In this document: positions 1 through 64,000 of the stretch, in pieces | How the letters are laid out: each line of letters opens with the position of its first letter | Position numbering within the stretch: the stretch's first letter is position 1 | UHGV virus genome: UHGV-1410950 | Direction: 5' to 3' (one strand) | Source: a virus | Length of the DNA: 64,000 bases | Position numbers and translations under genes: made by a program | Notes under the pieces: generated by a model | The model's input: the letters and a program-made list of their open reading frames with translations, nothing else | The model's database searches: none | Told to the model about the DNA's origin: nothing

Positions 1-252
1 TGTCTGCATGACAATGTTGGCGAAGCCAGTACCAGTCACCACCATCAGCGTAATGGCAATTTTGCCCTGCGCTAGATTGGAGATCTTGCCCATCTTCTGC
101 CAGCTATCTGACGTGATATCCCAGTCAGTGAGCATCACGGCATTTTTATCCAGCATGGTCAGAGCATCGGTCAGCTTGCCCACATCAATTTTTAACGGGT
201 TGGTCAGGTATGGGACAGGAAGCCCAAGCCGGGGAGTAGTTTTGTCCACCAT
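1..252 (-). CDS. hypothetical protein, partial (start ATG at 250-252, 3' end beyond window edge)
   Basis: Minus-strand open frame from ATG at 252 runs to position 1 without a stop (MVDKTTPRLGLPVPYLTNPLKIDVGKLTDALTML...). Absent from the ORF track only because it is truncated. GAGAGA 9 nt upstream of the ATG. Confidence 0.4.
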   Translation of the reverse strand, partial: MVDKTTPRLGLPVPYLTNPLKIDVGKLTDALTMLDKNAVMLTDWDITSDSWQKMGKISNLAQGKIAITLMVVTGTGFANIVMQT

Positions 253-306
253 TTCCGGGATCTCTCTTGTTCAGGAATAGCTGACATTCTGGAATCACTA
301 CGGGGA

Positions 307-333
307 AATAAAAAGCCCGGACGGTGCCGGGCT
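307..333 (-). terminator. rho-independent terminator after gene 341..595
   Basis: Hairpin agcccgg-acggtg-ccgggct preceded on + by an A5 run, which is a U-run on the minus transcript. Confidence 0.55.
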
Positions 334-340
334 GGAAGGT

Positions 341-595
341 TTACCACTTGAATTGTCGCTGCTCGTCCTCGCAGAGCCCGAACAGCTTATGCACGCCACA
401 GTAAACAGCCCCGGCGACGACGACCACCATCACAAGGCCCATCAGCATGGAACCGAAGCCAAGAGACGCAAGGCCAGAAGTAATGCCTGCTGCACTCAAT
501 CCTGAAACCTTCCCCAGAAGGCTGATCAGCAGGATAGGCGTTCCTGCCGCTGCTGCACCTGCTGTGACTTGTTTTGCCACTGTGTACCCGTTCAT
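341..595 (-). CDS. small Gly/Ala-rich membrane protein
   Basis: 84 aa with two hydrophobic glycine-zipper segments (GLASLGFGSMLMGLVMVVVVAGAV). ATG overlaps the upstream stop (TAATG). Confidence 0.5.
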   Translation of the reverse strand: MNGYTVAKQVTAGAAAAGTPILLISLLGKVSGLSAAGITSGLASLGFGSMLMGLVMVVVVAGAVYCGVHKLFGLCEDEQRQFKW

Positions 596-1023
596 TACCG
601 CCCCTTTTTATGTGTCGCTGAGCGGTGCTGTCCGCTGTAGCGATGGTTTTCATATGCTGGATCGTCAAAAAATCCAGCACGCTGAGCACCTTTGCCGGAG
701 TAGGCAGAATAAGGCGGTTTAGGCTGGAGACCTGCCATCACATGCCACACGTCATAACAGGCATCGTGGAATTTTTTATCCGTGGTCGAATCTTTGAAAT
801 TGCTGTACATCATTTCAGAGACGTACTGCACCAGCATGGCTTGCAGCTCCTCGCGGTTAACGATCACACGGAACTGATAATCGCGGTAATCGTGCGTGAC
901 CACTTCTTTGGTCGGGAAATATTTGCTCAGGTGCTCTTTACGGCGAGCGCGTACTTGGATCACTTCCGGGTCTTGCTTGTCTACGACAGCTGACAGGAAG
1001 CCATCAGATAAAATCAGCCACAT
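595..1023 (-). CDS. hypothetical protein
   Basis: 142-aa ORF, translationally coupled both up- and downstream. Promoter-like element at 1060-1088 just upstream. Confidence 0.55.
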   Translation of the reverse strand: MWLILSDGFLSAVVDKQDPEVIQVRARRKEHLSKYFPTKEVVTHDYRDYQFRVIVNREELQAMLVQYVSEMMYSNFKDSTTDKKFHDACYDVWHVMAGLQPKPPYSAYSGKGAQRAGFFDDPAYENHRYSGQHRSATHKKGR

Positions 1024-1059
1024 GGCGTATTCCTCAGGTTGGATTGATTAACGACTGAG

Positions 1060-1088
1060 ATAATACGTCATGCGTGCCGTATGGTCAA
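1060..1088 (-). promoter_or_regulatory. sigma70-like promoter (TTGACC-17-TATTAT) with GCATGACG spacer element
   Basis: Minus strand reads TTGACCatacggcacgcatgacgTATTAT. Member of the recurring CGTA(A)TAAT promoter family. Leader contains CCAACCTGAGGAA before the ATG at 1023. Confidence 0.4.
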
Positions 1089-1948
1089 TCTTTTTTCTTA
1101 CCTAAATACGCGTCAAGCACCATTTGGTCGGTCTTCATGTTCATCAGCTCGCGCAGCTTGTCTTTCGGTGCTAGCTTGACGGCCTGCGTTTCCCAGCCCA
1201 TTGCCACCGGGGATCCTCCGACGCGCTTCGCCAGATACATGCGAGAAACGGACGTGGTGCGCTCAAAGTCACCCAGTACGCCAGTGATCTCGATCTGTAG
1301 CCCTGACTCCTCCCATGTCTCTTTTATGGCGTTCTGCTGGAGCGTGAGCCCCGGCTCAGTACCACCCTTCGGGAAAGTGTTCTGGTAGCCGCCGAAAGCG
1401 TTGGTCGGGCTGATAATCCACACGCGACCGTCAGGCTCCTCAATGATGACGCCGGACGCCGGACGCTTCCCGGCTGGTACCATTAACGGCTGCTCGGTCA
1501 TCTGTTTGGTACCCTTCACAAAAGCCCATCCCGCGTCGGTCTTCGGTGCTCCAGTCCACGGCGCGACCGGGACGCCGTTCAGCTCCTGCGGCGCAGCACC
1601 ATTAGGCGTGAAGGTGGCCACCTCGTTGCTTGCTGCCCACGTTGGCGCTTCGGTCGGCTTACTCGGATGGTTTACCACGACGCGATTGCCCTTCTCCCCT
1701 AAGCGTGGGTGATGGACAATTTTCGTCGGCATTCCTTTGCTGGCGGTCGTCCTGTGCGTGCCGTATGGCGTTGTGGGCAGCGTTGGTTTGCGGAAATAGG
1801 CTTTCTTGGCCTGAGGCTTCGCAGGCGCTTTGGGGGCCGCAGGCGCGTCAGGTTTGGCTGCTGCCTTCCCGTTGTCGTGCGGCTTCACCCAGACGCCATC
1901 GCTCCGGCGATAACCCTTCACCTGCGCTTTCAGGAAAAGTTTAGTCAT
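1085..1948 (-). CDS. Nudix hydrolase with Pro/Ala/Lys-rich N-terminal extension
   Basis: C-terminal Nudix box GGTEPGLTLQQNAIKETWEESGL (GX5EX7(K/R)EXXEEXGL). The first ~190 aa are low-complexity (PAK-rich). Start set at the internal ATG (MTKLFLK), which overlaps the stop of gene 1941..2423. Confidence 0.65.
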   Translation of the reverse strand: MTKLFLKAQVKGYRRSDGVWVKPHDNGKAAAKPDAPAAPKAPAKPQAKKAYFRKPTLPTTPYGTHRTTASKGMPTKIVHHPRLGEKGNRVVVNHPSKPTEAPTWAASNEVATFTPNGAAPQELNGVPVAPWTGAPKTDAGWAFVKGTKQMTEQPLMVPAGKRPASGVIIEEPDGRVWIISPTNAFGGYQNTFPKGGTEPGLTLQQNAIKETWEESGLQIEITGVLGDFERTTSVSRMYLAKRVGGSPVAMGWETQAVKLAPKDKLRELMNMKTDQMVLDAYLGKKKD

Positions 1949-2423
1949 TGCCTTCCACTCCCAGCATCCACTGCGCCATGGATTCGACGCTGTTCTGCAC
2001 GCGGGCGGCGATCTCAGCATCCTTTCCGCCCTTGTCAAATGCCTGGTAAATACTGATCGCAAAGCGGGCCATAGCGTGCGCGACGATCAGCGCGGGATCC
2101 GTTTCATCCTTCGCCAGCCCCTTCACGTTCTGAATCCAGCGCGGCAGCGCGAAGTCATTCCAGCCCGGCAGCACGCTAAAGCCTGCGGTGTTACCCACAA
2201 AGATGTTAGCGGTGTTCAGCGCCTGCGCACGGTCGGCCTCCAGCGCTTCTTTCTCAGTCATCTGGTTGGCCTGCACCTTAGCGATGCGTCCCACGATGTC
2301 CTTGGCGAAGTTATTCAGGATGGTGCGTGCCACGTTGATATCGCCCAGATAAACGCTGCCATCAGCAGCGTTCAGACCTTCGATAAACCACGTTGGATCA
2401 GTATGTCGGTTCAATTCAGCCAC
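1941..2423 (-). CDS. hypothetical protein
   Basis: 160-aa ORF immediately downstream of the giant ART gene, translationally coupled. Confidence 0.55.
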   Translation of the reverse strand: MAELNRHTDPTWFIEGLNAADGSVYLGDINVARTILNNFAKDIVGRIAKVQANQMTEKEALEADRAQALNTANIFVGNTAGFSVLPGWNDFALPRWIQNVKGLAKDETDPALIVAHAMARFAISIYQAFDKGGKDAEIAARVQNSVESMAQWMLGVEGND

Positions 2424-2432
2424 AGAGCCCCC

Positions 2433-5400
2433 TTATACGCTCGGCAGGATGATACATTCCACAACGGTCATGCCGCTGCCGCCAAAGCCATCGGCGTCCT
2501 TAGTCCCCGATTCGTTCACCTTAGTGATGAGGAGGCGGGTATTAGGTGGCAGGATAATTTCTTTTTCCCCGGTATGGTGCGAGATAGATCCACCACTCGG
2601 AAGCGAGCCAGCGCCCGCATAGATACCTTTTACGCCGGGGCCTGCTGTCATTTTGAGGTGAATATTACCACTCCACACGTCTGGACTGATAGACGTGGAC
2701 ATAATTGCAGGCTCCATGATGACCTTGCCTACCGACGCTTTCAGCTTGGAGAGATCACCGCTGCCCAGACTGAATTTGCGCCCGAACGTGGTACCCGGCG
2801 AAATTTCATGGCCCATACCAGACAGCGCCTGCGCTGCTGCTTTCGCTTCTGCGCTTGGGTTGCCCTTCCACAGTCCGCTGTTCATCTGCTTATAACTGCT
2901 ACCAGTATACGCCTGCACGGCCTGTTTTTGTGTCATCGGCAGCTTTTCCCACACTTCCTGTGCTGCTTTGGCATAAGTGTTTGTGGTCAGCGTGCCAGCC
3001 TTGAACGTGGTTTTAGTAATGCCAAGGTCTTCCGGCTCAACAATCCCCGGATGGCCCAGTACCAGCAGGTTCCCGATCTTGTCTGCATCGTTACCGCTCC
3101 AGTTTTCCGGCTTGTATTCTTCGTGCATCGAATACAGCGGGTGATCGCCGCCGATACGGAACTGCTCGGCTTCATGCCCGGCAAGCTGGCTCTTAATCTC
3201 GTTAATCGCCTGCATCGCGTAGCCTTTGATATGCTGCGATGGGTGATCGAGCACTGGCACCTGTCCGGTAACAGCTCCGGTGTCTTTGTCAAAGGTTGGC
3301 GCGGTCAGGCCGCGAATGGCTTCCGGGTCTCCGGTCAGCGCCGCAGAATAAATGGCCTGCGCCGCGTCGTGGTTCCCTTTGTTCAGGAACTCTTTGGAGG
3401 ACGGGCCGGATTTGCCAACGCCAGACCAGTTGAGGAAGTCAGGCGGGGTACTGATTTTCTCCGGCTTGAATTTCTGCATTTTGATGATCTTCTCGGCTTC
3501 CGGGTACTTCTCAGCCAGATACTCTTTGCGCTTGATGAGCGTTTCCACCAGCTCCTTTTTCGCCTTATCATCGCCCGGCCCATACTGGTTGACCATGTGC
3601 GCAATTTTGGCGTCGGAGATAGCCAGTACCTTGGAGACAGACGCGGCGATATCGGCCTCAGTCATGCCACCGAAGACGGCTGCGCTGTTCGCGTTCATCT
3701 TCGGATCCATCAGTGACTCCAGCTCCTTAACGACAGGGCCAAATTCTTTCTTCGCACCCTGCGCACGGAACATCAGCGAGCCGCCCGCATCGACGCGGTG
3801 AATGGTGCCGTCATCTTTCAGCTGCACGTTGTCTTTCGCCAGCCCCACGACATCCCAGTTACCCAGCCACGCATCAACGGCGAAGCCTTCCAGCATCCCC
3901 TTGGCCTTCGCCAGCGCTGCATGGGTTTTGGCCTTCTTGATGTTCTCCCACTTCGAGGCAATAGCCATTTTCCCGTCCTTGGTGACGATCATGGCGTCCT
4001 GCGCGGACAGCCCAGCGGCGCTATACAGTTTCGCTGCCAGCACCTCAGCCTTGGCGTGCTCCTCGTTATCCGGGAACTTCACATACCATTCCTGCCCATC
4101 GGCGTCCTTCATTTTCATGCCTTCATTCGAACCGCCTTGGTTGCCCCCGGTCACTGTCCACTCATCGACGCTGATCGGCTCTTTCTTCTTCCACTGGTAC
4201 TTTTTGACCTCCATCGGGCCATCAGCGGCAAGGCCATTCTCTGCCGGGTTGCTGGTCGCGGCGGTAGCCTTCATCAGCTGCGCGACGCCATTCATAGCAT
4301 AGGTGCCATTCACCTCAGGGTTATAACCTGACTTAACCTTTATCCCATTAGCCATCAGCATCATCGACGCATATTGCGCCAGCGCCTTTTTACCCGGCGC
4401 GGTCGGGCCATACTCCGTTGAGACCTTAATTTTCATCCCAAACTCGCCATAAATCAGCATCGAACCATCGGCTTTCTGCATGATGACGCCTTTGGTGCCG
4501 CCGCCTTTGGTCAGCTTGGCTTTGAGGTTATCTACATATTTCATGTAGTGATCCTGCTGCCAAGCGCTCAGGCCAAGCGCAGCGAAGTCAGGCGCTGGGA
4601 TCTCGTCAGGATTGGCCCTAACCCAGCGCCCGTTTTTCAGGATCAGCATCCCGTTGGCACCCGGCTTCATGTCGCCTTCTTTTGGGCCATCGTCGGCCTT
4701 CTTCGCATCTTCTTCGGCTACGGTATTCTTGATAGCCGTCAGGATCCCGTCGATAGCCACAGTGGCAAAATCGTTGATGGTCAGCACGCTTTTAATGGTG
4801 CTGACTGCATCAACCTTGTCCGGGTTGGCGTCGTAGTATTCCTTGCACGCCACCGATGCTTTGACGACCTTTTGCAGCCCGCTTTTGGTCTCCGCGATGC
4901 TCTTGATGTCGTCCAGCAGTTTCAGGTCAATCATTCCCAGATCCGGCGCGGCAGTTTCCGGTGCTGGCGCAGGCTCCTCAGCTCCGGTGATCTGATCCTG
5001 TACAAAGGTCATGGTGCTGATTGCGTAATCAGTCATGCTCATTTTGACCAGATCGGTTCCCTGATTCGCCATCAGCGCATACGCGGATTCTTTGACGCTG
5101 TTCAGCACAGCCTCTTTCATTTCCTTCGAGTCGGTGTACTTCGCCAGCATCGCCATCGCTGCCAGACCATCCAGTGCATCGGCATCCGCCATGCTATCGC
5201 CTTTGTAGCTGGCTTTCGGGATCCCCTGCGGGACGCCGTGCATGTTGATGCTGTCTTTCAGTGTGGACTGTAGGACAGGGATATGTGACACGTTATCGCC
5301 TGCGGCCTTCACGATGTCCTGATAGGTGGCAGGGTTGTCGCCTTTCTTCGCCACGTACTCCTGCACAGCCATCAGCGTTTCGAGGTTGTCTTTGGCGTTG

Positions 5401-8400
5401 TTGAAGACCAGCCCAAGGTCATACATGTTTTTCGGCTTTTCCGGCGCAGCGGTCAGCTTGCTGATAACCTCAGCCATGTACTCCTTGTACTTATTACCGT
5501 TGATCGTGGTGCCCGGCGTCGCGTTCTGCTCATATTTCATGGCCTCGATGAGCAGCTTTTTGCTGTTCTCATCCTTCGCCAGTGTTGCGGCGATGGCGTA
5601 GCCCTGAAAATCAGTTGCCTCGGTCGAGTAGAAACCAACATCCGGCTTAATTGGCAGATTGAACGGCTTCCCGTGCTTCTTAAAGTAATCCTGCCCGATT
5701 TCAGACGCGGCGTAGACGTGCCCGCTATTCATTTTCAGGATGTTGTCGATAACGGTCGTGTATGCGCCCTTATCGCCATTGTTGTCCTTGATGAATTCCA
5801 GACCGATAGCACTCGCATCATCGCCGTTAGCGCCAGCCAACGCCTGTTTGAGCGCCACAATCTCGCTGCCCGCGCTGCCATTTGCTGAGGTCTCAGGCAT
5901 GTCCTGCTGTAAGATCCAGTGCCCGTTATGGAAGACCAGCGTACCGCCTTTACCCTGCTTGGTATCACCCTCCTGCGGGCCATCCTCTACCAGCCACTTA
6001 TTGACCTCCTGCTGGTACAGTTTAACCTGCACAGCAGCTGGCTCGGAAAGGTGAAGCTCGCTCAGCTCATTAAAGTGCTTGGCGATCACATCAGGATCCG
6101 ATTCTTTGCCTTTGTGAATTTCTTCGGCAATGACGTTATAGAGGGTCTGCACTTTCGTGCCATAGGTTTTCACCGTATCGCTGGTTGGTGATACCAGAGG
6201 TTTTTCTGGCTCAGTGCCGTAAGTCTCGCTCCACCATTTCCCGTAGGCTTTCTTACCTGCGATAAAGAATTCATTTGCCAGCTCGTTAAAGCCATTGTCC
6301 TTCATGGCCTCAGCCATCGCCACCAGATGCGGCGCATCGTGACCGTTAGCCGTCATCCAGTCGCCAGCCATCGCATCGGCTTGCTTTTCGTCCTTGGCAT
6401 CTGTCAGCATGTCAAACGCACTTTCCCACAGAGCGTAATCGTTCAGGATCGCTTTCTTCTCCTGCTTACGCTCATGCTTAGTGGCAGTCTGCTCGGATTT
6501 CGCCGCAGCCTGAGACTTCTCGGCCCATGAATCGTACAGCTTCCCGACGCTGGACTCGGAGAAGGCCAGATCGCTACCGTAATAGGTAGACGCCTGCTCA
6601 ATGAATGCCTCGCCTTTTGTCTTCGCCCACTCGTTGAACTCAGCCACATCGGCAAAATCCGGCAGCTGCGGCTCAGGGGTTGGCGCACGCTCCTGCTTGA
6701 TCTGCGGTGGCGTCGGCAGGGATTTCACGGAGATATCGCCCAGCTCTTTCTTGGCGGCGGTCACGGCTTCGATGATCCACGCGGACAGATCAACCTTCTG
6801 GAAGGCATCAATCAGGTTCTGGTCATCACGGATCACTGTCACCATGTCGTTGATGTTGTCCACAGCCAGCGCCCAGTTACCCGCGTTGAGGTCATTCTGG
6901 ATGTCCTCACAGATGCCGTCGATAAACGCATCACCAGTCTGCGGAGGATTGGAGAAAGTCTTCACTCCCTCAGGCTTAGGCGCAGCAGCAAGGCCCAGAG
7001 ACTCCGCCAGATTGACCGCAGGCTCTTTGCCAGCCATTACCTGCTGGTAAACCTCATTCTGCGTGTTGGAGAAGCCGGAGATATGGCCCCAGTCGCCCTT
7101 CTCGTTAACCCACATACCAGAGCCCGGATTCTTCGGATCCGCGACGATGACTGCGCTGGTATTGGTCGGGTAAACGCCTGCGTCTGGAGTCGTGGACAGC
7201 ACGCCATTCCACATGTTCTTGATGACGTTTTGCTGCTTCTTGGTCAGGTGATTCGGCTTGCCCAGCTCCACCAGCTCGGTCGGGTACTCGCTATGGTGAT
7301 AGTCGGAAATGTAGCCCAGATTGTCCGGGGTTTTGGTGTTGCCACCAAAGCCGATCAGTTTCAGGTACTGGCCCGCTTGGAACGGTTTCGCCAGCGGCTC
7401 CCCCTTCTTGCTCATAGGCCATGCGGTCGCGTGCCCCATCAGCACTTTCAGGTACGGGTTGCCGTCCTTGTCATAGGTCTGGATGATCGAGCCAGCAGGC
7501 AGGTTAGGCATGTCAGAGATAGACAGCTTCTGGCCCTTTTTGAACTCACCAGCGACAGGCTGATCCTTGAGCGGCTCGCCAGTCTCCTGATTGTGCCAGC
7601 GACCGTCTTTGAAGACCTGCATCCCGTTTTTGCCCATGCGGGTTTCACCTTCCTGCGGGCCTTCCTCAGCCCGGACGGCTTTCTGCTGCTCAACCTCGGC
7701 GCTGGCCTTCTGATCCTTTTCTGCCTGGCTAAACTGGCCCAGCATTGGATGCACGGCGTCTTTGCCGATGACCACTTTGATGTCAGGGTAGCCCAGCGCT
7801 GCCAGCGCGTTATTCGCAGCCTTGGCGACTTTGAGCCCGTAGGTGTTTTTGCCGTAGGTCATCGCCAGAATGCCGTTGATGTTGCCTACTTCGCCAGCGG
7901 CCTTGATAGCGGCGATCTGCGCGTTGTAGCTCTTGGCATTCTTAATGTTCTCCGCGACGGCGAACTGGCTCCAGTCGATAGCTTCCATGGCCTTCTTCGA
8001 CACGGATGCTTTCGGGGCTGGCTTGCCTTCGGCGGTGTCCGGCTGCGCCGGGGAGGTAGCGATGATTTCAACCGCGCTCAATGGGCTCGGCTCCTCGGAC
8101 TGCACCAGCGGCTTATTCGGATTCTCACCCGTCAGCAGCGCCAGCTTTTGCCCGTAGAGGTTCAGCAGCTTTTTGCTGTTCGGGGTGATGCCCTTCCAGC
8201 TTTTCGCCTTGCTCTTGATAGCTTCCAGCTCCGCCAGACTGGTGGCGTCGATGACCTTCTGAGCCTGCGCCTCATACGCGGTGCGCACGCCAGTGGAGTT
8301 TTTGCCGGATTCAAATTTAGGCATGACGATTTCGCCTGGCTTCGGTGCTTCGGCAGCAGGTGTTGAGGCTTTCTGGACTTCTTCTTTAGCTGCGTTTTTT

Positions 8401-9188
8401 TTCTCAGGTGAAGGAGACGGCCCATCTTTTGGCATAATAAGGCTTAGTTTTTTTGCGCCACCCGGTTCAGTTTTAAAGTATCCAAACTGCGTACCGTAAT
8501 TCTCAATCGCGTGCAGCTGGTGCTGTTTTAAATCACCAATCTCAATAGTGATGACGTTATTTTTTACTTTGTATGCTTCAATCGGTGGCAGACCTAGGTA
8601 ACTCTCAATTCCAGAAACAATGGCTTGTTGTTTGGCTGTCAAATTACCTGTAGCTGGTTTTGTTGCTGCCTTTGCCTCTTGCGCTACGGCTTCAACGGCC
8701 TGCTCAGCCATCTGATCGACGGTCTCAGGCTCTCTCTCGTATGTGGCGATGGCAGGGTGCTCACCCGCTTTCTGGCCCGCGCTGACCTTCTCCTGCGAGC
8801 CCATTTGCTCCAGCAGATAGTTGGCAATCGCCACCAGCTTTTTACCGTGGGTGTTCACGCCATAGGATGATCCCAGAATCGCCGCGATATCGCCGTTGGC
8901 AGCGTGCTGCAACAGGTTCGGGACGTGCTTCTGGTTGAAATGCTTAATGTCTTTGTTGGTCGCCTCTTTTTCAGCAGGATAGAACAGCTGGCTCGACTCC
9001 TCCTGAGGCATGGCGTAAGGTTTATGGCCTTTGCCACCAGCTTTAGGGTGCGCGGCTTTCGGGGCGTTCTTGACGCCCTTCATGTCCGGCGTGGTTTTCT
9101 TCCAGCGCCCATTGATCAGAGCATAGCCCGCTTGGTGGGCGAATTTTTGATTAAGTGCTTTTGCGAGGACAAGCATGGTGGCCACCAT
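2433..9188 (-). CDS. giant (2251 aa) multidomain protein: C-terminal ADP-ribosyltransferase domain, internal repeats, kinase-like segment; candidate virion-delivered polyvalent effector
   Basis: The C-terminal ~185 aa carry the ART signature YTGSSYKQMN ... FGRKFS (Arg) ... MSTSIS (STS) ... GEKEIILP (ExE). Three ~30-aa repeats of the form GP(Q/K)EGD(T/M)K(Q/P)G.(N/G)G.L...NG(R/H)W. Two copies of a (I/N)xAILGSSYGVNTHGKKLV-like module near the N-terminus. A segment AWLGNWDVVGLAKDNVQL..IHRVDAGG resembles kinase catalytic and DFG-like loops. Confidence 0.8.
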   Translation of the reverse strand: MVATMLVLAKALNQKFAHQAGYALINGRWKKTTPDMKGVKNAPKAAHPKAGGKGHKPYAMPQEESSQLFYPAEKEATNKDIKHFNQKHVPNLLQHAANGDIAAILGSSYGVNTHGKKLVAIANYLLEQMGSQEKVSAGQKAGEHPAIATYEREPETVDQMAEQAVEAVAQEAKAATKPATGNLTAKQQAIVSGIESYLGLPPIEAYKVKNNVITIEIGDLKQHQLHAIENYGTQFGYFKTEPGGAKKLSLIMPKDGPSPSPEKKNAAKEEVQKASTPAAEAPKPGEIVMPKFESGKNSTGVRTAYEAQAQKVIDATSLAELEAIKSKAKSWKGITPNSKKLLNLYGQKLALLTGENPNKPLVQSEEPSPLSAVEIIATSPAQPDTAEGKPAPKASVSKKAMEAIDWSQFAVAENIKNAKSYNAQIAAIKAAGEVGNINGILAMTYGKNTYGLKVAKAANNALAALGYPDIKVVIGKDAVHPMLGQFSQAEKDQKASAEVEQQKAVRAEEGPQEGETRMGKNGMQVFKDGRWHNQETGEPLKDQPVAGEFKKGQKLSISDMPNLPAGSIIQTYDKDGNPYLKVLMGHATAWPMSKKGEPLAKPFQAGQYLKLIGFGGNTKTPDNLGYISDYHHSEYPTELVELGKPNHLTKKQQNVIKNMWNGVLSTTPDAGVYPTNTSAVIVADPKNPGSGMWVNEKGDWGHISGFSNTQNEVYQQVMAGKEPAVNLAESLGLAAAPKPEGVKTFSNPPQTGDAFIDGICEDIQNDLNAGNWALAVDNINDMVTVIRDDQNLIDAFQKVDLSAWIIEAVTAAKKELGDISVKSLPTPPQIKQERAPTPEPQLPDFADVAEFNEWAKTKGEAFIEQASTYYGSDLAFSESSVGKLYDSWAEKSQAAAKSEQTATKHERKQEKKAILNDYALWESAFDMLTDAKDEKQADAMAGDWMTANGHDAPHLVAMAEAMKDNGFNELANEFFIAGKKAYGKWWSETYGTEPEKPLVSPTSDTVKTYGTKVQTLYNVIAEEIHKGKESDPDVIAKHFNELSELHLSEPAAVQVKLYQQEVNKWLVEDGPQEGDTKQGKGGTLVFHNGHWILQQDMPETSANGSAGSEIVALKQALAGANGDDASAIGLEFIKDNNGDKGAYTTVIDNILKMNSGHVYAASEIGQDYFKKHGKPFNLPIKPDVGFYSTEATDFQGYAIAATLAKDENSKKLLIEAMKYEQNATPGTTINGNKYKEYMAEVISKLTAAPEKPKNMYDLGLVFNNAKDNLETLMAVQEYVAKKGDNPATYQDIVKAAGDNVSHIPVLQSTLKDSINMHGVPQGIPKASYKGDSMADADALDGLAAMAMLAKYTDSKEMKEAVLNSVKESAYALMANQGTDLVKMSMTDYAISTMTFVQDQITGAEEPAPAPETAAPDLGMIDLKLLDDIKSIAETKSGLQKVVKASVACKEYYDANPDKVDAVSTIKSVLTINDFATVAIDGILTAIKNTVAEEDAKKADDGPKEGDMKPGANGMLILKNGRWVRANPDEIPAPDFAALGLSAWQQDHYMKYVDNLKAKLTKGGGTKGVIMQKADGSMLIYGEFGMKIKVSTEYGPTAPGKKALAQYASMMLMANGIKVKSGYNPEVNGTYAMNGVAQLMKATAATSNPAENGLAADGPMEVKKYQWKKKEPISVDEWTVTGGNQGGSNEGMKMKDADGQEWYVKFPDNEEHAKAEVLAAKLYSAAGLSAQDAMIVTKDGKMAIASKWENIKKAKTHAALAKAKGMLEGFAVDAWLGNWDVVGLAKDNVQLKDDGTIHRVDAGGSLMFRAQGAKKEFGPVVKELESLMDPKMNANSAAVFGGMTEADIAASVSKVLAISDAKIAHMVNQYGPGDDKAKKELVETLIKRKEYLAEKYPEAEKIIKMQKFKPEKISTPPDFLNWSGVGKSGPSSKEFLNKGNHDAAQAIYSAALTGDPEAIRGLTAPTFDKDTGAVTGQVPVLDHPSQHIKGYAMQAINEIKSQLAGHEAEQFRIGGDHPLYSMHEEYKPENWSGNDADKIGNLLVLGHPGIVEPEDLGITKTTFKAGTLTTNTYAKAAQEVWEKLPMTQKQAVQAYTGSSYKQMNSGLWKGNPSAEAKAAAQALSGMGHEISPGTTFGRKFSLGSGDLSKLKASVGKVIMEPAIMSTSISPDVWSGNIHLKMTAGPGVKGIYAGAGSLPSGGSISHHTGEKEIILPPNTRLLITKVNESGTKDADGFGGSGMTVVECIILPSV

Positions 9189-9220
9189 TCAACGAATAAT
9201 GGCCCAGTGTGGCATCACGA

Positions 9221-9418
9221 CTAATTAACGTCTTTCACCTTAGCACCGAAGCGCTCAACGCAGGCCAGAAAAGCCTGCTGTTTGGTGTGGCAGTATTCCG
9301 ACAGCATGGTGGAGTGTTTGCCGTCATAAAACTGGATTTCCCACTTCGCGGATCCGGTCTTTGGCGGGCCGGGCCAGTCAGCGGCGGCGTCGTATACCGC
9401 CTGCTGCTCCGGTGTCAT
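9221..9418 (-). CDS. hypothetical protein
   Basis: Small ORF MTPEQQAVYDAAADWPGPPKTG.... Start is ambiguous (9418 or 9466). Confidence 0.4.
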   Translation of the reverse strand: MTPEQQAVYDAAADWPGPPKTGSAKWEIQFYDGKHSTMLSEYCHTKQQAFLACVERFGAKVKDVN

Positions 9419-9426
9419 CTGGAAAC

Positions 9427-9867
9427 TCAACGGCCTGCTGCCTTCTTGAGCTCCATGACGATGCAATGAAGCGTGTCCAGCTGTTCATCGGTCGCATGAC
9501 TCAGCAGCTGGCTCAGGCCAAATCCACCGCTCATTTCATTCTGGATAACGCTGCGCATCGCTGCCTTGCGCTGCTCGTAGGCAAAGTCAGCCTCGTCACG
9601 GTAAACGTCAAGCGCCGGATATCCACTGGTCTGCGGGACGTGGTTACGATTCCCCCAGTCCTTAATGGCAATGCGCTCCTGCCAGCATTCCGGCACGCTA
9701 TTGCTCTCTTTGGCGCGGTCAATGTCTGATTGCCGGGCGACGTAAAGCCATTTGGTTCCTTTGCGGACAACAATCATGATCCCGCGTGGAGGGCTGCGCC
9801 TATCGCGCGGGCCAATAAACAGGGTGTCGCCAGCTTTCAGGGCTTTCAGGTCGGTTTCTTTCAGCAT
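9427..9867 (-). CDS. hypothetical protein
   Basis: 146-aa ORF. N-terminal LKALKAGDTLFIGPRDR motif shared with the next gene. Confidence 0.55.
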   Translation of the reverse strand: MLKETDLKALKAGDTLFIGPRDRRSPPRGIMIVVRKGTKWLYVARQSDIDRAKESNSVPECWQERIAIKDWGNRNHVPQTSGYPALDVYRDEADFAYEQRKAAMRSVIQNEMSGGFGLSQLLSHATDEQLDTLHCIVMELKKAAGR

Positions 9868-9878
9868 GGGGGGAATCC

Positions 9879-10211
9879 TTAAATTTTGATTAAATGGGCT
9901 TTGTGAATACGCACGGTGCCGTAACTGTAGCGGCCTTTCTTGCGGATATTCAGCTCGTAATACTGCCGGAAGTCGATCCCCGGCTCATTCCAGTTAAGAG
10001 TCACGAAAATGCCATGGACGTGCAGGACATCCAGCGGGCGATCATTGCCACGGATAAACACGCGGTCGCCGGGCTTGAGCTCCTGCTTGGTGGATTGCAT
10101 CACCTCCAGCGCAAGATCAGCGTCTACCTCAGTCGCATGGTAGCCAGCCTGCCACGTATACCAGCCATTCGCGCCAGCTGCGCGGATATGGTTTTTAATT
10201 GAGTTGATCAT
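9879..10211 (-). CDS. hypothetical protein
   Basis: Start at internal ATG (MINSIKNH) with AAGGA ribosome-binding site (RBS). C-terminal LKPGDRVFIRGNDR motif. Confidence 0.5.
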   Translation of the reverse strand: MINSIKNHIRAAGANGWYTWQAGYHATEVDADLALEVMQSTKQELKPGDRVFIRGNDRPLDVLHVHGIFVTLNWNEPGIDFRQYYELNIRKKGRYSYGTVRIHKAHLIKI

Positions 10212-10251
10212 GGGTTGGTTCCTTAAATGCCGCATCCCTGCGGCGTGGTTA

Positions 10252-10857
10252 TTATGCTGCGATACCGCGCTGCCCGGTGGCGATTGCCAGACGAGCCTTG
10301 CGGTCATAGTGCCCGATCAGGCCCATGGTGATCAGGATGCCAGCCGCCAGCGAAATAACGACGAGCAGAATGACCAGCTGCGCCTGCTTACTGTCTTTGC
10401 TGTCTCCGCCCTTGAATAGCTTGCTCACGCTATCCCACGCGCCTGACACTCCACCATTAGCCGCGTTGTAGATGTTGTGGGCGCTGGCGAATGTGTTCCA
10501 TGCTGCTGCCCCCATGTTGGCCCAGTTGCGTTCCCGGTATGCCGCGATCCAGCTATGCACGGTGATCAGCAGCCCTGTACCGATAGCCGGGATAATGATG
10601 CCCAGATACCAGAGGCTGATTGCCGCCTGCGCATATTTCTCGTCGAGGTGCCCGGTAAGGTACGCCGCGTATACTTCAATGAAGATAATCACGCTGGAAA
10701 AGCCGATTGCGGCCTGAATAGCTCCGCACCAGACCAGCACCCGGATCCAGCCGCCAAGGCGTTTGGACTCGGCCCACATCGTCCCGCAGGTCTTGCAGTT
10801 GAACCAGCTGATCAGCAGGTTGAGGGCCAGAATTCCCCACAGCATTAACATTCCCAT
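10252..10857 (-). CDS. polytopic inner-membrane protein
   Basis: At least four hydrophobic helices. Start at MGMLML with AAAGGAAAC RBS. Confidence 0.55.
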   Translation of the reverse strand: MGMLMLWGILALNLLISWFNCKTCGTMWAESKRLGGWIRVLVWCGAIQAAIGFSSVIIFIEVYAAYLTGHLDEKYAQAAISLWYLGIIIPAIGTGLLITVHSWIAAYRERNWANMGAAAWNTFASAHNIYNAANGGVSGAWDSVSKLFKGGDSKDSKQAQLVILLVVISLAAGILITMGLIGHYDRKARLAIATGQRGIAA

Positions 10858-10900
10858 TTTGTTTCCTTTGAAAAGTGCCGGGAGCCTCCCGGCGCGGTTG

Positions 10901-11119
10901 TTATTTATCTTTCTCGCGGTTGTAGCGCTCATGGGTTAGCAGATCCCATGTATCGCCATTATCCCGGCTCAGCAAACGCCAGCGGATGCCGACCTTTAAC
11001 GAGATACCACCGCTGCGCTTGAGGTGGGTTATTGCTGCCTCTCCGCGCTGCCACATTTCCAGAATCTGCCCGGCTTTTATCAGCGCCTGAGCGGGAATTC
11101 CTTTCATTGCCTTGAACAT
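10901..11119 (-). CDS. hypothetical protein
   Basis: 72-aa ORF. Its ATG directly follows the U-run of hairpin 11121-11150, with the SD (GGTGAGG) inside the stem. Confidence 0.45.
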   Translation of the reverse strand: MFKAMKGIPAQALIKAGQILEMWQRGEAAITHLKRSGGISLKVGIRWRLLSRDNGDTWDLLTHERYNREKDK

Positions 11120-11120
11120 A

Positions 11121-11150
11121 AAAAAAGCCTCACCTTGGGTTGGTGAGGCT
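11121..11150 (-). terminator. terminator-like hairpin + U7 immediately before the start codon
   Basis: agcctcacc-ttgggttg-gtgaggct with A7 on + (U7 on the minus transcript). The next ATG is at 11119. Confidence 0.5.
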
Positions 11151-11180
11151 ATATTATTACGTCATGGGTGACGTGTCAAC
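11151..11180 (-). promoter_or_regulatory. sigma70-like promoter TTGACA-17-TAATAT with palindromic CGTCA-N4-TGACG spacer
   Basis: Minus strand reads TTGACAcgtcacccatgacgtaaTAATAT. The -35 overlaps the stop of gene 11176..11541. Confidence 0.5.
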
Positions 11181-11541
11181 GGGTCGGCACCACTTCTACA
11201 CCACCGTTGTAGTAGTCGCAGCGCACCCACATCTGAACATCCGGCCTGAACCGCGTCGGGCGCTGGGTTCGCCATCCCTGCCACGCCCCTGACTCACCTT
11301 TTGCGTAAATTTCCAGCTGCCCTACTTCAACCGTTGGCAGGTCACAGGCACGCATCCAGCGATAGTGTGGTTTGGTGCGACGAAGTGCCGGGCCGACCGC
11401 AGTATGCCAGTGGCGCAGCTGTGCCTCTGTCAGATGCTCAGGCCAGCGTGGCAAATCGGAATTCAGATGCTGAGGGTCAATCTGGAACAGGTACGCGTTA
11501 TACGCTGCCTCGCCCAGAGTCATCGCTTTAGCTCGGCTCAT
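11176..11541 (-). CDS. hypothetical protein
   Basis: Start MSRAKAMTLGEAAY, 2 nt after the upstream stop. Confidence 0.5.
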   Translation of the reverse strand: MSRAKAMTLGEAAYNAYLFQIDPQHLNSDLPRWPEHLTEAQLRHWHTAVGPALRRTKPHYRWMRACDLPTVEVGQLEIYAKGESGAWQGWRTQRPTRFRPDVQMWVRCDYYNGGVEVVPTR

Positions 11542-11542
11542 A

Positions 11543-11851
11543 TCAGTACGTCCTGAATCCGTTGCAGTTGCGCAGGAAGTCCACAAAGTCGGCCTTAAAC
11601 TCTTTGGCCCGGTCGGCTTCGGAACTAAACCAGCCCGGCGTCGGCTCCCACGCTTCGATGATGTCAGCCATCTTGCCAGCAGTGCGCGGAGAGACCACCC
11701 ACGGGTCAGTCGTTTTACGCTGCTCTACCTGCGGCAGCTTCGCCATGCCCGGCAGGAATACCAGCGTCCACCACGTACCATTGGCAATGTCATAGCCCGG
11801 CAGACGGTTCTCGTCGCCTTTACGGCGGCGGTCTTCGATAGAAATGGTCAT
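11543..11851 (-). CDS. hypothetical protein
   Basis: 102-aa ORF in a coupled array. Confidence 0.5.
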   Translation of the reverse strand: MTISIEDRRRKGDENRLPGYDIANGTWWTLVFLPGMAKLPQVEQRKTTDPWVVSPRTAGKMADIIEAWEPTPGWFSSEADRAKEFKADFVDFLRNCNGFRTY

Positions 11852-12111
11852 ACAGATTTATCCCCCGTGTAATCAGCCACTACCTTCCCGTTGTTGTCGT
11901 AATACTTGATCTGATACATCGGGTGGCAATTGTGTTTGTGTTTCCCATATTTCAGCTGGTTGGCAAAAACCACATCCAGATTGGCGCTGCCGTTCATCCC
12001 GGCGATGGTGCCGATATCGCCGGAAACCTCAACCATCATCCCCAGCTTGGCGAACGTGATCCCACGCGTGCGGGCCATGTCTTCTTCGAACTGCTTCGCC
12101 TTACTCACCAT
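11848..12111 (-). CDS. hypothetical protein
   Basis: Start MVSKAKQFEE with AGGAG RBS, overlapping the upstream stop. Confidence 0.5.
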   Translation of the reverse strand: MVSKAKQFEEDMARTRGITFAKLGMMVEVSGDIGTIAGMNGSANLDVVFANQLKYGKHKHNCHPMYQIKYYDNNGKVVADYTGDKSV

Positions 12112-12556
12112 CAGCCTGCTCCTTTGCTGGTTCGCGCAGGACACGGGCGTAATGCTCAGCGCGGGCGCAAATGTTGTTCATGCTGCTGCGCTCTTTGTCG
12201 AGCCAGTCAGCCTTGAATGCCGCCTTTTCTTCCTCAGGCAGGACGCTCAGGGCTTTCTCATATGCCCGGCGCTCAGCCATACTACCGATCAGGAATGACT
12301 CGAATACCTCAGCCAGCGCCTCTTTGTCGCACTGCTCAAAGGACTCCCCGACCGTTTTACCGAAGGTCTTCTGGAAAAACTCCTCGGTGCCGCCAAACAT
12401 GAACAGCGGGACTTTGCGAGGCTCAGTCTCAGTGTCGAGCTCAGTTGCGCCATACTGACCGCCCATGATGCCAACGGCGATAGCCGCGAGCTCATGCGTT
12501 GGTGCTTTAAAGGTGATTTTATCTGACAGGTTGATCAGCTCCCAGAGGCTCATGAT
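12101..12556 (-). CDS. hypothetical protein
   Basis: Start MSLWELINL in an ATGA overlap with the upstream gene. Confidence 0.5.
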   Translation of the reverse strand: MMSLWELINLSDKITFKAPTHELAAIAVGIMGGQYGATELDTETEPRKVPLFMFGGTEEFFQKTFGKTVGESFEQCDKEALAEVFESFLIGSMAERRAYEKALSVLPEEEKAAFKADWLDKERSSMNNICARAEHYARVLREPAKEQADGE

Positions 12557-12846
12557 GCTGGCTCCTCTTTTGGTTTGCCTTCGAACTTCTTGCCGCAGAA
12601 TGGGCAATAATTCATCGTCATAAACGAACTGCCATCAGTGCAGCGCTGAGCCAGCGAGCCATCTTTCTTGCGCTTGAGAAAGCGGAAGGTGTAAGGCACG
12701 GTGACGCTGGAGTGGTCGCCATCAGCCAGGACAAACACGCTGTTTGTCCAGTTGGCTTCTTCGATCTCTCCAATTTGATCGCCAAAGCGCTTGGTCAGGT
12801 GCTCTTTGAACTGAGCCCCCAGCTTTTTGAAACAATCACAGGCCAT
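12550..12846 (-). CDS. small zinc-ribbon protein
   Basis: CxxC ... CxxC (MACDCF ... YCPFCG). AAAGGA RBS. Confidence 0.5.
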   Translation of the reverse strand: MACDCFKKLGAQFKEHLTKRFGDQIGEIEEANWTNSVFVLADGDHSSVTVPYTFRFLKRKKDGSLAQRCTDGSSFMTMNYCPFCGKKFEGKPKEEPAS

Positions 12847-12922
12847 CAGGAATCCTTTTAGGGTTGGTTAAATAACCCGTAACGCACCGCGCTACGGGGC
12901 TTTATTGCTTGATGCGTAGTTG

Positions 12923-12950
12923 ATGATACGTTATGCGTGACGTAATGCAA
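12923..12950 (-). promoter_or_regulatory. sigma70-like promoter TTGCAT-16-TATCAT with CGTCACGCATAACG spacer
   Basis: Member of the recurring promoter family. A second CGTAAATAAT element lies just upstream at 12953-12975. Confidence 0.4.
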
Positions 12951-12981
12951 GTATTATTTACGCCACTGCTGACGCATGGAG

Positions 12982-13004
12982 TAAAAAAGGCCCCGTAGGG
13001 CCTT
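12982..13004 (-). terminator. rho-independent terminator after gene 13091..14410
   Basis: aggccc-cgta-gggcct preceded on + by A6. Confidence 0.55.
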
Positions 13005-13090
13005 CAGTTATTTACTGTAAACGGGGCTCAGACCGTGATCTGAGTGCCCGTGTCCTGCTCCCCCGGTCGGGGCATTCCATACCGGGGTTT

Positions 13091-14410
13091 TCACTTTGGG
13101 GCAGTGGTAGGCTTCGGCTCGACCGACGCTGGTTTGCCTGGCTGATTGCGGATCGTGGTAGCCAGCGCTCCCGGTCGCGTCGCAAAGTAGGTGTAACGCC
13201 ATTTCCCGGTCTGGGTCTCCCAGTATTTCACGCGCCAGCCTGAATCCTGATCTTCCCACGCCTCAGAGTAATACGCGGGCTTAGAATCGTTATCAGCATT
13301 GCGCTGCGCGATAGCTGCGGCCTCTCCGGTCGGCTTCCAGCCGTGCAGGTTGATCTCCTCACCTCCACGGTTCTGGATATGGCGCTGGTATTCAGCGCGA
13401 AGGGTGTCCTCAATTCTCGCCAGCTCAGCGGTTGCCTTGCAGCCTGCTGCCGTACAGTAGAAGTGTGTCAGCTGCTCGAAGCGGTCAAAGCCGTTGGTCA
13501 TGTTCAGGAACACTTTGGCCTTGCGGTCATACATCAGCTGGAGGTGTGGCTCCATCCATCCCTGCGTCGGGCGCTCTTTCATGTGAATGTGATACTCAGC
13601 CATTTCTGTCCGGTCGTGCGGGATCACATCCAGGCGGTACAGATAGCCCTGACGCCAGCAGCGCTTGTCTGTACGCAGGGTGCCATCGCTCAGCTCCTCC
13701 TCCGCGAGCTCCAGACGTTTCTCGCTGCCCGGCTTCACATCGGACAGGCCCAGCGAAACACGGCGGTGGACTTCCGCGATCATGCGCTGCGTCGTGTAAT
13801 GGGGTTGCAGGGTGATGACCAGACCGCTGATTTTGGCACGCAGCGGGGCCAGCGGGTGCAAGCGCTTCACCACGTCCTCAATGGTTTCATCGCGCTGCTG
13901 CAAATGCAGCTGCCCGGACTCCAGCGGCTCGTAATCATCAGGGGCGGCGTGATCCAGCGTCAGCTCCGGCTCCTCAACAGCGCGAGCCATCAGCTTTTTC
14001 AGGTCTGGGGTTGGGTTGGCTGGCGCTTCCAGCACTTCCTGAGGCACTACCGGACGCGTACCACGGCCCGCTAATTGCACCCAAGGCTCACCGCCAGAAG
14101 GGAATCGCTCATTCAGATTGAGCACGTACTCAGCATGGGCGAAGGCATCAGCCAGAGTCATCACCGGATCGATATGGATGGTCTTGCCGTCATAAATCAG
14201 GTCAATGGGTTGGTTTTCGGCGACGGCACGGCCTACGGCATTCAGGAGCGCTTCACCTTCTTCGGCATGGAGTTGAGGCACTTCTTGCTGCTGGGCTTTT
14301 ACCATTTCCAGACAGGACATAAATGACTCAGCTTTTGCCTCAGTAAACTTCTCATTGTGCAGGGCGTTAAATACAGCAACAGCGCGGGCAATAACGGATA
14401 ATTTCGACAT
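13091..14410 (-). CDS. hypothetical protein (439 aa)
   Basis: Long ORF with no recognised motifs. Confidence 0.6.
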   Translation of the reverse strand: MSKLSVIARAVAVFNALHNEKFTEAKAESFMSCLEMVKAQQQEVPQLHAEEGEALLNAVGRAVAENQPIDLIYDGKTIHIDPVMTLADAFAHAEYVLNLNERFPSGGEPWVQLAGRGTRPVVPQEVLEAPANPTPDLKKLMARAVEEPELTLDHAAPDDYEPLESGQLHLQQRDETIEDVVKRLHPLAPLRAKISGLVITLQPHYTTQRMIAEVHRRVSLGLSDVKPGSEKRLELAEEELSDGTLRTDKRCWRQGYLYRLDVIPHDRTEMAEYHIHMKERPTQGWMEPHLQLMYDRKAKVFLNMTNGFDRFEQLTHFYCTAAGCKATAELARIEDTLRAEYQRHIQNRGGEEINLHGWKPTGEAAAIAQRNADNDSKPAYYSEAWEDQDSGWRVKYWETQTGKWRYTYFATRPGALATTIRNQPGKPASVEPKPTTAPK

Positions 14411-14429
14411 TAAAGCATCCTTTGTTTAA

Positions 14430-14831
14430 TTAACTTTCTTGAAACAGCTTGTTGATTTCCAGCATTGCGGTACGGATAAAATCGCAGTGCGCTTTATTTC
14501 TTACGAGACTTACGTTATTCCGGCGTTCTAACTTCTTGGCTACCTCCATCACTAATTTCAGGCTCTCCGCGTTTGCATTAATCTCGCATTCGCGTTCTGC
14601 GGTGATCTCTGCCCACTTCTGGCCTACCGGGCGAACATGACGGCGCTCATAACGGTTTCCGCCCTCATACTCCCCGTTATGTTTGTAAAACTTCACGCCA
14701 GCCACAACGAACGTGTTTTTATAGACACGATCAACGGTTATTTTGCGGTACACGTTGAATGTGTGTGAGCCGGGAACATCCACGCGCTCAGTAATTAAAA
14801 CAACATCACCTTTCTTAACATTCTCGAACAT
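14430..14831 (-). CDS. hypothetical protein
   Basis: ATG directly follows a hairpin + U7. The SD (GGAGG) is inside the stem. Confidence 0.5.
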   Translation of the reverse strand: MFENVKKGDVVLITERVDVPGSHTFNVYRKITVDRVYKNTFVVAGVKFYKHNGEYEGGNRYERRHVRPVGQKWAEITAERECEINANAESLKLVMEVAKKLERRNNVSLVRNKAHCDFIRTAMLEINKLFQES

Positions 14832-14862
14832 AAAAAAAGTCCTCCGCTTGTGGGGAGGACTT
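14832..14862 (-). terminator. terminator-like hairpin + U7 abutting the start codon
   Basis: agtcctcc-gcttgtgg-ggaggact with A7 on +. Confidence 0.55.
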
Positions 14863-14888
14863 TAGCGCGTTATCTTTTTTGACGCAAG

Positions 14889-14917
14889 AATTATTTACGG
14901 CATACGTGACGCATCAA
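14889..14917 (-). promoter_or_regulatory. sigma70-like promoter TTGATG-17-ATAATT with CGTCACGTATGCCG spacer
   Basis: Minus strand reads TTGATGcgtcacgtatgccgtaaATAATT. Overlaps the stop of the ParB-methylase gene. Confidence 0.4.
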
Positions 14918-16425
14918 AAGGCATCGTCATCTTCATCAGGATCCGGCAGGTGCCGATCCTCGGTCTCCTCCGGGAATTCCTCTCCGGTGTAGAAGTGGAC
15001 GGCCTTGCGCCCGGTAAGGTTCTGCCAGCGACGAATCGCCACATCTGCGAATCCCAGATCCAGCTCCATCACGCGTGCGCATACGCCCATTCGCTCGGCG
15101 GCCACCAGTGAAGTACCAGAGCCGGAGAAGGGATCCACCATGATGTCATTGAGGCGCACGGTGTTCTTCATCATGCGCTCCCACAGCTCCACGGGCTTCT
15201 GCGTCGGGTGCAGGTCGCTGCGGTCAGGACGCGGCACGCTGACCACGCTGCCCAGCATTGACTCCACCTTGGCGTCGCCTTCCACCCGCATGATGAGATC
15301 GCCGTACTGGAAATACCAGTTACCCTCGGCATCCTGTTTGAATGGGCTTGAGTCGCCAAACTCCGCGACGGTCGTTTGCTTCCTGCCACCGTGCCAGCGG
15401 TGCTTGGCACCCTTGCGCCAGCCGTACAGGATTGGTTCATGGATGCTTTGGAAGTCAGCCATGCCCAGTGTCATGCTGTTCTTCTTCCAGATGACATTCT
15501 GGGAGAAGTGGAAACCGACCTTTTCAAACGCCCAGCGCAGGCCATGGGCCATCTTGTCGGAGTGGCTGATATAGGTCACGCCGCCCGGCTGCATCGCGTC
15601 ATAGGCGCAGCTCAGGACATTGACGAGGAACTGATTAAAGTCCTCCTCGTTTTTCCAGTCGTTAGCGATCCCGCCAGTGCGCGAGCGCTCGCCTCCGATA
15701 GCCTTATCCATGCGCTTATTCTTCTTGCCCACATCGACGTTATACGGGGGATCGGTCAGCATCATGTTGGCCTTCTCGCCCTGCATCAGCGCCAGCCAGC
15801 TTTCCGGCTGCTCAGCATCACCCACGTACAGGCGATGAGCGCCCAGCACCCACAGGTCGCCCGGACGGCTCTTTGGCTCATCAGGCAGCGGTGGGGCATC
15901 ATCAGGATCGCTGTCACCACCTCCTCCCTCCATCGGCGGCAGCTTCATGATCTCGTCCAGCTGCTCAGGGTCGAAGCCGATAACATCCAGATCGTAGTCC
16001 AGATCAGCCAGGGCATTCATTTCGATGCGCAGCATGTCCATGTTCCACTCGGACGCCCGGCCCAGCTGGTTATCCGCGATGATGTACGCGCGGCGCTTAG
16101 CCTCATCCCAGCCAGTGCAGTCCAGCGTCGGCACCATGCCAATAGGGATCGGCGTGCCATCCGGGAAAGCAATTTGCTTGCCCTCGCTGTACAGCTTCAT
16201 CGCTGCCAGCTGGCGTCCATGGCCTGCCACAATCCCTTGCTCATCGACGAGGATGGCATTAGTCCACCCGAATTCAAGCATCGACGCGGCGACCTTCTGG
16301 ACGTGTGCCGGGCTATGGTCATTTGAGTTGTTCACGTAGGGGATGAGGCTATCAACCGGGCGCAGCCGGATCATCGGGGGGATCACGTCCAGCCCCAGCA
16401 TCTTGTTAAAATCTTTATCAGCCAC
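14914..16425 (-). CDS. ParB-like nuclease domain fused to a DNA N6-adenine/N4-cytosine methyltransferase
   Basis: N-terminal ParB/Srx motif (GHGRQLAAMKL). Methyltransferase motif IV DPPY precedes motif I FSGSGTS, the beta-class order. Confidence 0.85.
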   Translation of the reverse strand: MADKDFNKMLGLDVIPPMIRLRPVDSLIPYVNNSNDHSPAHVQKVAASMLEFGWTNAILVDEQGIVAGHGRQLAAMKLYSEGKQIAFPDGTPIPIGMVPTLDCTGWDEAKRRAYIIADNQLGRASEWNMDMLRIEMNALADLDYDLDVIGFDPEQLDEIMKLPPMEGGGGDSDPDDAPPLPDEPKSRPGDLWVLGAHRLYVGDAEQPESWLALMQGEKANMMLTDPPYNVDVGKKNKRMDKAIGGERSRTGGIANDWKNEEDFNQFLVNVLSCAYDAMQPGGVTYISHSDKMAHGLRWAFEKVGFHFSQNVIWKKNSMTLGMADFQSIHEPILYGWRKGAKHRWHGGRKQTTVAEFGDSSPFKQDAEGNWYFQYGDLIMRVEGDAKVESMLGSVVSVPRPDRSDLHPTQKPVELWERMMKNTVRLNDIMVDPFSGSGTSLVAAERMGVCARVMELDLGFADVAIRRWQNLTGRKAVHFYTGEEFPEETEDRHLPDPDEDDDAF

Positions 16426-16960
16426 GTTCGATCACCACTCTAATGTTGGTTTCATTGCCATTGCCCTTATCCAGCCCCCACGCCTTACGCTCCCCGTTCT
16501 GGGTGTTGGTCAGCGTTTCGGAGGTGATTTTGGCGAGTTTAGCCAGATCAAAGTTTTTGTCTTTGATGGCCTGATAGGCGAGGGTGCGCGGGTAGTCCCA
16601 TTCCTTCTGGTGCTTCTCCAGCAGGTTGGCGCGAGCCAGCGCAGCGAACTCGGCGGTAATCTCATCCGCCAGCGCGTTGAGCTCGTCCTCAGTGACTACG
16701 CCCAGTTTGGCCCGGCGCTTCTTGAACTCCTCCAGCGCCTCTTTGCTCATCCCGCTCAGGTTGGGATCCTGCTTGCGCCAGCCCTCCACGCGGACTTTTC
16801 CAGAAATGGTGTCAGGCGCTACGTTAAATTCCTTGGCGAGAAGCGACGGCGTGGCTTCCGGGTCACTCTCGTAACGGATCCGCAGTGCCGTCCATGCCTC
16901 TGCCGACAGCTTGACGCGAGGCTTGCGCCCCGTGGCTTTTGTCTTACGCGGCGTCACCAT
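16418..16960 (-). CDS. putative DNA-binding protein (helix-turn-helix-like)
   Basis: Basic N-terminus, then LLAKEFNVAPDTISGKVRVEGWRK helix-turn-helix-like segment. Confidence 0.45.
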   Translation of the reverse strand: MVTPRKTKATGRKPRVKLSAEAWTALRIRYESDPEATPSLLAKEFNVAPDTISGKVRVEGWRKQDPNLSGMSKEALEEFKKRRAKLGVVTEDELNALADEITAEFAALARANLLEKHQKEWDYPRTLAYQAIKDKNFDLAKLAKITSETLTNTQNGERKAWGLDKGNGNETNIRVVIERG

Positions 16961-16995
16961 AATTTCCTCCTTTAGCGCCGTCCTTGGCGCGGGTG

Positions 16996-17241
16996 TTAAT
17001 GACTGGATTCCTGACGTTTCTTTTCCTCTGCGGTGCAGAGGTCAAGCAGCGTCTGCGAGTGGGCAGCGAAAGACTGCGCCAGCGTTGAGAGGCTGTTTCT
17101 CAGGTTGTGCATGTTGTGCTCATCGGCCTGCACGGCTACATGCGTCAGATGAGCAGCGGTGTTTGCACTGTCCTTTGCCAGCTCCAGCAGGTTTGGGAAC
17201 GGTGTGAACATCGAACAATTCAGCATCGAGGTTTCGGACAT
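16996..17241 (-). CDS. hypothetical protein
   Basis: GGAGAC RBS. Helical-looking sequence. Confidence 0.5.
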   Translation of the reverse strand: MSETSMLNCSMFTPFPNLLELAKDSANTAAHLTHVAVQADEHNMHNLRNSLSTLAQSFAAHSQTLLDLCTAEEKKRQESSH

Positions 17242-17524
17242 TTGGGGTCTCCTTGCGGACGAATAACTGGTGGAATCGTGCGGGCTGCAACAGGAGCGTG
17301 CCGCCTCGCGGCGCGGTAACGAGGTATTGTCCGGCCTGCGGGCGCATCAGGGTAGCCCACTCAGGATTCACCACCAGCGGCGCGATATCCTCATGGAACA
17401 CGATGACCATGCCTGCGGTCGGGTGCAATTTCATATCCCGGATGCGGTGCGCTGTCACCATGGGCAGCTGGTAGGGCACGCGGGGGCGATAATGGCTCAG
17501 GCCAAACGGGCTATTCTTCTGCAT
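17120..17524 (-). CDS. hypothetical protein (3' end overlaps the next gene by ~120 nt; the C-terminal ~40 aa look non-genuine)
   Basis: ORF overlaps 16996..17241 out of frame. Possibly a frameshift or sequencing issue. Confidence 0.35.
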   Translation of the reverse strand: MQKNSPFGLSHYRPRVPYQLPMVTAHRIRDMKLHPTAGMVIVFHEDIAPLVVNPEWATLMRPQAGQYLVTAPRGGTLLLQPARFHQLFVRKETPNVRNLDAELFDVHTVPKPAGAGKGQCKHRCSSDACSRAGR

Positions 17525-17912
17525 GACTTCCTACCCATCCAAACGGGGTTTTATAAAATCCAGCCTCGATCATGGAGGCTTCGGACAGCTTCTTGAGGCG
17601 GGCGTACAGCTCAGGCGCTTTTCCGGTGCCAGATTCCTGACCTTTCCGGTAGAGCGCAGCCAGCACATCCCACTCATCCAGATACGGAGCAAGGCGCGGG
17701 CAGTTGAGTTTCATCAGATCGAAACGGGATCGCAGCTCCGGCACGGCTTCCATCAGGCGATAACAGCGACCAAAGTCAGACGGGTCATGCGGGATGTCTC
17801 CGCCTTTTACCGGGCGAATAGCAGCTTTCAGCATGGTTTTTGATGATGAGCCAGTATCGTTACCCAGCGACCACTCCAGCAGCTTAAACATCGTATCGAC
17901 TGGCATACTCAT
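17511..17912 (-). CDS. hypothetical protein
   Basis: 133-aa ORF. Confidence 0.5.
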   Translation of the reverse strand: MSMPVDTMFKLLEWSLGNDTGSSSKTMLKAAIRPVKGGDIPHDPSDFGRCYRLMEAVPELRSRFDLMKLNCPRLAPYLDEWDVLAALYRKGQESGTGKAPELYARLKKLSEASMIEAGFYKTPFGWVGSHAEE

Positions 17913-18205
17913 GCGCCGGGCCCTCCAGCAACGTGACGCGCCGGGCCATCAGCAGGCCATCCGCCATCAACGGGAGCGGCTGACGGCTTCGGGTATTCGC
18001 GGGTGTCATTCACATCGCGCAGGCAGGTGATAGCGCGGTTGTACGCCGTCCAACAGGTTACGCCCAGCTCGCTGTCATGCACGCGGGAGACTACGCCTGT
18101 GATTTTGGTTTCCTTCGACGGGTAATTTGCTGTCTGGTCTGGATCATCGCAGGAGGCGACCAGAAACGGCACCAGTGCGGCGATCAGCAGTTTGGCCTTC
18201 ATCAT
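17909..18205 (-). CDS. lipoprotein
   Basis: Signal peptide with lipobox LVASC. AAGGA RBS. Confidence 0.6.
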   Translation of the reverse strand: MMKAKLLIAALVPFLVASCDDPDQTANYPSKETKITGVVSRVHDSELGVTCWTAYNRAITCLRDVNDTREYPKPSAAPVDGGWPADGPARHVAGGPGA

Positions 18206-18220
18206 TGGGTTGTCCTTGTT

Positions 18221-18248
18221 AAAAAGCGCTCAGAGAGCGTCTGAGCGC
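18221..18248 (-). terminator. rho-independent terminator after the MT-A70 methylase gene
   Basis: gcgctcaga-gagcgt-ctgagcgc with A5 on +. Confidence 0.55.
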
Positions 18249-18277
18249 GTTATGGTTGATTCTATTCTTTTTTGCGA

Positions 18278-19069
18278 CTACTCGCCAGCAGCAAGCGGAA
18301 CAGCGCATTGATGACTAGCATTAAACGGGTATATCAGCCCGCACTTGTCACAGCACTTTGTCAGGCTGGATCCCTGCCAGTGTTGCAGGTTGTTGTTTGG
18401 GTTCCACGGGCTCTTTGGATCCTTCCAGTCGAAAGGCTCGCAGAATGATGCAGGTCTCAGCTCGACTGAATTACTGGCGCATTGATTTCCCCAAGTATGC
18501 CAGCCTTGGAGAGATTCACGCGCGAATAGCTCAATGCGTGGCACATCGCCATACAGCTCCTCGATGCGGTGGAAAATCTCTTTCGGCTTCTCGGAGTGCT
18601 CGCCCAGACAGGAGAAGATAATCTGGCGCACGCTGGCGCTGGCACGCTCCAGACCTTTGCCACGGACGGCGATCAGGGCGCTTTCCTGATTCTGGCGCGA
18701 GTAGTTGCCACCGTTGATTTTTACCTCGGCGTTCAGGAAGTCCAGCAGGTCTTCCCAGTCGAAGAACTCAGACCTATCCAGCTTGCGGTTAAATCGCTCA
18801 GGCGCGTTCTTGTTGAACTTCACCCACGTAAACGCTGTCATTGACCGGACATCGAAGCCCCACGCCTCAGCCAGTGCCACGGCCTCCTCGGCGTGCGTGG
18901 AGGTGTACCACATCACCAGCACGGCATCATCATCAGCCAGCGTCTCCACGGGCAGGCGCTTCATGTCACGCAGGCTCATGGTCGGGTAGTGGTTCTCAGC
19001 CGCCCCATTGCTGATCGTGTTGTTGTACTGCCACGGCGGATCGCACAGGATAACTTTGTACTTACCCAC
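18278..19069 (-). CDS. MT-A70-family DNA N6-adenine methyltransferase
   Basis: N-terminal VILCDPPWQY (DPPW) motif. Confidence 0.8.
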   Translation of the reverse strand: MGKYKVILCDPPWQYNNTISNGAAENHYPTMSLRDMKRLPVETLADDDAVLVMWYTSTHAEEAVALAEAWGFDVRSMTAFTWVKFNKNAPERFNRKLDRSEFFDWEDLLDFLNAEVKINGGNYSRQNQESALIAVRGKGLERASASVRQIIFSCLGEHSEKPKEIFHRIEELYGDVPRIELFARESLQGWHTWGNQCASNSVELRPASFCEPFDWKDPKSPWNPNNNLQHWQGSSLTKCCDKCGLIYPFNASHQCAVPLAAGE

Positions 19070-19253
19070 GGTTGCCCCCTTTGATTCGGGCCAGCTTATC
19101 GGCGGTGTTTTCGGTCGGCTGATACTTGGCGTTGGGGAATACCTTCGCCAGCACCTCAGAGTTGTTCACCTGATCAATGGCCTCGCACATGCAGGTATAA
19201 CCAGCTGGCAGCGCGTCGAGGTCGGGGATTTTACCGCACTTACATGGTCTCAT
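19062..19253 (-). CDS. small Cys-containing protein
   Basis: Start MRPCKCG with AGGGGAAA RBS. Confidence 0.4.
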   Translation of the reverse strand: MRPCKCGKIPDLDALPAGYTCMCEAIDQVNNSEVLAKVFPNAKYQPTENTADKLARIKGGNRG

Positions 19254-19785
19254 GGTCTGATTTCCCCTGATTGCTGGCGTCCAGCGCCTTTTCCAGCTGG
19301 TCGATGGCGACAGCCTGCACCAGCTTCCCATACTGACGGAAACAGGTGATGACCTTTCCTGCTTCGTCCCGGAGGTTGTCGATATAGCCGACGAGTGAGC
19401 CGCCCTCAGGGATCTCGCACTCCTGCGCTAGCTGGTAATAAATATCGGCAGCGTCCCGGTAAGCGGTCTGCCCGGTTCCCGGCTTAATCAGCAGCTCCTC
19501 GCGCAGAGCATCGCGCTCAGTGCTGGTGTTGTGCAGCTGGGTGCGCAGTCGGGCCAGCTCAATCTCCTGCTGCTCCAGCAGTGTGGTCAGCTCGGCATTG
19601 GCGTCGCGCTGGCTGTTCAGCTCGGCAGGCTTCAACAGGGCCAGCTGAGACATCAGGGAGTCAATCTCACGGTGCAGCGTTTCAGTGTGGATCTGCCCGT
19701 TGCGGTACAGGCGCACCAACGAGTTAAATTGCTTGCGCAAGGTCTCGTAATCCTCGGCGGGTTTCGGGTTGAATTCGGTAGCCAT
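19240..19785 (-). CDS. coiled-coil protein
   Basis: Heptad-like Leu/Glu/Arg-rich sequence, 181 aa. Confidence 0.5.
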   Translation of the reverse strand: MATEFNPKPAEDYETLRKQFNSLVRLYRNGQIHTETLHREIDSLMSQLALLKPAELNSQRDANAELTTLLEQQEIELARLRTQLHNTSTERDALREELLIKPGTGQTAYRDAADIYYQLAQECEIPEGGSLVGYIDNLRDEAGKVITCFRQYGKLVQAVAIDQLEKALDASNQGKSDHETM

Positions 19786-19787
19786 GG

Positions 19788-20069
19788 TTATTCGCCCTCT
19801 TTCGGGGTTGTGGTCTTCTCCGCACGCAGCACCATGCGGGTGCCATCCTCCAGATCCCAGTGAATCTCACCGCCCTCAGCCATCACCAGCTGATACACCA
19901 GCTGAGCGGCCTCATTAGTCACATCACGGCCCCGGTCATTGCCGACGCGGTGAAGATGACCGTTATCCATCCGCTTCATCTTCGCCAGCTGGATGGTCTT
20001 TGTGAGCGGGGAGAATCCCAGCTCCAGACGCGGGGCGCGTTTGACTTCTACGCCTACTTTGTTAGCCAT
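19788..20069 (-). CDS. hypothetical protein
   Basis: 93-aa ORF. Confidence 0.5.
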   Translation of the reverse strand: MANKVGVEVKRAPRLELGFSPLTKTIQLAKMKRMDNGHLHRVGNDRGRDVTNEAAQLVYQLVMAEGGEIHWDLEDGTRMVLRAEKTTTPKEGE

Positions 20070-20071
20070 GG

Positions 20072-20548
20072 TTAATCCTTGAAAAAAGTTACCCAGTGGG
20101 TGTTTGCCCGGATGCCGGACGGATGACCGAAAGCGGGTTTCATTTCCGCCAGTTTGAGCAGCTCGCGGGTTGGCACATGCAGCTCATTCCATTTGAAGAT
20201 CAGCGTGCCGTGCGGCTTGAGCACGCGCCATGCCTCAGCGAATCCGGCGCGGATGTCATCGCGCCATGTCTTCTTGTTCAGGATGCCGTACTTCTTGCCC
20301 TGCCAGCCGTTTGGCCCGCACTTGAGCAAATGAGGCGGGTCGAACACGATGAGGCTAAACGTGGCGTCGGCAAACGGCAGCGCCCGGAAGTCAGCCACGA
20401 TGTCGGGATGGATTTTCAGCTCCCGGTCATCGCATAAGATATGCTCCTCGTCCCGGATATCCATGAAGACGACGCGGGGATCCTCCCGGTCGAACCAAAA
20501 CATGCGCGAACCGCAGCACATGTCGAGAATGGGTTTGTTAGTGGTCAT
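20072..20548 (-). CDS. small SAM-dependent DNA methyltransferase
   Basis: Motif I LDMCCGSR and motif IV VFDPPH. Confidence 0.7.
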   Translation of the reverse strand: MTTNKPILDMCCGSRMFWFDREDPRVVFMDIRDEEHILCDDRELKIHPDIVADFRALPFADATFSLIVFDPPHLLKCGPNGWQGKKYGILNKKTWRDDIRAGFAEAWRVLKPHGTLIFKWNELHVPTRELLKLAEMKPAFGHPSGIRANTHWVTFFKD

Positions 20549-20793
20549 GCGGCCTTCTTTTTGGTTTTGTGGTACACGGCCCAGCTCAGGGCATCCAGCT
20601 TCTTCATCCCCTTGGTGTCATACAGGAAGATGGTCGGCCTGCCGTTCTCTACGCAGCGCCCATCGGCGTCGCGGGGATTGGCGTGCTCCTCTTTGACCTG
20701 CCGCTCCAGCTCGGCAAGGTCATCGAAAGAGTGCTGGGCCAGCAGGTGCGCTTTCCAGCCGTAATTACGGATTTTCACGATCCCGCTCCTCAT
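20545..20793 (-). CDS. hypothetical protein
   Basis: 82-aa ORF, ATGA-coupled. Confidence 0.45.
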   Translation of the reverse strand: MRSGIVKIRNYGWKAHLLAQHSFDDLAELERQVKEEHANPRDADGRCVENGRPTIFLYDTKGMKKLDALSWAVYHKTKKKAA

Positions 20794-21178
20794 GCGCCAC
20801 GCCTGACTCTTTGAGCATATCGGTCGCCGTGTCCAGTGTGACGATCACCCATGAATCTGGGTTCATCATGTCTTCCATCGTGCGCCCGTTGGTTGCCAGC
20901 TTGCGGGCCAGCTTCTTCTCCATCTGGTGATTCTCGTCCTCGATCACCTTGATGAAAGACTCAGGGAAAAAGCTGGTCGCCATCTGCTCCAGCGTCCTGC
21001 GCAGGCGCGGGGATTCAACAGAGCGCAGGCGGTAGCGGGCGCAGCCATTCAGCGCTTGTCGCACGCTGCGCTTGTCATACTTAGCGGCGGCACGGCACAA
21101 ATTGAGGATGTCCAGCGTGTCCGGGAATTCAGCGTACTGGCTGAGGCGGATCATCTGCTGGACGGGGCTCAGTTTCAT
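20765..21178 (-). CDS. hypothetical protein
   Basis: ORF; the start is uncertain (21178 or 21238). Confidence 0.45.
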   Translation of the reverse strand: MKLSPVQQMIRLSQYAEFPDTLDILNLCRAAAKYDKRSVRQALNGCARYRLRSVESPRLRRTLEQMATSFFPESFIKVIEDENHQMEKKLARKLATNGRTMEDMMNPDSWVIVTLDTATDMLKESGVAHEERDRENP

Positions 21179-21200
21179 GGGTCGGTTATCCTTGCGTTGG

Positions 21201-21425
21201 TTATTCTTCGAGTACAGCAGCCAGCTTCTTCCTGGCATCTTTTAGTTGTTGCGCATACATCCAGTCAGTGCCCCCGTACTCGCGGCGAATGGTGATATCG
21301 ACAGTCCGCCCGCAGTCGAGGCGGCGGCGCAGGTAATACCCGCCATACGGGAAATGCTCATCGGCTGGAATGGGCATATTGGTGATTTTCTTAGACATTG
21401 CGGGCCTCTCTCTCTTTGGTGGCAA
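21201..21425 (-). CDS. hypothetical protein
   Basis: 74-aa ORF. Confidence 0.45.
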   Translation of the reverse strand: MPPKRERPAMSKKITNMPIPADEHFPYGGYYLRRRLDCGRTVDITIRREYGGTDWMYAQQLKDARKKLAAVLEE

Positions 21426-21648
21426 AATGCAGTTGCATTACACGGTCGTGTAATTCCATTCTGGCATCACGGCCTCGCTTTTTCTCGATGGCATCCAGCA
21501 GCGCATAACGGTCGGCCTTGGTCGGGAGGTTCAGCACGTACCGGGCCTCACATTCCAGTAACCATTCGCGGGAATCGCTTGGCACCTGCTGACCATTCAC
21601 CAGCTCCACCAGTGGGGCCTTCCAGCTGCACGCGTTTCTCGTTTCCAT
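21391..21648 (-). CDS. hypothetical protein
   Basis: 85-aa ORF with GGAG RBS. Promoter-like element at 21679-21706 upstream. Confidence 0.5.
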   Translation of the reverse strand: METRNACSWKAPLVELVNGQQVPSDSREWLLECEARYVLNLPTKADRYALLDAIEKKRGRDARMELHDRVMQLHFATKEREARNV

Positions 21649-21678
21649 AGTCTGCTCCTTACGTCATATGCGACGTTG

Positions 21679-21706
21679 ATAATACATCATTTATGATGCG
21701 ACGCAA
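21679..21706 (-). promoter_or_regulatory. sigma70-like promoter TTGCGT-16-TATTAT
   Basis: Preceded by a hairpin + U6 (21707-21735). CGTCGCATATGACGTAA element in the leader. Confidence 0.4.
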
Positions 21707-21750
21707 ACAAAAAAGGCCCGCATTAGCGAGCCTTATTGAGATCGAACTTA

Positions 21751-22236
21751 TTACCGGACGGTGTGGATTGTTGCGCCAGCGCTGTTCATCACAAACACGG
21801 AGTCGCCGGGGTAGACGAACTGATAAAACACGCCTTTGGTAAACTCGTTATCGTTCAGCGCCCCGCGCTCATGATGCTCGGCATCCAGCACGACAATGCC
21901 CAGAGCCTGACCGATCCAGAATTCCGGGCGACGGTGTTCGATCATTTCCTCAGGGTAGAGGATTTTGGTCGCCTCGGCGTCCTCGTAGAATGGAGGATGA
22001 AATTCGAGGTAATCATACCCGCCCAGCTCTTTCCAGTCGTTAGTCTTGCCGTAGTTGCAGCACCCCACGGTTTCCTCAACAGGCAGCGAGTTGATGTAAT
22101 CGCTCTCGCGGTTGTTGCACTCCACCAGATGTGCCATAACCTGATCCCATGTCTCGGAACCGGGCAGCGCGATAACTGGCGTCTTGACCTCATGGATCAC
22201 CACAACATTGTTGATAATAGTCTTGATAGTAAACAT
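21751..22236 (-). CDS. hypothetical protein
   Basis: Start MFTIKTI with AGGAGAAAGAC RBS. Confidence 0.55.
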   Translation of the reverse strand: MFTIKTIINNVVVIHEVKTPVIALPGSETWDQVMAHLVECNNRESDYINSLPVEETVGCCNYGKTNDWKELGGYDYLEFHPPFYEDAEATKILYPEEMIEHRRPEFWIGQALGIVVLDAEHHERGALNDNEFTKGVFYQFVYPGDSVFVMNSAGATIHTVR

Positions 22237-22313
22237 GTCTTTCTCCTGATTTCTTCGGCTTCTGGTTGAATTGCCGCATCGCTGCGGCATCAGGAGAATA
22301 CTGTCACGACGCA

Positions 22314-22649
22314 TTAAAACTCGTCACCCACGTAAAATACAAGTACCCCACTAACTAACTCCCATCTCCACTTATCATCTTCGATGATTTTTTCTTTATC
22401 ACCGACATCTAATATCGACTCTTTTCCGAAAACATCATCAACAAAAACAAGCCGCCCATAATCACCGCAAATAATTGGTGCCATTTCTGATATTCCTTCA
22501 CCATACGAAGCCCAGCCTATAATCGGGACGTAGAATGAATTCAGCCCCTTGAGGTGTGCCGCTGCTTCTACTTTTCCTGCTTCAACCTCCACATACCAGA
22601 ACTGACCTGCGGGGCATGGGATAAAACTATTTGAATTTATTTTTGACAT
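22314..22649 (-). CDS. hypothetical protein in an AT-rich segment
   Basis: 111-aa ORF. Local GC is clearly lower than the flanks. Confidence 0.5.
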   Translation of the reverse strand: MSKINSNSFIPCPAGQFWYVEVEAGKVEAAAHLKGLNSFYVPIIGWASYGEGISEMAPIICGDYGRLVFVDDVFGKESILDVGDKEKIIEDDKWRWELVSGVLVFYVGDEF

Positions 22650-22655
22650 TATTAA

Positions 22656-22838
22656 TTACCTCTCTGGTCTACGTTGATTATCAATTATTTTATTTAGTTC
22701 AGTGGTTAGTAGCCAGTAGCTGCCCCCCGGTCTCGTTATGCCGTCAGGTGCTGGGATTTTTCCCAAAATAACCAAACGCTCTAATTGGCGAATGCTAACT
22801 CTTAATTTTTTCGCCATGTCTGGCTTAAAAACTCGCAT
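22656..22838 (-). CDS. AlpA-like helix-turn-helix regulator
   Basis: MRVFKPDMAKKLRVSIRQLERLVILGKIPAP.GITRPGGSYWLL resembles AlpA/excisionase-type DNA-binding proteins. AAGGAA RBS. Confidence 0.55.
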   Translation of the reverse strand: MRVFKPDMAKKLRVSIRQLERLVILGKIPAPDGITRPGGSYWLLTTELNKIIDNQRRPER

Positions 22839-23064
22839 GGGTTGATTCCTTGCGTAATAGCCGGACGTAATAGACCAGCCATGATTTCGGGGTGATGGTG
22901 CCGGGCAACATAGCCGGAAGTTGGGCCACATGCTTATCAAGCACCTCAGTGATTATGGCGTCCCGCGAAGCGGCGGGATCACCATCAATGCGTTGCAGCA
23001 TTTCAGCCAGGCATAACCGGGCGCTTTGCCGCAGCGCATTTTTCAGCTCCTGCGGCAGTGCCAT
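22825..23064 (-). CDS. hypothetical protein
   Basis: 79-aa ORF. Confidence 0.45.
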   Translation of the reverse strand: MALPQELKNALRQSARLCLAEMLQRIDGDPAASRDAIITEVLDKHVAQLPAMLPGTITPKSWLVYYVRLLRKESTHASF

Positions 23065-23609
23065 TATTGCGCCGGGGCCTGCGCGTCACCATCAAGCGGG
23101 TGCGCAGCAGGATCAGCGGTCGCGCCAGCTCCTACCAGCTCGTTTTCCGGCCCAGCCACTTCCGGCTTTGGGGTGGCAACATCTGCCGGGTTAGCCTGCC
23201 AGCGACGATAGAGATCCATCGCTTTGGCCTGCTCCTCTGCACGCTTCTGGAAATGCTCGCCAAACTCGCGCGGGTAGAACCAGACATCATCGATCAGGTT
23301 GCCGATGCCAATAATCTGATTCCCCTGAATGGCGATACGGCACGCCTGACCATTCAGCGCTTCCCACGTAGCCACTCCAACGGTGCTCAGCACGCGACCG
23401 ATGTACGAGATACCGAAAGCAGTCTGCTGGTCTTCCTGCTCCATTGACTGCGCATCAGCGTGCAGGATGTAGCCGCCAAAGTTAACGCCCAGATTAGCCG
23501 CTTTCAGCTGAATGGACGAATTCATGGTAGAGCCATCCCATCCCAGCTGGGTGTTAACGATACGGGCGTTGAGCACCTCAACCGGGCGCTGTTCAGTGGT
23601 TTGTTCCAT
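23064..23609 (-). CDS. hypothetical protein
   Basis: 181-aa ORF. Confidence 0.5.
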   Translation of the reverse strand: MEQTTEQRPVEVLNARIVNTQLGWDGSTMNSSIQLKAANLGVNFGGYILHADAQSMEQEDQQTAFGISYIGRVLSTVGVATWEALNGQACRIAIQGNQIIGIGNLIDDVWFYPREFGEHFQKRAEEQAKAMDLYRRWQANPADVATPKPEVAGPENELVGAGATADPAAHPLDGDAQAPAQ

Positions 23610-23618
23610 GGTAAATCC

Positions 23619-23981
23619 TTATCGGGTTTGTTTTGAATGGTCGAGCTCGGCAAGCGCCTCACTCATCTTTTCGAGTGCTTCAATCATCTGCCCACTGGCT
23701 GACAGTGGGCCGCGCGTGCTGGCCTGTTCTGTCAGCAGCTTGCAGGCATCAACAACCTTCCTGATAGCTGGCAGGGAGCCCATAGACAGCATCTGCATGA
23801 AATAGAACTCCCCCGGCATGATGGTTGACAGCATTTCGCCGCTGCCTGCCGGATCTCTGCGGCCTTCTTCCTTACGCTGATAATTGCGAAGGGTATGGCC
23901 CAGCAGGTCAGCCATTGCCTGCTGCGTCATGCCTGCGGCAATGCGGGCCTCACGTACTTCTGCCCCGGTGATTTTAATCAT
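23619..23981 (-). CDS. XRE-family helix-turn-helix protein
   Basis: VREARIAAGMTQQAMADLLGHTLRNYQRKE helix-turn-helix. Confidence 0.7.
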   Translation of the reverse strand: MIKITGAEVREARIAAGMTQQAMADLLGHTLRNYQRKEEGRRDPAGSGEMLSTIMPGEFYFMQMLSMGSLPAIRKVVDACKLLTEQASTRGPLSASGQMIEALEKMSEALAELDHSKQTR

Positions 23982-24027
23982 TGGTGTTTCCTGCTTAGTT
24001 CAAAGGTACGGCAAGTGTAGCACGTCA

Positions 24028-24498
24028 TCACTGACGCAATCCAGCATTCTGGTAGTTTGCATACTTGGCGTCGGTCGCCATTTCATCCAGCATCGCCCGC
24101 AGGCCGCTGACGCCGTGACGCATGATCCCAAAGTGAAGGGCGGCGTGCAGGAATACATCGGCGTTGTTGTCTCCTTGGCGATTGACGCGGGGGATGATGG
24201 TCTTGCTGTTAGACATCCCGGTATCGACGGGGATGATGACCTGCCCGCCCAGCTGGGGAGCACGCTCGCCCGGCAGCATGTCGCGCAGCCAGCGCTTACA
24301 CGCAATGGCCTGCTCCAGCGCCTTTTCAGCCGTGCGGTGCTCGCTGACAGTGGCGGCGTGGCACAGTGCCCCGTTAACCATGCCGGACAGGATGACGCGA
24401 CGGCCTTTGGTCGCCACAATCAGATCCGCGTAACCTTCGGCCTTGGCCTGCTTCACGCACGCGGCGAGGTGGTGTTTGCTTGGTGCGCTCTTAGCCAT
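24028..24498 (-). CDS. hypothetical protein
   Basis: 156-aa ORF. CGTCA-N4-TGACG palindrome at its 3' end. Confidence 0.5.
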   Translation of the reverse strand: MAKSAPSKHHLAACVKQAKAEGYADLIVATKGRRVILSGMVNGALCHAATVSEHRTAEKALEQAIACKRWLRDMLPGERAPQLGGQVIIPVDTGMSNSKTIIPRVNRQGDNNADVFLHAALHFGIMRHGVSGLRAMLDEMATDAKYANYQNAGLRQ

Positions 24499-24778
24499 TC
24501 TCGCGGTCTCCTCGCATTGCCAGAATCATATCGTGTGCGAACTCGGCACCTTCCAGCGTCTTGAGATACTTCTCAGCTTTTTCCTGGTCGAATTCATCAA
24601 ATACCTTATCGCGGTTGCCTTCGCCCACTTCCCCCTCAGGGAATGAGAAACCCATATCCAGCTCAGCATCCTGAGCCATAACAATCAGGGACAGCTTTGG
24701 GCGGTCGTCATCATCGAATGACTTCTTAACGAGCAGCTGGCGACCGTGCGCCTCGAATACTTTTGCAAAACGTTCCAT
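24491..24778 (-). CDS. hypothetical acidic protein
   Basis: Start MERFAKVF with AAGGA RBS. The track's N-terminal extension would overlap the promoter. Confidence 0.5.
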   Translation of the reverse strand: MERFAKVFEAHGRQLLVKKSFDDDDRPKLSLIVMAQDAELDMGFSFPEGEVGEGNRDKVFDEFDQEKAEKYLKTLEGAEFAHDMILAMRGDRENG

Positions 24779-24814
24779 GGGGAATCCTTGGTTGTCGGTT
24801 GGTGAAGTTTTTAT

Positions 24815-24843
24815 TATACGCCATAGGTGACACGCCAACAATG
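24815..24843 (-). promoter_or_regulatory. sigma70-like promoter TTGTTG-17-TATAAT
   Basis: Minus strand reads TTGTTGgcgtgtcacctatggcgTATAAT, directly downstream of terminator 24852-24873. Confidence 0.5.
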
Positions 24844-24851
24844 ACGCATAA

Positions 24852-24873
24852 TAAAAAAGCCCCCGCAGGGGCT
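24852..24873 (-). terminator. rho-independent terminator after the Eib-like gene
   Basis: gcccc-cgca-ggggc with A6 on +. Confidence 0.6.
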
Positions 24874-24890
24874 TCTAATTACAGATCGGT

Positions 24891-26045
24891 TTACCAGCCG
24901 TATGAAGCCCCGACGCCGACTACAAAGTTATGCTGGGTGTCGTTGGACACGGACGCCTTAATAACGGTGTTCTGAGAGGCGCGGGCAGAGAAGCCGACAG
25001 CCAGCGCAGATTCGCCATCAGTGTTACCAGCGCCAGCGCCGATAGCAAAGGTCTGGTGCTCCAGTACCTGCGGGATGTTTGCCATGGCGGCGACGCCTGC
25101 GATACCTGCTGACGCACGTTTGCGGTTGTCATCGATCTGCTTGTTCAGGTCGGCAAACTTGCTATTGGTCTGCGATTCCAGCCCCTGAATGCGCTGCTCA
25201 TGGTTGGCAATATCGGCGGTGTTCTGGGCTACACGCTTATTGGTCGCATCCAGAGCCTGACGGTTCGCCTCAGAGTGGGCATACGCCGCATCAGCGCGAG
25301 ACTGCGCATACGCGCCAGTGTCCTGCGCCTGTTTCACGCCAGCGCTCAGCGTGGTGAACTGGCTTGAGCGGGTGGAGGTCTCAGCCGCCAGAGCGGAATC
25401 CTGACGCTGCTGGTCTACAGCAAAATCAGCCTGGTTGACTTTGGTCGCCAGAGCATTGGTGTTGCTGGTAATGCGCAGGTCATGGTCAGCCAGTGCCGCA
25501 TCATGCTGCTGGTCGGCAGCTTTGCGGTCATTGGTCTCATTGGTAAGAGCCACGCCGTTACCCACTACGCCTGCCAGTGCGGCATCCGCTTTATCACTAT
25601 TCGTGGAGATCAGCGCATCCTGATCGTTGTCGCGGACTGCCTGTGCAGCCTTATCGGCATCATACGCGGTCTGGTCAACCTTATCAGCCAGGCCATTCAG
25701 TGCCGCCTGCGCATCGGTCTTGGCAGAGCCAGCCAGATTCAAAGCAGAGCTCGCTTCCTGCTGTGCGGCGTCCGCTTTCTGGTCAACGGCGATCACACCC
25801 AGCTTGGTGCTTTGCAGGTCGGCATCCACACTGGTGATGCGGTCGCCCAGTTGAGTATCGCGGGTTTCAGAGTCCAGCTTGTTCTGGGTGATTTGGTTCT
25901 GGTGATCGTTGATCAGGTCGCTGGTTACATTTGCGCGGGCGTCCTGAATGCGGTCATATGCAGACGGGGACGGATTCGGAGCAGCAATCGCTGCGGAAGT
26001 GGTGGCAGTAAAAGTCAGAGCGATAGCCAGCTTGGTCAGTTTCAT
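24891..26045 (-). CDS. trimeric autotransporter adhesin of the YadA/Eib type
   Basis: Signal peptide MKLTKLAIALTFTATTSAAIAAP. Long coiled-coil stalk. C-terminal YadA-like anchor ending ...VGVGASYGW. Confidence 0.75.
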   Translation of the reverse strand: MKLTKLAIALTFTATTSAAIAAPNPSPSAYDRIQDARANVTSDLINDHQNQITQNKLDSETRDTQLGDRITSVDADLQSTKLGVIAVDQKADAAQQEASSALNLAGSAKTDAQAALNGLADKVDQTAYDADKAAQAVRDNDQDALISTNSDKADAALAGVVGNGVALTNETNDRKAADQQHDAALADHDLRITSNTNALATKVNQADFAVDQQRQDSALAAETSTRSSQFTTLSAGVKQAQDTGAYAQSRADAAYAHSEANRQALDATNKRVAQNTADIANHEQRIQGLESQTNSKFADLNKQIDDNRKRASAGIAGVAAMANIPQVLEHQTFAIGAGAGNTDGESALAVGFSARASQNTVIKASVSNDTQHNFVVGVGASYGW

Positions 26046-26098
26046 TTAAAGCCTCATTATTAGGTGGTTTATTGGGTGTTTCCCGTGTTGACGAGGAG

Positions 26099-26127
26099 AA
26101 CTATACGGCACGCATGACGCGTCCGCA
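26099..26127 (-). promoter_or_regulatory. sigma70-like promoter TTGCGG-17-TATAGT for the Eib-like gene
   Basis: Minus strand reads TTGCGGacgcgtcatgcgtgccgTATAGT. TGAGG RBS before the ATG at 26045. Confidence 0.45.
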
Positions 26128-26228
26128 ATAGCGCAATGATAAATTTTCCGTATTATTCCGCTGGAATGATTCAGGGGACTGATTGGAAAGGAGATTTATT
26201 TTAGCCCCCGTGGGCTGGGGGCTAAAGA

Positions 26229-26444
26229 TTAGCGCGGGATGAATGGCTTCTGGGTGAAGACCTCAGCCTGAGGGAAGTCAAAAGAGACCTCCGGTGCCAT
26301 TGCCTGAGAAGGCAGTGACTTGATGTGCTGGGATCCATCTGGCAGGAATACGCCAGCAAGGTAACGCGGCACCTGAATGACGTTTGCAGCCAGTGCATAG
26401 CCCGGTGGTGCTGCGGGATTAACGGTATCGTCGATTGTAGCCAT
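26229..26444 (-). CDS. hypothetical protein
   Basis: ATG directly follows hairpin 26449-26475. SD (GAGGG) in the stem. Confidence 0.45.
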   Translation of the reverse strand: MATIDDTVNPAAPPGYALAANVIQVPRYLAGVFLPDGSQHIKSLPSQAMAPEVSFDFPQAEVFTQKPFIPR

Positions 26445-26448
26445 GGGT

Positions 26449-26475
26449 AAAAAGCCCTCGTTATGTCTGAGGGCT
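26449..26475 (-). terminator. terminator-like hairpin + U5 abutting the start codon
   Basis: agccctc-gttatgtct-gagggct with A5 on +. Confidence 0.45.
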
Positions 26476-26489
26476 CCAGTATGCCGTCA

Positions 26490-26711
26490 CTACCTCCGGC
26501 GATTAATCTCATGGTACAGCGCAGCCATAAAAATACCGATGGCGACGGGCCAGCACAGCATGACCATCAGCAGCGTCTGGGGTGGCATCTTCTTCCCGGC
26601 GATCCCCATTTTGTCTGAGATGAAGTCAATCATGATAACTGCTGCGCCTATCAGCAGCGCGACAGCACCGTACACTTGCAGCTTCTCCAGCCAGAATTCA
26701 CTCACTGCCAT
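26490..26711 (-). CDS. small two-helix membrane protein
   Basis: Two hydrophobic segments. Confidence 0.5.
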   Translation of the reverse strand: MAVSEFWLEKLQVYGAVALLIGAAVIMIDFISDKMGIAGKKMPPQTLLMVMLCWPVAIGIFMAALYHEINRRR

Positions 26712-26899
26712 GGCTCCTCATACCAGGTGGAAAGCGCCACATATGCGGTGACGGGCCAGAGCGCCGCCTGAATGAGCAGGAAGCCCACGGCTTTACGCTT
26801 CGGGTGCATACGCGGCACCCATTTGCGCAGGCCCAGCAGCAGCACCACTAAAAAGCCAGCCCAGTACAGGGCCAGCGATACGATGATTTCAGTCTGCAT
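26702..26899 (-). CDS. small two-helix membrane protein
   Basis: Two hydrophobic segments. Confidence 0.5.
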   Translation of the reverse strand: MQTEIIVSLALYWAGFLVVLLLGLRKWVPRMHPKRKAVGFLLIQAALWPVTAYVALSTWYEEPWQ

Positions 26900-27176
26900 T
26901 GTGCAATGCCTTCCCGATCCGCTCGATGCCTTTCAGCGCCTGCTCCAGATTGTCAAAGCCTGCGGCCTTCACCATCTGGTCGATGCGCTCAACGGCGTCT
27001 GTCATCTGGTTGCCCATGTCCAGCAGCAGGATAACCAGCTCAGGCCGGACGATATCGACAAATTGCCGCACCGCAGCACGCCCGGCTAACGTGTCCTGCC
27101 AGTCTCCGTGGATGGATGACAGCACGGTGGCCGCCACGCGCATCTTCACCTCATGCTCCGGCGTGATGTCGGTCAT
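26889..27176 (-). CDS. hypothetical protein
   Basis: Start MTDITPEHEV in an ATGA overlap. Confidence 0.45.
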   Translation of the reverse strand: MTDITPEHEVKMRVAATVLSSIHGDWQDTLAGRAAVRQFVDIVRPELVILLLDMGNQMTDAVERIDQMVKAAGFDNLEQALKGIERIGKALHNAD

Positions 27177-27676
27177 CGGCGCACGGGGTTCAGCTTTGTG
27201 AATCGGTCGCGCGGCTTCGCGTTGTCCACGATAGCTTTGACGATGGCCTGCGCTTCTTCTCGCGTTCTTACGTTTTGCTGGCTTGAGGTGTCCGATTGAG
27301 ACTGGCAAAGCAAATCCTCCATGGCTTTCATCACAGCGTCCCGCTGGGCTTCCAGCAGGTCGATTTTGTCTTGTTGTTTCTGGTGGCGCTGGTACGAGTG
27401 CCAGTTACCGCCTTGGCGCATACTCAGCTGGATATCCCGCACCTCATCCGGCGTCAGCACAGTCAGCGGCTGCTCCGGGGTGAGGATCATGCAGTTGTTT
27501 TCCCAGTCCATGCCGCGCATCAGGGCTTGAGCCTCGACGTGCGGGATTGGGCCCATCGTGCTGTCACGCGGGATGACAGGGATGATCAGGCGCTCAGCAG
27601 GGTGAGTGCTGCGGGAATTGTCCGCCAGTGCTTCGAGGGCTTTGGCGGCGGTAATCGGTTCAAGCGGTCGGGCCAT
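27173..27676 (-). CDS. hypothetical protein
   Basis: Start MARPLEPIT with GGAGAAA RBS. Confidence 0.5.
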   Translation of the reverse strand: MARPLEPITAAKALEALADNSRSTHPAERLIIPVIPRDSTMGPIPHVEAQALMRGMDWENNCMILTPEQPLTVLTPDEVRDIQLSMRQGGNWHSYQRHQKQQDKIDLLEAQRDAVMKAMEDLLCQSQSDTSSQQNVRTREEAQAIVKAIVDNAKPRDRFTKLNPVRR

Positions 27677-28043
27677 TGGGTTTCTCCGGTTGATAGATAA
27701 CTGATTCAATCCAGTGGGCATCATCCCCCATGCAGTGACATTTGCTCTCCAGCGGTTCATCCAGCCCCTCAGCCTCGCAGGAGGAGCAGGTGAACAGCTT
27801 GCGCGGGTTGCCTAACGTTGCGTGCTGCATTCTCATGGCGACGCGCATACGCTGGTTTTCTTCCTGAGTCTCTTTCAGCTCATCCAGCAGGGACTTGATG
27901 CGCTCGGCGTTCCATTCCTCATCGGTCTGGTCGTACAGCTTGCACGCGCCCATGTAGTCGCCGGGACTGTTTTTCTTGTGCTCGATGATCTCCACGGCGA
28001 GGTCATACATGCGCTGCTTGTCAGCCTGGCTGATTCTGCTCAT
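27660..28043 (-). CDS. Cys-rich protein
   Basis: CSSCEAEG ... CHCMGDDAH metal-binding-like motifs. Confidence 0.45.
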   Translation of the reverse strand: MSRISQADKQRMYDLAVEIIEHKKNSPGDYMGACKLYDQTDEEWNAERIKSLLDELKETQEENQRMRVAMRMQHATLGNPRKLFTCSSCEAEGLDEPLESKCHCMGDDAHWIESVIYQPEKPNGPTA

Positions 28044-28355
28044 CCGGCCCCCCAAGCGCATATTTCAGGTAGTCAGTATCTCCAGTGTCACGGTGAGCCA
28101 GATTGCCCTGACTGTTTGTGACAAACTGACCTTTAGGCAGGTAGACACGCGGGAACAGACCATGCCATTTCCCCTCGGTGATGGTTGGATGCCCACCCTT
28201 GAGGTGCGTCGGGCCGCAGGCGCTACACAGTTTCATGCCTTCTCGCTCCGGCGCATAGCTCCAGTCAAACGAGCTCGGCGCGTGGTAGAACATGCCTACG
28301 CCGCACGCGGTGTTTTCCGCACAGCCGCAGCGCTCACATTGGAAGATGCTCATCA
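28021..28355 (-). CDS. Cys-rich zinc-ribbon protein (111 aa)
   Basis: Start MSIFQCERCGC in a TGATG overlap with 28353..28547. The upstream 75 aa of the track ORF are another gene's alternate frame. Confidence 0.5.
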
Positions 28356-28547
28356 GTGAACTCCCAGAATCAAAATCGGTCGCAGCTTCGCCAGCACGGC
28401 AAAGCCGATAATCAGGTATGCCAGCAGCCATCGCACATCGGCCCAAGTCATCGCGGTGCGGCCTGCAACATGCCAGCGGTGAATCTGCCAGAGCGGAAGC
28501 AGCAGGAAGCACAGGATCAGCGCCAGCATGACGCTTTGCCCTGTCAT
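28353..28547 (-). CDS. small membrane protein (64 aa)
   Basis: Two transmembrane segments (MLALILCFLLLPLW ... LLAYLIIGFAVLA). Confidence 0.5.
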   Translation of the reverse strand: MTGQSVMLALILCFLLLPLWQIHRWHVAGRTAMTWADVRWLLAYLIIGFAVLAKLRPILILGVH

Positions 28548-28909
28548 CGCGCTTTCTCCTCCTCCAGAGTTTCCTCAATGATGCGCCCGGCTACCCAGTT
28601 GCTCAGGTTCTTGCGGGACGGAAGTCGCTTATAGCGGCCTTTGTGCCCGTTACGCTGCCCGCGCTGGGAATTCCAGCGGCGCAGGGTTGGCGCGTTGATT
28701 TTGGGCGGCAGCTTGGTCGGTTGAAGGGCCAGCTGTAATGCGGCGAGATACTGCACGCAGCTCTCATCGACGTTAGCGTCTGGGCCGATGTTAAGCCCGG
28801 TCTCGTTATTGAGCACCTTGCGCACCAGCTCCAGCGGCATGTTGGCGATGCGTGCCGCCAGCTCCGGTTGGTGCTCATTGAGCCATGCGGTCAGGATTGC
28901 GCGGCTCAT
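28544..28909 (-). CDS. hypothetical protein
   Basis: 121-aa ORF. Confidence 0.5.
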   Translation of the reverse strand: MSRAILTAWLNEHQPELAARIANMPLELVRKVLNNETGLNIGPDANVDESCVQYLAALQLALQPTKLPPKINAPTLRRWNSQRGQRNGHKGRYKRLPSRKNLSNWVAGRIIEETLEEEKAR

Positions 28910-29020
28910 AAGACTACTCCAGCAGGAATGGTCATCGTTGGAATCCTTGGGTAATGTGCCGGGCGGTGTGCCCGGCCTTGATGAGACAATAGCGGATTAT
29001 TTACGTCTTGTACAGCGTAA

Positions 29021-29431
29021 TTATTTGGCGCGTGTCAAAACTGCGCTGTAAGTGGTCATCGGGTGGATCTCGTAGCAGCCATTGCAGAGCAGGTGATTGT
29101 TAGTCATATGCAGGTGCCCGCAGCCATCACAGCGATAAACTGTCTGCGTCAGCGCATTGGTGCCACCCTCGCGCAGCCAGAGCGGTACGGCGGCGATCCG
29201 GTTGTGCAGCTCGCCAGCCTCCTCGCAGCACTCGTTGTGCGCCATCGCCTCATTGCGCATGTCTTCCTCGGAACCAACGCAGCTCTCGGAGTAGTAAACC
29301 TTTCCGGTGTCCACGTACATCAGGCCCCACGTAAACGGCTCATTGCGGTCGGCAGCAGTGCAACGAGCCGCAAGCGCCTCGGCTTCCTCGGCAATGCGCT
29401 CGGCGTTTTTCAGGTGCTCGGATTTCATGGC
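29021..29431 (-). CDS. Cys-rich protein
   Basis: Start MKSEHLK in an ATGA overlap. CDGCGH ... CNGC motifs. Confidence 0.5.
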   Translation of the reverse strand, partial: AMKSEHLKNAERIAEEAEALAARCTAADRNEPFTWGLMYVDTGKVYYSESCVGSEEDMRNEAMAHNECCEEAGELHNRIAAVPLWLREGGTNALTQTVYRCDGCGHLHMTNNHLLCNGCYEIHPMTTYSAVLTRAK

Positions 29432-30753
29432 TTGGCCCTCAGTTGGTTGATGACCTCCAGCACATCCTCCAGCGCGATGTGTGAAGTGGTGTACTTCTGC
29501 GGCAGCGCCTTGAGGTTGGAGATCAGGCGATTCACCTCGATCACATCCGACTCCGGCGCGAGGCGGCACATCACCTCAGGCAGTTTGCAGTTGATTGGCT
29601 CGCCAGCGAACAGCGGCAGGACGTACAGCCCGCCAGTTTCGTTGCAGTGCTTCACCGCATCTTCCTCGCTCCACAGGAGATAGGTCTGATATCCGTGGAC
29701 ATCCACCCAGAAGCGCGGGCGCGGTCGCAGGGCTTCGGCAATGCAGCGGATCAGGCAGATGGCGTTGTCCTCGGTAGTGTCACCCATCAGGTTCTGGATG
29801 GCGTCGTGAACATCGGGGAGGTCGCTGATCCCCTTGTAGTCCTGCCAGCTCATGCCAGTGTTGATGGGTGGCTGCTGAGTCAGGCGCTCGATTCCATCCA
29901 GCGCAATACGCATCGCTTGGATTGCCGCCTGCCCGTCTGGCAGCGTGCCATAACGTTCGAAGCAGTCCAGCAGGTTACGCATGATTTGCGGGGTCAGCTC
30001 TTTGTAAGCGTGCTCCAGCGGGCCAGTGATCAGTTTGGGTTTTTTGCACATGGTGCGGCTGTAGTAATCAGACCAGATCTCAGGCTTGACCGTACCAGTC
30101 TGCTTTGGCTGGCTGTAGGCGTAATGTTTCAGAGCGCCCACGGTGGCGCTGGCAGCGTGCTGCGGGTGACTGATAGCGCCCAGAGCCGCGCCCAGCAATC
30201 CACGCGGGACGGTGATCGGGTCGTTGTCGTCCTCCAGTGATGCGACGGTCTTCGCGGTCAGCTCCGGGGTGATCTCCGGTTCAGGCTTCGCGGTGCTCCA
30301 GCCGTGATGGTGCATAAACGCGGCATAGGCCATCACATCGCGCGGGTCGCCTTTCTGGATGTGGTGCATCAGATCGGCGCGGCAATCGTCCTCCCAGTCG
30401 TGGCGCATCCAGCCTACCGGGTCAGCCTTGCGCTTGTTCTGCGCGGCGAGCAGCTTATTGCCCAGCGCCTGCGCGGTATCGACGATCAGATACTGCGTCG
30501 AGCGGGCCAGCCCTTCCGGCAGCTTAACGGTGAAGTGCTCCATGCCATCCGGCCCCATTGCTGGCTCGGCTTTGCGGCTGGCATCGCGCAGCTGGTCGAT
30601 CAGGGTGCGGATAAGTCCGCCGTAGTTCGGTGCCAGCGCCAACATGGCGTTATCCAGCTCATAGCCTGCGTCGGTGGAGTGCTCGCCAGCGGCCTCAGCT
30701 GACACTGCTCTTTCGTACAGGTCAGCCAGTTGTTGCTCGGTGTAGGTGCTCAT
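29425..30753 (-). CDS. hypothetical protein (442 aa)
   Basis: Long ORF without recognised motifs. Confidence 0.6.
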   Translation of the reverse strand: MSTYTEQQLADLYERAVSAEAAGEHSTDAGYELDNAMLALAPNYGGLIRTLIDQLRDASRKAEPAMGPDGMEHFTVKLPEGLARSTQYLIVDTAQALGNKLLAAQNKRKADPVGWMRHDWEDDCRADLMHHIQKGDPRDVMAYAAFMHHHGWSTAKPEPEITPELTAKTVASLEDDNDPITVPRGLLGAALGAISHPQHAASATVGALKHYAYSQPKQTGTVKPEIWSDYYSRTMCKKPKLITGPLEHAYKELTPQIMRNLLDCFERYGTLPDGQAAIQAMRIALDGIERLTQQPPINTGMSWQDYKGISDLPDVHDAIQNLMGDTTEDNAICLIRCIAEALRPRPRFWVDVHGYQTYLLWSEEDAVKHCNETGGLYVLPLFAGEPINCKLPEVMCRLAPESDVIEVNRLISNLKALPQKYTTSHIALEDVLEVINQLRAKP

Positions 30754-31064
30754 TCGGTTCGATCCTTGGTTTGTTGATATGCCACCGCGCCAGCTCCGGT
30801 GACAACGGTCTGGTGCCAGTGGTTTGGCTGCTTAGCCGCAGCCCGTGGGTTGGCAAAATCAATTAGCCCCAAGCGGTACAGCACTGGGATGCTGGGCGCG
30901 TTTACTGGTGTTGTAGTGCGGAACCATTCCCCACGGGACACGCCGATATCTGGCCTGTTCTCGTGGGCCTTCTTTCCATCACCGCGCAGGCTGTAGCTGG
31001 TGCCGGACATAATGCGGCGCAGGGTGTAAACCTGCGCCATGGTCAGCTTTGGAGGCTTAACCAT
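30750..31064 (-). CDS. hypothetical protein
   Basis: Start MVKPPKLT (ATGGTTAA overlap). Confidence 0.45.
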   Translation of the reverse strand: MVKPPKLTMAQVYTLRRIMSGTSYSLRGDGKKAHENRPDIGVSRGEWFRTTTPVNAPSIPVLYRLGLIDFANPRAAAKQPNHWHQTVVTGAGAVAYQQTKDRTE

Positions 31065-32721
31065 TGGTCTTCTCTTTCGCGTTGATAGCGTTGATATGCG
31101 ACTGCACCAGCGCACGGATAGCCGCCATGACAGGAACAGGCGGACGGTTCAGCTTATCGCCGCACAGGTCATCAATCGCGCCGATGATAGCCCGGTCGGC
31201 GTTGCGCTCGGTCATCACGGTGCGCAGCAGCTCGTCGTGTTTGTGCTGGGCGACGGACAGGCCCTTGATGAACGTGTACAGCTCAGTAACGTTGTCGCGC
31301 CAGTCGTCTTTGACTTCCAGCTCATAGTTGCCGATCAGTGTGGCGATTGCGTTGCGCGGCGCGTTGAATTTCTCCTCCAGACGGTTAGCCAGCACCTCCC
31401 ACGGATGGTTGGCATATGGCGCGGCGTCGGTTGCTGGGCTATCCCACTCTACCAGCTCACAGATGCGGTCATGCAGGATCATGGCACCGCCGCGATAGCG
31501 GGTGATGGTGTTCACGTAGTCACGGATGCCGATCAGCAGCTCAGGGAGTGACGGCAGCATGTCAGGGGTGGACGGCTGAATCATGCAGAGCGCCATCACT
31601 TCGCGCTTGAATGGGTCAAGTGTAGTCTGCGATGACCGGACGCTGGTCAGGTCGTTAGCCAGCTTGGTGACGAGCGCCGGAAGCTCTTTCGGATTTTCGA
31701 CGACGACGCCCAGCACGCGCTGGATATCTTTCAGGGTGCAGTATGCAGTGTCACGCTCGCCGCGTGCTAGTGCCAGCTCCTGATCAGCTTTAGCCAGCTG
31801 GCCTGCGGTCTCTTTGTTGGCTTCGCGGGACTGGCGCAGATTGTCGAACAGCTCCGCCGTGATGGCAGGCAGATCGCCGTATTCGTAGTCCGGGTCAACC
31901 TCCAGAGAGGTGCGGATGTCGTGCAGGATGGTTTTGCAGTCAGCCAGATCAACGGTGGCATCTGCCAGCGCGTTGGTGCGCTCGGTCAACAGGTCGGCAT
32001 TCTCTTTGAAGTTGCGGACGTAGGTCAGCAGGCTGCTCGGCGTTGCATCAAGCTTGCCAGTGATACTGCGCAGCTCGTTGATGATTTTGGTGTGCTCACA
32101 GGCGATCTTGGCGCTTTCGTCAGCCCTGACCTTAACTGCCATGACAGCAGCCACCGGGCCGCTACTGGTCGGGATCATGAAGCGCTCGCGCAGCTGGCTG
32201 ATAGCTTCGCTGTGCTCATTCAGTGCGTGATCCGCCTGGCTGAATTTGGCTTGCAGTTTTTCATGTTCTTGCACGACTACGCTGGCAATCATCTGAGGGT
32301 CGGATGACTTGATGCTGAACTTTTTGCCGATGACGTTAAGCGCCGCACGCAGCGAGTCGCAGGTATCGCGCAGGTCTTTCTCGCGGTCAGTCATTTCAGC
32401 AGGCGCTACGGCTCGCGGGTCTGTTTGAACCACTGTAACGGGTTGCCCTTCCATGGGGTAACGCAGCTGAATTGAAGCGCCTTTGATAAACAGGTCTTCG
32501 GTGTCGATGTGCGCAGCCATGTTCAGCAGTGCGCAGACGCGCCGGGCGATCACTTCCTCAGACGGTGGCACGCCGCTGTTTTCCGGGATAGTGATGATTG
32601 ACTCGATGGTATCACCGCCGCCCTGTGCATGGGGCATACGGATAGCAATGTCGTGGATGCCGCCGATGAGGCGCGTGGTGTACATCGGGGCAGATGGGTC
32701 GGGTTTGATAAGCATTGCCAT
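31057..32721 (-). CDS. hypothetical coiled-coil protein (554 aa)
   Basis: Long ORF, helical/coiled-coil rich. Confidence 0.6.
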   Translation of the reverse strand: MAMLIKPDPSAPMYTTRLIGGIHDIAIRMPHAQGGGDTIESIITIPENSGVPPSEEVIARRVCALLNMAAHIDTEDLFIKGASIQLRYPMEGQPVTVVQTDPRAVAPAEMTDREKDLRDTCDSLRAALNVIGKKFSIKSSDPQMIASVVVQEHEKLQAKFSQADHALNEHSEAISQLRERFMIPTSSGPVAAVMAVKVRADESAKIACEHTKIINELRSITGKLDATPSSLLTYVRNFKENADLLTERTNALADATVDLADCKTILHDIRTSLEVDPDYEYGDLPAITAELFDNLRQSREANKETAGQLAKADQELALARGERDTAYCTLKDIQRVLGVVVENPKELPALVTKLANDLTSVRSSQTTLDPFKREVMALCMIQPSTPDMLPSLPELLIGIRDYVNTITRYRGGAMILHDRICELVEWDSPATDAAPYANHPWEVLANRLEEKFNAPRNAIATLIGNYELEVKDDWRDNVTELYTFIKGLSVAQHKHDELLRTVMTERNADRAIIGAIDDLCGDKLNRPPVPVMAAIRALVQSHINAINAKEKTNG

Positions 32722-32748
32722 GATGGGCTCCTTTTGAGTGAGCCCCCA

Positions 32749-32776
32749 CGATACAGCGTCTTAAGGTTAATCGCAA
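32749..32776 (-). promoter_or_regulatory. candidate promoter TTGCGA-16-TATCGT
   Basis: Weak sigma70-like match upstream of the 554-aa gene. Confidence 0.3.
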
Positions 32777-32804
32777 CGCATTTTTGCGGCAGTCAGGACG
32801 TAAG

Positions 32805-33146
32805 TCACTTCGGCAGCTCGGTGGCCACAATCTCAGCCGGGAAGTCAGGCGACGGGTGCGGATTCACCACGCAGCGGATCCCCATGTTAACCGGGGCGGC
32901 TGATTTGGCACGGTTGCGGGGCTTGCCCATGATACCGCAGCAGCAGAGCACGCTGGCGTCGCGTCCGTATGCCACAGCGCCGCAGTGGGTGCAGCGGTAG
33001 TTCCGGTCTTTGCCCTCTCCCTCAGAGCTCACGATACGCCCAAAGCACTTCTTGCAGATGTGGGGCTCAAGCGCCCACAGGTCGGAGGTCTTTTTTTTAT
33101 GTTGCGAGTCGGTTAGTGCCTCGCTGTTTTTGGGTGATGCGCACAT
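32805..33146 (-). CDS. zinc-finger protein
   Basis: CKKCFG ... CTHCG ... CCCG. Confidence 0.5.
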   Translation of the reverse strand: MCASPKNSEALTDSQHKKKTSDLWALEPHICKKCFGRIVSSEGEGKDRNYRCTHCGAVAYGRDASVLCCCGIMGKPRNRAKSAAPVNMGIRCVVNPHPSPDFPAEIVATELPK

Positions 33147-33691
33147 TAAAACAATTCTCCTTGCACTGGTACGACTCCGTAGCCATCTGGTCTGACCACC
33201 CGAAGCCCAAAATATACCTGCCGCGTGTTGTCCCGTAGTGCCCCGATAATCAGCTCATCGACTGACACAGCGCGTTGCTTGCGAACCGTCACCACATTCC
33301 CCCCGGTCATCACCGTAACGGCATGAGGCACCAGAGGGGGGTGGTTGAGGGGCTTGCGACCACGGGCATTCTTGCCGATGACGCACTCTCTCTCACGATT
33401 CCAGCAGCTAACGCAGATGTCATGCCCGATGAGCCTGAGGCCAGTACGTTGACAGCGTGAACAGATGGGGATTCCGCACAGTGAAGACTGGGCAATATCA
33501 CCCTCTCCGGCGTGATGGGCACCGATGGGGCATGATTTGCACAGCTGGGAGCATTCAGGAGACTTGTTGTTATTGGTTTGAGACCAAAGAGCGGCGCAAG
33601 ACGAGACCTGCAAGGAGGCGCTGCGTCTGGCGCAATGAAACATCGGTTTGCCTGGTAATTCTGGCAATGTGAAGTATTCGATTGGTTCCAT
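33146..33691 (-). CDS. Cys-rich zinc-binding protein
   Basis: Multiple CxxC pairs (CKSC, CSRC, CVSC). Confidence 0.5.
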   Translation of the reverse strand: MEPIEYFTLPELPGKPMFHCARRSASLQVSSCAALWSQTNNNKSPECSQLCKSCPIGAHHAGEGDIAQSSLCGIPICSRCQRTGLRLIGHDICVSCWNRERECVIGKNARGRKPLNHPPLVPHAVTVMTGGNVVTVRKQRAVSVDELIIGALRDNTRQVYFGLRVVRPDGYGVVPVQGELF

Positions 33692-33827
33692 GAGAAAACT
33701 CTCACCCGTTCGTCTTAGTCGAGCAGAGTATAGCGCTTTTTTGAGGTGATGGAAGCCGTGACGGCTTGGTACAGCGTGTTGCAGTGCGAAAAAGTGGAAT
33801 TGTCACAGAAAAATAGCCAGACAGAGC

Positions 33828-33896
33828 CACATAAATAAATAAATAAATATAAATAAATTATATAGTTAGTTAGTAGTAGTAGTAAGTGTCTGTGTT
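33828..33896. repeat. microsatellites (AAAT)n and (TAGT/TAG)n inside a 515-bp AT-rich noncoding region
   Basis: aaataaataaataaatataaataaatt then tagttagttagtagtagtagtaag. Confidence 0.8.
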
Positions 33897-34156
33897 GTGC
33901 TGTGACTGTGTTACGGCTGTGACGGTAAATCTATACCATTACGCGACTCAGGATGCCTATTACAGTATATCAATATCCTTACAGTAATTATTTTATTACT
34001 CTATAGGGGTATTTCTTTAGTTCTCTATATCTCCCTCGCATTTTTACTGTCCCACCGTCACAACTCCCACGCAAGCCGCGTCATTGCTGGATTTTTTGCG
34101 TTACTCAGGCACTGACACAGCAACTGGTGCAACTGTCCCCGCGTCACAGAAAAACC

Positions 34157-34180
34157 AAAAAAAAGCCCGCTTGCGCGGGC
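34157..34180 (-). terminator. rho-independent terminator after the Cro/CI-like gene
   Basis: gcccgc-ttgc-gcgggc preceded on + by A8. Confidence 0.65.
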
Positions 34181-34206
34181 ATTATCATTACTCTGTAACG
34201 AATTAA

Positions 34207-34628
34207 TTAAAAGTAGTCATCTTCCGCCTCGCCGATGGCCTCGCGTATTTTTTTCATGGCCTCCTCGGCTGATTTTAAGTTAAGTATTACATCGTCACGA
34301 TTATATTTCGGTTGGTTGTCCTGCACATCGCGCATGAGCCTCAGCATTGCGTTGGCACCGCGCACGAATTTATCCGTGTATTCCCCTTCGACTTTGGTCA
34401 GGTCAACGCTAGGGTTGAGGGTCAGCAGCATCGCCTCAAAGCGCTCATTGTTGACCTCAGGGATTTCCATCGCAGGCACGCGGCGTGCAGATACCAGGAT
34501 GCGCCCGGCGATAACCTCGGCGTCGTTCTTAATCCACTGGTGAACCTGCGGGGCATGAACCTTGAGCGCTCGCGCGAATTCAGTCTTATTGTCAGCGTAG
34601 TAGAGCGCGATATAGGTCGAGAGTTTCA
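34207..34628 (-). CDS. Cro/CI-type helix-turn-helix regulator
   Basis: Start MKLSTYIALYYADNKTEFARALKVHAPQVHQWIK (helix-turn-helix) with GAGGAAA RBS. The track ORF has a 52-aa spurious extension. Confidence 0.65.
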
Positions 34629-34631
34629 TCA

Positions 34632-34832
34632 CTATTTCCTCAGAATAAACGCCCGGAACACGGGCCAAAACAGAATATCGAATAGCAGCCAGAACAGGGC
34701 CAGCCCCACACCCAGCCACCACAGATCGCGCTGCTGGCTGGCATCGAAAATCATAAACGCCGGGATAAAGAGCAGTCCGAAGCAAATCAGCACGCTCAGC
34801 AGCTCACAGGCGCGGTTGATTGACTTAATCAC
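34632..34832 (-). CDS. small membrane protein
   Basis: 66 aa, two transmembrane segments. Confidence 0.5.
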   Translation of the reverse strand: MIKSINRACELLSVLICFGLLFIPAFMIFDASQQRDLWWLGVGLALFWLLFDILFWPVFRAFILRK

Positions 34833-35244
34833 CGTATCGCCCCCCGTTATACGTTGCGCCTTTCGGCAGGACGGTGCAGGACTCGGTTTTGTAGCTATGC
34901 ACGCTGCGGTCGTAATGCGGAATGCTGGCGGTCAGCTTGGCGCACTCGCGCTCGGCGTCGGCGGGATCCGTGAACACCGCCAGCAGGGTATCGCAGGCAT
35001 CATCGTTACCGTAGTCCGTGTGGAAATACAGCGCGGTGGCCGGATGCTCTCCAATCGCCTGCTGATATGCCGCCATATGTTCGAGGCAGGCAATGCAGGT
35101 TACTTCGCCGTCCTCGATCAGCGGTGCATCGGATTCATGCGGCCCTCCCGGCGTGCCCATATGCCAGCCGCACGGGGTGGCGAGGCGGCGGAACGTCACA
35201 TACAGATGCGCAGTGCCTTGCGGGTGGAATTTGATGGTTTTCAT
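34825..35244 (-). CDS. hypothetical protein
   Basis: 139-aa ORF. Confidence 0.5.
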   Translation of the reverse strand: MKTIKFHPQGTAHLYVTFRRLATPCGWHMGTPGGPHESDAPLIEDGEVTCIACLEHMAAYQQAIGEHPATALYFHTDYGNDDACDTLLAVFTDPADAERECAKLTASIPHYDRSVHSYKTESCTVLPKGATYNGGRYGD

Positions 35245-35459
35245 GATTTCATGCCTTTCAGGTTATCGCGCAGGCCCAGAGCAGATCCCAGCGTCAGACT
35301 AAACAGGACGGCGAACAGAGCGCCGACCATTACCATTCCCGGCGCGGAATCGCTGCCATCGTACCCGGTAGCGCCTACCCAGAAGCCGCCCAGAGCCAGC
35401 ACCGCAAACAACGCAGTAAAGAAGCGGGCCATGCTGTAAAGCTCACGAATTCTTTCCAC
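35241..35459 (-). CDS. small membrane protein
   Basis: 72 aa, two transmembrane segments. Confidence 0.5.
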   Translation of the reverse strand: MERIRELYSMARFFTALFAVLALGGFWVGATGYDGSDSAPGMVMVGALFAVLFSLTLGSALGLRDNLKGMKS

Positions 35460-35460
35460 G

Positions 35461-36081
35461 TTATTCTCCTTTATAAAACTCGTTAATCACATCAATTTTG
35501 CAGTGCTGCTCTACCTCGCGCAGCTGCTGCTTGTAGCGTGCAGGCATCCCGTCTTTCATGCGGTGCCATTTCAGGTCGGTGAGCAGGCTGTACCACTGTC
35601 CGCCACACTCGACGAATTGCCCGGCATCGCACGCATAGCGGGTGCCTTCGATCAGGTAATACTGCGGCGTTTTCTCGCCTTTCGCCGGGTCGCCCAGCTT
35701 GGTGGCCCGTGCAGGCGATTTGCCGTAGCCTACCGCCGCAATGCAGCGTCGGGTCAGGTGCTCAGCGGCAGGATACCAGTACCCGTCATCGTGCAGTTTC
35801 AGCGGGTGCGCCTGCGGGTCATCCGGGATCAGGAAGGCATCACCGTGATAGTTGTACATCGTGCCGAAAACGGCAGGCTTGGTCGGCTCACGGTCGGCAA
35901 TGAAGCGCTTAACCTTGAAGCCTTCCATCACGTCAGGCGTAACACCGTGGCGTGCGCAGATGTCAGCCAGTGCGGCCTCAGCCTCAGCGCGGAATGATTC
36001 AAACGCGGCATCCGGCAGGCGTACCATTGCCCAGTCGATAGCCTCAGCAGCCGGGCCAGTGAGCAGGGTGTATTTGGACAT
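35461..36081 (-). CDS. hypothetical protein
   Basis: 206-aa ORF. Confidence 0.55.
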   Translation of the reverse strand: MSKYTLLTGPAAEAIDWAMVRLPDAAFESFRAEAEAALADICARHGVTPDVMEGFKVKRFIADREPTKPAVFGTMYNYHGDAFLIPDDPQAHPLKLHDDGYWYPAAEHLTRRCIAAVGYGKSPARATKLGDPAKGEKTPQYYLIEGTRYACDAGQFVECGGQWYSLLTDLKWHRMKDGMPARYKQQLREVEQHCKIDVINEFYKGE

Positions 36082-36083
36082 AA

Positions 36084-36359
36084 TTAAAATCCTCCTGGTG
36101 CATTAGCAACGCGTTTCAGATGGTCGCGGTATTGCGCTTTGGTTTCGGTCATCAGCTCAGCCGGAACCTTACGGATCAGGGTGAATTGCTCGCCTGCGAG
36201 GTTGTAGCAGATGAAGCCGATCCCGTGGGAGCCGTCACCAAACTGGCGACCGGACACGCGCACGGCGATCCTTTCACTTTTGCCGTTGGTAGCTTGCGAC
36301 ATCGCTTTTTTGAGGATGTCAGCGAAGGCTTTCGCCTCCGCACCAGATAAAGTTTTCAT
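36084..36359 (-). CDS. hypothetical protein
   Basis: 91-aa ORF. Confidence 0.5.
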   Translation of the reverse strand: MKTLSGAEAKAFADILKKAMSQATNGKSERIAVRVSGRQFGDGSHGIGFICYNLAGEQFTLIRKVPAELMTETKAQYRDHLKRVANAPGGF

Positions 36360-36820
36360 CAGCGATCCCCTTCGTGGGTTGCGTCTTCAATCTCGCGGAG
36401 GCTTTTCCCTTCCGCCAGTGCTTTGGCCTGCCAGTAGTCGAGGCATCCCATCTGCGCTTCCATCTGTTCTTGATGCGCGGCATCCATCCAGCCAGCGTTT
36501 TCCAGATGGCGCTCATATGCGGCATCCGGGTCGCCGTGGTCGGCAAACTGCTCATACAGGTGGTCTTCGGTCTCTTTCTTCCACTCGGTGAAAGAGGCCA
36601 GCGCCGCGTTGAGCATCACCGGAGAATTGGAGAAGAACAGCGCCTTTTTCTCGGTGCGCTCAGCGCTGCCAGTCAGGGCCCAGCGCAGCACGACCACTTT
36701 GCCTTCGCCGCCGATTTCAACGCTCAGGTTATGAGCCGGGGAGCTCATGATCAGCTCGGTTAACAGCAGCTCAAATTCGGCCTTGGTCATGCGCGGTGCG
36801 GTGCGTTTTATGTTGGTCAT
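36359..36820 (-). CDS. hypothetical protein
   Basis: 153-aa ORF. Promoter 36855-36883 upstream. Confidence 0.55.
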   Translation of the reverse strand: MTNIKRTAPRMTKAEFELLLTELIMSSPAHNLSVEIGGEGKVVVLRWALTGSAERTEKKALFFSNSPVMLNAALASFTEWKKETEDHLYEQFADHGDPDAAYERHLENAGWMDAAHQEQMEAQMGCLDYWQAKALAEGKSLREIEDATHEGDR

Positions 36821-36854
36821 TTCGTTTATCTCGTTACCTTGGGTTGGTGAGATA

Positions 36855-36883
36855 AATATACGTCATGCGTGACGGGTGCGCAA
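36855..36883 (-). promoter_or_regulatory. sigma70-like promoter TTGCGC-17-TATATT with perfect palindrome CGTCACGCATGACG in the spacer
   Basis: Minus strand reads TTGCGCacccgtcacgcatgacgTATATT. Leader contains CTCACCAACCCAAGGT. Confidence 0.45.
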
Positions 36884-36949
36884 GGAGAAAATTACACAAT
36901 AACGAAAATATTATTGTTTGTTTGGACCCATGGTTAGGGGCCGGAGAGA

Positions 36950-37288
36950 TTAGTTACAGCGGACGGTGCCAAACGAATCGCGTCGGCAGGTGCTGCCATC
37001 GCTTCCCCGCGTCGTGCCGAAACTGTCCGTGCGCCAGCTGTTCCCATTGTTGTCACGGGTGGTGCCGAAACTGTCCGTGCGGTACACGGAGCCATCGCTG
37101 CCGCGCGTGGTACCAAACGAATCGGTGCGCCAGCTGTTTCCGTGATTATCGCGCGTTGTCCCGAAGGAGTCCGTGCGGTAGGTGGTACCATCATCACAGC
37201 GCGTGGTACCGAAGGAGTCAGATCGGCAGGTCAGCGCTGCGGCGTTAAAGCTGGCGGCAAGCGCCAGCAGGAGGATCAGTTTCTTCAT
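36950..37288 (-). CDS. secreted protein made of 16-aa tandem repeats (RTDSFGTTR-x7)
   Basis: Signal peptide MKKLILLLALAASFNAAAL, then 5.5 copies of RTDSFGTTR(D/G)(N/S).G(N/S).(W/Y). Underlying DNA has 48-bp periodicity. GAGAGG RBS. Confidence 0.65.
   Translation of the reverse strand: MKKLILLLALAASFNAAALTCRSDSFGTTRCDDGTTYRTDSFGTTRDNHGNSWRTDSFGTTRGSDGSVYRTDSFGTTRDNNGNSWRTDSFGTTRGSDGSTCRRDSFGTVRCN
36960..37250. repeat. intragenic 48-bp tandem DNA repeats (coding the 16-aa repeats)
   Basis: Repeated ...cgtgcgg.a....gga(g/a)(c/t)c... units at the nucleotide level. Confidence 0.7.
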
Positions 37289-37418
37289 AAGTACCTCTCT
37301 TAATAAAAATTGGCACATTGCCCCATGCGTTGCCACGGCTTGCATCGCCTTTCCCGGCCAGAGCATACCGCTCCCGGCAAAATATAATTACATCGCTATA
37401 TCCACGCTCACATGAATA

Positions 37419-37720
37419 TAACGCTGTATTAGCCCTTACCTCACCTTACCTCACCCTACCTCACCTTACCCTGCCATACCCGACCTCTGCTTTACTTCGC
37501 TATGCGCCCAAATCAGACGCATAACGCTGTATTAGCCCATGCCGCACCCAACCTCACCCTACCATACCCCACAAAGCCGTACCCAAACTTTACTTCGCTT
37601 TACCCCCGCGAACAGAGGTAAAACGCTGTATTAGCCCTAGCCTCACCCCTCCATACCGTGCCGTGCCTGACCGAACCGGGCCTTACCTCGACTTTATTTC
37701 GCTTTCAAATTTAATATAAT
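37419..37720. repeat. three tandem ~101-bp direct repeats (noncoding)
   Basis: Each unit starts with ATAACGCTGTATTAGCCC (37419, 37521, 37621). A ~55-nt C-rich, G-poor core follows with CCTCACC/CCATACC motifs. Each ends with ACTTTACTTCGCT. Confidence 0.85.
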
Positions 37721-38229
37721 TACGAACCAAAGACTGCATCTCGAATGTCTTTAATTTTCTTTTTATTCCCGCCTCCATCCAGTTTCATTTTGGCGTCGGC
37801 TAACCTGTTTTTTTCATGGTTAGTCATGCTGTCATCGCGGAGATTATTGAGCCGCAAGCGTGCCTTTTTATATCCACGCCTAATGGTCTTTTGCAATTCA
37901 TCGACAGCTACGCTGATTGCATCAGCGGCTGAGATCTGCTGATAGCCGATGCCAATAACTGCACGGAACTGAATTTTATGTTCCTCAGCCATGTGACGGA
38001 AAAATTCAGTCCGTCTTTTGAGGAATGTAACCTCCCATTGCTGGTGATCTTTTCTTTCACCAGAAGAAGGATAATCCGGGATTTCAAGCGCGGACTCAAA
38101 CCAACAGGTTGGGGTTACATCGCCGTCTTTATTTCCGTTAGCGATATATTTAGCCGCTGCTCTTTCTGCAAACCCAGACTGCGGACTATCTTCATCGAGA
38201 GAAATATCAATATTGTCAATATCAATCAT
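37720..38229 (-). CDS. hypothetical protein, distal gene of an AT-rich two-gene cassette
   Basis: 169-aa ORF. Low local GC. Start is 2 nt after the upstream stop. Confidence 0.55.
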   Translation of the reverse strand: MIDIDNIDISLDEDSPQSGFAERAAAKYIANGNKDGDVTPTCWFESALEIPDYPSSGERKDHQQWEVTFLKRRTEFFRHMAEEHKIQFRAVIGIGYQQISAADAISVAVDELQKTIRRGYKKARLRLNNLRDDSMTNHEKNRLADAKMKLDGGGNKKKIKDIRDAVFGS

Positions 38230-38230
38230 T

Positions 38231-38809
38231 TTATTCCACCTCGTCAGCGTAAATCACATCAAACCGCCCGAACTTTGGCCTGTAGTCGCAAATACCGATT
38301 TGAGTACCAGCTTCGATAAGTGCTTTCTTAACATCATGTGCGTCGATGTTTTTTTCATCGAACTGGATAATAAATTCCAGTGACCATTCATTAAATCTTG
38401 GTCTATAGCGCATAATTTTAGCCGCCCCCACCTTAACAGAGCGGGCATCATAGAATTTTTTATCCCACAACGACTCGATGCTTTTAGGCCCGTTATAAAT
38501 AAGCGGGATTTCGAGGCCGACAACCTCAACCGAACGCTTAAATAATGTTCCCAGCTTTGAAAGTTTAGCCGCTCCAATAAGAGCCGCTTCCACGATAGTT
38601 GTAGGGATAATAACTGATTCATCCCCAGCTAAATAAAGCGATGAGCGCCATTCGCTTTTTGCAATTTCGATATGGTCTTCATCGGTTTTTTTACGTTTAG
38701 CTGTCAGCAGCTTGTGCCGCTTCGTCAGCTCATTAAGTGGATCAGCAAATACATCAGCGTGCATAAGGAGTGGGCGGGAGCCCTCGATCTTGCATTTAAT
38801 GAAACTCAT
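38231..38809 (-). CDS. hypothetical protein, proximal gene of an AT-rich two-gene cassette
   Basis: 192-aa ORF with AAGGTAAGAAAT RBS. Own promoter upstream. Confidence 0.55.
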   Translation of the reverse strand: MSFIKCKIEGSRPLLMHADVFADPLNELTKRHKLLTAKRKKTDEDHIEIAKSEWRSSLYLAGDESVIIPTTIVEAALIGAAKLSKLGTLFKRSVEVVGLEIPLIYNGPKSIESLWDKKFYDARSVKVGAAKIMRYRPRFNEWSLEFIIQFDEKNIDAHDVKKALIEAGTQIGICDYRPKFGRFDVIYADEVE

Positions 38810-38834
38810 ATTTCTTACCTTGCCTTGCGTTTGA

Positions 38835-38872
38835 ATGTGAAAGGATTATCCATACAGTAACTGCAAAAATCA
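38835..38872 (-). promoter_or_regulatory. sigma70 promoter TTGATT-17-GATAAT for the AT-rich cassette
   Basis: Minus strand reads TTGATTtttgcagttactgtatgGATAAT, between terminator 38895-38919 and the ATG at 38809. Confidence 0.5.
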
Positions 38873-38894
38873 ACATCTTTTTTGATGCGCCCTT

Positions 38895-38919
38895 AAAAAA
38901 AAGCCCCGAATAACGGGGC
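38895..38919 (-). terminator. rho-independent terminator after gene 38925..39443
   Basis: gccccg-aataa-cggggc preceded on + by A8. Confidence 0.65.
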
Positions 38920-38924
38920 GTTTG

Positions 38925-39443
38925 TTATCGTTGCAGCAGCAGGTCAACCTGCCGTTTCAGGGCGGAGATCTCCCAGTCCTTTTCCTCAATCGCTTTATTC
39001 TTCTCGGTCAGCACCTGACGGCACATTTCATTCAGTTTGAGGACATCCTGCCTGACGCCTTCGATTCTGGCGTCGCGCTCGGCTACCTTGCAGCGTTCGA
39101 GGTGGAGCGCCTCGCAGGTTTTGCTGTGCGCATCAATCTCAGCTTTATAGGCTAGCTTAGTGGTCTGGTGATCTTCCTCTGATTTTGTCAGGGCCAGCCG
39201 CAGGCGCATCAATTCCAGCATATCGTTGCCGCCGAAACTAAACGGATCCTGATAGCTGTGCTGCGTGCGGCGATATTCGCGCTGCTCAGGCTGAACCTTT
39301 GCGCCGGGCACGTTGATAGTGCGCAGGTCGATCCCGGCCTGATTGGCATAAGCCACGGCACGACCGAAAGCCGTTGCGGCTTCCTCTTTGTTCGTGGTGC
39401 CGTAGGCCAGCGCCAGCAGCTTTTCAATTTTCGCCCTACTCAT
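38925..39443 (-). CDS. DUF2786-like N-terminal domain protein with coiled-coil C-terminus
   Basis: N-terminus MSRAKIEKLLALAYGTTNKEEAATAFGRAVAYANQAGIDL matches the DUF2786-type motif. Confidence 0.5.
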   Translation of the reverse strand: MSRAKIEKLLALAYGTTNKEEAATAFGRAVAYANQAGIDLRTINVPGAKVQPEQREYRRTQHSYQDPFSFGGNDMLELMRLRLALTKSEEDHQTTKLAYKAEIDAHSKTCEALHLERCKVAERDARIEGVRQDVLKLNEMCRQVLTEKNKAIEEKDWEISALKRQVDLLLQR

Positions 39444-39461
39444 AAAAACTTCCTCAGGTTG

Positions 39462-39502
39462 TATCTTGGGTTGTTGCGCCGGATTATAATCAAAAAAGAG
39501 GA
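39462..39502. promoter_or_regulatory. divergent promoter region with palindromic GATTATAATC (-10 readable on both strands)
   Basis: 70-bp gap between divergent genes. TATAAT at 39485-39490. AAGAGGAG RBS for the + gene. Minus leader has CAACCTGAGGAAG. Confidence 0.45.
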
Positions 39503-39514
39503 GATTGGAAGCAT

Positions 39515-39742
39515 ATGAAAAAACATTATTCCGAAATAAAGCCCCATGAGGAGGACTTTCTTTATCGTCGCCTCGCTGCTGTCTGTCCGGTCACACAGAA
39601 TGGCAGAAACATGGATATCGCGCTCCAGTGTGACGGTGACACGCTGACAGCCACCAGCGTCGCCTATGGTTATGGCCCCGTTATCGGGAAATGGGACACG
39701 CCAGAACTCAGCGACGGGCGGGTGAAGATTCCGCGCTCATAA
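39515..39742 (+). CDS. hypothetical protein
   Basis: 75 aa with a strong RBS. Confidence 0.55.
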   Translation: MKKHYSEIKPHEEDFLYRRLAAVCPVTQNGRNMDIALQCDGDTLTATSVAYGYGPVIGKWDTPELSDGRVKIPRS

Positions 39743-39810
39743 TCAAAAAAGAGGTTGCGCCACGTATGCCGTAAGGCTATTATTCAGCCATCTACTAAGA
39801 GGGACGGAAT

Positions 39811-40152
39811 ATGAAAAAGGTACTCATCGCGGCGCTGCTGGTTTCAGCCAGCGCGGCAGCAACAGAAACACCCGCAATGTCGTTTATCTGCCCGATGAGC
39901 GACGGCTCTCAGATGGTGATGCGCGTCTATGGCAATGACACCATTGACCTCTTTGAGGAGGGCACTGAACCGGGCGACCGTAAGATGCTGGTTAAGGTCA
40001 GCGAAACGCCTCAGGATGTGATGCTGCAAGTGTTTGACCGCAGCTCTCACCAGCTGGTTGGTACCGTCGCGGTTATCAATGGTAAAACCTCCCTGCTGGC
40101 TAACGACGCGGACGGCGATTGCAACATTACTCAGCGCCGGGGCTCAAAATGA
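39811..40152 (+). CDS. secreted/periplasmic protein
   Basis: Signal peptide MKKVLIAALLVSASAAA. The 16-mer ATAATCAAAAAAGAGG repeats upstream, as before 39515. Confidence 0.55.
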   Translation: MKKVLIAALLVSASAAATETPAMSFICPMSDGSQMVMRVYGNDTIDLFEEGTEPGDRKMLVKVSETPQDVMLQVFDRSSHQLVGTVAVINGKTSLLANDADGDCNITQRRGSK

Positions 40153-40520
40153 AAACTGTAGCAGCCATCGCGCTGATCATGCTCTCCGGCGCTGTGCAGG
40201 CCAAAAGCACCGCAGGCGAGCAGCATTACCCGAAAGGGATCTACCATTGCGTTGATGAAAAAGCGGGTAACTACCTGCTGCAAATCGGCCCCGGCAACGT
40301 GGCGGCGATGGTTGACGCTGAGGATATTGGCGAGCTCCGGCTGGCGTACATTACCGCCCGCGACAAGATCAATAACTTCACCGCTACAATGAACGTTGAA
40401 GGCGATTACATTGGCAAAGTCACCGTAACACCGACGACCGCGCTGATTTCTTTCCCTGATAACACCGTGGCGAAGTGCGATAATAAGCGCCCGGTAAACG
40501 CTGAGGAGTACCCGGAATGA
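40149..40520 (+). CDS. secreted/periplasmic protein
   Basis: Start MKTVAAIALIMLSGAVQA (signal peptide) in an ATGA overlap. Confidence 0.55.
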   Translation: MKTVAAIALIMLSGAVQAKSTAGEQHYPKGIYHCVDEKAGNYLLQIGPGNVAAMVDAEDIGELRLAYITARDKINNFTATMNVEGDYIGKVTVTPTTALISFPDNTVAKCDNKRPVNAEEYPE

Positions 40521-40699
40521 GAGTATTGGTAACGCACGATCACCCTAACCCGGCATCAGCTGCGGCGCATTGCTGGACGCTGGTCAACGGTGGCTGGCAG
40601 GCTCGCACCGTGCAGCGCGACGGTAAACATTTCGTTGAAGTGGGAGCATGGGTTGGCTATGCAAAAAACGCCCCGGCAGCAGGCCGTGGAAATAGCTGA
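40517..40699 (+). CDS. hypothetical small protein
   Basis: 60-aa ORF, coupled. Confidence 0.35.
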   Translation: MRVLVTHDHPNPASAAAHCWTLVNGGWQARTVQRDGKHFVEVGAWVGYAKNAPAAGRGNS

Positions 40700-40931
40700 G
40701 CAGGCGTATGAGGCGCTGTTAGCCTCCCGGCGCGGTGAAAGTCATCCACGGTTAATAAATTACATGGAGCGCAGCATCAGCGAGCGCCTGCAACGTGCGC
40801 AGGCATACGCTGAGGCCAAAGCTCTCGAACCGCAGCGTGAAGCTGTTAAACCTACCGCCAGCAGTGAGCCGCTTGGCCCGGTCGATGAAGCGATCCACCA
40901 TGGCCCCGGCTGGTCTCGCAGGAGTGACTAA
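40659..40931 (+). CDS. hypothetical protein
   Basis: Start MQKTPRQQAVEIAEQ. Confidence 0.45.
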   Translation: MQKTPRQQAVEIAEQAYEALLASRRGESHPRLINYMERSISERLQRAQAYAEAKALEPQREAVKPTASSEPLGPVDEAIHHGPGWSRRSD

Positions 40932-41137
40932 TGACTGAAAAAGTAGCTGGAATGACCGCTGAGGAGATCGTGCGCTTCCTCAAAGCGACTATTCAGAAGC
41001 ATTGCGGCGAACTGCCGAACTGCATCGAAGATTGCAGCCAGACCGATAATTTCCTGATCCAGTCTCACGTTATCGTTGGCGACATCTGCGAGAAGTTTGG
41101 CCTGTTTGCAGCACCGGATGAGGACTGGAAAGACTAA
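40931..41137 (+). CDS. hypothetical protein
   Basis: 68 aa with GGAGTGAC RBS. Confidence 0.5.
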   Translation: MTEKVAGMTAEEIVRFLKATIQKHCGELPNCIEDCSQTDNFLIQSHVIVGDICEKFGLFAAPDEDWKD

Positions 41138-41493
41138 TGGCAATGCGCGTCACTGAACCAAACACCAACGGGCGCGGTGGAAAGCGGGCTCAGTATAACA
41201 AGCTCGAATCGCGCCAGCGTGCCATTGAGAATGGAGATAACACCTACTGGTCGCCGTACCCGTGTAAGCGGGCGGGTCATATCGGCCTGCGTCGTACTAG
41301 CAGCGGCAAATGTATCGAATGTGAGCGGATGCGCAGCACTGAGCGCAAGAAGAAGCGCCACGATGATTTCAGAGCCAACATCACCCCAGCACCGCGCAGC
41401 CTTGGCGCTTATGCCCTTATGCGCGGCACCGACTTAACCCCGAACACAAAAAAAATGGAGCCGCAATGTCAGCCAAAGACGAAAAACAAGTGA
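41137..41493 (+). CDS. basic Cys-containing protein
   Basis: PCKRAGH ... GKCIECERMR. Confidence 0.5.
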   Translation: MAMRVTEPNTNGRGGKRAQYNKLESRQRAIENGDNTYWSPYPCKRAGHIGLRRTSSGKCIECERMRSTERKKKRHDDFRANITPAPRSLGAYALMRGTDLTPNTKKMEPQCQPKTKNK

Positions 41494-41753
41494 TCACCCA
41501 AGGTGCCGAAGGCCAGATCGATCCGGTCTCCGGCAAGCGCGTAAAATTATTTATTGATGGTCAGGAGGTGCAGCCTATTGACGCTGACAGCCTGCGCGTC
41601 GAGGTACCTGCCAAAGAGACCAAGCCGACAGATCCGCAGCCGGGTGAGACCAAAAGTAAGCACTTCATCCGCCTGTTCCGTGGCGCGTTCTTCGGGCCAA
41701 ACGCCATGCGTAACCACTCCGGCCTCAAGTTGAAGAAAGGGAAGCGCAAATGA
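41466..41753 (+). CDS. hypothetical protein
   Basis: GGAGCCGCAATG start. Confidence 0.5.
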   Translation: MSAKDEKQVITQGAEGQIDPVSGKRVKLFIDGQEVQPIDADSLRVEVPAKETKPTDPQPGETKSKHFIRLFRGAFFGPNAMRNHSGLKLKKGKRK

Positions 41754-42307
41754 AACTTGAAGACACCCAGACGCGCACCATCAAGATCTGGGATCTGCCG
41801 GAGTATTACGACATCATCCTGGTGAATCTCAGCAACACTTATCCCGGAGCCGGGCGTCTGACACTCACCGCCGACAGCGACAGCTGGAGCCACTACTGGA
41901 ATGCTATGGGCGAGGATCGCCCGCTTGAGCAATTCCTGCTGGACACCAACGTGGATTACATCGTCATGAAGCTGGGGAACGGAATCAGCAGCACGCTGGA
42001 TGAGCGCGACGATGAGCAGTGCGCCAAAGCCATCCAGCGGGCGATCCTCAAAGCTCGTCGTCGTGGAGACATCACGGCGGCAGAAGCTCATCAGGCTTAC
42101 TTCGACATCGAAGGTTGCGAGAATATTTATAATCGCTGGATGTATACCGATGATTTTTATGCCTGTGGTCGCGTTGACGATGACGATATCAAATGGCCTG
42201 AGCCACCATCTAACCCGGCATATGAGCGTCTGGAGTATGCCGTCACCAAAATGCGCGAAGCGCTTACCCAGTTGAAGGAGAAAACCGATGCCACTGCCAC
42301 CGTTTAA
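41750..42307 (+). CDS. hypothetical protein
   Basis: 185 aa, ATGA-coupled. The antisense 250-aa ORF is rejected. Confidence 0.55.
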   Translation: MKLEDTQTRTIKIWDLPEYYDIILVNLSNTYPGAGRLTLTADSDSWSHYWNAMGEDRPLEQFLLDTNVDYIVMKLGNGISSTLDERDDEQCAKAIQRAILKARRRGDITAAEAHQAYFDIEGCENIYNRWMYTDDFYACGRVDDDDIKWPEPPSNPAYERLEYAVTKMREALTQLKEKTDATATV

Positions 42308-42707
42308 TGACACATTCCCGCACGTATCAGTTGATGTCAGCGAACTGAATCAGCTGCGGGCCATCAGGGACGCCGCCATGCAGCTGCTGCGCTGCAAAGG
42401 TCGCTACCACTCCGAACTTAATTACAAAGCGCTGGCTGAGGCGCTGGGCGTTACCTCAATCCCCGACTTTAGCCCGTGGCATGAACGAAATAAAACCCAG
42501 CCTATCCTGCCGGAATCACAGGTGGCCGGAGGTGACATTCTTGATGCGGTTCCGGTACTGACGCGCTGGAAGGGGCAACGGCATCCCTGCGTCGGCTACT
42601 ATATTGGCAATAACCAATTCCAGCACGCTGACGGAACATTAGAGGGATCGGTTGGCTGGGGTGGCAAGGTTTACCAGTGTGTTGAATGGCTGGAGTTGCC
42701 AGAATGA
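42288..42707 (+). CDS. hypothetical protein
   Basis: GGAGAAAACCGATG start. Confidence 0.55.
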   Translation: MPLPPFNDTFPHVSVDVSELNQLRAIRDAAMQLLRCKGRYHSELNYKALAEALGVTSIPDFSPWHERNKTQPILPESQVAGGDILDAVPVLTRWKGQRHPCVGYYIGNNQFQHADGTLEGSVGWGGKVYQCVEWLELPE

Positions 42708-42943
42708 CCGCGCGTGCATACATGGGGCCGAAGCGCCGGGATCAGTTTGTCGATCCGCTGCCGGGCGCAATCATGAAGGCACGCCAGATGAACATGGACG
42801 ATCCGAATCACGCGCATTTCTGCGTCGTGCAGTGTCATGGGGAGGTGCAGGTGCTGCGGCATATCGACACCAGCTGGCGAGTGCTCTACAGCACGCGGCA
42901 TGACGAGGAAAAGAAGACGTTCCTCAGGCAAAAGTACCATTAA
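42704..42943 (+). CDS. hypothetical protein
   Basis: Start MTARAYMGPKRR in an ATGA overlap. Confidence 0.45.
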   Translation: MTARAYMGPKRRDQFVDPLPGAIMKARQMNMDDPNHAHFCVVQCHGEVQVLRHIDTSWRVLYSTRHDEEKKTFLRQKYH

Positions 42944-42944
42944 A

Positions 42945-42972
42945 AATAAAGCCCCTCACGGGGCTTTTTTTA
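42945..42972. terminator. bidirectional rho-independent terminator
   Basis: gcccc-tcac-ggggc flanked by A-rich on the 5' side and T7 on the 3' side. Separates the convergent rightward operon and the primase gene. Confidence 0.7.
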
Positions 42973-45876
42973 TAGCGGTAAATCGTCCTGCTCACCTTCG
43001 AGGTTGATACAGGCACTGATAGGGATCGTGGTGCAGCGGTACTGCCAGTTATCGGCACCCATGCGAAGCTGCACACTCTTTTCCGCGCCTTTGATACGGG
43101 ACAGCTGCCCGCGCAGGTTGGTAGCGAATGACGTATCAGAGATCAGCTTCTTCATTTCCGGCATTGGCGTTGAGGTAAAACCGACGCTCCGGGTTTTGAT
43201 ATCGTACTTAATGCCCAGATTAGCCAGCAGATTGCGGGATTCACCATCAAGCAGCCCGGCAGGGATGTTAAAGCTGCTCAGGCGACCGTGTTCACGCGCG
43301 TAGACATCCACCAGCAGGGTTTTAATCTGGAACATGACGCCGCTGCCACTTCGGATCTGGCTGTCCAGGACATAATTAAGCGCCTGAGTGGCGTCCTCGT
43401 CGTCACGGCTTGGCTGGTTATCAGACCAGTCAAACTGGCTCAGATAATCCAGCGCCTGCTCCGCCGTAGGGGCCTCATCGTGATCCAACATGTAGTCACC
43501 AGCCATCAGGGTACCCAGCTGATCAGTGTTACGCTGGTTGACGAATGCCTTAACGCCGACGCGACGGAATACCGCGACGGCTTTCAGGATCTCCGGCATC
43601 AGCATCACGCTACGGGACACCCAGCGATCAGGGAATGATTCATCATCCTGATACTCGCGCATGATGGCGTCGGTCTGCTCCCAGTCATCTTTTGAGTCAT
43701 CATCGCCGTCGCTCGCCAGCAGATCCAGAATCGTGAAACGGTCTGAGTCAGCGCGTTTATCTATCGCTACGTTGATGGAGCCCATGCAGAACATAGACGG
43801 TACCAGATAGCTTTGCTCGTCACCGTTGGCTGAGCCGCGTGCGGTTTTTGCGCCGGAGTCGCTGGACGCCTGCCGGGCCATAGCCATGATGGCCTCATTC
43901 TTCTGCCGCTCGCGCTTATCGTTGCTCTCAAACTCATCGATCACCACGGGCAGCGCTGAGGATTTGAGCGACTGGCGGATCCCCGCCTCGGAGGAATTAC
44001 CCAGGAAGAACAGGCCCGCACCGTCGAGAAGCCAGTCGGCGAAGAATTTCAGGATGGTTGATTTACCGGAGCCAGCCGGGCCAGTAACCCACAGGTGAGG
44101 TCTCCACGGCAGCACTCCGCAGATAGGCGCGAGGAAATACCAGCCAGCCAGCAGGTTGGCGAAATGAGGACGCTCCCAGCGCAGGCGCTCAGCGAGGGCA
44201 CGGATGCCGCCAGCCTGATCGGCAGTGAGCGGCGTCATCATCTGTACCAGCTTAGGTGCAATCTGATAGACGTACTTGCCCTGGATGAAACGCAACGGCG
44301 TGATCTGCCCGTTTACCAGCGCCTCGGTACCAAAGTGGTAAATCAGGTTCTTCCCGTCGCGCCATGCGCCCGGCGCACGTACCATAGATTCATCATACGG
44401 GCCGATAGCCGCAGCGGTCTCAAAGATGTTGCTGACAGCCATTGCTTTATCGAATCCGGCCTTACCTGACACCGGATAAGTCTGCTCCCAGTACGATAGC
44501 GGGGCCAGCGAGCACATCATTGCCTCAGAGAAGCGATGAATAGGGATCGATGAAACGATGCGCTTGGCGTTGATGTAGAAATAGTAACTATCCCCACGGT
44601 AGCCCAGCGTGCGGAAATACTGGTTTTTGGCGATGTGAGTTTTGCGGTAGAGCTCGCGCTCCTGCTCCTCTTTGCGGGCTTCCTGAGACCAGAAAGGCTC
44701 GGCTTCGGCCTTGGTCTCAGAATCGGCCTGAGGCGCGGCAGATTCGTCAGAATCATCCCACATATCCGGCTCAGGCTCGACCTTTGGGTTAAAGTAGGCG
44801 TCGAACTGCGCGGCTACTACTTCCAGCCCTTCCCGGCAGTGCAGATCGTTGAAGTCGGTCGGGTTGCCTTCGAGATCAGCGAAGTCCGGCAGGATGAAGT
44901 CACAGCCCAGAATGCCAGCCGCTTCGTTGGCTTTACGGTTGCCAGCGTTCGACGGCACGCCGTTGATAATGGTGAACTGGTCATTGTCCCCGGCGATCAG
45001 GAAGCGCGGATTTTTTCCTGATTTCTTCGTCTTATCGCGCAGCGCCTTGGCTACGTTGACGAGGTTGCCGGAGTCAAAGGTGACAATGACTGCGTGCCCG
45101 GTCGCTTCGTGGATGGATGCACCAGTGGCGTAGCCCTCGCACATGATGAAGACCGCCCGACCGTTGATAATCTGCGGCTTACCGATCATGAAGTAGCGCC
45201 CGATCTTGGCTCCGCCCGGCAGGAATAATTTGTTTGTCTTGCCCGCTGGTACCGCTGACGGCGGCACGATGGCCTGAATAGACCAGACCTTATTCGGGTT
45301 GAACACGTCCACCAGCTTAATGAGCAGCGCCGTATCGGTCAGCTTCTCCCAGTGCCCCTTCTCCTCGTTTTCGGTTGGGTGTACCCATACCGACCATGGC
45401 CCGCAGCGCAGGCCATAGGCTTTCACCTGCTTGGCTTTCAGGTAGTCGTGGTCTGCTGGCACGTCTTCGCTGGCAGCATCCCAGATATTCGTTGCGATAA
45501 CCGATTTCTTTTCTTCGCGCTCCAGACGCTCTTTCTCACGGATCGCATCGCGCTCGGCGCAGGCTGCTTTAAACGCGGCCTTTTCCTCAGGAGTCAGCGG
45601 GGCAAAGTTGCCGTCCATCTGCCACTGGATGCCTTTTTCGTCGGTCGTGCGGAAGTCTCCGAACACACCAGCCGGGCGATCATCGTAATAAAGTTTGTAC
45701 CAGCCCGGTTCACCATGTTTGGCACTCTCAGGGCGGAAGCGTTGAGGCGGGGAGCCGGGCAGCGACGGGACGATCTCGCCGTGGTATTCGATACCAGCGT
45801 CGAACATGGCTGCGCGGAATGTTTCGATTACTTCTTGTAAGGATGGTCTCGCAGTGTATTGAGGTTCGTTAGCCAT
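42970..45876 (-). CDS. primase-helicase (TOPRIM primase + P-loop helicase domain)
   Basis: N-terminal GWYKLYYDDRPAGVFGDFR primase-type motif. TOPRIM segment (FIMCEGYATG ... IAGDND). Walker A VTGPAGSGKST. Confidence 0.8.
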   Translation of the reverse strand: MANEPQYTARPSLQEVIETFRAAMFDAGIEYHGEIVPSLPGSPPQRFRPESAKHGEPGWYKLYYDDRPAGVFGDFRTTDEKGIQWQMDGNFAPLTPEEKAAFKAACAERDAIREKERLEREEKKSVIATNIWDAASEDVPADHDYLKAKQVKAYGLRCGPWSVWVHPTENEEKGHWEKLTDTALLIKLVDVFNPNKVWSIQAIVPPSAVPAGKTNKLFLPGGAKIGRYFMIGKPQIINGRAVFIMCEGYATGASIHEATGHAVIVTFDSGNLVNVAKALRDKTKKSGKNPRFLIAGDNDQFTIINGVPSNAGNRKANEAAGILGCDFILPDFADLEGNPTDFNDLHCREGLEVVAAQFDAYFNPKVEPEPDMWDDSDESAAPQADSETKAEAEPFWSQEARKEEQERELYRKTHIAKNQYFRTLGYRGDSYYFYINAKRIVSSIPIHRFSEAMMCSLAPLSYWEQTYPVSGKAGFDKAMAVSNIFETAAAIGPYDESMVRAPGAWRDGKNLIYHFGTEALVNGQITPLRFIQGKYVYQIAPKLVQMMTPLTADQAGGIRALAERLRWERPHFANLLAGWYFLAPICGVLPWRPHLWVTGPAGSGKSTILKFFADWLLDGAGLFFLGNSSEAGIRQSLKSSALPVVIDEFESNDKRERQKNEAIMAMARQASSDSGAKTARGSANGDEQSYLVPSMFCMGSINVAIDKRADSDRFTILDLLASDGDDDSKDDWEQTDAIMREYQDDESFPDRWVSRSVMLMPEILKAVAVFRRVGVKAFVNQRNTDQLGTLMAGDYMLDHDEAPTAEQALDYLSQFDWSDNQPSRDDEDATQALNYVLDSQIRSGSGVMFQIKTLLVDVYAREHGRLSSFNIPAGLLDGESRNLLANLGIKYDIKTRSVGFTSTPMPEMKKLISDTSFATNLRGQLSRIKGAEKSVQLRMGADNWQYRCTTIPISACINLEGEQDDLPL

Positions 45877-46041
45877 TATTGTTCCTTAACAAAAATCTGA
45901 CCTTATCCGCTCCATTGTGAAGATGCCGGGGGAAGGGTAAAGGAACGGAAACCCCGCTACCCGGTAGCTAATCGGGCAGTCCCCCGGCAAATGTCATATC
46001 TGACGGGTGCTAATTTAAGCCGCTTCGCTCGGAGTGTCTAA

Positions 46042-46491
46042 TCATTTTTGCACTTTTTTCTTATTGACGAACCACTGCTTAACGACTAACTCAGCCTCCT
46101 CCGGGCTGTTAGCGAAACCAGCGATGCCTCCGGCAGCATTCACCCGATCAATGGTCTCCTGCTGCTCTTTTGTCCGCTTCCCACCCTCGGAGCGTTTGGC
46201 ATCAAAGACGCTGTAAACTGCGATTTTGCTGCCCACCATTTCCGGCGTGATTTCTACAGTGATATACCCGTTGAGGTCAAGCGTGCCTGTAACAGATTCG
46301 CCTGAGGTCGTGGAGAAGCCCAGAGCGATGCTGCGGGGCTGTTTGATTAGCATCCCCTGCGGCGTCTTCGTGCAGCCGCGAGGGCCCAGCGAGGAGAGCC
46401 ATGCACGCCCGGTGTTGATGCGGAAGAAGCGCCCGCCAAGTTTCGACAGCTTGGCCCAGATCTGTTTTTGCGTTTCGTTTTCTAATGCCAT
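46042..46491 (-). CDS. VRR-NUC-like nuclease domain protein
   Basis: C-terminal FDAKRSEGGKRTKEQQETIDRVNAAGGIAGFANSPEEAELV resembles the VRR-NUC (D/E)xK ... GxxxxxxQ ... G core. Confidence 0.45.
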   Translation of the reverse strand: MALENETQKQIWAKLSKLGGRFFRINTGRAWLSSLGPRGCTKTPQGMLIKQPRSIALGFSTTSGESVTGTLDLNGYITVEITPEMVGSKIAVYSVFDAKRSEGGKRTKEQQETIDRVNAAGGIAGFANSPEEAELVVKQWFVNKKKVQK

Positions 46492-46500
46492 GGGATTCCC

Positions 46501-46971
46501 TTACTCAGGATTAAGTCCTTCACCATGCAGGTCATGCCATTCTTGGTGATGTTTTGGACAGAGGAAACGAACTGTTAAAGGTTCGTCATAATCATCATGA
46601 TGGGCATGGACATCAAGCGAGCCGCATTTCTCACATGGCTGCTTGGCTAAATGCCCGTCGCGTAAAGCGTTACCGACAGCTATATGCGCAGCTCGCTTCT
46701 TGGGGTTGCGCTCAATATAACGTTGTTTTGCGGCGTCTGCTTTTTCCTTGCCCTTACCTTTGGCATACACCTCACGGGCTTTTACCCGGTCTGGATGAAG
46801 GGCTCTTTGCTTGTCATAATCACGATAATGATCGCCATTATCATCCCGGTTTTTCTTCACATCCTTTTTAGTGCATTCTTTGCACTTATTAAGTCTTCCA
46901 TCAGCCATCTTCGGATGCTTATAATATTCATTCAGCGGCTTCGGTATGCCGCACTTCATGCAAGTTTTCAT
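46501..46971 (-). CDS. HNH endonuclease-like zinc-finger protein
   Basis: N-terminal CMKCG ... CKEC and C-terminal CEKCGSLDVHAHHDDY ... LCPKHHQEWH HNH-type motif. Confidence 0.55.
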   Translation of the reverse strand: MKTCMKCGIPKPLNEYYKHPKMADGRLNKCKECTKKDVKKNRDDNGDHYRDYDKQRALHPDRVKAREVYAKGKGKEKADAAKQRYIERNPKKRAAHIAVGNALRDGHLAKQPCEKCGSLDVHAHHDDYDEPLTVRFLCPKHHQEWHDLHGEGLNPE

Positions 46972-46987
46972 AAGACCTCATAATTAA

Positions 46988-47012
46988 AGAGCGCCCCGCA
47001 GGCGCTCTTTTT
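46988..47012. terminator. hairpin terminator downstream of ssb
   Basis: agagcgcc-ccgca-ggcgctct with a T5 run on +. The U-tract on the minus transcript is weaker. Confidence 0.4.
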
Positions 47013-47020
47013 GTTTGCGA

Positions 47021-47593
47021 TTAACTCAGCGCATAGATGGATTGTCTGCCAAACGGCAAATATTCAGGAGCAAATGGTATGTCGTCGTCAAAGTCAAGAG
47101 GCGGTTCGCTACCATTCGACGGTTGCCCGCCTTGGTTTTGCGGTGGACGCTGCTGCTGGCGTTGCTGCTGATTGCCCTGAGGCTGCTGCGGCTGGCCCCA
47201 ACCCCCTTGTTGCTGGCCTCCACCTTGGCCTTGTCCGCCCTGCTGGCCTTTGCTGTTCGGGCCTTTCTCGCCAAACTGGAAGGAGTTAGCGCGGATCTCA
47301 GTGATGTACTTGGTCACGCCATCCTGCTCCCAGCTGCGCGTCTGGAGTTGGCCCTGCACCATGATTTCATCGCCTTTGCGCATGTACTCGCCCACGACCT
47401 CGGCAGACTTATTCCACAGCACAACGCGATGCCATTCGGTCTTTTCTTTCTGCTCCCCGGTCTGCTTGTCTCTCCAGCGCTCAGAAGTCGCTACGCTGAG
47501 GGTACAGGTTGCGGTGCCGTTCGGCAGGTACTTAACCTCAGGATCACCACCCAGTCGGCCCTGTACAATAACCATGTTAATTGATGCGCCCAT
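47021..47593 (-). CDS. ssb: single-stranded DNA-binding protein
   Basis: OB-fold N-terminus. Gly/Gln-rich linker. Canonical C-terminal tip DDDIPF. Confidence 0.9.
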
Positions 47594-47606
47594 TTATCGT
47601 TCCTCG

Positions 47607-50390
47607 TTAGAAATATTGCGGCTCATCGCCGTTTTGTTGCGGTTTGAAATAATCCAGCACGCTGGCACCATTTTTGATAGCTGAATAGACAACGCGCATG
47701 GCGCTGATATCGTCCATAGTGAAGTTTCCGACCGGGATCCCCATGTGGGCTTCCAGCTGTTCCTCGTTGACGCCAAAGGCTGCAAACGCGGCAATAAGGC
47801 GCTCGCAGCGGTCTTTGAGCATCTGCTGCTCCTGCTCGATCTGGAGATAAACTTTCTTCATGCGGGCTTCCAGCATCTTGTGAGCCCACTGCGGCTTATA
47901 TCCACGCTCAGCAGCCAGCGCCAGCAGCTCGTCAAGTGTCTCAGCTCGCGCGGTCTCTTTGCGCTTCTGCGCGGACACGCGACGGGCTTCCTCCTTGGCG
48001 GCTTCCTTCTGGCGCTTCTTCATCATTTCCGGCGTCAGCTCCAGCATGTTCTCGTCGGAGTGATCCAGCTTGAGGGCTACTGCACGCTCAATCTCCGCGC
48101 CGCAGTCCGGGCAGACCATATCGACGCCTGACGCCGGGTTATTGAGGCGATGGATGCGCCCGGCTTCCTTACCCTCGCCGCGATAGAAGACATAGAAGCA
48201 TTTACCGCACTGCACCAGCGCACTGCTGGCGCTGCTTTTCTTCTCGGTAAAGTCCATATCGCTGTCCAGCGACCATTCGCGCTCCATTTCAGCCGGGCCG
48301 TGCTCGAAGATCATCCCGGCATGGTCGAGGACGTAGCAGCATTCTTTTCTCGGTGCCGGGCGCAGCCCGCGTCCGATAACCTGCAAATAGCTGGAGAGGG
48401 ACATGGAGAGGCGCAGGAGGATAATCACCTCGATCTCCGGCACATCCACGCCCTCGATCAGGATGCCGACGAAAGCGACCATCAGCAGCTCACGCCGGGC
48501 CAGTCTGCCCAGCACGTCAGCGCGGCGCTCGTCATCATCCTCACCGCAGAGCACTTCTGCCGGAATGCCTGCCCGGCTGAATTCATCCGCTACGTGAGTG
48601 GCGTGCGCGATGGTGACGCACCATGCGATCCCCGGTTTGCCATAGCACTTCGCCCGGTACTGCTTAACGGCGTCGCCGTTGAGCGCTGGCGTGTCCATGG
48701 CCTCCTCAACCTGCTGCTGGTTGTAGTCGCCCATCTTCGTGGTGAACTGCGAGGTATTGACGCGGGTTTCACCGACGAAATAGCGCGGACGTACCAGGAA
48801 TCCGCGACGAATCAGCTCACCAATAGAGATAACCTGAATCAGGCGATCAAAGTGCCCGCCATACTCGCGGCCCAGCGGCTTGTTATCCAGACGGCAAGGG
48901 GAGCCAGTAACGCCCAGCACTTTGGCGTTAGGCCAGTGGGCCAGAATCTTGTGATAAGTAGCTGCCGCCGACAGATGCGATTCGTCGATAACGATGATGT
49001 CAGGCGTGAAGGGGCATTTCTTGAGGCGGCGAGCCAGCGACTGAATAGACGCGACCTGCACCAGATGATGATATTGCTCGCGGTTCCCAGCCATAATAAT
49101 GCCGTGGGGAATACCGAAAGCGGACATTTTAGCCGACGCCTGCTTAATCAACAGATCGCGGTGCGCCAGCACTAATACGCGTCGGCCTTTCAAAGCCGCG
49201 TTCTTGGCAATTTCGCAAAACACGACCGTATTATGCGTTACGGTGAAGTCGCCCAGCATAAATAGGCGGTCGTTACCGGATAGCTCAAAGCCAAAGTATT
49301 CCCCCATCCCCACGGGCTCGACGGTGATCCCGGTCAGGAGGACATCTTTGATTTGCTTGCGCGGAGTTGCTTGCTTGCGCGGCAATCTGCACGGGATTTC
49401 GTCAATACTCCCGTTAATCTGGCAGCTGAAATACTCCCCTGCCGATCCGGTATTCGTACAGGTTTTCTTTACCCGGCTCTTGTACGCGGAGAATCCCAGC
49501 GAGCGAGCGATGAAGATCACACCATCCATCAGGCGCTCAGATTTGAGCGTCAGGGCGTACTCTTTGCCATCGTAATAGCCATCGGTATCGAGGATACCTG
49601 CCAGCAATTCCAGACGCTCAAAGCGATTCCCGGTCAGATAATCATGGGGGATGTGCTTATTACGGAAAAGGCCATATTTGCGCAAGCCATTACCAAACGA
49701 GCAACCACCTCGCCCAGTCTTCCCGTACTTGTTGCAGAGGTAAAGGTATCTTGAGCCATGACTGTTAAACTTGTTATTCACTTCCATTCCGATGCGGTGA
49801 GCATACATCGTTACCTCATCGATCAGCTCATCGTCACCCAGAGTGAAGGCGATATGATGACTTGAGCCGTCACCCAGCCACATGCCCAAAATATACGGGG
49901 GGATAGATAAGGGCTTTCCGCCCGGAAAATCAACCGGGGCCCGCCAGCCTTTTGCAACGTGCTTAAACGTGGATGACGACCGCAGATAGTCGGCTACCGA
50001 AATATTGACAATATCCCCTGCCCGGTAGATTTCTCCGTTACCAGCAGTGACGCGCTTGCGCCCGGTATTGGTGATTTTCAGGCTGAGGATGTGGCTTTCA
50101 TTCACGGTGTAGGCGTCGCCTTTAGCTGGCGCGATCCGGTACATTTGTTCAGTGCCACGGGCAAGCGTTTCGACACGCCTTGGATGGCTGTCAGGCCCCA
50201 TAAGGAGGTCGCCAGCGCTAACGTCCTGCACCATCTTAATGGTGCCGTCATACATCATCACTGGCGTATCTTTGGCGAGGCATTTGCCCGCACCTGTAGC
50301 CATGACCAAAAGCACACCGCGAACCTCGCGGAAGGCGACGCGTGTCGCACTGACAGCATCGCCCTGATAATCACGCAGCTCAAAAGCCAT
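47607..50390 (-). CDS. SF2 DEAH-box DNA helicase with a LAGLIDADG intein inserted in the Walker A P-loop
   Basis: Exteins carry MATGAGK|T (Walker A), VIDESH (motif II) and a C-terminal Zn-ribbon. A 351-aa intein lies between GAGK and T. Confidence 0.85.
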   Translation of the reverse strand: MAFELRDYQGDAVSATRVAFREVRGVLLVMATGAGKCLAKDTPVMMYDGTIKMVQDVSAGDLLMGPDSHPRRVETLARGTEQMYRIAPAKGDAYTVNESHILSLKITNTGRKRVTAGNGEIYRAGDIVNISVADYLRSSSTFKHVAKGWRAPVDFPGGKPLSIPPYILGMWLGDGSSHHIAFTLGDDELIDEVTMYAHRIGMEVNNKFNSHGSRYLYLCNKYGKTGRGGCSFGNGLRKYGLFRNKHIPHDYLTGNRFERLELLAGILDTDGYYDGKEYALTLKSERLMDGVIFIARSLGFSAYKSRVKKTCTNTGSAGEYFSCQINGSIDEIPCRLPRKQATPRKQIKDVLLTGITVEPVGMGEYFGFELSGNDRLFMLGDFTVTHNTVVFCEIAKNAALKGRRVLVLAHRDLLIKQASAKMSAFGIPHGIIMAGNREQYHHLVQVASIQSLARRLKKCPFTPDIIVIDESHLSAAATYHKILAHWPNAKVLGVTGSPCRLDNKPLGREYGGHFDRLIQVISIGELIRRGFLVRPRYFVGETRVNTSQFTTKMGDYNQQQVEEAMDTPALNGDAVKQYRAKCYGKPGIAWCVTIAHATHVADEFSRAGIPAEVLCGEDDDERRADVLGRLARRELLMVAFVGILIEGVDVPEIEVIILLRLSMSLSSYLQVIGRGLRPAPRKECCYVLDHAGMIFEHGPAEMEREWSLDSDMDFTEKKSSASSALVQCGKCFYVFYRGEGKEAGRIHRLNNPASGVDMVCPDCGAEIERAVALKLDHSDENMLELTPEMMKKRQKEAAKEEARRVSAQKRKETARAETLDELLALAAERGYKPQWAHKMLEARMKKVYLQIEQEQQMLKDRCERLIAAFAAFGVNEEQLEAHMGIPVGNFTMDDISAMRVVYSAIKNGASVLDYFKPQQNGDEPQYF
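49230..50282 (-). other. intein (351 aa) with two LAGLIDADG homing-endonuclease blocks
   Basis: N-terminal splice block CLAKDTPV. Blocks ILGMWLGDGS and LLAGILDTDGYYDG. C-terminal FTVTHN followed by +1 Thr. Confidence 0.85.
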
Positions 50391-50444
50391 CTTTCTCTCC
50401 GTGAACGAGTGCGGAATAAAGGGGGAAGGGGCCGCACCCGTGAA

Positions 50445-50786
50445 TTATTTTGCTTTCTTTTCTTCTCGCTCTTGGCGCAGGAATTCCCCGCGCTGTTCGT
50501 CGGTCATGCTTTCCAGCATATCCCGGCGCTCCTGCTGAGCGGCTTCTACTTTTACCAGCTCGTCGATAAAGAGATCAACGACCATGATGGATTTCGGGAT
50601 GCGCTCGAACCAGCGATCCGGTGTAGAGCGGCTAACGCCAGCTCGACGGCAGAGCTCAGCAATAGAGATACCGCAGGCATCAGCACGTTTGCGGATGTCT
50701 TTAATCCTCAGGTCGAAGTCCTCAGAAAACGAGCGTTCGAACTCAGGCGCTTTAACTGGGGGCTTAATGCCTTTTCGTGGTGCCAT
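50445..50786 (-). CDS. helix-turn-helix DNA-binding protein
   Basis: ACGISIAELCRRAGVSRSTPDRWF helix-turn-helix. First gene of the leftward replication operon. Confidence 0.6.
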   Translation of the reverse strand: MAPRKGIKPPVKAPEFERSFSEDFDLRIKDIRKRADACGISIAELCRRAGVSRSTPDRWFERIPKSIMVVDLFIDELVKVEAAQQERRDMLESMTDEQRGEFLRQEREEKKAK

Positions 50787-50857
50787 TTTATACTCCGTTT
50801 ACAAATCGGCTCGATGTTATCTAATTTGCAGCGATTACGCCACAGGATTATCACTTG

Positions 50858-50892
50858 CAGCGTCCAAAATTTGCGTATAGAATCGCCGTCAC
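50858..50892 (+). promoter_or_regulatory. candidate sigma70 promoter TTGCAG-17-TAGAAT for the rightward recombination operon
   Basis: ttgcag cgtccaaaatttgcgta tagaat in the divergent region. Confidence 0.4.
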
Positions 50893-50902
50893 ACCCCAAA
50901 CG

Positions 50903-51802
50903 ATGGACGCTAACATGAAAACTATCGGATATTCAGAGCACCCGTTAGGCTTCGTTGATATTGATAACGACGCCTATCACGCAGGGCCGGGGGTCAGTAA
51001 ATCACACCTTGACCTGATTCGTCGTAAGTCACCGAAACATTACTGGCACCGTTACCTTAACCCAGAGCGCGAGCCTGAGGAGAAGACCGTACCCATGATC
51101 GTTGGGCAGGCAACGCACTTTGCGATCCTCCAGCCTGAGCTCTTTGAGTCTCGCGTGGTCAAAGGGCTGGAACATGCCCGCCGTTCAAACGCAGAGAAGC
51201 AGGCATGGTCTGAGTTTGAGGCCGCTAATAAAGGCAATTACATCGTAAGCGCCGACATGTACGACCGGATCCGCTATATCCGCGACGCCGTTTGGTCAGA
51301 GCCTGAGTGCGCTGGCTTGCTGGCGGGGATCATCCCTGAGCAATCCGTATATGGTTTGATGGATATCCCGACGCTGGAAGGTGACGAGCTCGTTACCGAT
51401 GAAAATGGTGTGGTGATGCAGGGGCTGGTTAAGTGCCAGTTTGACGGCATCGCGCCGGACTTCTCTTATGCGCTCGACCTGAAAAGCACGGAAGATGCCA
51501 GCGAGGAGGGCTTTGCCCGCTCCATGGCTAACTACCGTTATGACGTGCAGGATGCCTGGTATGAAATGGTCAGCGAATCGGCCTTTAACCGCCACCCTGA
51601 GGAATTCATTTTCCTGTGTTATGAGAAAGAGCCGCCTTACGTGTCCGGCATTTACTGGTGTACAAAGACTGACCGTATGCTGGCATCACAGGCCGCACGC
51701 CGCGACTTTGCGAAAATTGAGCATCATCGCCGCCTTGGGGTATGGCCTCAGTACAGCGCCACACCTCGCACTATCAGCCTGCCCGGCTGGTATCGTCGTT
51801 AA
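50903..51802 (+). CDS. PD-(D/E)XK-family nuclease
   Basis: N-terminal DNDAYHAGPGVSKSHL, QATHFAIL, and D ... ALDLKS (D ... (D/E)xK) motif. Start is ambiguous (50855, 50903 or 50915). Confidence 0.55.
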   Translation: MDANMKTIGYSEHPLGFVDIDNDAYHAGPGVSKSHLDLIRRKSPKHYWHRYLNPEREPEEKTVPMIVGQATHFAILQPELFESRVVKGLEHARRSNAEKQAWSEFEAANKGNYIVSADMYDRIRYIRDAVWSEPECAGLLAGIIPEQSVYGLMDIPTLEGDELVTDENGVVMQGLVKCQFDGIAPDFSYALDLKSTEDASEEGFARSMANYRYDVQDAWYEMVSESAFNRHPEEFIFLCYEKEPPYVSGIYWCTKTDRMLASQAARRDFAKIEHHRRLGVWPQYSATPRTISLPGWYRR

Positions 51803-51820
51803 TTTAAAAGGAAGCCCATC

Positions 51821-53155
51821 ATGTATGTTACTCGCGTAAAAATTACCAACGTTCTCGGCATTGAGCACCTCGACTTTGAGCCGGGCAAAATCACTGAGAT
51901 CTCCGGCCCTAACGGCTCCGGTAAAACTTCCGTGCTGGAAACCATTCAGGCTGTGTTGAAAGGCGGTAACGATGCCACCCTGCTGCGTAAGGGTGCCGCC
52001 AAAGGTGAAGCCGTTCTGGTACTGGATGACGGTACGGAGATCACCCGCGCCATTACCGCGACCACCAGCACGACGACCGTCCGCGACGCCGAAGGTAAAA
52101 AGCAGGCTCGCCCTTCTGACATCCTGCGTAACCTGACCGACCTTTACAGCGCTAACCCGGTTGAATTCCTCAGGGCACCGAAAAAAGACCGTGTGCGCGT
52201 GCTGCTGGAGACTATGCCGCTCAAAGTGGATGCCGCAGCCATTGAGGAGATTACCGGGGAGCCGTGCAGCGCGACCGAAAACGCCCATGCGGTAGTCGTG
52301 ATCAACGGTCTGCATAAGGGCTACTACGACGAGCGCACTGGCGTTAACCGCGTCATTGACGAGAAGAAAAAAAGCATCAAGCAGCTGAAAGAGGCGGTGC
52401 CTGAGGCCCCGGCTGGCGTTGAGGGCAGCGAGGACGAGATCCGCATTGCCATTAAGACTGCCGACGATGCCCGCGACGCGGAAGAAAAGCGCATCAGCGA
52501 GAAGCTGAGCACCATTAAGACGCAGATGGCAGAAGAAGCCGGGAAGATTGATACCGCACTGGCTGAGGCCATTGCCAAGCTCCAGCAGGAAGCGGAAGCC
52601 AACAAACAGGCGCTGCGTGACAAGCTGGCTGGCATTCAGGTTGCCGCTGAGAAGCAGCGCACTAAAAACATCACCACCCACAGCGAGACCACGGCACCGC
52701 TGATCGCCGCGCTGAATCTGATTGTGGCGAACCGTGACGCGCACGCCAAACGTGAGCAGACGCTGAAAAACATCACCCAGCTGGAAACCGACCTCGAAAA
52801 ATTCCAGGATGATGCGCTGCGTCTGGATAAGATCATGGCTGGTCTGGAGGCGTACAAAGCGACGCTGCTGGCATCCCTGCCGATCCCCGGTCTGGAAGTC
52901 CGCGCGGGCGAGATCTTCCGTGATGATGTAGCTTTTGACCGTCTGAACACGGCTCAGCAGGTGAGCATCGCGGTAGAGATCGCCAAGCTGCGCACGGGTG
53001 AGCTCGGCTGCTGCTGCGTGGATGGTCTGGAGTTGCTGGATCCTGCTGCGTATGAGGCATTCAAAGCGCAGGCCGTAGAATCGGGCCTCCAGATGTTTAT
53101 TTCTAAGGTGACGGGCGAAGATTTTACTATTAATCCGCAGGGCACTGTAGCATAA
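51821..53155 (+). CDS. SMC/RecF/SbcC-like AAA ATPase
   Basis: N-terminal MYVTRVKITNVLGIEHLDFEPGKITEISGPNGSGKTS (Walker A). Coiled-coil middle. C-terminal CCCVDGLELLD Walker B/D-loop. Confidence 0.7.
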   Translation: MYVTRVKITNVLGIEHLDFEPGKITEISGPNGSGKTSVLETIQAVLKGGNDATLLRKGAAKGEAVLVLDDGTEITRAITATTSTTTVRDAEGKKQARPSDILRNLTDLYSANPVEFLRAPKKDRVRVLLETMPLKVDAAAIEEITGEPCSATENAHAVVVINGLHKGYYDERTGVNRVIDEKKKSIKQLKEAVPEAPAGVEGSEDEIRIAIKTADDARDAEEKRISEKLSTIKTQMAEEAGKIDTALAEAIAKLQQEAEANKQALRDKLAGIQVAAEKQRTKNITTHSETTAPLIAALNLIVANRDAHAKREQTLKNITQLETDLEKFQDDALRLDKIMAGLEAYKATLLASLPIPGLEVRAGEIFRDDVAFDRLNTAQQVSIAVEIAKLRTGELGCCCVDGLELLDPAAYEAFKAQAVESGLQMFISKVTGEDFTINPQGTVA

Positions 53156-53203
53156 TCATTTTTGCTTAAAGGCGGGGCGCAAGCCCCCTAACGGAGTCAT
53201 ATA

Positions 53204-54496
53204 ATGAGTAACCAACCTGTAAACCATACGCCGATTGTGCGCCAGCAGGATTCCGGCAATTTCAATATGACATCTGGCCCCGGTCTCCCGGCTGACCAGA
53301 TGAATAGCAGCGTCGTTTCCATTGAGCAACAGCGTGCCATCGCAGAAGCTCAGGGCCAGCTGGTACTGGCGAAGCGCTTCCCGCGTAACTTCGCTCAGGC
53401 CATGGAGGAGATCATGACCTCCTGCGCCTACATGGAGTTTGCGGAAGAAGCCTTTTACGCCCTTCCGCGTGGCGGTCAGACCGTGCGCGGCCCGTCCATT
53501 CGTCTGGCTGAGGAGATTGCCCGCTGTTACGGTAACTTCCAGTACGGGCACCGTGAGCTCGCGCGTAATGAAGGCGAGAGCGTGGTTGAGGTGTACGCGT
53601 GGGACGTGGAAAAAAATAACCGCAGCACCCGCCAGATCACGATCCCTCATATCATGGACACGCGCAGCGGTGGCAAGAAGCTGACCGGACAGAAAGAGAT
53701 CACCGACTACATTGCCAACGTGGCATCCAAGCAGATGCGTTCCCGTATTCTGGCCCTGCTGCCTAAGCCTCTGGTCGCCGCCGCCGTCAGACGTTGCGAG
53801 CAGACGCTGGCTGGCACAGGTGAGCAGACCATCCAGCAGCGTCTGGAGAAAATGCAGGGCATGTTCATCAAGTACGGCGTGACCGTGAAGATGCTAGAAA
53901 GCTATCTCAATCACCCCCTGAGCGAGACCACCACTGACGAGATCACCGACCTGATCGCGGTGTACACCGCTATTAAAGACGGTGGCAACGCCAAAGACTT
54001 CTTTACCGTATCCAGCGATCCGGTTGATGACGAGAGCAGCAAAAACGTCAAAGACATTATCGCCAAAAATAACGCCGCAGCTGCTGGCGCTAGCAATAAG
54101 CCTAACGTCAATACCCAGCCGACCGGGCAGCGACTGGTTAAGCCTGAGCCACAGCCTCAGGATAACGCACAGGCTGGCAATGACGCGCAGGCAGCAGCTC
54201 AGGAGACTAAGACTGCTACCAAAAGCGATAAGAAGAATGCAAGCGCTGGCACTGGCAAGAAAACAGCTGCAAACGCCAAAACCGAAGCCGCAGCAGCCCA
54301 GCAGCCTGAGGATAAAACTGGGGTAGATACTGCTGGCGCTACCGTTGATGGTCAGAGCGCTGGTGCTAATACGCCGCTGCCGGATTCTCACCCTGAGGAA
54401 CCGCTGCCGCCGCAGGAAGAAGACGCGCCAAACGTTGACCTGACGCCGCCGCCGATGGATATCCCACCGCCAGAAAGCGAAGACGATTATTTCTAA
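53204..54496 (+). CDS. putative ssDNA-binding/recombination protein (uncertain) with low-complexity tail ending EDDYF
   Basis: Globular N-terminal ~270 aa, then an A/Q/K/P-rich tail with an acidic aromatic C-terminal tip, reminiscent of the SSB C-terminus. Confidence 0.35.
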   Translation: MSNQPVNHTPIVRQQDSGNFNMTSGPGLPADQMNSSVVSIEQQRAIAEAQGQLVLAKRFPRNFAQAMEEIMTSCAYMEFAEEAFYALPRGGQTVRGPSIRLAEEIARCYGNFQYGHRELARNEGESVVEVYAWDVEKNNRSTRQITIPHIMDTRSGGKKLTGQKEITDYIANVASKQMRSRILALLPKPLVAAAVRRCEQTLAGTGEQTIQQRLEKMQGMFIKYGVTVKMLESYLNHPLSETTTDEITDLIAVYTAIKDGGNAKDFFTVSSDPVDDESSKNVKDIIAKNNAAAAGASNKPNVNTQPTGQRLVKPEPQPQDNAQAGNDAQAAAQETKTATKSDKKNASAGTGKKTAANAKTEAAAAQQPEDKTGVDTAGATVDGQSAGANTPLPDSHPEEPLPPQEEDAPNVDLTPPPMDIPPPESEDDYF

Positions 54497-54532
54497 CAAT
54501 CGGGCCTCCGGGCCCTTAACTGGAGCATTACC

Positions 54533-54808
54533 ATGCTGACTAAAGCACAAATCGTGGAACACATCGCCAAAGAGCAGAATATCACCAAGTCACAGGCTGA
54601 GCGCTTTTACAGCTGCTTCACCCAGCTGGTGACTGATACCCTGAAAGCTGGCGAAGAAGTAAAACTGAATGGCGTCGGCACGCTGAAAGTGGCTGCGCGT
54701 GCAGCTCGTACCGTGCGCAATCCGGCTACTGGTGCCCCTCTGGATATCCCGGAAACTCGTACCGTGAAGTTTTCTGTAACCAAAGACCTGAAAGACGCGC
54801 TGAATTAA
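54533..54808 (+). CDS. HU/IHF-family DNA-binding protein
   Basis: MLTKAQIVEHIA ... VKLNGVGTLKV ... RNPATGAPLDIPETRTVKF, the classic HU fold sequence. Confidence 0.9.
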   Translation: MLTKAQIVEHIAKEQNITKSQAERFYSCFTQLVTDTLKAGEEVKLNGVGTLKVAARAARTVRNPATGAPLDIPETRTVKFSVTKDLKDALN

Positions 54809-54842
54809 TCAGCACCCTATTACAAAAGGATTCCCTGATAAA

Positions 54843-54868
54843 AGGCCCGTTACAGGGCCTTTTCTTTC
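54843..54868 (+). terminator. rho-independent terminator after the HU-like gene
   Basis: aggcccg-ttac-agggcct followed by ttttcttt. Confidence 0.65.
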
Positions 54869-54879
54869 TGGAGGTATCA

Positions 54880-55245
54880 ATGCTCAGGAAAGATGTTGTG
54901 CAGGTGCTGGAAGGGCTGGCGAAGGATTTACCGCCCCCTCCGACGCCTGAGGAAGTCCGCAAGATCCGCGCCCGGCACGCTGGGCACATCAGCCCGGTAA
55001 CGGTCTGCGAATGTGGGTGGAGTGACTTTTTTCACCGCATGGGGTGCCGGAACCAGACGGACTTTCTTGATAATACCGGGCATCAAATTAAATGGCTGTT
55101 CCTCGCGCACGATGGCCCGTTAGAAGGCAGCGGCAGCAGGATTATTGAACACGGCGTCCATTTTTGTTTCACGGGAGATAACGATGCAATTCACCCAGAC
55201 TCAGGGGTCAGCGATCCAGCAGGTAGCGAAGTGGGCAAACAGTAA
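54880..55245 (+). CDS. hypothetical protein
   Basis: 121-aa ORF. Overlaps the start of the helicase gene by ~59 nt. Confidence 0.45.
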   Translation: MLRKDVVQVLEGLAKDLPPPPTPEEVRKIRARHAGHISPVTVCECGWSDFFHRMGCRNQTDFLDNTGHQIKWLFLAHDGPLEGSGSRIIEHGVHFCFTGDNDAIHPDSGVSDPAGSEVGKQ

Positions 55246-56296
55246 GGGCGGGCCTCAGGTCATGCGTCTGTTTGGCTACGCGGGAACCGGGAAAACGACC
55301 GTTGCCAAAGCTATCGCTGAGGAGGTCAAAGGCACCGTACTGTTTGGCGCGTTCACGGGGAAAGCCTCGCTGGTTATGCGTAAGAAGGGCTGCATTAACG
55401 CCAGTACGTTGCACAGCCTGATCTACAAACAGGATGAAGACGCGCTGCCGGGGCCGCATCCTAAGTTTATCCTTAACCCTGAAAGCTCCCTCAATTACTG
55501 CCGCCTGCTGATTGTCGATGAATGCTCAATGGTCGGCCCTGACCTCGGCGCTGACCTCCTCAGCTTTAACCGCAAAATTCTGGTGCTGGGCGATCCGGCA
55601 CAGCTCCAGCCAGTCAACGGCGAGGGCTATTTCTGCGCTCCCGGCGTCCGTCCTGACATTATGCTCACTGAGGTTCACCGCTCGGCGGCTGAATCGCCCA
55701 TCATCCGGCTGTCTATGGACTTGCGCGAGGGGCGTCGCCTACAGTACGGCACCTATGGTGACAGCTGCATCATTGAGCGCAAGCACCTCGGACAGCGCCG
55801 CGTGCTGGAATCTGACATCGTGCTTTGCGGCATGAATAAAACCCGCATCAACCTCAATGAGAAGATCAGGAAGCTGAAAGGGGTTGAGAGCCAATTCCCG
55901 GTGGCTGGCGATAAGCTGATTTGCCTCAAAAACGACAAAGAGCTCCAGATGTACAACGGCTCGATCTGGACGGCGAAGCACGCCGCAGAGCCAGACCGGA
56001 ACGGGCTGGTAATGCTCACAGTTGAGACCGAAGACGATCCGACCGTTGATTACCCGGTTGAGGTCATGGTACCGGAGAAATTCTTTCTGGGCCGCGAGAA
56101 AGAGCTCCACTGGACTGAGTTGCAGGGCATCCAGCAGATGTACTACGGCAACGCGATCACCTGCCATAAAGCGCAGGGCTCAGAGTGGGAGCATGTTGTG
56201 ATATTCGACGAGGGCGGGATCTTTAAACAGGATGCGTGGCGCTGGCGGTATACGGCGATTACACGCGCCAGCGAGCGGTTTACCTATATTATGTGA
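55187..56296 (+). CDS. Dda/RecD-like superfamily 1 (SF1) DNA helicase
   Basis: Start MQFTQTQG with GGAGATAAC RBS. Walker A GYAGTGKTT. VDECSMV. C-terminal HKAQGSEWEHVVIFD. Confidence 0.8.
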   Translation, partial: QFTQTQGSAIQQVAKWANSKGGPQVMRLFGYAGTGKTTVAKAIAEEVKGTVLFGAFTGKASLVMRKKGCINASTLHSLIYKQDEDALPGPHPKFILNPESSLNYCRLLIVDECSMVGPDLGADLLSFNRKILVLGDPAQLQPVNGEGYFCAPGVRPDIMLTEVHRSAAESPIIRLSMDLREGRRLQYGTYGDSCIIERKHLGQRRVLESDIVLCGMNKTRINLNEKIRKLKGVESQFPVAGDKLICLKNDKELQMYNGSIWTAKHAAEPDRNGLVMLTVETEDDPTVDYPVEVMVPEKFFLGREKELHWTELQGIQQMYYGNAITCHKAQGSEWEHVVIFDEGGIFKQDAWRWRYTAITRASERFTYIM

Positions 56297-56560
56297 TTAC
56301 ATGCCTTGGCTGGCTATCCAGTCAGCCTTATTCTTGTCCCGCGTGGCACAATCGCCGTACATGCCTAACAGGTCAGAATATGCCTTATACAGCGTCCCCA
56401 TGTTTTCTCCGGGGTCGAGGTCTACGGCAGGGCAGGTAACGCGCAGCGATTCGCTCATGTGTGGCTTGGCCTGATCAACGACAACCTGCGTCGCCGGGCG
56501 AGGCTTATCGCTACAACCAGCGATAAAAGTCAGGGCGGCCACCAGCATCAGTTTTTTCAT
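56297..56560 (-). CDS. o-spanin (outer-membrane lipoprotein of the lysis cassette)
   Basis: Lipobox LTFIAGC. Follows the i-spanin with a 4-nt overlap. Confidence 0.55.
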   Translation of the reverse strand: MKKLMLVAALTFIAGCSDKPRPATQVVVDQAKPHMSESLRVTCPAVDLDPGENMGTLYKAYSDLLGMYGDCATRDKNKADWIASQGM

Positions 56561-57018
56561 TTTGATGCCTCCGCAGGAACTACGCCGATGAATTGCGCGT
56601 TGATATCCCGTGTCTTATTGAGCAGGATCTCACGACCAGACGGGGGGAGTTTACAGTCGGTATAGACTGTCTTTTCGGTCTCTTTCTGAATGGTGTTGTT
56701 GTAGGTCTTGTTGACGATCTGGATGTTGTTCAGCGCGGTGAGGAAGTTTTTCTCCACGATCTGAGCACGATGCTCAGCATCAATGCGCCGGGCCTCCTTC
56801 TCCTGTAAGGCTACGTTCTGAGCATCAATCAGGGCCTGACGTTCCCCCGCCATACGTAGCGCTTCGGACTCCGTACCCGATTTAAACCCAAAATAAAGAC
56901 CGGAACCGCCAGCGCCCATCATTGCGATAAGGCAGGCGACTATTAGCCATGGGACGGCTTTTGTTCTAACGACTGCGGCACCCGCAATCTCTACCGTTTC
57001 TTTCAGTGGATTACTCAT
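56557..57018 (-). CDS. i-spanin (Rz-like)
   Basis: N-terminal transmembrane segment, then a coiled-coil periplasmic domain. Confidence 0.55.
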   Translation of the reverse strand: MSNPLKETVEIAGAAVVRTKAVPWLIVACLIAMMGAGGSGLYFGFKSGTESEALRMAGERQALIDAQNVALQEKEARRIDAEHRAQIVEKNFLTALNNIQIVNKTYNNTIQKETEKTVYTDCKLPPSGREILLNKTRDINAQFIGVVPAEASK

Positions 57019-57473
57019 TGGATTATCCTTAGGTTTACAGGTGGCAAAATAACCACCGTGTCACCGTTGATAATACCGTCACGGAAACTTACAGTGCTTC
57101 TGATTCTGTAGTCTCCCACAGGAAGATCAGGCATAACGAATGCGTAAGATTTCAGATGGCACCCACCATCAGTAAGGATATCTAAAGATGGTAGCGGGAA
57201 AACAGTGCCTTCAGGCGAGACCAGCGCCGGGGAGGCACTGAGTTTTAACTTGCCCTTTACGCAATACAGCCGCTCAATTCTGACCTCATCACCAGCCCTG
57301 AAATTCATGGATTTTTCGCCGTGAGCATCCAGCGGCTCAGTGCGCTTTACCGTGAACGTCGCTGTGTCAGTAAAGATGTAAAACCATCCCCCGGCAAGAA
57401 AAACAGCCAGGACGAATAGGTATGTAAGGGCTCCTACTAGCGCCCTCCTGTGCTTGCAATTTCTGGTCGTCAT
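57015..57473 (-). CDS. membrane-anchored protein in the lysis cassette
   Basis: N-terminal transmembrane segment LVGALTYLFVLAVFLAGGWFYIF. Confidence 0.45.
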   Translation of the reverse strand: MTTRNCKHRRALVGALTYLFVLAVFLAGGWFYIFTDTATFTVKRTEPLDAHGEKSMNFRAGDEVRIERLYCVKGKLKLSASPALVSPEGTVFPLPSLDILTDGGCHLKSYAFVMPDLPVGDYRIRSTVSFRDGIINGDTVVILPPVNLRIIQ

Positions 57474-57682
57474 TTAATGATCACTTTTGCCAGTACAGCC
57501 ATCATGACGGATGACAGGACAGCGGTTGCTAAACCGTAGGCGATCAGTTTTACAGGCGTAAATTCTTCACGGGTGATCTTTTCTTTGACCAGATTCTCCA
57601 GTGTCGATACCTTCTCCTGTAACCGAACCACGTTCATATTTAGCTCAGTAATTTTTTTGATGTCATCGGAGTCTAGTGCCAT
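57470..57682 (-). CDS. small C-terminally anchored membrane protein (lysis-associated)
   Basis: Coiled-coil N-terminus. C-terminal transmembrane segment LIAYGLATAVLSSVMMAVLAKVII. Confidence 0.45.
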   Translation of the reverse strand: MALDSDDIKKITELNMNVVRLQEKVSTLENLVKEKITREEFTPVKLIAYGLATAVLSSVMMAVLAKVIIK

Positions 57683-57688
57683 CGCTAA

Positions 57689-58399
57689 TCACTCAAAGTA
57701 TGGAATATATTTAGCACGGCGAACATGAATAATGTTCGATACGTACTCTCGGTTTATTCTGAAAAACGACTGACCATAGCCCTGCTTTGGGGTTTTGGAT
57801 TTCAGGCTGTACCGCTCGACGTGGTTCCACCAGCGGGACGAATCGCAGCCCCGCGTGTTGGCGCACAGACGGCGATCCTGTAGCACTCCACCCTCTCCAC
57901 CGTTGTAAGCACTCAACGTGAAGGCCAGCCGCTCATCAGCGTTAGCCGCTCCTTTCTGGCGGCTGAAAATGGCTTTATCCATTTCCACGATGGCTTTGAG
58001 TTGATAGTCGGCGTCATATCGGTTCTCCCAGCTCCAGCCCCTCAGGCTTTTGTGGGCCGCAGCCAGCTCGCTGATCTTGTCGAACCTGATAGAGCCATCT
58101 TTATTGTATGCGCGGGTGAACTGCCCCAGACCGATCCCGTTCTCCCGGCTTGTTTTGAGCTCAGCACGCGGATCCCAGCATCGTGAATGTTTCAGGGTGA
58201 TGCAGCTTTCCTGCTCAATCTGCCCCGCCAGAAACGATGGCATCGGGGCGTCGGGCCAGATGGTGCGCTGGGCCTGCACCAGATCCGGCAGATACTTTTC
58301 AGCCTTTGGCGGCACACTGGCGCGGGCATCCTCCAGTGAAACCACAAGGGCAATCACCAGCGCGAACCAGACAGCCGTTAACGCCCAGAGCCGTCTCAT
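57689..58399 (-). CDS. endolysin: signal-peptide/signal-anchor lytic transglycosylase
   Basis: Start MRRLWALTAVWFALVIALVVSLEDARA (ARA cleavage-site-like). EQES ... GIGLGQF transglycosylase motifs. TGATG coupling to the holin. Confidence 0.65.
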   Translation of the reverse strand: MRRLWALTAVWFALVIALVVSLEDARASVPPKAEKYLPDLVQAQRTIWPDAPMPSFLAGQIEQESCITLKHSRCWDPRAELKTSRENGIGLGQFTRAYNKDGSIRFDKISELAAAHKSLRGWSWENRYDADYQLKAIVEMDKAIFSRQKGAANADERLAFTLSAYNGGEGGVLQDRRLCANTRGCDSSRWWNHVERYSLKSKTPKQGYGQSFFRINREYVSNIIHVRRAKYIPYFE

Positions 58400-58716
58400 G
58401 CCTTGGCCCACGTCACAAGAGACAGGATGAGCAGCCCTACGAAAAGCAGTAGCCCGGCGACGACGATCCCAGCTGCCTTATTTCCCTCATGTGCTTCCCT
58501 GAGGAGCCTCGTCAGCTCGATCTGGGGGAACATCATTCGGGAAACGATGACAGCCAGCCCGGTGATAACAGGCGCGACAAGAAGCCACTGGACGACCGTA
58601 ATGGTCATGGCCTTGTCGATAAACCACAGGATGATAAAACAGGGGAGGATCATCAGTAATGCGGTCTTATCGACCAGCGCCCGCAGGCGTTTGACGATGG
58701 ATTGTAAAACAGTCAT
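58396..58716 (-). CDS. holin (three transmembrane segments)
   Basis: 106 aa with three hydrophobic helices, immediately upstream of the endolysin. Confidence 0.6.
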   Translation of the reverse strand: MTVLQSIVKRLRALVDKTALLMILPCFIILWFIDKAMTITVVQWLLVAPVITGLAVIVSRMMFPQIELTRLLREAHEGNKAAGIVVAGLLLFVGLLILSLVTWAKA

Positions 58717-58746
58717 AAAAAAGCCCTCATACGTTTGTATGAGGGC
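58716..58746 (-). terminator. terminator-like hairpin + U6 abutting the holin start codon
   Basis: gccctcat-acgtttgt-atgagggc with A6 on +. SD GAGGG is in the stem. Direct repeat TAAGACTG x2 just upstream. Confidence 0.5.
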
Positions 58747-58773
58747 AGTCTTACATCACGACTGGGAACAGTC

Positions 58774-61131
58774 TTATTTTTGCGCTGATTCCAGCTGTTT
58801 AACGCGGGCGCTCAATACCTTAATAGCTGCCAGCGCATCGAGCAGGAGCACGTTATTGTCGAGCGTTTTCGTGGTAACAGAATCCTTACCATCAGCAGTA
58901 ATAACGGTAACATCTTTCACATACTGAGGGTCAATCTTCTCCAGATCCTGAGCAATGAAACCACGTCGCAGTCTGCGATTTTCATCACGCTTAAAGATGA
59001 ATGTTACTGGATCCATGGCGTCGATATTAGCCAGCGCATCTTCACCAGAAACATAGGTCACATCATCTTTAATATTGCGGTCAGATACGATAGACATCGC
59101 ATAGGTAAATGCTTCTGTAGATCCGTTGTTCTGGACTCTGGCACCATCAAGCTGACCATTCATATTAAACTGAAAACGGGCAAAGTTACCGTTATCGCCC
59201 ATAATCTGAATTACGCCAAAACCAAAACTTTGCTGACCTTGCGCTCGAACATAATGACCAAATCCAATACGTTGAGGCCAGCCATCTGGTCTGGATCCTT
59301 GGTGTGCGATTAACAAATAAGCATTATCACCAGTACCAGCACTAGCAGGAAAATCAAAAGGTGCTGCCGAACCAGCCGCGCCCTGACTCCAGTTAATCCA
59401 TCCAGTAGGCGCATAAGGAGCCTGGAACCTTGTTGATTTCAGCGTCCCGTCAGCGGCGAAAATCGTATTGTTCCCGTTCGCCGTAATAGTCAGGTTGTTA
59501 GTCACCCCCATGTTGATGGTGACATTGCGACCTGTATCAATGATGCCGTTACTGCCGAACTGGTAATACGCGCCATCGCTGACGGTTCCCGGCACGGTAA
59601 GGTTTTCTACCGCAAGGACAGCAGAATGGCTTGTGCCATATTTAGCCTGTGAAAAAAGTTTCGTGCGATAACGGTCAAGACCACCGATCTGGTAAGCACT
59701 GATTACTTGACCACCATATACCAGCGTATTATTTGCAGGTGCAGCGGTATCACCATTGATCACATTGAAATTGGTATTCTGCGCAGAGAAGGTGCCACTG
59801 GCGCGGATGATCCAGATGCCGACCGCATGGTTAGGGTAGAGGTCGCCAATATTATCTGCGCCACCATTAACGGCGTTTCCACCGATTGACGTCTGATACT
59901 GAGCACCGCGACCAAATGTTTTGCTTTTCCTATTTAAGTCAATATCGTAGCCGTAGTTATTAGGAGCGTAACCAGCAACATTATCGACCGAACCTGATTT
60001 TAATTGGAATCTTGATTGATCCGGCCCTGTACCATTAACTACACCACCGGAACCAATCTGGAATTGCGAACCAGTTAAGCCAGACCAATACCCAGTTACA
60101 TTCGGAACGGATTGAGCCCAGACCTGCCCCACTGACGGCTCAGATGGTGAACCAGATGAACCAGAAAGGAACAGGTGCTTAATGGCATTCGCCGTCATCC
60201 CGTTAAGGTCTGGCACGCGGAACCAAGCGTCTGGGGTAGCGCTCGCCGGAGCCGTCCCTGCCGCTCCTCCTTGCGAATAACTTGAGCGCCATGCACATGG
60301 ACGTGCTGCATCACCGCTATTGATCCAGAGGGCTTCTGTCTGGCTGTTAAGCATTCCACTATCAACAGCCGCAGCGAGATCAGAGAATGTTAAGCGGCTT
60401 AATACTTGACCATCGGCAGGAACATAACCAGCAGGAATCTTTGCGCGTGTACCGTTGAACCACTCAACCGCGCCGATGAAGTTATTCATCACGCCATTCA
60501 TGGAGGCACCACCTGCGCCGCCAGAAGCAGCACGCAGCTGTTTCATGGTTACAGCGTCATAATCACCTGCACCATCGCCACCTAAGCGCAGCGGGCCGCT
60601 GAGCGCGGTTAATGAGGTGATATCGTTATTGATGCCAGACGCAGCCAGCCCGGTGATCGCCCCGGTCTTGCCGTTGACGCTGGTCACGTTGGTGCTGGTC
60701 AGCTCGCGCCAGTTGCTCAGTGTGCTTGGCGGCATCTGGGTGAGGATGAAGGTTTTACCCAGATCCTCACGGATAGCGATATCGCCGCGCTCACATTGCA
60801 GGCCCAGCATAGAAGCCTCATTGGGAACCGGGAAAGTGTCTACCACCGCGATGGACGGCATCAGTGAGCCGTCGATCTTCCCGTCCGGGCCAGTCTGCAC
60901 CACTGTAGATGGCAGGTTAGCTTTGTTCAGCTTGCCCTGCGCATCCAGCTTGGCGATGACATCAGACAGCATATCATCGGCAATTTTCCCGGTTGTCTGA
61001 TCACGCGTTACCACAAGCACGTCGAGCAGATTAAACGTGTCGCGCAGGCGCTCCACGTCATCTTGCAGGAAGTTGTCAGTGAACGGCAGTAAAAGCCCCA
61101 GACGGGGCGTTTTCTGGTCTACTAAAGCCAT
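58774..61131 (-). CDS. tail fiber with C-terminal intramolecular-chaperone (peptidase S74-like) domain
   Basis: C-terminal ...RRGFIAQDLEKIDPQYV... matches S74 chaperone motifs. Central Gly/Asn/Thr-rich beta-helix-like repeats. Confidence 0.7.
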   Translation of the reverse strand: MALVDQKTPRLGLLLPFTDNFLQDDVERLRDTFNLLDVLVVTRDQTTGKIADDMLSDVIAKLDAQGKLNKANLPSTVVQTGPDGKIDGSLMPSIAVVDTFPVPNEASMLGLQCERGDIAIREDLGKTFILTQMPPSTLSNWRELTSTNVTSVNGKTGAITGLAASGINNDITSLTALSGPLRLGGDGAGDYDAVTMKQLRAASGGAGGASMNGVMNNFIGAVEWFNGTRAKIPAGYVPADGQVLSRLTFSDLAAAVDSGMLNSQTEALWINSGDAARPCAWRSSYSQGGAAGTAPASATPDAWFRVPDLNGMTANAIKHLFLSGSSGSPSEPSVGQVWAQSVPNVTGYWSGLTGSQFQIGSGGVVNGTGPDQSRFQLKSGSVDNVAGYAPNNYGYDIDLNRKSKTFGRGAQYQTSIGGNAVNGGADNIGDLYPNHAVGIWIIRASGTFSAQNTNFNVINGDTAAPANNTLVYGGQVISAYQIGGLDRYRTKLFSQAKYGTSHSAVLAVENLTVPGTVSDGAYYQFGSNGIIDTGRNVTINMGVTNNLTITANGNNTIFAADGTLKSTRFQAPYAPTGWINWSQGAAGSAAPFDFPASAGTGDNAYLLIAHQGSRPDGWPQRIGFGHYVRAQGQQSFGFGVIQIMGDNGNFARFQFNMNGQLDGARVQNNGSTEAFTYAMSIVSDRNIKDDVTYVSGEDALANIDAMDPVTFIFKRDENRRLRRGFIAQDLEKIDPQYVKDVTVITADGKDSVTTKTLDNNVLLLDALAAIKVLSARVKQLESAQK

Positions 61132-61140
61132 TTCTTATCC

Positions 61141-62412
61141 TTATACCAGTGATACGCGGCAGTTAGTGACGTAGACGCGCTTGTTAGCGCCACCTTTCAG
61201 AATCACCTTCACACGCACCGCAGCACCCGCGATCAGTTTACCGTTGGTTGTGACGCCAGCAGTGGTGTCACCAGCCTTGATCGTAAATTTGCGGTCGGTC
61301 ATGTTGGCCTGATTGCCCGGCGTTGATCCGGTCTGCTCCAGCTTCGTCCAGACCATTGAGCTCGACGGGTTCTTGTCGATAGCCAGATACACCTCAATGG
61401 TCGCGTTGTTTGCATCGACCGCTGTCAGGTATACCGTTGCCGCCATAGGGTTCTGCGGGTCGCCAGAAAAAGCACGGCTGACGTATGATCCCTCGGCGGC
61501 AATTGAACCAGCGATAATCTGCGAGCCCGGATCCAGCAATGCAGACGCGTAGCCGTCAGGCGTTGAGCGCACGACCGCAGACACTTTGATGTCCCCGGTG
61601 ATCGCAGACGCGTTCTGGATAACCTGCCCATCAGAAACGGTCTGCGTGGTGCCGTTCGGGAACTCCAGCAGGAAGTTAGCGTCAGCCCCGGTCGCCGGAA
61701 CAGTCGAAAGCATGGACACAAGGAAGTCGGTCGCGTTGTTCACGCTCACGGTGCCCAGCGGCATGGTTTTCGATGCCTGAGTGTATTTGCGGCAAAGCAG
61801 GCGGAACGTCAGATCGCGGTCTTGGTGCGCCGTCCACGTTGACGCGTTCGCAGAGCTCAGCAGTACGCCTACCTGATACGGCTGGCTGGAAACGTAGCCA
61901 CCACCTGCGAGGTTAGGTTTCCCCAGCTCAGAGATCCCCACAGCCATGTCGGCATCGTTACAGAGCACCACCACGGCATACTCGGTATTTGGCAGGCTGT
62001 AGAACGGCTCAGCGAATACCACGCGGTTATAAGCGCCTTCAACGATGTTAACCGGATCCAGTCTGCCTTCCGCCAGAATGGTCGTGGTCGGGAAGCCTAC
62101 TTGAGTGTCGCGCAGCTGGACGATTAGCGGGGTATTACCCTTCTTCGTCACCCAGATCTCAACCGCAGCCAGATGGCGTGCAGAGTCAGCGATAAAGGTC
62201 TGCGCCAGCGGATCGTAATACGCCTGCGAAACGTTGGTGACTTTGCGCATGTTGTTGGTAACGACAGTACCCTGCCCGGTAAACATCGCGTCGCCGTTGC
62301 CGCCCTGAGTGCCTTTAAATTGCACCAGTTTTGTCCCCGCCCTTACCTTGGGCGGGATTTTGAATTTGCCGCGCACTACGCCATTGGCATCGGCTTTTAA
62401 TGAAGTTGGCAT
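61141..62412 (-). CDS. virion structural protein (tail-associated)
   Basis: 423 aa, Thr/Ser/Gly/Val-rich beta-like composition, in the structural operon. Confidence 0.5.
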   Translation of the reverse strand: MPTSLKADANGVVRGKFKIPPKVRAGTKLVQFKGTQGGNGDAMFTGQGTVVTNNMRKVTNVSQAYYDPLAQTFIADSARHLAAVEIWVTKKGNTPLIVQLRDTQVGFPTTTILAEGRLDPVNIVEGAYNRVVFAEPFYSLPNTEYAVVVLCNDADMAVGISELGKPNLAGGGYVSSQPYQVGVLLSSANASTWTAHQDRDLTFRLLCRKYTQASKTMPLGTVSVNNATDFLVSMLSTVPATGADANFLLEFPNGTTQTVSDGQVIQNASAITGDIKVSAVVRSTPDGYASALLDPGSQIIAGSIAAEGSYVSRAFSGDPQNPMAATVYLTAVDANNATIEVYLAIDKNPSSSMVWTKLEQTGSTPGNQANMTDRKFTIKAGDTTAGVTTNGKLIAGAAVRVKVILKGGANKRVYVTNCRVSLV

Positions 62413-62425
62413 TTAAAACTCCTTA

Positions 62426-64000
62426 TTACGGCGTCGGGTTGACAGAGATACTGTCAAAGAATACGGAATCCAGCGGCTCATTCGGCGCAAAGCCAGTCAG
62501 GACAAAGGCCACGTCGATTTCACGCAGGTACTCATCATCGCGGGTAGTCGTGCTCACCAGCTCAGTGGTTTCCGTCGATCCCGTGACCTGAGTCGTGCCA
62601 TGAATGCCCAGCTGGAATGACCACGGCGCGTACACTACCGTTGTGAAATAACGCGTTTCAGCGGATAGCCAGTTGGTCTCAGTGCGCACCCAGCGGTCGA
62701 TTGACGGGTTGAGCGTGACCTGAGCCGGGAACGGCGCAAACGCCATGTACGGGTTAACTTTCATTTCCCCGGTACGCGCGGTGTTACTCAGCACGGTCTC
62801 GTACACAAAGTCACACGACAGCTGAGAGGTGATATCCGCTCTTGGCGTTGATACATCAGTAACTTCCGGGCCAGCGATAGGCAGCTGTAATGCACCTGAC
62901 GCAATGGCGGCGGTCTGTGTGAACGATGGATCGCGGTTATCTTCCCCGGTCATCGGATCGACAAATACGCCTTTCTTCGCAGCACTCTCGCGGGTGTTAA
63001 CATCCGTCAGGAGGTTCAGTTGGGCGATGAGGTCAGTCATGGTGTCCATGCGCTGATTCATGCCTTCCAGATCCGACATTGAGACCATGCGCACGGCGTC
63101 GCTGATCACATAGTCCTGATTATGGCCTGAGCCATGAGGGCCGGAATACCAGGTGTGATAGACCTGAGCCAGCGCGAGGACGTTGCTCGGTACCTGCGGA
63201 TAAATCGGGTTGAAGTCAGACGCAACGCCGTTAATCCAGCTGAATTTCCCGGTCTCGTCGATAACCAGACGGTCGATACGCGGCAGCTTACTTTCGTAAG
63301 AAACCAGAATATCGGTACCAGCCACCGCGCCCTTGATCTGGAATGCGGTATCAGTGAAGCTGTCCGCCACAGCCAGACCATCGGTGTAGGTATAGATGGC
63401 GTGATATTTCTGGCCCACGGCTGGCTCTTTGGAGCCAGATCCACTCAGAGACCAGTCAATCTGGTCAGTGATGTCCTGCCCGGTGCTGGTTTTCGCGTAC
63501 TGCCAGTCAGTGCCCTTGATGTAGACCACTTCCGCTGGCGTGCCGCCCGGCCCTGCTGGTACATAGACCTTGCTGATCGCTTTCGCGGTCGGCTGTCCAA
63601 GGTTGTCGATACCACCAGCCTGCTGCCCGCGCGTCAGCTCCTCATCGGTCTGACGGGTGATCACCACTTTGGTGATGCGGTTGATAGGCGGACGGAACAC
63701 GTCAACAGATTCGGTGCCACCGCCCTTGGCGTTGTGCGCCTCAGAGTCGATGACTTTCAGATCCGGCGTGAATGCCTGCAACAGACGGCGTGCAGCTGGC
63801 AGCGCGATAGCGAAACCATTAACACGGGCGCGGCCTGCGTCGATGTTGAACACGTACTTTTGCGAGCCCGGATCATCATCCATGCGGGAAACGCGCATAC
63901 CGCTCACCACGTAGTTGGAACCATTCGAGTCCACGTCATACTTGGCGATAGCCTGCGTTACCGCGTCGAGGTTCGGCGGGGGCTCTTTCGCACGCAGCTG
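62426..64000 (-). CDS. virion structural protein, partial (5' end beyond window)
   Basis: The frame is open to the window edge. The track's M at 63934 is a GTG, and the frame continues upstream. Confidence 0.55.
   Translation of the reverse strand, partial: QLRAKEPPPNLDAVTQAIAKYDVDSNGSNYVVSGMRVSRMDDDPGSQKYVFNIDAGRARVNGFAIALPAARRLLQAFTPDLKVIDSEAHNAKGGGTESVDVFRPPINRITKVVITRQTDEELTRGQQAGGIDNLGQPTAKAISKVYVPAGPGGTPAEVVYIKGTDWQYAKTSTGQDITDQIDWSLSGSGSKEPAVGQKYHAIYTYTDGLAVADSFTDTAFQIKGAVAGTDILVSYESKLPRIDRLVIDETGKFSWINGVASDFNPIYPQVPSNVLALAQVYHTWYSGPHGSGHNQDYVISDAVRMVSMSDLEGMNQRMDTMTDLIAQLNLLTDVNTRESAAKKGVFVDPMTGEDNRDPSFTQTAAIASGALQLPIAGPEVTDVSTPRADITSQLSCDFVYETVLSNTARTGEMKVNPYMAFAPFPAQVTLNPSIDRWVRTETNWLSAETRYFTTVVYAPWSFQLGIHGTTQVTGSTETTELVSTTTRDDEYLREIDVAFVLTGFAPNEPLDSVFFDSISVNPTP

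Follow-up and report, generated by a model that had tools for sequence, protein, structure and literature searches.

Phage P1 C1 is a single repressor with many dispersed operators, and in the Streptomyces phage phiC31 very similar early promoters each carry a conserved inverted repeat that is bound by one repressor. The stoperators of the cluster A mycobacteriophage L5 are likewise dispersed sites, at which many transcription units are silenced (PMC9283540, PMC6550527), and the PeSLs of T4-type phages are documented recombination points (PMC2839356, PMC4122927). Here we describe a family of promoters with a common dyad in a window of 64,000 nucleotides, the whole stretch analysed, from the virus genome UHGV-1410950, an enterobacterial phage of 95 kb. 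No transcription map has been published for the phage group of phiT5282EW, ECML-606-1 and fHe-Yen8-01, almost all genes of the group carry the annotation 'hypothetical', and we found no paper in the published literature mentioning any of the three. From the dyad promoters a first testable outline of early-region organisation and co-regulation can be drawn, and they point to one protein and one 16-bp site. The promoter set sharing one putative repressor site is new here; the mechanism that it would use, one repressor acting at many operators, is a conventional textbook one.

A promoter family with a shared dyad

A sequence-only reading of this DNA had proposed at least ten near-identical minus-strand promoters with a CGTCA-N4-TGACG palindrome in the spacer. 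The family is real and enriched relative to shuffled sequence, with 12 dyad copies at 11 intergenic loci spread over 1060–39783, and the palindrome is present and enriched too, although it forms part of a longer dyad. The core is ACGTC-N6-GACGT and the full form TACGTCAC-NN-(A/G)TGACGTA, 16–18 bp in length, with arms TACGTCAC and GTGACGTA whose centres lie 11 bp, or one helical turn, apart. A search for CGTCACNNATGACGTA with up to three mismatches gives 27 matches where 3.83 are expected, and none of 100 shuffles reaches 27; CGTCA-N4-TGACG with up to one mismatch gives 17 (2.15 expected, 0/100 shuffles reaching 17), and ACGTC-N6-GACGT with up to one mismatch gives six (1.54 expected), all six intergenic. 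Non-coding DNA makes up 7.9% of the window, and all strong copies are nonetheless intergenic. On a crude gene map 11 of 13 scored dyad 16-mers lie wholly outside ORFs; the copy at 24818 owes its coding label solely to the longest-ORF rule, which makes the gene there too long, and that at 24022 reaches into the final codons of the gene before it. All copies are co-oriented with their downstream genes. The ~41 kb of PQ352032 outside the window equivalent, mostly structural genes, contain no dyad, the sole match being weak and inside coding sequence. A background control of 390 kb of unrelated metagenome loci, which hold generic XRE genes with other recognition helices, yields only eight dyads with up to one mismatch; one of them, at L068, is found in the 400 bp upstream of the HTH gene of that locus.

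The dyad-bearing elements appear to be ordinary host sigma-70 promoters, with TTGnnn and TAnnnT hexamers 16–18 nt apart and often an A-tract upstream. The -35 TTG is present at 10 of the 12 window sites (TTGACC, TTGACA, TTGCAT, TTGATG, TTGCGT, TTGTTG, TTGCGG, and TTGCGC twice), and the -10 hexamers are TATTAT, TAATAT, TATCAT, TATAAT, TATAGT and TATATT. At most sites the dyad spans about -28 to -11, overlapping the first -10 bases. MerR-type spacer activation was considered and rejected, the spacers being 16–18 nt and not 19–20 nt.

The seven examples quoted in the earlier reading are all on the minus strand as stated, but two were offset by 1–2 nt, their true spans being 26100–26128 and 24813–24841. 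The leftmost promoter, P1 (1060–1088), has -35 TTGACC (1083–1088), dyad ACGGCACGCATGACGT (1065–1080) and -10 TATTAT (1060–1065) with a 17-nt spacer; a AAAAAAGA tract lies directly upstream, and the promoter drives 595–1023 and the genes downstream. P4 (14890–14917, minus strand) consists of -35 TTGATG (14912–14917), dyad GCGTCACGTATGCCGT (14897–14912) and TAAATAAT (14890–14897), and near it lies a second promoter candidate without a dyad (TTGCGT, 17 nt, TAAAGT; 14859–14887) that abuts a hairpin at 14836–14863. P7 (24813–24841, minus strand; -35 TTGTTG at 24836–24841, dyad GTGTCACCTATGGCGT at 24818–24833, -10 TATAAT at 24813–24818) directly follows a terminator at 24855–24876. P8 (26100–26128, minus strand), with -35 TTGCGG (26123–26128), dyad GCGTCATGCGTGCCGT (26105–26120) and -10 TATAGT (26100–26105), drives the YadA-anchor gene 24891–26045. 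P10 (36855–36883, minus strand), with -35 TTGCGC (36878–36883), dyad CCGTCACGCATGACGT (36860–36875) and -10 TATATT (36855–36860), drives 36359–36820 and genes as far as a Cro/YdaS-like gene.

Elements at 12953–12975 and 28990–29015 that had been listed as merely related are genuine weaker members, with dyads at 12960–12975 and 29003–29018 that are conserved in relatives. The first, P3' (12953–12975, minus strand; dyad GCGTCAGCAGTGGCGT at 12960–12975 and TAAATAAT at 12953–12960), lies just after a terminator at 12987–13004 and forms a tandem pair of dyad promoters (12923–12975, minus strand) with P3 (12923–12950, minus strand; -35 TTGCAT at 12945–12950, dyad ACGTCACGCATAACGT at 12928–12943, -10 TATCAT at 12923–12928). 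The second, P9 (28996–29018, minus strand), has dyad ACGCTGTACAAGACGT (29003–29018) and TAAATAAT (28996–29003) upstream of 28544–28909. Two sites described as the palindrome alone fared differently: the dyad at 24022–24037 is joined to an extended -10, TGcTACACT, immediately ahead of the XRE gene, and the match at 22301–22315 falls inside coding sequence with a position-weight-matrix score below 8 and is not a member. Three copies had been missed, at 21661–21676, at 21684–21699 (degenerate) and, on the plus strand just beyond the range then covered, at 39757–39772. The last belongs to P11 (39755–39783, plus strand), in which -35 TTGCGC (39755–39760), dyad GCGCCACGTATGCCGT (39757–39772) and -10 TATTAT (39778–39783; 17-nt spacer) drive the rightward block from 39811, and the dyad is 6 nt farther from the -10 than usual. 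The other two belong to P5 (21661–21706, minus strand), a promoter with two predicted operators that has -35 TTGCGT (21701–21706) and -10 TATTAT (21679–21684) and drives the DUF7696 gene 21391–21648 and a methyltransferase-rich operon. Its spacer dyad (21684–21699, minus strand) is the degenerate GCATCATAAATGATGT; its downstream dyad (21661–21676, minus strand), ACGTCGCATATGACGT, is perfect and covers the expected start site, in the interval from the -10 to the Shine-Dalgarno sequence.

Many of these promoters had been said to follow a terminator directly. Terminators adjoin promoters at 11126–11179, 12953–13004, 21679–21734 and 24813–24876, and one lies about 60 nt off at 26100–26210. The statement holds for about five sites; the remaining dyad promoters have no adjoining terminator, and at 11151–11179 the order is reversed, with the promoter upstream of the hairpin and abutting it. 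This promoter, P2 (11126–11179, minus strand), has -35 TTGACA (11174–11179), which contains the TGA stop of the upstream gene, dyad ACGTCACCCATGACGT (11159–11174), 3 nt farther upstream than usual, and -10 TAATAT (11151–11156). The abutting hairpin AGCCTCACC/GGTGAGGCT, followed by T7 (11126–11150, minus strand), lies directly before the ATG of a ParE-like gene. The predicted folding energy is -16.0 kcal/mol for read-through RNA and -2.6 kcal/mol if the start is 7 nt after the -10. At P2, at least, the promoter probably has its own start inside the 5' arm of the terminator, in which case upstream transcripts would stop and its own would not. As a compact way of insulating transcription units, this junction of promoter and terminator could be reused in synthetic biology.

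Conservation and placement of the dyad

The footprint, computed from 37 distinct match sequences of which some are reverse-strand readings of palindromic sites, carries 1.4–2.0 bits in the arms, 0.6–1.1 in the centre and below 0.7 in the flanks. Orthologous promoters in close relatives have had their flanks replaced with the dyads intact. At the P4 orthologues of loci L010, L011 and L013 the upstream flank is swapped and the dyad retained; the P10 orthologue in PQ352032 has diverged in both flanks and centre (TACGTCAGCTATGTCGTA) and keeps the dyad; the P9 orthologues in PQ352032 and OL631484 retain ACGCT-N6-GACGT; and the downstream dyad of P5 is conserved as ACGGC-N6-GACGT in OL631484, L011, L012 and L013. 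The Yersinia phage fHe-Yen8-01, whose primase is 58% identical, keeps ACGTC-N6-GACGT abutting the -10 with a different centre. Its P1 orthologue (85562) has kept the arms, and its mirror-image equivalent of P11 (47923) shows the identical +6 shift.

Across the family the -35/-10 spacing is constant at 16–18 nt while the offset of the dyad from the -10 is 0, +2/3 or +6 nt. We therefore regard the dyad as a separate protein operator and not an element for RNA polymerase: its arms are fixed while centre and flanks drift, it slides by 0, +3 or +6 nt against the -10 with the -35/-10 spacing unchanged, one copy sits downstream of the -10 over the expected start, and its left arm falls at -27 to -23, where we know of no base-specific signal in sigma-70 promoters. 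The proposal that the spacer palindrome is a plausible operator for a dimeric phage regulator is thus supported by all computational tests run, and the predicted operator downstream of the -10 at 21661–21676 is in a repressor-type position.

An alternative explanation is that the dyad is a positive element, at which host RNA polymerase would be recruited or re-programmed for middle/late transcription by a phage factor bound near -20, as with P1 Lpa or T4 MotA/AsiA. The late promoters of phage P1 have a palindrome near -22. Late genes of that phage need the activator Lpa (PMC8198154). In the present family most dyads are fixed in place abutting the -10, virion genes lie behind dyad promoters, and the -35 hexamers are mostly TTGCnn and not TTGACA, all of which would suit an activator. 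We nevertheless consider this improbable: the dyad moves 3 and 6 nt relative to the -10 and in one case lies downstream of it, a site at -28 to -11 overlaps the polymerase footprint in a manner typical of repression, the promoter-plus-dyad module is kept on plasmids that lack phage factors except XRE, and the promoters look complete for sigma-70 because the -35 TTG is conserved at 16–18 nt.

Slightly less probable again is that no protein reads the dyad and that the shared spacer is a by-product of recombining and homogenising promoter/terminator cassettes, like the PeSLs of T4-type phages. Terminator-promoter cassettes do flank small orphan genes, and some indel breakpoints against PQ352032 and OL631484 fall at dyad promoters (about 21710, 24801–24891 and 38896), amounting for PQ352032 to about three of roughly 14 breakpoints, which are small numbers; an insert specific to PQ352032 also carries a dyad promoter of its own (63716). 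In fHe-Yen8-01 the copies share a centre, TAATCC, that is conserved and not symmetric, which suggests either extra constraints or recent homogenisation of cassettes. However, conservation is symmetric, with arms high and centre and flanks low, the arms persist between lineages whose centres are entirely different, the dyad at 21661 has no promoter hexamers of its own, and most synteny breakpoints lie away from dyads. Recombination may be an added consequence of the repeats, but it leaves the dyad symmetry unexplained.

We also considered whether the palindrome acts as a structure or a mark, that is as an N4-like DNA hairpin promoter, an RNA hairpin, or a promoter switch operated by methylation at paired ACGT sites. 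The inverted repeat has a 5-bp stem with ACGT within each arm, and the phage encodes several DNA methyltransferases. Nevertheless, this is very improbable. The dyad alignment contains no compensatory change between the arms, the common mismatches at position 5/14 being uncompensated; ACGT, GACGT and ACGTC are not enriched genome-wide; no Rfam family gives a match; and a palindrome upstream of the expected start would be absent from the promoter's own RNA. No RNA polymerase domain is found in the giant virion protein or the other scanned proteins, the only Pfam match of the 2251-aa virion protein being an ADP-ribosyltransferase domain. With the sigma-70 hexamers intact as well, the N4-type hairpin promoter was rejected.

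The XRE protein and other candidate binders

The proposed dyad-binding repressor is a 120-aa XRE-family HTH protein (23619–23981, minus strand). It matches Pfam HTH_3 (PF01381) over residues 9–45 with 24.3 bits (cut-off 23, E=3.3e-5), has weak matches to the solved XRE-type chains 8tac and 7xi5, and is the sole above-threshold HTH protein among the ~65 window proteins scanned; its AlphaFold2 monomer model (pLDDT 57, pTM 0.31) is too poor for fold comparison. The recognition helix, T30-L-R-x-Y-Q-R-K-E38, is invariant in all homologues from the window to fHe-Yen8-01, which matches the invariance of the dyad arms. A search of 50,697 phage records finds XRE homologues in the three dyad-bearing phages and in no others, a co-occurrence for which shared ancestry is a confounder; both XRE and the dyad are missing from Aeromonas phage ST4.

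The predicted promoter/operator of the XRE gene, P6 (24014–24037, minus strand), comprises dyad GCGTCAGTGATGACGT (24022–24037), the extended -10 (24014–24022) and a TGCCGTA half-site. A dyad lies upstream of XRE in the window, PQ352032, OL631484, L010, L011, L016 and L019; L013 and L014 have two, flanking the -10, and in L012 the dyad is degenerate. In fHe-Yen8-01, L015 and L017 XRE is without a promoter of its own, and there the promoter of the operon, ahead of the YadA-like gene, contains the dyad. XRE and a YadA-like gene occur without the rest of the phage on at least three Enterobacteriaceae plasmids, all of which retain a dyad: two of them ahead of the YadA-like gene, the third ahead of XRE. 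The P8 promoter is retained on plasmids L015 and L017, as it is on phage contigs L013 and L014. The sole phage-derived genes of plasmid L016 are those for XRE and the YadA-like protein, and a perfect dyad stands at the XRE promoter. Because the dyad is in its own or its operon promoter, and because plasmids captured it together with a dyad promoter, XRE is clearly favoured as candidate over the other two HTH proteins that had been suggested.

It is also possible, though distinctly less probable than binding by XRE, that the dyad is an operator for something else: a domain-less small phage protein, the Cro/YdaS-like protein (192 aa, 34207–34785), the 113-aa HTH protein (50445–50786), or a host factor conserved in Escherichia, Enterobacter and Yersinia. 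All arguments for the dyad as an operator hold unchanged for such a binder. Homologues of the other HTH candidates are likewise found in fHe-Yen8-01, the majority of early proteins give no Pfam match, and any of the ~50 small proteins of the block in which no domain is detectable could be the real binder. The plasmid dyad promoters would work with a host factor too, and dyad retention on plasmids fits one equally well, but we know of no enterobacterial regulator with an ACGTC-N6-GACGT site, which counts against it. The two HTH candidates fall below Pfam thresholds and their own promoters lack the dyad, whereas plasmid L016 keeps its perfect dyad at the XRE promoter, and among plasmid proteins with window homologues XRE alone has a DNA-binding domain.

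We infer protein binding at the dyad, with XRE as the protein and repression as its effect, and we lean, by a modest degree, towards a model in which each promoter has a dyad operator through which XRE would turn down the leftward array and the first rightward operon together. Protein bound at -28 to -11, presumably as a dimer, would keep RNA polymerase from engaging the promoter, and at the 21661–21676 copy it would block the start site instead. With its gene behind one of the dyad operators, XRE would limit its own synthesis, and as it accumulated the whole leftward early/middle array and the first rightward operon would be turned down together. The coordinated control of the early gene array that had been proposed earlier is supported computationally, although it would reach beyond the classic early genes, since promoters of the virion ADP-ribosyltransferase gene and, in fHe-Yen8-01, of the tail-fibre/terminase cluster also carry the dyad. 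Dyad promoters ahead of virion genes are awkward for a simple early shut-off model.

Neither 5,426 E. coli genomes nor 72,556 plasmids contained a prophage-like copy, only the YadA-XRE module being found, and the ~65 window proteins scanned gave no integrase or plasmid-partition domain, ~31 kb of the phage lying outside the window; the 95-kb myovirus lineage is presumably virulent. There is an outside chance that XRE and its operator form a portable immunity unit, with which plasmids carrying the captured repressor would silence incoming related phages without a prophage. Almost the whole early/middle programme would then depend on promoters that one repressor can shut, and the YadA-like surface protein would have been captured with the repressor and placed under the same operator. 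A linked possibility comes from the fHe-Yen8-01 annotation, which lists the XRE homologue as particle-associated: the repressor might be delivered along with the phage DNA and so govern when early transcription occurs. If XRE does shut these promoters, its supply in trans should block infection, which would be relevant to phage-therapy candidates (the ECML phages) and to the plasmid-borne YadA-XRE module.

Comparison with described systems

The arrangement shares elements with several systems. The PeSLs of T4-type phages similarly pair repeated strong sigma-70-like early promoters with stem-loop terminators on either side of small orphan genes, in a variable region (PMC2839356, PMC4122927), and here too the cassettes coincide with some of the indels that separate relatives. 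The spacer of a PeSL contains no dyad operator, however, the conserved extra element being a GGGG/CCCC stem-loop; moreover, the present phage is not T4-like, and its terminators may be found either ahead of the promoter or against its downstream edge. MerR-type regulators likewise use a dyad between -35 and -10, but their promoters have over-long spacers of 19–20 bp that are repaired by the activator, whereas the spacers here are an optimal 16–18 bp and the candidate is of XRE type. The likeness to phiC31 is in the layout of the promoter family; that phage is temperate and differs in host phylum and promoter type.

Lambdoid Cro and CI, of the XRE family, resemble the proposed system in having an HTH_3 protein, half-sites one helical turn apart, an operator that overlaps the -35/-10 core, and a regulator gene whose own promoter has an operator as well. 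Lambdoid phages have few, clustered operators at two divergent control regions, whereas here at least 12 single operators lie at separate promoters over ~39 kb, and the half-site ACGTC(AC) corresponds to no lambdoid operator known to us. In number and dispersal the closest parallels are the phage P1 C1 operators and the L5 stoperators, where, as proposed here, one small repressor serves many sites over short intergenic regions of a large genome. Both are temperate phages in which lysogeny is maintained by the repressor, whereas no integrase or partition gene was found in this window and no prophage copy in the 5,426 E. coli genomes. The L5 sites are asymmetric 13-mers that are read by a monomer and stop elongation, in contrast to the symmetric dyad found here inside the promoter core.

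The repeated dyad and the genome that carries it

The palindrome repeated at the early-region promoters had been given by the sequence-only reading as CGTCA-N4-TGACG. It is present, but that form is too short; the full dyad is TACGTCAC-NN-(A/G)TGACGTA, with the core ACGTC-N6-GACGT. All seven promoter sequences quoted in that reading are in the window, two of them offset by 1–2 nt, and 22301–22315, listed there as a further copy, is not a member. Motif frequency is far above the shuffled control: CGTCACNNATGACGTA at up to three mismatches has 27 matches where 3.83 are expected, a count attained in 0 of 100 shuffles; CGTCA-N4-TGACG with at most one mismatch has 17 matches against 2.15 expected. 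Scoring with a position weight matrix derived from nine sites gave 12 dyad copies at 11 loci in the window. The 16-mers are on the minus strand at 1065, 11159, 12928, 12960, 14897, 21661, 24022, 24818, 26105, 29003 and 36860, with a degenerate one at 21684, and on the plus strand at 39757, where the genes also turn rightward. Every locus lies between genes or at a gene's edge, though non-coding DNA is just 7.9% of the window, and every copy points toward its downstream gene. Exact 5-mer enumeration of dyads in five genomes was over-strict and of no use, and with two mismatches chance matches in coding DNA dominate. A composite search for dyad plus hexamers is cleaner than the loose dyad search, although at three mismatches it still admits background (16 versus 6 in the window) and is not significant in Yersinia phage fHe-Yen8-01 (18 versus 16). 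Two short words are rare over the window as a whole: GACGTC, recognised by AatII, has one copy where 8.6 are expected, and CTAG reaches 0.31 of its expected count.

The window covers about two thirds of the roughly 95-kb genome of a tailed phage and is ~95% identical to both Enterobacter phage phiT5282EW (PQ352032) and Escherichia phage ECML-606-1 (OL631484), in whose records nearly all genes are labelled 'hypothetical'; IMG/VR has only a single close relative. The next relative is fHe-Yen8-01 (primase 58% identical), and 86–95 kb myoviruses of Aeromonas, Morganella, Pseudomonas and Bordetella are more distant, at about 35%. We found no literature on phiT5282EW, ECML-606-1 or fHe-Yen8-01, and the Mecenats66 paper does not mention promoters. 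A leftward block (~39,480 to 1, minus strand) runs through some sixty small genes to those for a 2251-aa protein and a NUDIX protein; a short rightward block (39,515–42,943, plus strand) precedes the replication module and structural genes.

Several other features were seen in the window. The 2251-aa protein (2433–9188, minus strand), 'particle-associated' in the fHe-Yen8-01 annotation, has a C-terminal ADP-ribosyltransferase domain (PF03496) and may, in the manner of T4 Alt, be injected to modify the host; the NUDIX-domain gene (1085–2062, minus strand) is two genes downstream. An intein (Hint domain plus LAGLIDADG homing endonuclease) lies inside the SF2 helicase gene (47607–50390, minus strand) as a window-specific insertion of ~1.05 kb at 49233–50284, the helicase of close relatives being 576 aa and intein-free. 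A 91-aa HU/TF1-like DNA-binding protein (54533–54808, plus strand) is called 'transcription factor 1' in ECML-606-1, and the fHe-Yen8-01 annotation lists it as particle-associated. At 37367–37719 there are three imperfect direct repeats of ~115 bp, each composed of GGGCTAATACAGCGTT, a hairpin that varies and AGCGAAGTAAAG; runs of 10-mers similar to GGTAAGGTGAGG precede each of them. They have no Rfam match and may be small RNAs or iterons; no known RNA families or tRNAs were found. An AT-rich gap of 376 bp (33831–34206) beside the gene for a Cro/YdaS-like 192-aa protein, with TAC/TAA/ATTT micro-repeats and repeated ACTGTAA motifs, has the same layout in fHe-Yen8-01 (51948–52113) and could be a replication origin.

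Dyad and promoter as separate elements, and the adjoining terminators

In the usual fit, the final T of GACGT is the initial T of the -10 hexamer (e.g. GACG/TATAAT) and a TTG lies 16–18 nt upstream of the hexamer. The dyads at 11159 and 14897 are 2–3 nt farther from the -10 element and that at 39757 is 6 nt farther, and at all three the TTG follows the -10 element and not the dyad, so that the spacing stays 16–17 nt. The same +6 shift is seen at a mirror-image promoter of fHe-Yen8-01 (47923). Such sliding would not be tolerated by an element that RNA polymerase itself reads. The left arm of the dyad occupies -27 to -23, where sigma-70 promoters are not known to carry a base-specific signal, and its conservation there therefore needs another reader. 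The perfect dyad at 21661–21676, between a -10 hexamer TATTAT (21679–21684) and the ribosome-binding site, covers the expected start point and is kept, with a changed centre, in ECML-606-1 and three metagenomic relatives. A site placed in this way can only hinder transcription, and we consider it improbable that the dyad works as an activating element of the P1 Lpa or T4 MotA type; these features of arrangement indicate that it is probably an operator.

MerR-type activation was rejected on the 16–18 nt spacers, and an N4-like hairpin promoter on the intact sigma-70 hexamers and the lack of an RNA polymerase hit among the ~65 window proteins scanned. The FliA/sigma-28 -10 element (GCCGATAA) differs in its bases and the TAAA -35 element is missing, and matS (GTGAC-N3-GTCAC) has the opposite arm order. 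Generic sigma-70 consensus matches in the window are below those in shuffled sequence (5 versus 9.9, and 6 versus 12.9). AAAAAAGA occurs eight times against 2.1 expected (1089, 14873, 18266, 38876, 39492, 39745 and others), mostly in leaders or, as an UP element would, immediately 5' of -35 hexamers, and the 16-mer ATAATCAAAAAAGAGG has two copies (39484–39499 and 39737–39752).

The proposal that many of these promoters directly follow a terminator holds for about five, with intrinsic terminators at 12987–13004, 21713–21734, 24855–24876 and 26150–26210, and the order is reversed at the dyad promoter P2 (11126–11179, minus strand). Here the stop codon of the upstream gene is inside the -35 hexamer, and a 9-bp hairpin with T7 fills the stretch from the first base past the -10 hexamer to the ATG. 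Predicted folding is -16.0 kcal/mol for read-through RNA and -2.6 kcal/mol for RNA starting 7 nt past the -10 element; from this difference we infer a terminator bypass, in which termination should be selective for upstream transcripts and spare P2's own, whose ribosome-binding site would stay accessible as well. Two fHe-Yen8-01 promoters (76887 and 85562) are built like P2. The first gene behind P2 (10901–11119, minus strand) encodes a 72-aa protein with a ParE-like toxin domain (PF24732, E=1.8e-16). GC-rich hairpins with a T-run ending exactly at the next ATG and the ribosome-binding site in the 3' arm are also seen at 14836–14863, 58720–58770 and several fHe-Yen8-01 sites, and a dyad-less promoter candidate (TTGCGT / 17 nt / TAAAGT, 14859–14887) abuts such a hairpin.

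Conservation of the dyad and the candidate binder XRE

Conservation was scored over 37 distinct hits in the window, in relatives and in related contigs, some being one palindromic site read on the reverse strand: the arms carry 1.4–2.0 bits per position, two to four central positions 0.6–1.1 and the flanks less than 0.7. At promoter 36860 the phiT5282EW orthologue differs in flanks and centre (TACGTCAGCTATGTCGTA) and keeps the dyad, and at 14897 three relatives have an intact dyad with wholly different upstream sequence; homogenisation of a promoter cassette, with no binder involved, seems to us very unlikely. A near-perfect 18-bp palindrome promoter (TACGTCACTAGTGACGTA, directly followed by CAAT) in both ECML-606-1 and phiT5282EW is replaced in the window by a dyad-less one (TTGATT / 17 nt / GATAAT, 38845–38873). 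At least six fHe-Yen8-01 promoters read TTGCGn...ACGTC-TAATCC-GACG/TATAAT, like those of the window in arms, spacing and position and different in the centre. The dyad is absent from the more distant Aeromonas phage ST4; many genes there are instead preceded by an intergenic repeat peculiar to that phage, AGGGCGC-N4-5-GGGCGCA, in which two GGGCGC units are spaced ~11 bp (e.g. 6173–6278, 12480–12639 and 86956–87115).

A Pfam scan of ~65 window proteins gave a single sequence-specific DNA-binding domain above threshold, the HTH_3 of the 120-aa XRE-like protein (XRE, 23619–23981); the Cro/YdaS-like 192-aa protein and a 113-aa HTH protein scored below it. XRE is preceded, 40–55 nt before its start codon, by a dyad with no more than one mismatch and then an extended -10 element in the window, phiT5282EW, ECML-606-1, three related contigs (L010, L011 and L019) and plasmid pPEC414_4. 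In contig L012 this dyad is only degenerate, and in L013 and L014 two dyads flank the extended -10 element. In fHe-Yen8-01 and plasmids NZ_OQ821049 and AP022423, XRE has no promoter of its own and the dyad is at the operon promoter upstream of a YadA-like gene. All homologues, the Yersinia protein (35–38% identical) among them, share one and the same predicted recognition helix, T30-L-R-x-Y-Q-R-K-E38, and this invariance matches that of the dyad arms. The Yersinia gene (62457–62795; 15457–15795 in locus L007) is labelled 'particle associated protein', as are many early-region proteins there, and for regulators the label reflects either proteomics-sample carry-over or genuine packaging.

XRE homologues among 50,697 phage records are confined to the three dyad-bearing phages, no relatives were found in 185,579 species genomes, and a metagenome scan gave 73 loci with one true relative (L019), the rest being generic XRE proteins. 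In a background control of 390 kb of unrelated metagenome loci with generic XRE proteins there were eight dyads at up to one mismatch, one of them (L068) just upstream of its HTH gene. A tandem-HTH distant relative on IncFII Klebsiella plasmids was rejected, having other recognition helices and no dyad. AlphaFold2, given an alignment of eight sequences, modelled XRE at a pLDDT of 57, too poorly to bear on dimerisation.

At least three Enterobacteriaceae plasmids have a module derived from this phage lineage in which XRE accompanies a YadA-like gene; on two of them three further small genes flank it. Every plasmid module has retained a dyad: on p09A21010_A_KPC and pSTW0522-44-4 it belongs to the YadA promoter, on pPEC414_4 to the XRE promoter. 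No module encodes a DNA-binding protein besides XRE. A host factor as binder would likewise account for this retention, and we regard the same operator with a binder other than XRE as unlikely. The YadA-anchor gene (24891–26045) and XRE of the window are 77–86% identical at the nucleotide level to NZ_OQ821049, pPEC414_4 and AP022423; on some plasmids insertion sequences flank the module, and an HNH endonuclease gene lies between the two genes. Descent confounds the co-occurrence of XRE and dyad among phages, and the tie between them consists of associations, not proof.

Proposed regulation and known systems

The dyad and XRE show every testable feature of an XRE-type repressor–operator pair, and we lean, by a modest degree, toward a dyad operator with XRE as its repressor. 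The host sigma-70 RNA polymerase would fire the dyad promoters, and XRE, itself expressed from one of them, would presumably occupy -28 to -11 (and +1 at 21661) as a dimer and thereby damp its own synthesis, the whole leftward array and the first rightward operon. A structural or methylation role is highly improbable; a methylation switch is contradicted by the genome-wide absence of an ACGT signal. Dyad promoters also lie upstream of the virion ADP-ribosyltransferase gene and, in fHe-Yen8-01, of the tail-fibre/terminase cluster, which is awkward for simple early shut-off; the regulator's role may thus be to cap expression or govern its timing, and not to divide early from late genes.

P1 C1 has dispersed operators, and the dyad set is like these in function. 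The dyads likewise resemble, as dispersed operators, the stoperators of cluster A mycobacteriophages (PMC9283540, PMC6550527), although no signs of lysogeny were found in the ~65 window proteins scanned, 5,426 E. coli genomes or 72,556 plasmids, and the set is therefore not a temperate immunity system. In layout the dyad promoters are similar to the PeSL promoter–terminator cassettes of T4-type phages (PMC2839356, PMC4122927), but they are not PeSLs, which lack an operator and belong to another type of phage. Mechanistically, the likeness is to the Cro/CI operators of lambdoid phages.

Follow-up and report, generated by a model that had tools for sequence, protein, structure and literature searches.

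A giant gene in the 64,000-nucleotide stretch of phage DNA analyzed here (the window) encodes a protein that is probably carried in the virus particle and modifies host proteins at infection. The interpretation that we favor, with moderate confidence, is a modular, virion-borne effector that would be made late, packaged, released together with the DNA, and then act on the host in the manner of T4 Alt. The strategy of the packaged effector is already known, with literature precedent for both packaged ADP-ribosyltransferases (ARTs) and polyvalent proteins (PMC5512222, PMC9503650), so that this is not a new kind of system.

The open reading frame of 2251 codons reported in the earlier note is present and intact, and the motifs quoted there are all in place, including AWLGNWDVVGLAKDNVQL (aa 1773-1790) and IHRVDAGGS (aa 1796-1804). 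Judging from the sequence, translation probably starts at Met5 (ATG at 9176), yielding 2247 aa, because a GGTGG Shine-Dalgarno motif lies 5 nt upstream and the relatives are annotated from Met5. The gene is also present, unannotated and with 96-97% identical DNA, in Escherichia phage ECML-606-1 and Enterobacter phage phiT5282EW, which are enterobacterial phages of ~95 kb. The homologue in Yersinia phage fHe-Yen8-01 is 52% identical over the full length and 66.5% identical across the C-terminal 589 aa, and relatives range from 1250 to 2930 aa. The mass of the protein is ~245 kDa, and the following features were delineated within the gene.

2433..9188 (-), giant ORF, 2251 codons, intact
8739..9176 (-), conserved N-terminal domain, aa 5-150, phage-lineage-specific, candidate virion-incorporation module
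9102..9128 (-), GYALINGRW, aa 21-29, beta-hairpin motif near the N-terminus and truncated version of the internal GRW repeat
8406..8648 (-), small alpha/beta insert, aa 181-261, missing from the next-closest relatives (P0002-P0010)
7755..8036 (-), N-terminal helical module, second copy (aa 385-478), identified with the N-terminal HMM
7596..7661 (-), GRW repeat 1, GPQEGETRMGKNGMQVFKDGRW, aa 510-531
6984..7523 (-), alpha/beta domain, aa 556-735
5916..5981 (-), GRW repeat 2, GPQEGDTKQGKGGTLVFHNGHW, aa 1070-1091
5085..5861 (-), variable helical middle region with a weak internal duplication
4623..4688 (-), GRW repeat 3, GPKEGDMKPGANGMLILKNGRW, aa 1501-1522, the copy that precedes the kinase family-wide
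3489..4175 (-), HipA/CtkA/PI3-4K-type atypical protein kinase domain, aa ~1672-1900
3012..3413 (-), "mid" module, aa 1926-2059, always between kinase and ART
2436..3011 (-), R-S-E ART domain, aa 2060-2251 (PF03496, PHROG 802, phmmer, family profile)

Two predicted enzymes at the C-terminus

The C-terminus is, by sequence, an R-S-E ART of the C3/VIP2/SpvB/Alt type, as the earlier note had recognized from its signature motifs. It matches PF03496 with 36.2 bits (cut-off, 23.4) and the Alt-like ART family PHROG 802 (E 3e-5), and phmmer retrieves SpvB and VsdC. The motifs YTGSSYKQMN (aa 2094-2103), FGRKFS (2135-2140), MSTSIS (2163-2168, with STS at 2164-2166), and GEKEIILP (2207-2214) include R2137, S2166, E2208, and E2210, which are retained in at least 95% of 68 homologues. 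Comparison of the C-terminal segment with ART toxins, a check suggested in the same note, led from the family profile to Vip2 (E 7e-9), C3larvin, Vis, VsdC, SpvB, CdtA, and iota Ia, with 175-190 residues aligned. As an ExE-type (arginine-specific) R-S-E enzyme, the domain is predicted to ADP-ribosylate host proteins with NAD+ as the donor.

The kinase-like segment noticed upstream of the ART can be identified, from its motifs, as an intact atypical kinase of the HipA/CtkA/PI3-4K type, with the glycine-rich loop, Lys, Glu, the catalytic loop D-x-W-L-x-N-x-D...D-N, and the Mg-binding Asp all in place. This kinase is predicted to phosphorylate Ser/Thr residues of host proteins with ATP, so that two active enzymes would share the C-terminal 580 residues. 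No Pfam model detects this kinase family: HipA_C and HipA_2 have no significant match in the giant protein and only sub-threshold matches in its relatives. The "mid" module that separates the two domains is present in 92 of 98 homologues and 101 of 132 kinase-family proteins, is marked by conserved SS, N, N, G-D, and HPS positions, and weakly resembles the helical motif of the N-terminus (hhalign E 5e-4, probability 32%). The kinase-mid-ART unit as a whole is found in thousands of large phage proteins, some of which are fused to MuF or Nudix.

Gene neighborhood and probable association with the virus particle

The giant gene belongs to a co-directional cluster that runs into tail-fiber and large-terminase (TerL) genes; downstream of it lie the following.

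1941..2423 (-), 160-aa ORF, translationally coupled to the giant gene (9-nt gap, GGGGG Shine-Dalgarno)
1085..1948 (-), 287-aa Nudix protein (PF00293, 45.2 bits)
314..333 (-), terminator-like hairpin, the first strong one 3' of the giant gene, just before a tail-fiber gene

The product of the 160-aa ORF has no match in Pfam, PHROG, or NCBIfam and is encoded in a syntenic position in all relatives, including Dolphis and a Salmonella contig; the Nudix gene start overlaps its stop codon (ATGA). The Nudix enzyme that had been placed after the giant gene is real, but it is encoded by the second gene downstream, beyond the 160-aa ORF. Residues 79-285 of this protein are 50-53% identical to the N-terminal Nudix domain of Nudix-kinase-mid-ART fusions (P0092, P0093, and a P. 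juntendi plasmid protein were compared), and, because a stand-alone Nudix here matches one that is fused to kinase-mid-ART elsewhere, the three activities appear to be functionally linked. The location of the giant gene at the end of its operon, as originally proposed, did not hold. Four genes follow it ahead of the hairpin at 333-314, which is itself only indicative, because the region has no more such sites than expected from shuffled sequence. The "early" reading is unsupported: the cluster adjoins the tail-fiber and TerL genes and a packaged protein must be made late; promoter and terminator scans gave no signal above chance and thus no support for expression timing. The phage that carries the gene is a member, probably temperate, of the ~95-kb, contractile-tailed Dolphis/Mecenats66/fHe-Yen8-01 group, a clade that is predicted to be temperate and in which Touem01 has an integrase and ParA.

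The depositors of the fHe-Yen8-01 record annotated the homologue of the giant protein as "phage particle associated protein", and they did the same for the next two genes, one of which is gp130, the homologue of the 160-aa ORF. In the depositing laboratory, this label denotes LC-MS/MS of phage particles, and we consider it suggestive of virion association, with the proviso that such lists also pick up non-structural enzymes, including replication enzymes, and that the large terminase is likewise flagged in this record. P0097, P0098, and P0100 join the kinase domain to MuF, a head protein; P0100 combines MuF with three kinase domains and an ART. In Gordonia phage Forza, a kinase protein (gp78) and an ART (gp80) are encoded between the portal and the prohead protease, and in the P. 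juntendi phage-plasmid, the Nudix-kinase-ART protein comes after portal and MuF. It is on these flags, the MuF fusions, the portal and protease context, and the adjacency of tail-fiber and TerL genes that the packaging interpretation is based; together with the module exchange described below, they lend support to the packaged polyvalent protein envisaged in the earlier note. The giant protein would be synthesized with the late genes and incorporated into the particle via its N-terminal domain (aa 5-150, repeated at 385-478) and the beta-hairpin GRW motifs, with the variable, non-enzymatic middle serving as a spacer or adaptor. It would enter the cell with the DNA, alongside the co-transcribed 160-aa protein and the Nudix hydrolase, and, in the T4 Alt manner, could reprogram or disarm host transcription, translation, or defense proteins before any phage gene is expressed. 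Passage of a 245-kDa protein through the tail would require unfolding or cleavage, a point against injection.

It seems unlikely that the protein, as is the case for T4 ModA/ModB and the T7 gp0.7 kinase, is a host-takeover or anti-defense enzyme that is not injected but is made and acts in cells already infected, and that lysate carry-over explains why it was detected in particles of a related phage. The replication enzymes in the particle lists and the flag on TerL fit carry-over, but the next two genes downstream of the giant gene are flagged as well; the giant gene is preceded, on its own strand, by an extended series of small ORFs that look early, yet the cluster is contiguous with the tail-fiber and TerL genes. 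Similarly, although the domain search revealed neither MuF nor any other domain known to anchor proteins in the head, remote kinase-ART relatives are fused to MuF or lie between portal and protease, and the N-terminal domain, which is lineage-specific and better conserved than the enzymes, shows the pattern that one would expect if it bound the particle.

N-terminal domain, hairpin repeats, and the variable middle

Of the 98 first-round homologues, 92 contain the N-terminal domain, as do 64 of the 132 representatives of the kinase family; the domain has numerous invariant positions and is better conserved than the enzyme domains. We regard it as a lineage-specific module because tblastn restricts it to eight phages of the Dolphis/Mecenats66/fHe-Yen8-01 type, whereas the kinase family is present in 6151 clusters; virion incorporation is a candidate function that we infer for it. 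The N-terminal 740 residues yielded no informative fold match. The duplication of the N-terminal module was borne out: the HMM of the domain matches aa 3-149 (E 1e-76) and, again, aa 385-478 (E 2.2e-14), and cross-matches of query residues 385-478 to subject residues 27-131 in many homologues make the second copy a family-wide feature.

The three GPxEGD...NG(R/H)W repeats that had been noticed are family-wide too, with 270 occurrences of the motif in 230 family proteins. Repeat 1 is modeled as a three-strand beta meander (E516-519, E522-527, E530-533) with invariant G510 and W531, and the N-terminal GYALINGRW hairpin as two strands (E22-25 and E28-31) with G21 and W29 invariant across 35 homologues. 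Among the 402 ORFs of the window, the pattern G[YF]xxx[ND]GxW occurs only three times, where 0.03 occurrences are expected; the Nudix protein carries an N-terminal hairpin motif, VKGYRRSDGVW, and another such motif is found upstream of the giant gene.

11543..11851 (-), 102-aa ORF with the N-terminal motif PGYDIANGTWW (aa 19-27)

The product of this ORF is a possible co-packaged protein, and its fHe-Yen8-01 homologue, gp123, is flagged as particle associated.

The variable helical middle is common to only ~20 of 98 homologues and contains the weak duplication (aa 1110-1220 versus 1255-1368; hhalign self-comparison, probability 63%, E 7e-5). Middle modules are swapped among relatives, with WGR, ART-PolyVal, InPase+LPD1, LPD38, and NUDIX found in their place; P0091, for example, has the same N-terminus but carries InPase+LPD1. 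We consider it improbable that the protein mainly has a structural role, whether in the particle or in the ejection apparatus (as internal core, ejectosome, or length-determining protein), with the enzymes as accessory passengers: for all its great length, long helical and linker-rich regions, and regularly spaced hairpin motifs, the middle is the least conserved part and is exchanged or deleted among relatives of such different sizes, which is not ruler- or scaffold-like. The N-terminus is highly conserved, as this possibility would suggest, but the next most conserved parts are the catalytic domains, with intact active sites, and, although the gene adjoins tail-fiber genes, the window and the relatives have separate tail genes.

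Relationship to known systems

The giant protein resembles T4 Alt, an ART that is packaged in the head and injected, in its R-S-E ART with the ExE motif, in belonging to a contractile-tailed phage, and in that it is predicted to arrive with the DNA and modify host proteins. It differs in its size and many modules (Alt is ~76 kDa), in the additional kinase domain, and in an unlike N-terminus that shows no evidence of a T4-type capsid-targeting sequence; BLAST does not detect it as a relative of Alt. With the polyvalent proteins found in phages and conjugative elements (Iyer, Burroughs, Anand, de Souza, and Aravind 2017; PMC5512222), it shares very large size, the combination of unrelated enzymatic activities, the shuffling of modules between relatives, and predicted packaging and early action. 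However, the domain search detected in it no MuF, LPD (large polyvalent protein-associated domain), or other polyvalent-specific Pfam domain; it has an Alt/VIP2-type ART, a type stated to be absent from genuine polyvalent proteins (PMC5512222); and its kinase is HipA/CtkA-like, unlike the polyvalent kinases, which belong to a C-lobe-less Ser/Thr/Tyr clade from Verrucomicrobia and Bacteroidetes phages (PMC5512222). P1 DarB, one of the polyvalent proteins, differs in combining a methyltransferase with a helicase. The MuF polymorphic toxins that temperate phages encode (Jamet et al. 2017; PMC5576092) likewise combine a conserved N-terminal virion module with variable C-terminal effectors, often ARTs, and remote members of the kinase family, such as P0100, are genuine MuF fusions, whereas the giant protein has its lineage-specific N-terminal domain in place of MuF; kinases are not mentioned among the MuF toxin domains in PMC5576092.

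The closest solved sequences to the ART domain, SpvB, VsdC, Vip2, iota Ia, and C3larvin, are toxins that are secreted or translocated and target eukaryotic actin or Rho, and the STS and GExE...PPNT motifs of SpvB align with it directly, whereas the giant protein comes from a phage, lacks a translocation component, and has relatives in phages of soil bacteria. It is highly improbable that the protein is a toxin for lysogenic conversion, encoded by a temperate phage or phage-plasmid, directed against eukaryotic cells or competing bacteria, and combining SpvB/VIP2-like actin ADP-ribosylation with a CtkA-like pro-inflammatory kinase. These similarities, with CtkA likewise a toxin that has eukaryotic targets and one of the closest solved relatives, the presence of relatives on contigs of ~100 kb from isolates of Salmonella and E. 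coli, and the predicted temperate lifestyle would suit it, but the domain search detected no signal peptide, secretion, or translocation domain, the kinase-ART unit is also found in elements of soil Pseudomonas putida, P. syringae, Gordonia, and Streptomyces, and the gene lies inside the virion-gene region, coupled to genes flagged as particle associated.

The kinase of the packaged effector that we favor shares its catalytic motifs, from the glycine-rich loop to the Mg-binding Asp, with the atypical Ser/Thr kinases HipA, CtkA, and HipT (PI3/4-kinase-like fold). It departs from the HipA family in a catalytic loop that is 3 residues longer, in lacking the N-terminal domain of HipA as well as an antitoxin partner of the HipB type, and in being embedded in giant phage proteins, with up to five kinase copies per protein.

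Two catalytic domains at the C-terminus of the giant protein

The 2251-codon open reading frame (ORF) of the giant protein described in the earlier note (2433-9188, minus strand) is uninterrupted, and all the motifs quoted there are found in the places assigned to them. Over its full length, the DNA of this gene is 97% identical to that of Escherichia phage ECML-606-1 (95 kb) and 96% identical to that of Enterobacter phage phiT5282EW (95.5 kb). Translation probably starts at Met5 (ATG at 9176; residues are numbered here from the first codon), because a Shine-Dalgarno sequence, GGTGG, lies 5 nt upstream of this codon, the first ATG has none, and the annotated start of the relatives is at the equivalent position. 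The only recognisable catalytic domains occupy the last 580 residues, and no further enzyme was found in the protein; scans of its whole length with Pfam, PHROG and NCBIfam detected an ADP-ribosyltransferase (ART) only, with no kinase, MuF or LPD domain.

The C-terminal ART that had been proposed from the sequence is borne out by a match to PF03496 (ADPrib_exo_Tox) over aa 2146-2227, at 36.2 bits against the curated cut-off of 23.4, and by the catalytic motifs, namely, R2137, S2164-T-S2166 and E2208-x-E2210, which follow one another in the expected order and are retained by 95% or more of the 68 homologues compared. A match to PHROG 802, 'Alt-like RNA polymerase ADP-ribosyltransferase' (E 3.2e-5), was also recovered. 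When the giant protein was searched against PDB sequences, ARTs were the only matches: phmmer recovered SpvB, VsdC and Lmo0066, with STS and GExE..PPNT aligned residue for residue and STS and ExE matching those of SpvB. A profile built from 35 full-length members of the family matches Vip2 (E 7e-9, about 190 residues) and, over 175-190 residues, C3larvin, Vis, VsdC, SpvB, CdtA and iota Ia. Judged from the sequence, by family model and catalytic motifs alike, the C-terminus is an ADP-ribosyltransferase of the R-S-E clade (PF03496; C3/VIP2/Alt type), and an ART fold is predicted for it. In this clade, E-x-E, as opposed to Q-x-E, goes with an arginine acceptor.

What the earlier note called a kinase-like segment turns out to be a real atypical kinase, with conserved catalytic residues and a predicted kinase fold. 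In an alignment of 22 sequences (28-61% identity), made up of aa 1640-1925 and 21 diverse segments homologous to it, G1686, K1704, E1715, N1777, D1779, D1786, N1787, D1800 and G1802 are invariant; G1686 is the glycine-loop Gly, and the invariant residues include the ATP-binding Lys, the helix-C Glu, the catalytic loop, which aligns to 'FVADTLLGNFD' of CtkA, and the metal-binding (Mg) Asp. The AlphaFold2 model built from this alignment is confident (pLDDT 87, pTM 0.81), and structure comparison places the predicted fold closest to HipA/CtkA. The identification rests on this comparison because sequence matches in the PDB are non-significant, a search with the kinase profile having retrieved only CtkA, at E 0.22. 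Pfam, including HipA_C (PF07804) and HipA_2 (PF20613), yields no kinase match at E<=1 for the giant protein, and the HipA_2/HipA_C scores of relatives are below threshold as well (26.5 bits, cut-off 27; 23.6 bits, cut-off 30.5). Since the sequence matches to CtkA, HipA_2 and HipA_C all stay below threshold, this kinase is a separate family inside the HipA/CtkA/PI3-4-kinase-like superfamily.

Between the kinase and the ART, and always in this position, lies a mid module of 135 residues (aa 1926-2059). The possibility that this module represents a second, degenerated ART of the kind found in Vip2 was rejected, given that hhalign shows no similarity.

Repeats, modular exchange and distribution of the family

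The three GPxEGD..NG(R/H)W repeats (GRW repeats) noticed previously are present at aa 510-531, 1070-1091 and 1501-1522, together with a truncated copy, GYALINGRW, at aa 21-29. The core of the motif is always 22 residues long; 230 family proteins contain 270 copies, and in the predicted model it forms a small three-strand beta meander. In the architectures of the family, one copy typically precedes the kinase by about 100 residues. The reported duplication at the N-terminus is likewise upheld: besides aa 3-149 (E 1e-76), the HMM of the N-terminal domain matches aa 385-478 (E 2e-14). When the middle regions were compared profile against profile, no relationship emerged between them, save for one weak internal duplication. 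An 80-residue alpha/beta insert (aa 181-261; 8406-8648, minus strand) is shared by the giant protein and one homologue (P0001) and is absent from the next-closest relatives, which are 78-98% identical elsewhere, suggesting that a small module was gained or lost recently.

The first homology search yielded 98 homologues that, when mapped on the query, delineate three conserved blocks: the N-terminal domain, the kinase, detected by a local HMM in 97 of the 98, and the mid-ART region. The middle of the relatives is variable and is often replaced, with WGR, ART-PolyVal (PF18760), InPase+LPD1, LPD38 or NUDIX domains in its place; in one homologue (P0091), the N-terminal 465 residues are kept and InPase and LPD1 replace the kinase and the ART. 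An exhaustive search with the kinase-alignment profile extended the family to 6151 cluster representatives (50% identity) at E<=1e-3, 3943 of them at E<=1e-30, all large (650-7000 aa) and some with two to five copies of the kinase. Among the 132 new representatives listed, the ART is present in 111, the mid module in 101 and the N-terminal domain in 64. Other members of the kinase family carry different arginine-type ARTs (PF01129, DRAT) or a MuF domain at the start, as does a protein that consists of MuF, three kinases and an ART (P0100).

Among sequenced phages, tblastn finds the N-terminal domain in eight only, namely, ECML-606-1, phiT5282EW, Yersinia phage fHe-Yen8-01, Pseudomonas phages Dolphis, Jeremy and Touem01, Aeromonas phage ST4 and Morganella phage Mecenats66. 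The characterised members of this clade are myoviruses of 86-96 kb (Mecenats66, PMC9503643), and Touem01 is predicted to be temperate, with an integrase and ParA (PMC11256456). Assemblies of Salmonella and E. coli isolates contain dozens of homologues (P0011-P0047) in identical synteny, on contigs of 90-102 kb; a Salmonella enterica contig 100.9 kb long (GCA_032323975.1, ABNHAV010000017.1; locus L008) is used here for comparison. Phages of this group may be maintained as episomes or prophages; in PLSDB, the giant gene is found in no enterobacterial plasmid record, so that phage-plasmid status of the clade is not established from that database.

Genomic neighbourhood and association with the particle

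A 160-aa ORF, separated from the giant gene by 9 nt and preceded by a GGGGG Shine-Dalgarno, is coupled to it in translation and in turn overlaps (ATGA) the start of the gene for a Nudix protein of 287 aa. Downstream of the Nudix gene come two small ORFs, a terminator-like hairpin (333-314) and then a tail-fibre gene, which in complete relatives is followed by the large terminase; the gene order is identical in Dolphis, fHe-Yen8-01 and the Salmonella contig. The counts in a promoter and terminator scan were not above the shuffled expectation, so that the scan gives no indication of when the genes are expressed. Other features that bear on this context are the following.

341-595, minus strand: strongly hydrophobic 84-aa protein, flanking the putative effector operon
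1085-1948, minus strand: Nudix protein with the N-terminal motif VKGYRRSDGVW
9427-9867, minus strand: 146-aa ORF a short distance upstream of the giant gene; PF24203 at 26.1 bits, cut-off 27
10252-10932, minus strand: strongly hydrophobic 226-aa protein with a PHROG 37671 match, flanking the putative effector operon
11126-11179, minus strand: sigma-70-like promoter match TTGACA-17-TAATAT (10/12), abutting a hairpin
11543-11851, minus strand: 102-aa ORF with an N-terminal match to G[YF]xxx[ND]GxW
13091-14410, minus strand: 439-aa ORF, no Pfam, PHROG or NCBIfam match
14914-16425, minus strand: 503-aa fusion of a ParB-like nuclease/partition domain and a DNA methyltransferase (PHROG 498, E 1e-129; PHROG 620)

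Residues 79-285 of the Nudix protein are 50-53% identical to the N-terminal Nudix domain of kinase-mid-ART proteins, namely, two homologues (P0092 and P0093) and a third protein, encoded by a phage-plasmid of Pseudomonas juntendi. In this phage-plasmid, the Nudix-kinase-mid-ART gene comes after the portal and MuF genes and before those for the prohead protease and the major capsid protein; in Gordonia phage Forza, gp78, a member of the kinase family, comes after the portal, and gp80, an ART, before the maturation protease. These fusions and neighbourhoods tie the kinase, the ART and the Nudix together and to the head.

The sole experimental hint of packaging comes from the GenBank annotation of fHe-Yen8-01, in which the 52%-identical homologue of the giant protein is labelled 'ADP-ribosyltransferase toxin; phage particle associated protein', and homologues of the 160-aa, Nudix, ParB-methyltransferase and 102-aa proteins, as well as the terminase, are flagged too. 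A literature search found no paper on this phage. In a publication of what is taken to be the depositors' Finnish Yersinia-phage group, the label stands for LC-MS/MS detection in a phage preparation and also covered a polymerase, a helicase and a ligase (PMC7316996). Given that the label extends to the terminase, polymerase, helicase and ligase, the particle association of the homologue is suggestive, not stringent, evidence for packaging.

The pattern G[YF]xxx[ND]GxW occurs exactly three times in the window, counted over all its 402 ORFs of 50 aa or more, compared with 0.03 expected from shuffles, although it was defined from two of the three proteins, and the third is the sole independent match. 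In each of the three proteins (the giant protein, the Nudix protein and the 102-aa ORF), the copy falls within 20-30 residues of the N-terminus; their fHe-Yen8-01 homologues are all flagged as particle-associated, and the version in the Nudix protein is conserved in the Nudix proteins of fHe-Yen8-01, Dolphis and the Salmonella contig. This shared hairpin motif may, we hypothesize, be a virion-targeting or packaging signal.

In the Salmonella contig, the region upstream of the giant gene encodes several DNA methyltransferases and a 120-aa protein with a weak Pfam match to the Acb2/Tad1 hairpin domain (L008 1798-2160), suggestive of an anti-defence island beside the putative effector operon. The ParB-methyltransferase, with its 'phage particle associated' homologue in fHe-Yen8-01, recalls the anti-restriction Dar proteins of P1, and the 439-aa ORF resembles at its N-terminus fHe-Yen8-01 gp119, an unannotated 'particle associated protein'. 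The 84-aa and 226-aa proteins look like membrane proteins (holin-like or superinfection-related). The 146-aa ORF, with its near-threshold match to a phage ProQ C-terminal-like domain, is a candidate RNA-binding protein. The hairpin that directly adjoins the promoter match (both within 11126-11179) has a 9-bp stem and T-runs on both strands; together, the two may delimit the transcription unit to which the giant gene belongs.

Proposed action in the host and relation to known systems

It appears fairly likely that the giant protein is a late-made, packaged kinase and ART effector that is delivered with the DNA and modifies host proteins, the Nudix being co-delivered. Under this scenario, the protein would be made with the late genes, be incorporated into the particle via its lineage-specific N-terminal domain and enter the cell along with the DNA; there, the kinase would phosphorylate host proteins, the ART would ADP-ribosylate them on arginine, and the co-delivered Nudix would act on NAD+/ADP-ribose-derived molecules or caps. 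A bolder version, which we consider rather improbable, is that the Nudix, the HipA-like kinase and the R-S-E ART make up a conserved, head-delivered system of three enzymes that are chemically coupled and do not act independently, with the hairpin, which recurs inside the giant protein, as an unrecognised virion-targeting signal. For instance, ADP-ribosylation followed by Nudix cleavage might leave an irreversible phosphoribosyl mark, with the kinase priming or gating these steps, in loose analogy to the logic of Legionella SidE (mART and phosphodiesterase) and SidJ (kinase-fold).

Rather than being injected, the protein could be an enzyme that acts late inside the infected cell, a somewhat unlikely alternative. 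That it is mainly a structural protein is improbable, considering that its middle is the least conserved part, and a specific tape-measure or scaffold role was judged unlikely on the same ground, the middle being also the most variable part. A lysogenic-conversion toxin against eukaryotes or competitors is less probable still, given the spread of the family in phages of soil bacteria and the absence of a secretion module.

As a packaged effector, the giant protein would work, by analogy, like T4 Alt and the polyvalent proteins of Iyer et al. 2017 (PMC5512222). Like the latter, it combines disparate activities, those of a kinase and an ART, in one phage ORF, and by this and by the modules that its family shares with them it fits their working definition. 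Its putative packaging is suggested by a context that adjoins virion genes and by the (loose) particle-associated label of a homologue. The giant protein itself lacks LPD, ART-PolyVal and InPase, whereas homologues that share its N-terminus or kinase carry ART-PolyVal, InPase, LPD1, LPD38 and NUDIX, as bona fide polyvalent proteins do; the ART is of the Alt/VIP2 type, which the same paper describes as missing from genuine polyvalent proteins, and the kinase does not belong to the C-lobe-less Ser/Thr/Tyr kinase clade described in polyvalent proteins (PMC5512222). Neither is it a MuF polymorphic toxin: there is no PF04233 match, and MuF appears only in remote members of the kinase family. With respect to T4 Alt, the PHROG 802 match covers aa 2070-2176 only, the genomic context is not T4-like, and tblastn of the ART domain returned no T4-like phage among its matches.

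A 2022 survey of viral NAD+/ADPr systems describes, in some of its sections, Alt/VIP2 ARTs fused to MuF, packaged Nudix and enrichment in myoviruses, and those sections name no kinase partner of the ART (PMC9503650); a paper on MuF toxins does not mention kinases (PMC5576092). Searches of the literature, in a library that is incomplete, found neither a joining of a HipA-like kinase and an ART in phages nor the giant-protein family. The concept of the packaged effector is established, whereas the kinase-mid-ART(-Nudix) unit is large and, apparently, unnamed and experimentally untouched: no fewer than 6151 protein clusters (50% identity) contain it, ARTs of the arginine type from several families, Nudix and MuF are recurrent partners, and its kinase is detected by no Pfam model. 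Packaged, co-injected enzymes are the first thing that a phage deploys, and, to our knowledge, very few have been characterised, namely, T4 Alt, the P1 Dar proteins and the N4 virion RNA polymerase. ECML-606-1 and phiT5282EW offer a tractable E. coli/Enterobacter phage model for a putative virion-borne kinase and ART, which could reveal the targets of these enzymes in the first minute of infection, whether they counter NAD+-based or other defences, and how cargo proteins of 245 kDa are loaded and ejected. In these two closest genomes, the giant gene and its neighbours are labelled 'hypothetical protein' only, an annotation that can be corrected at once.
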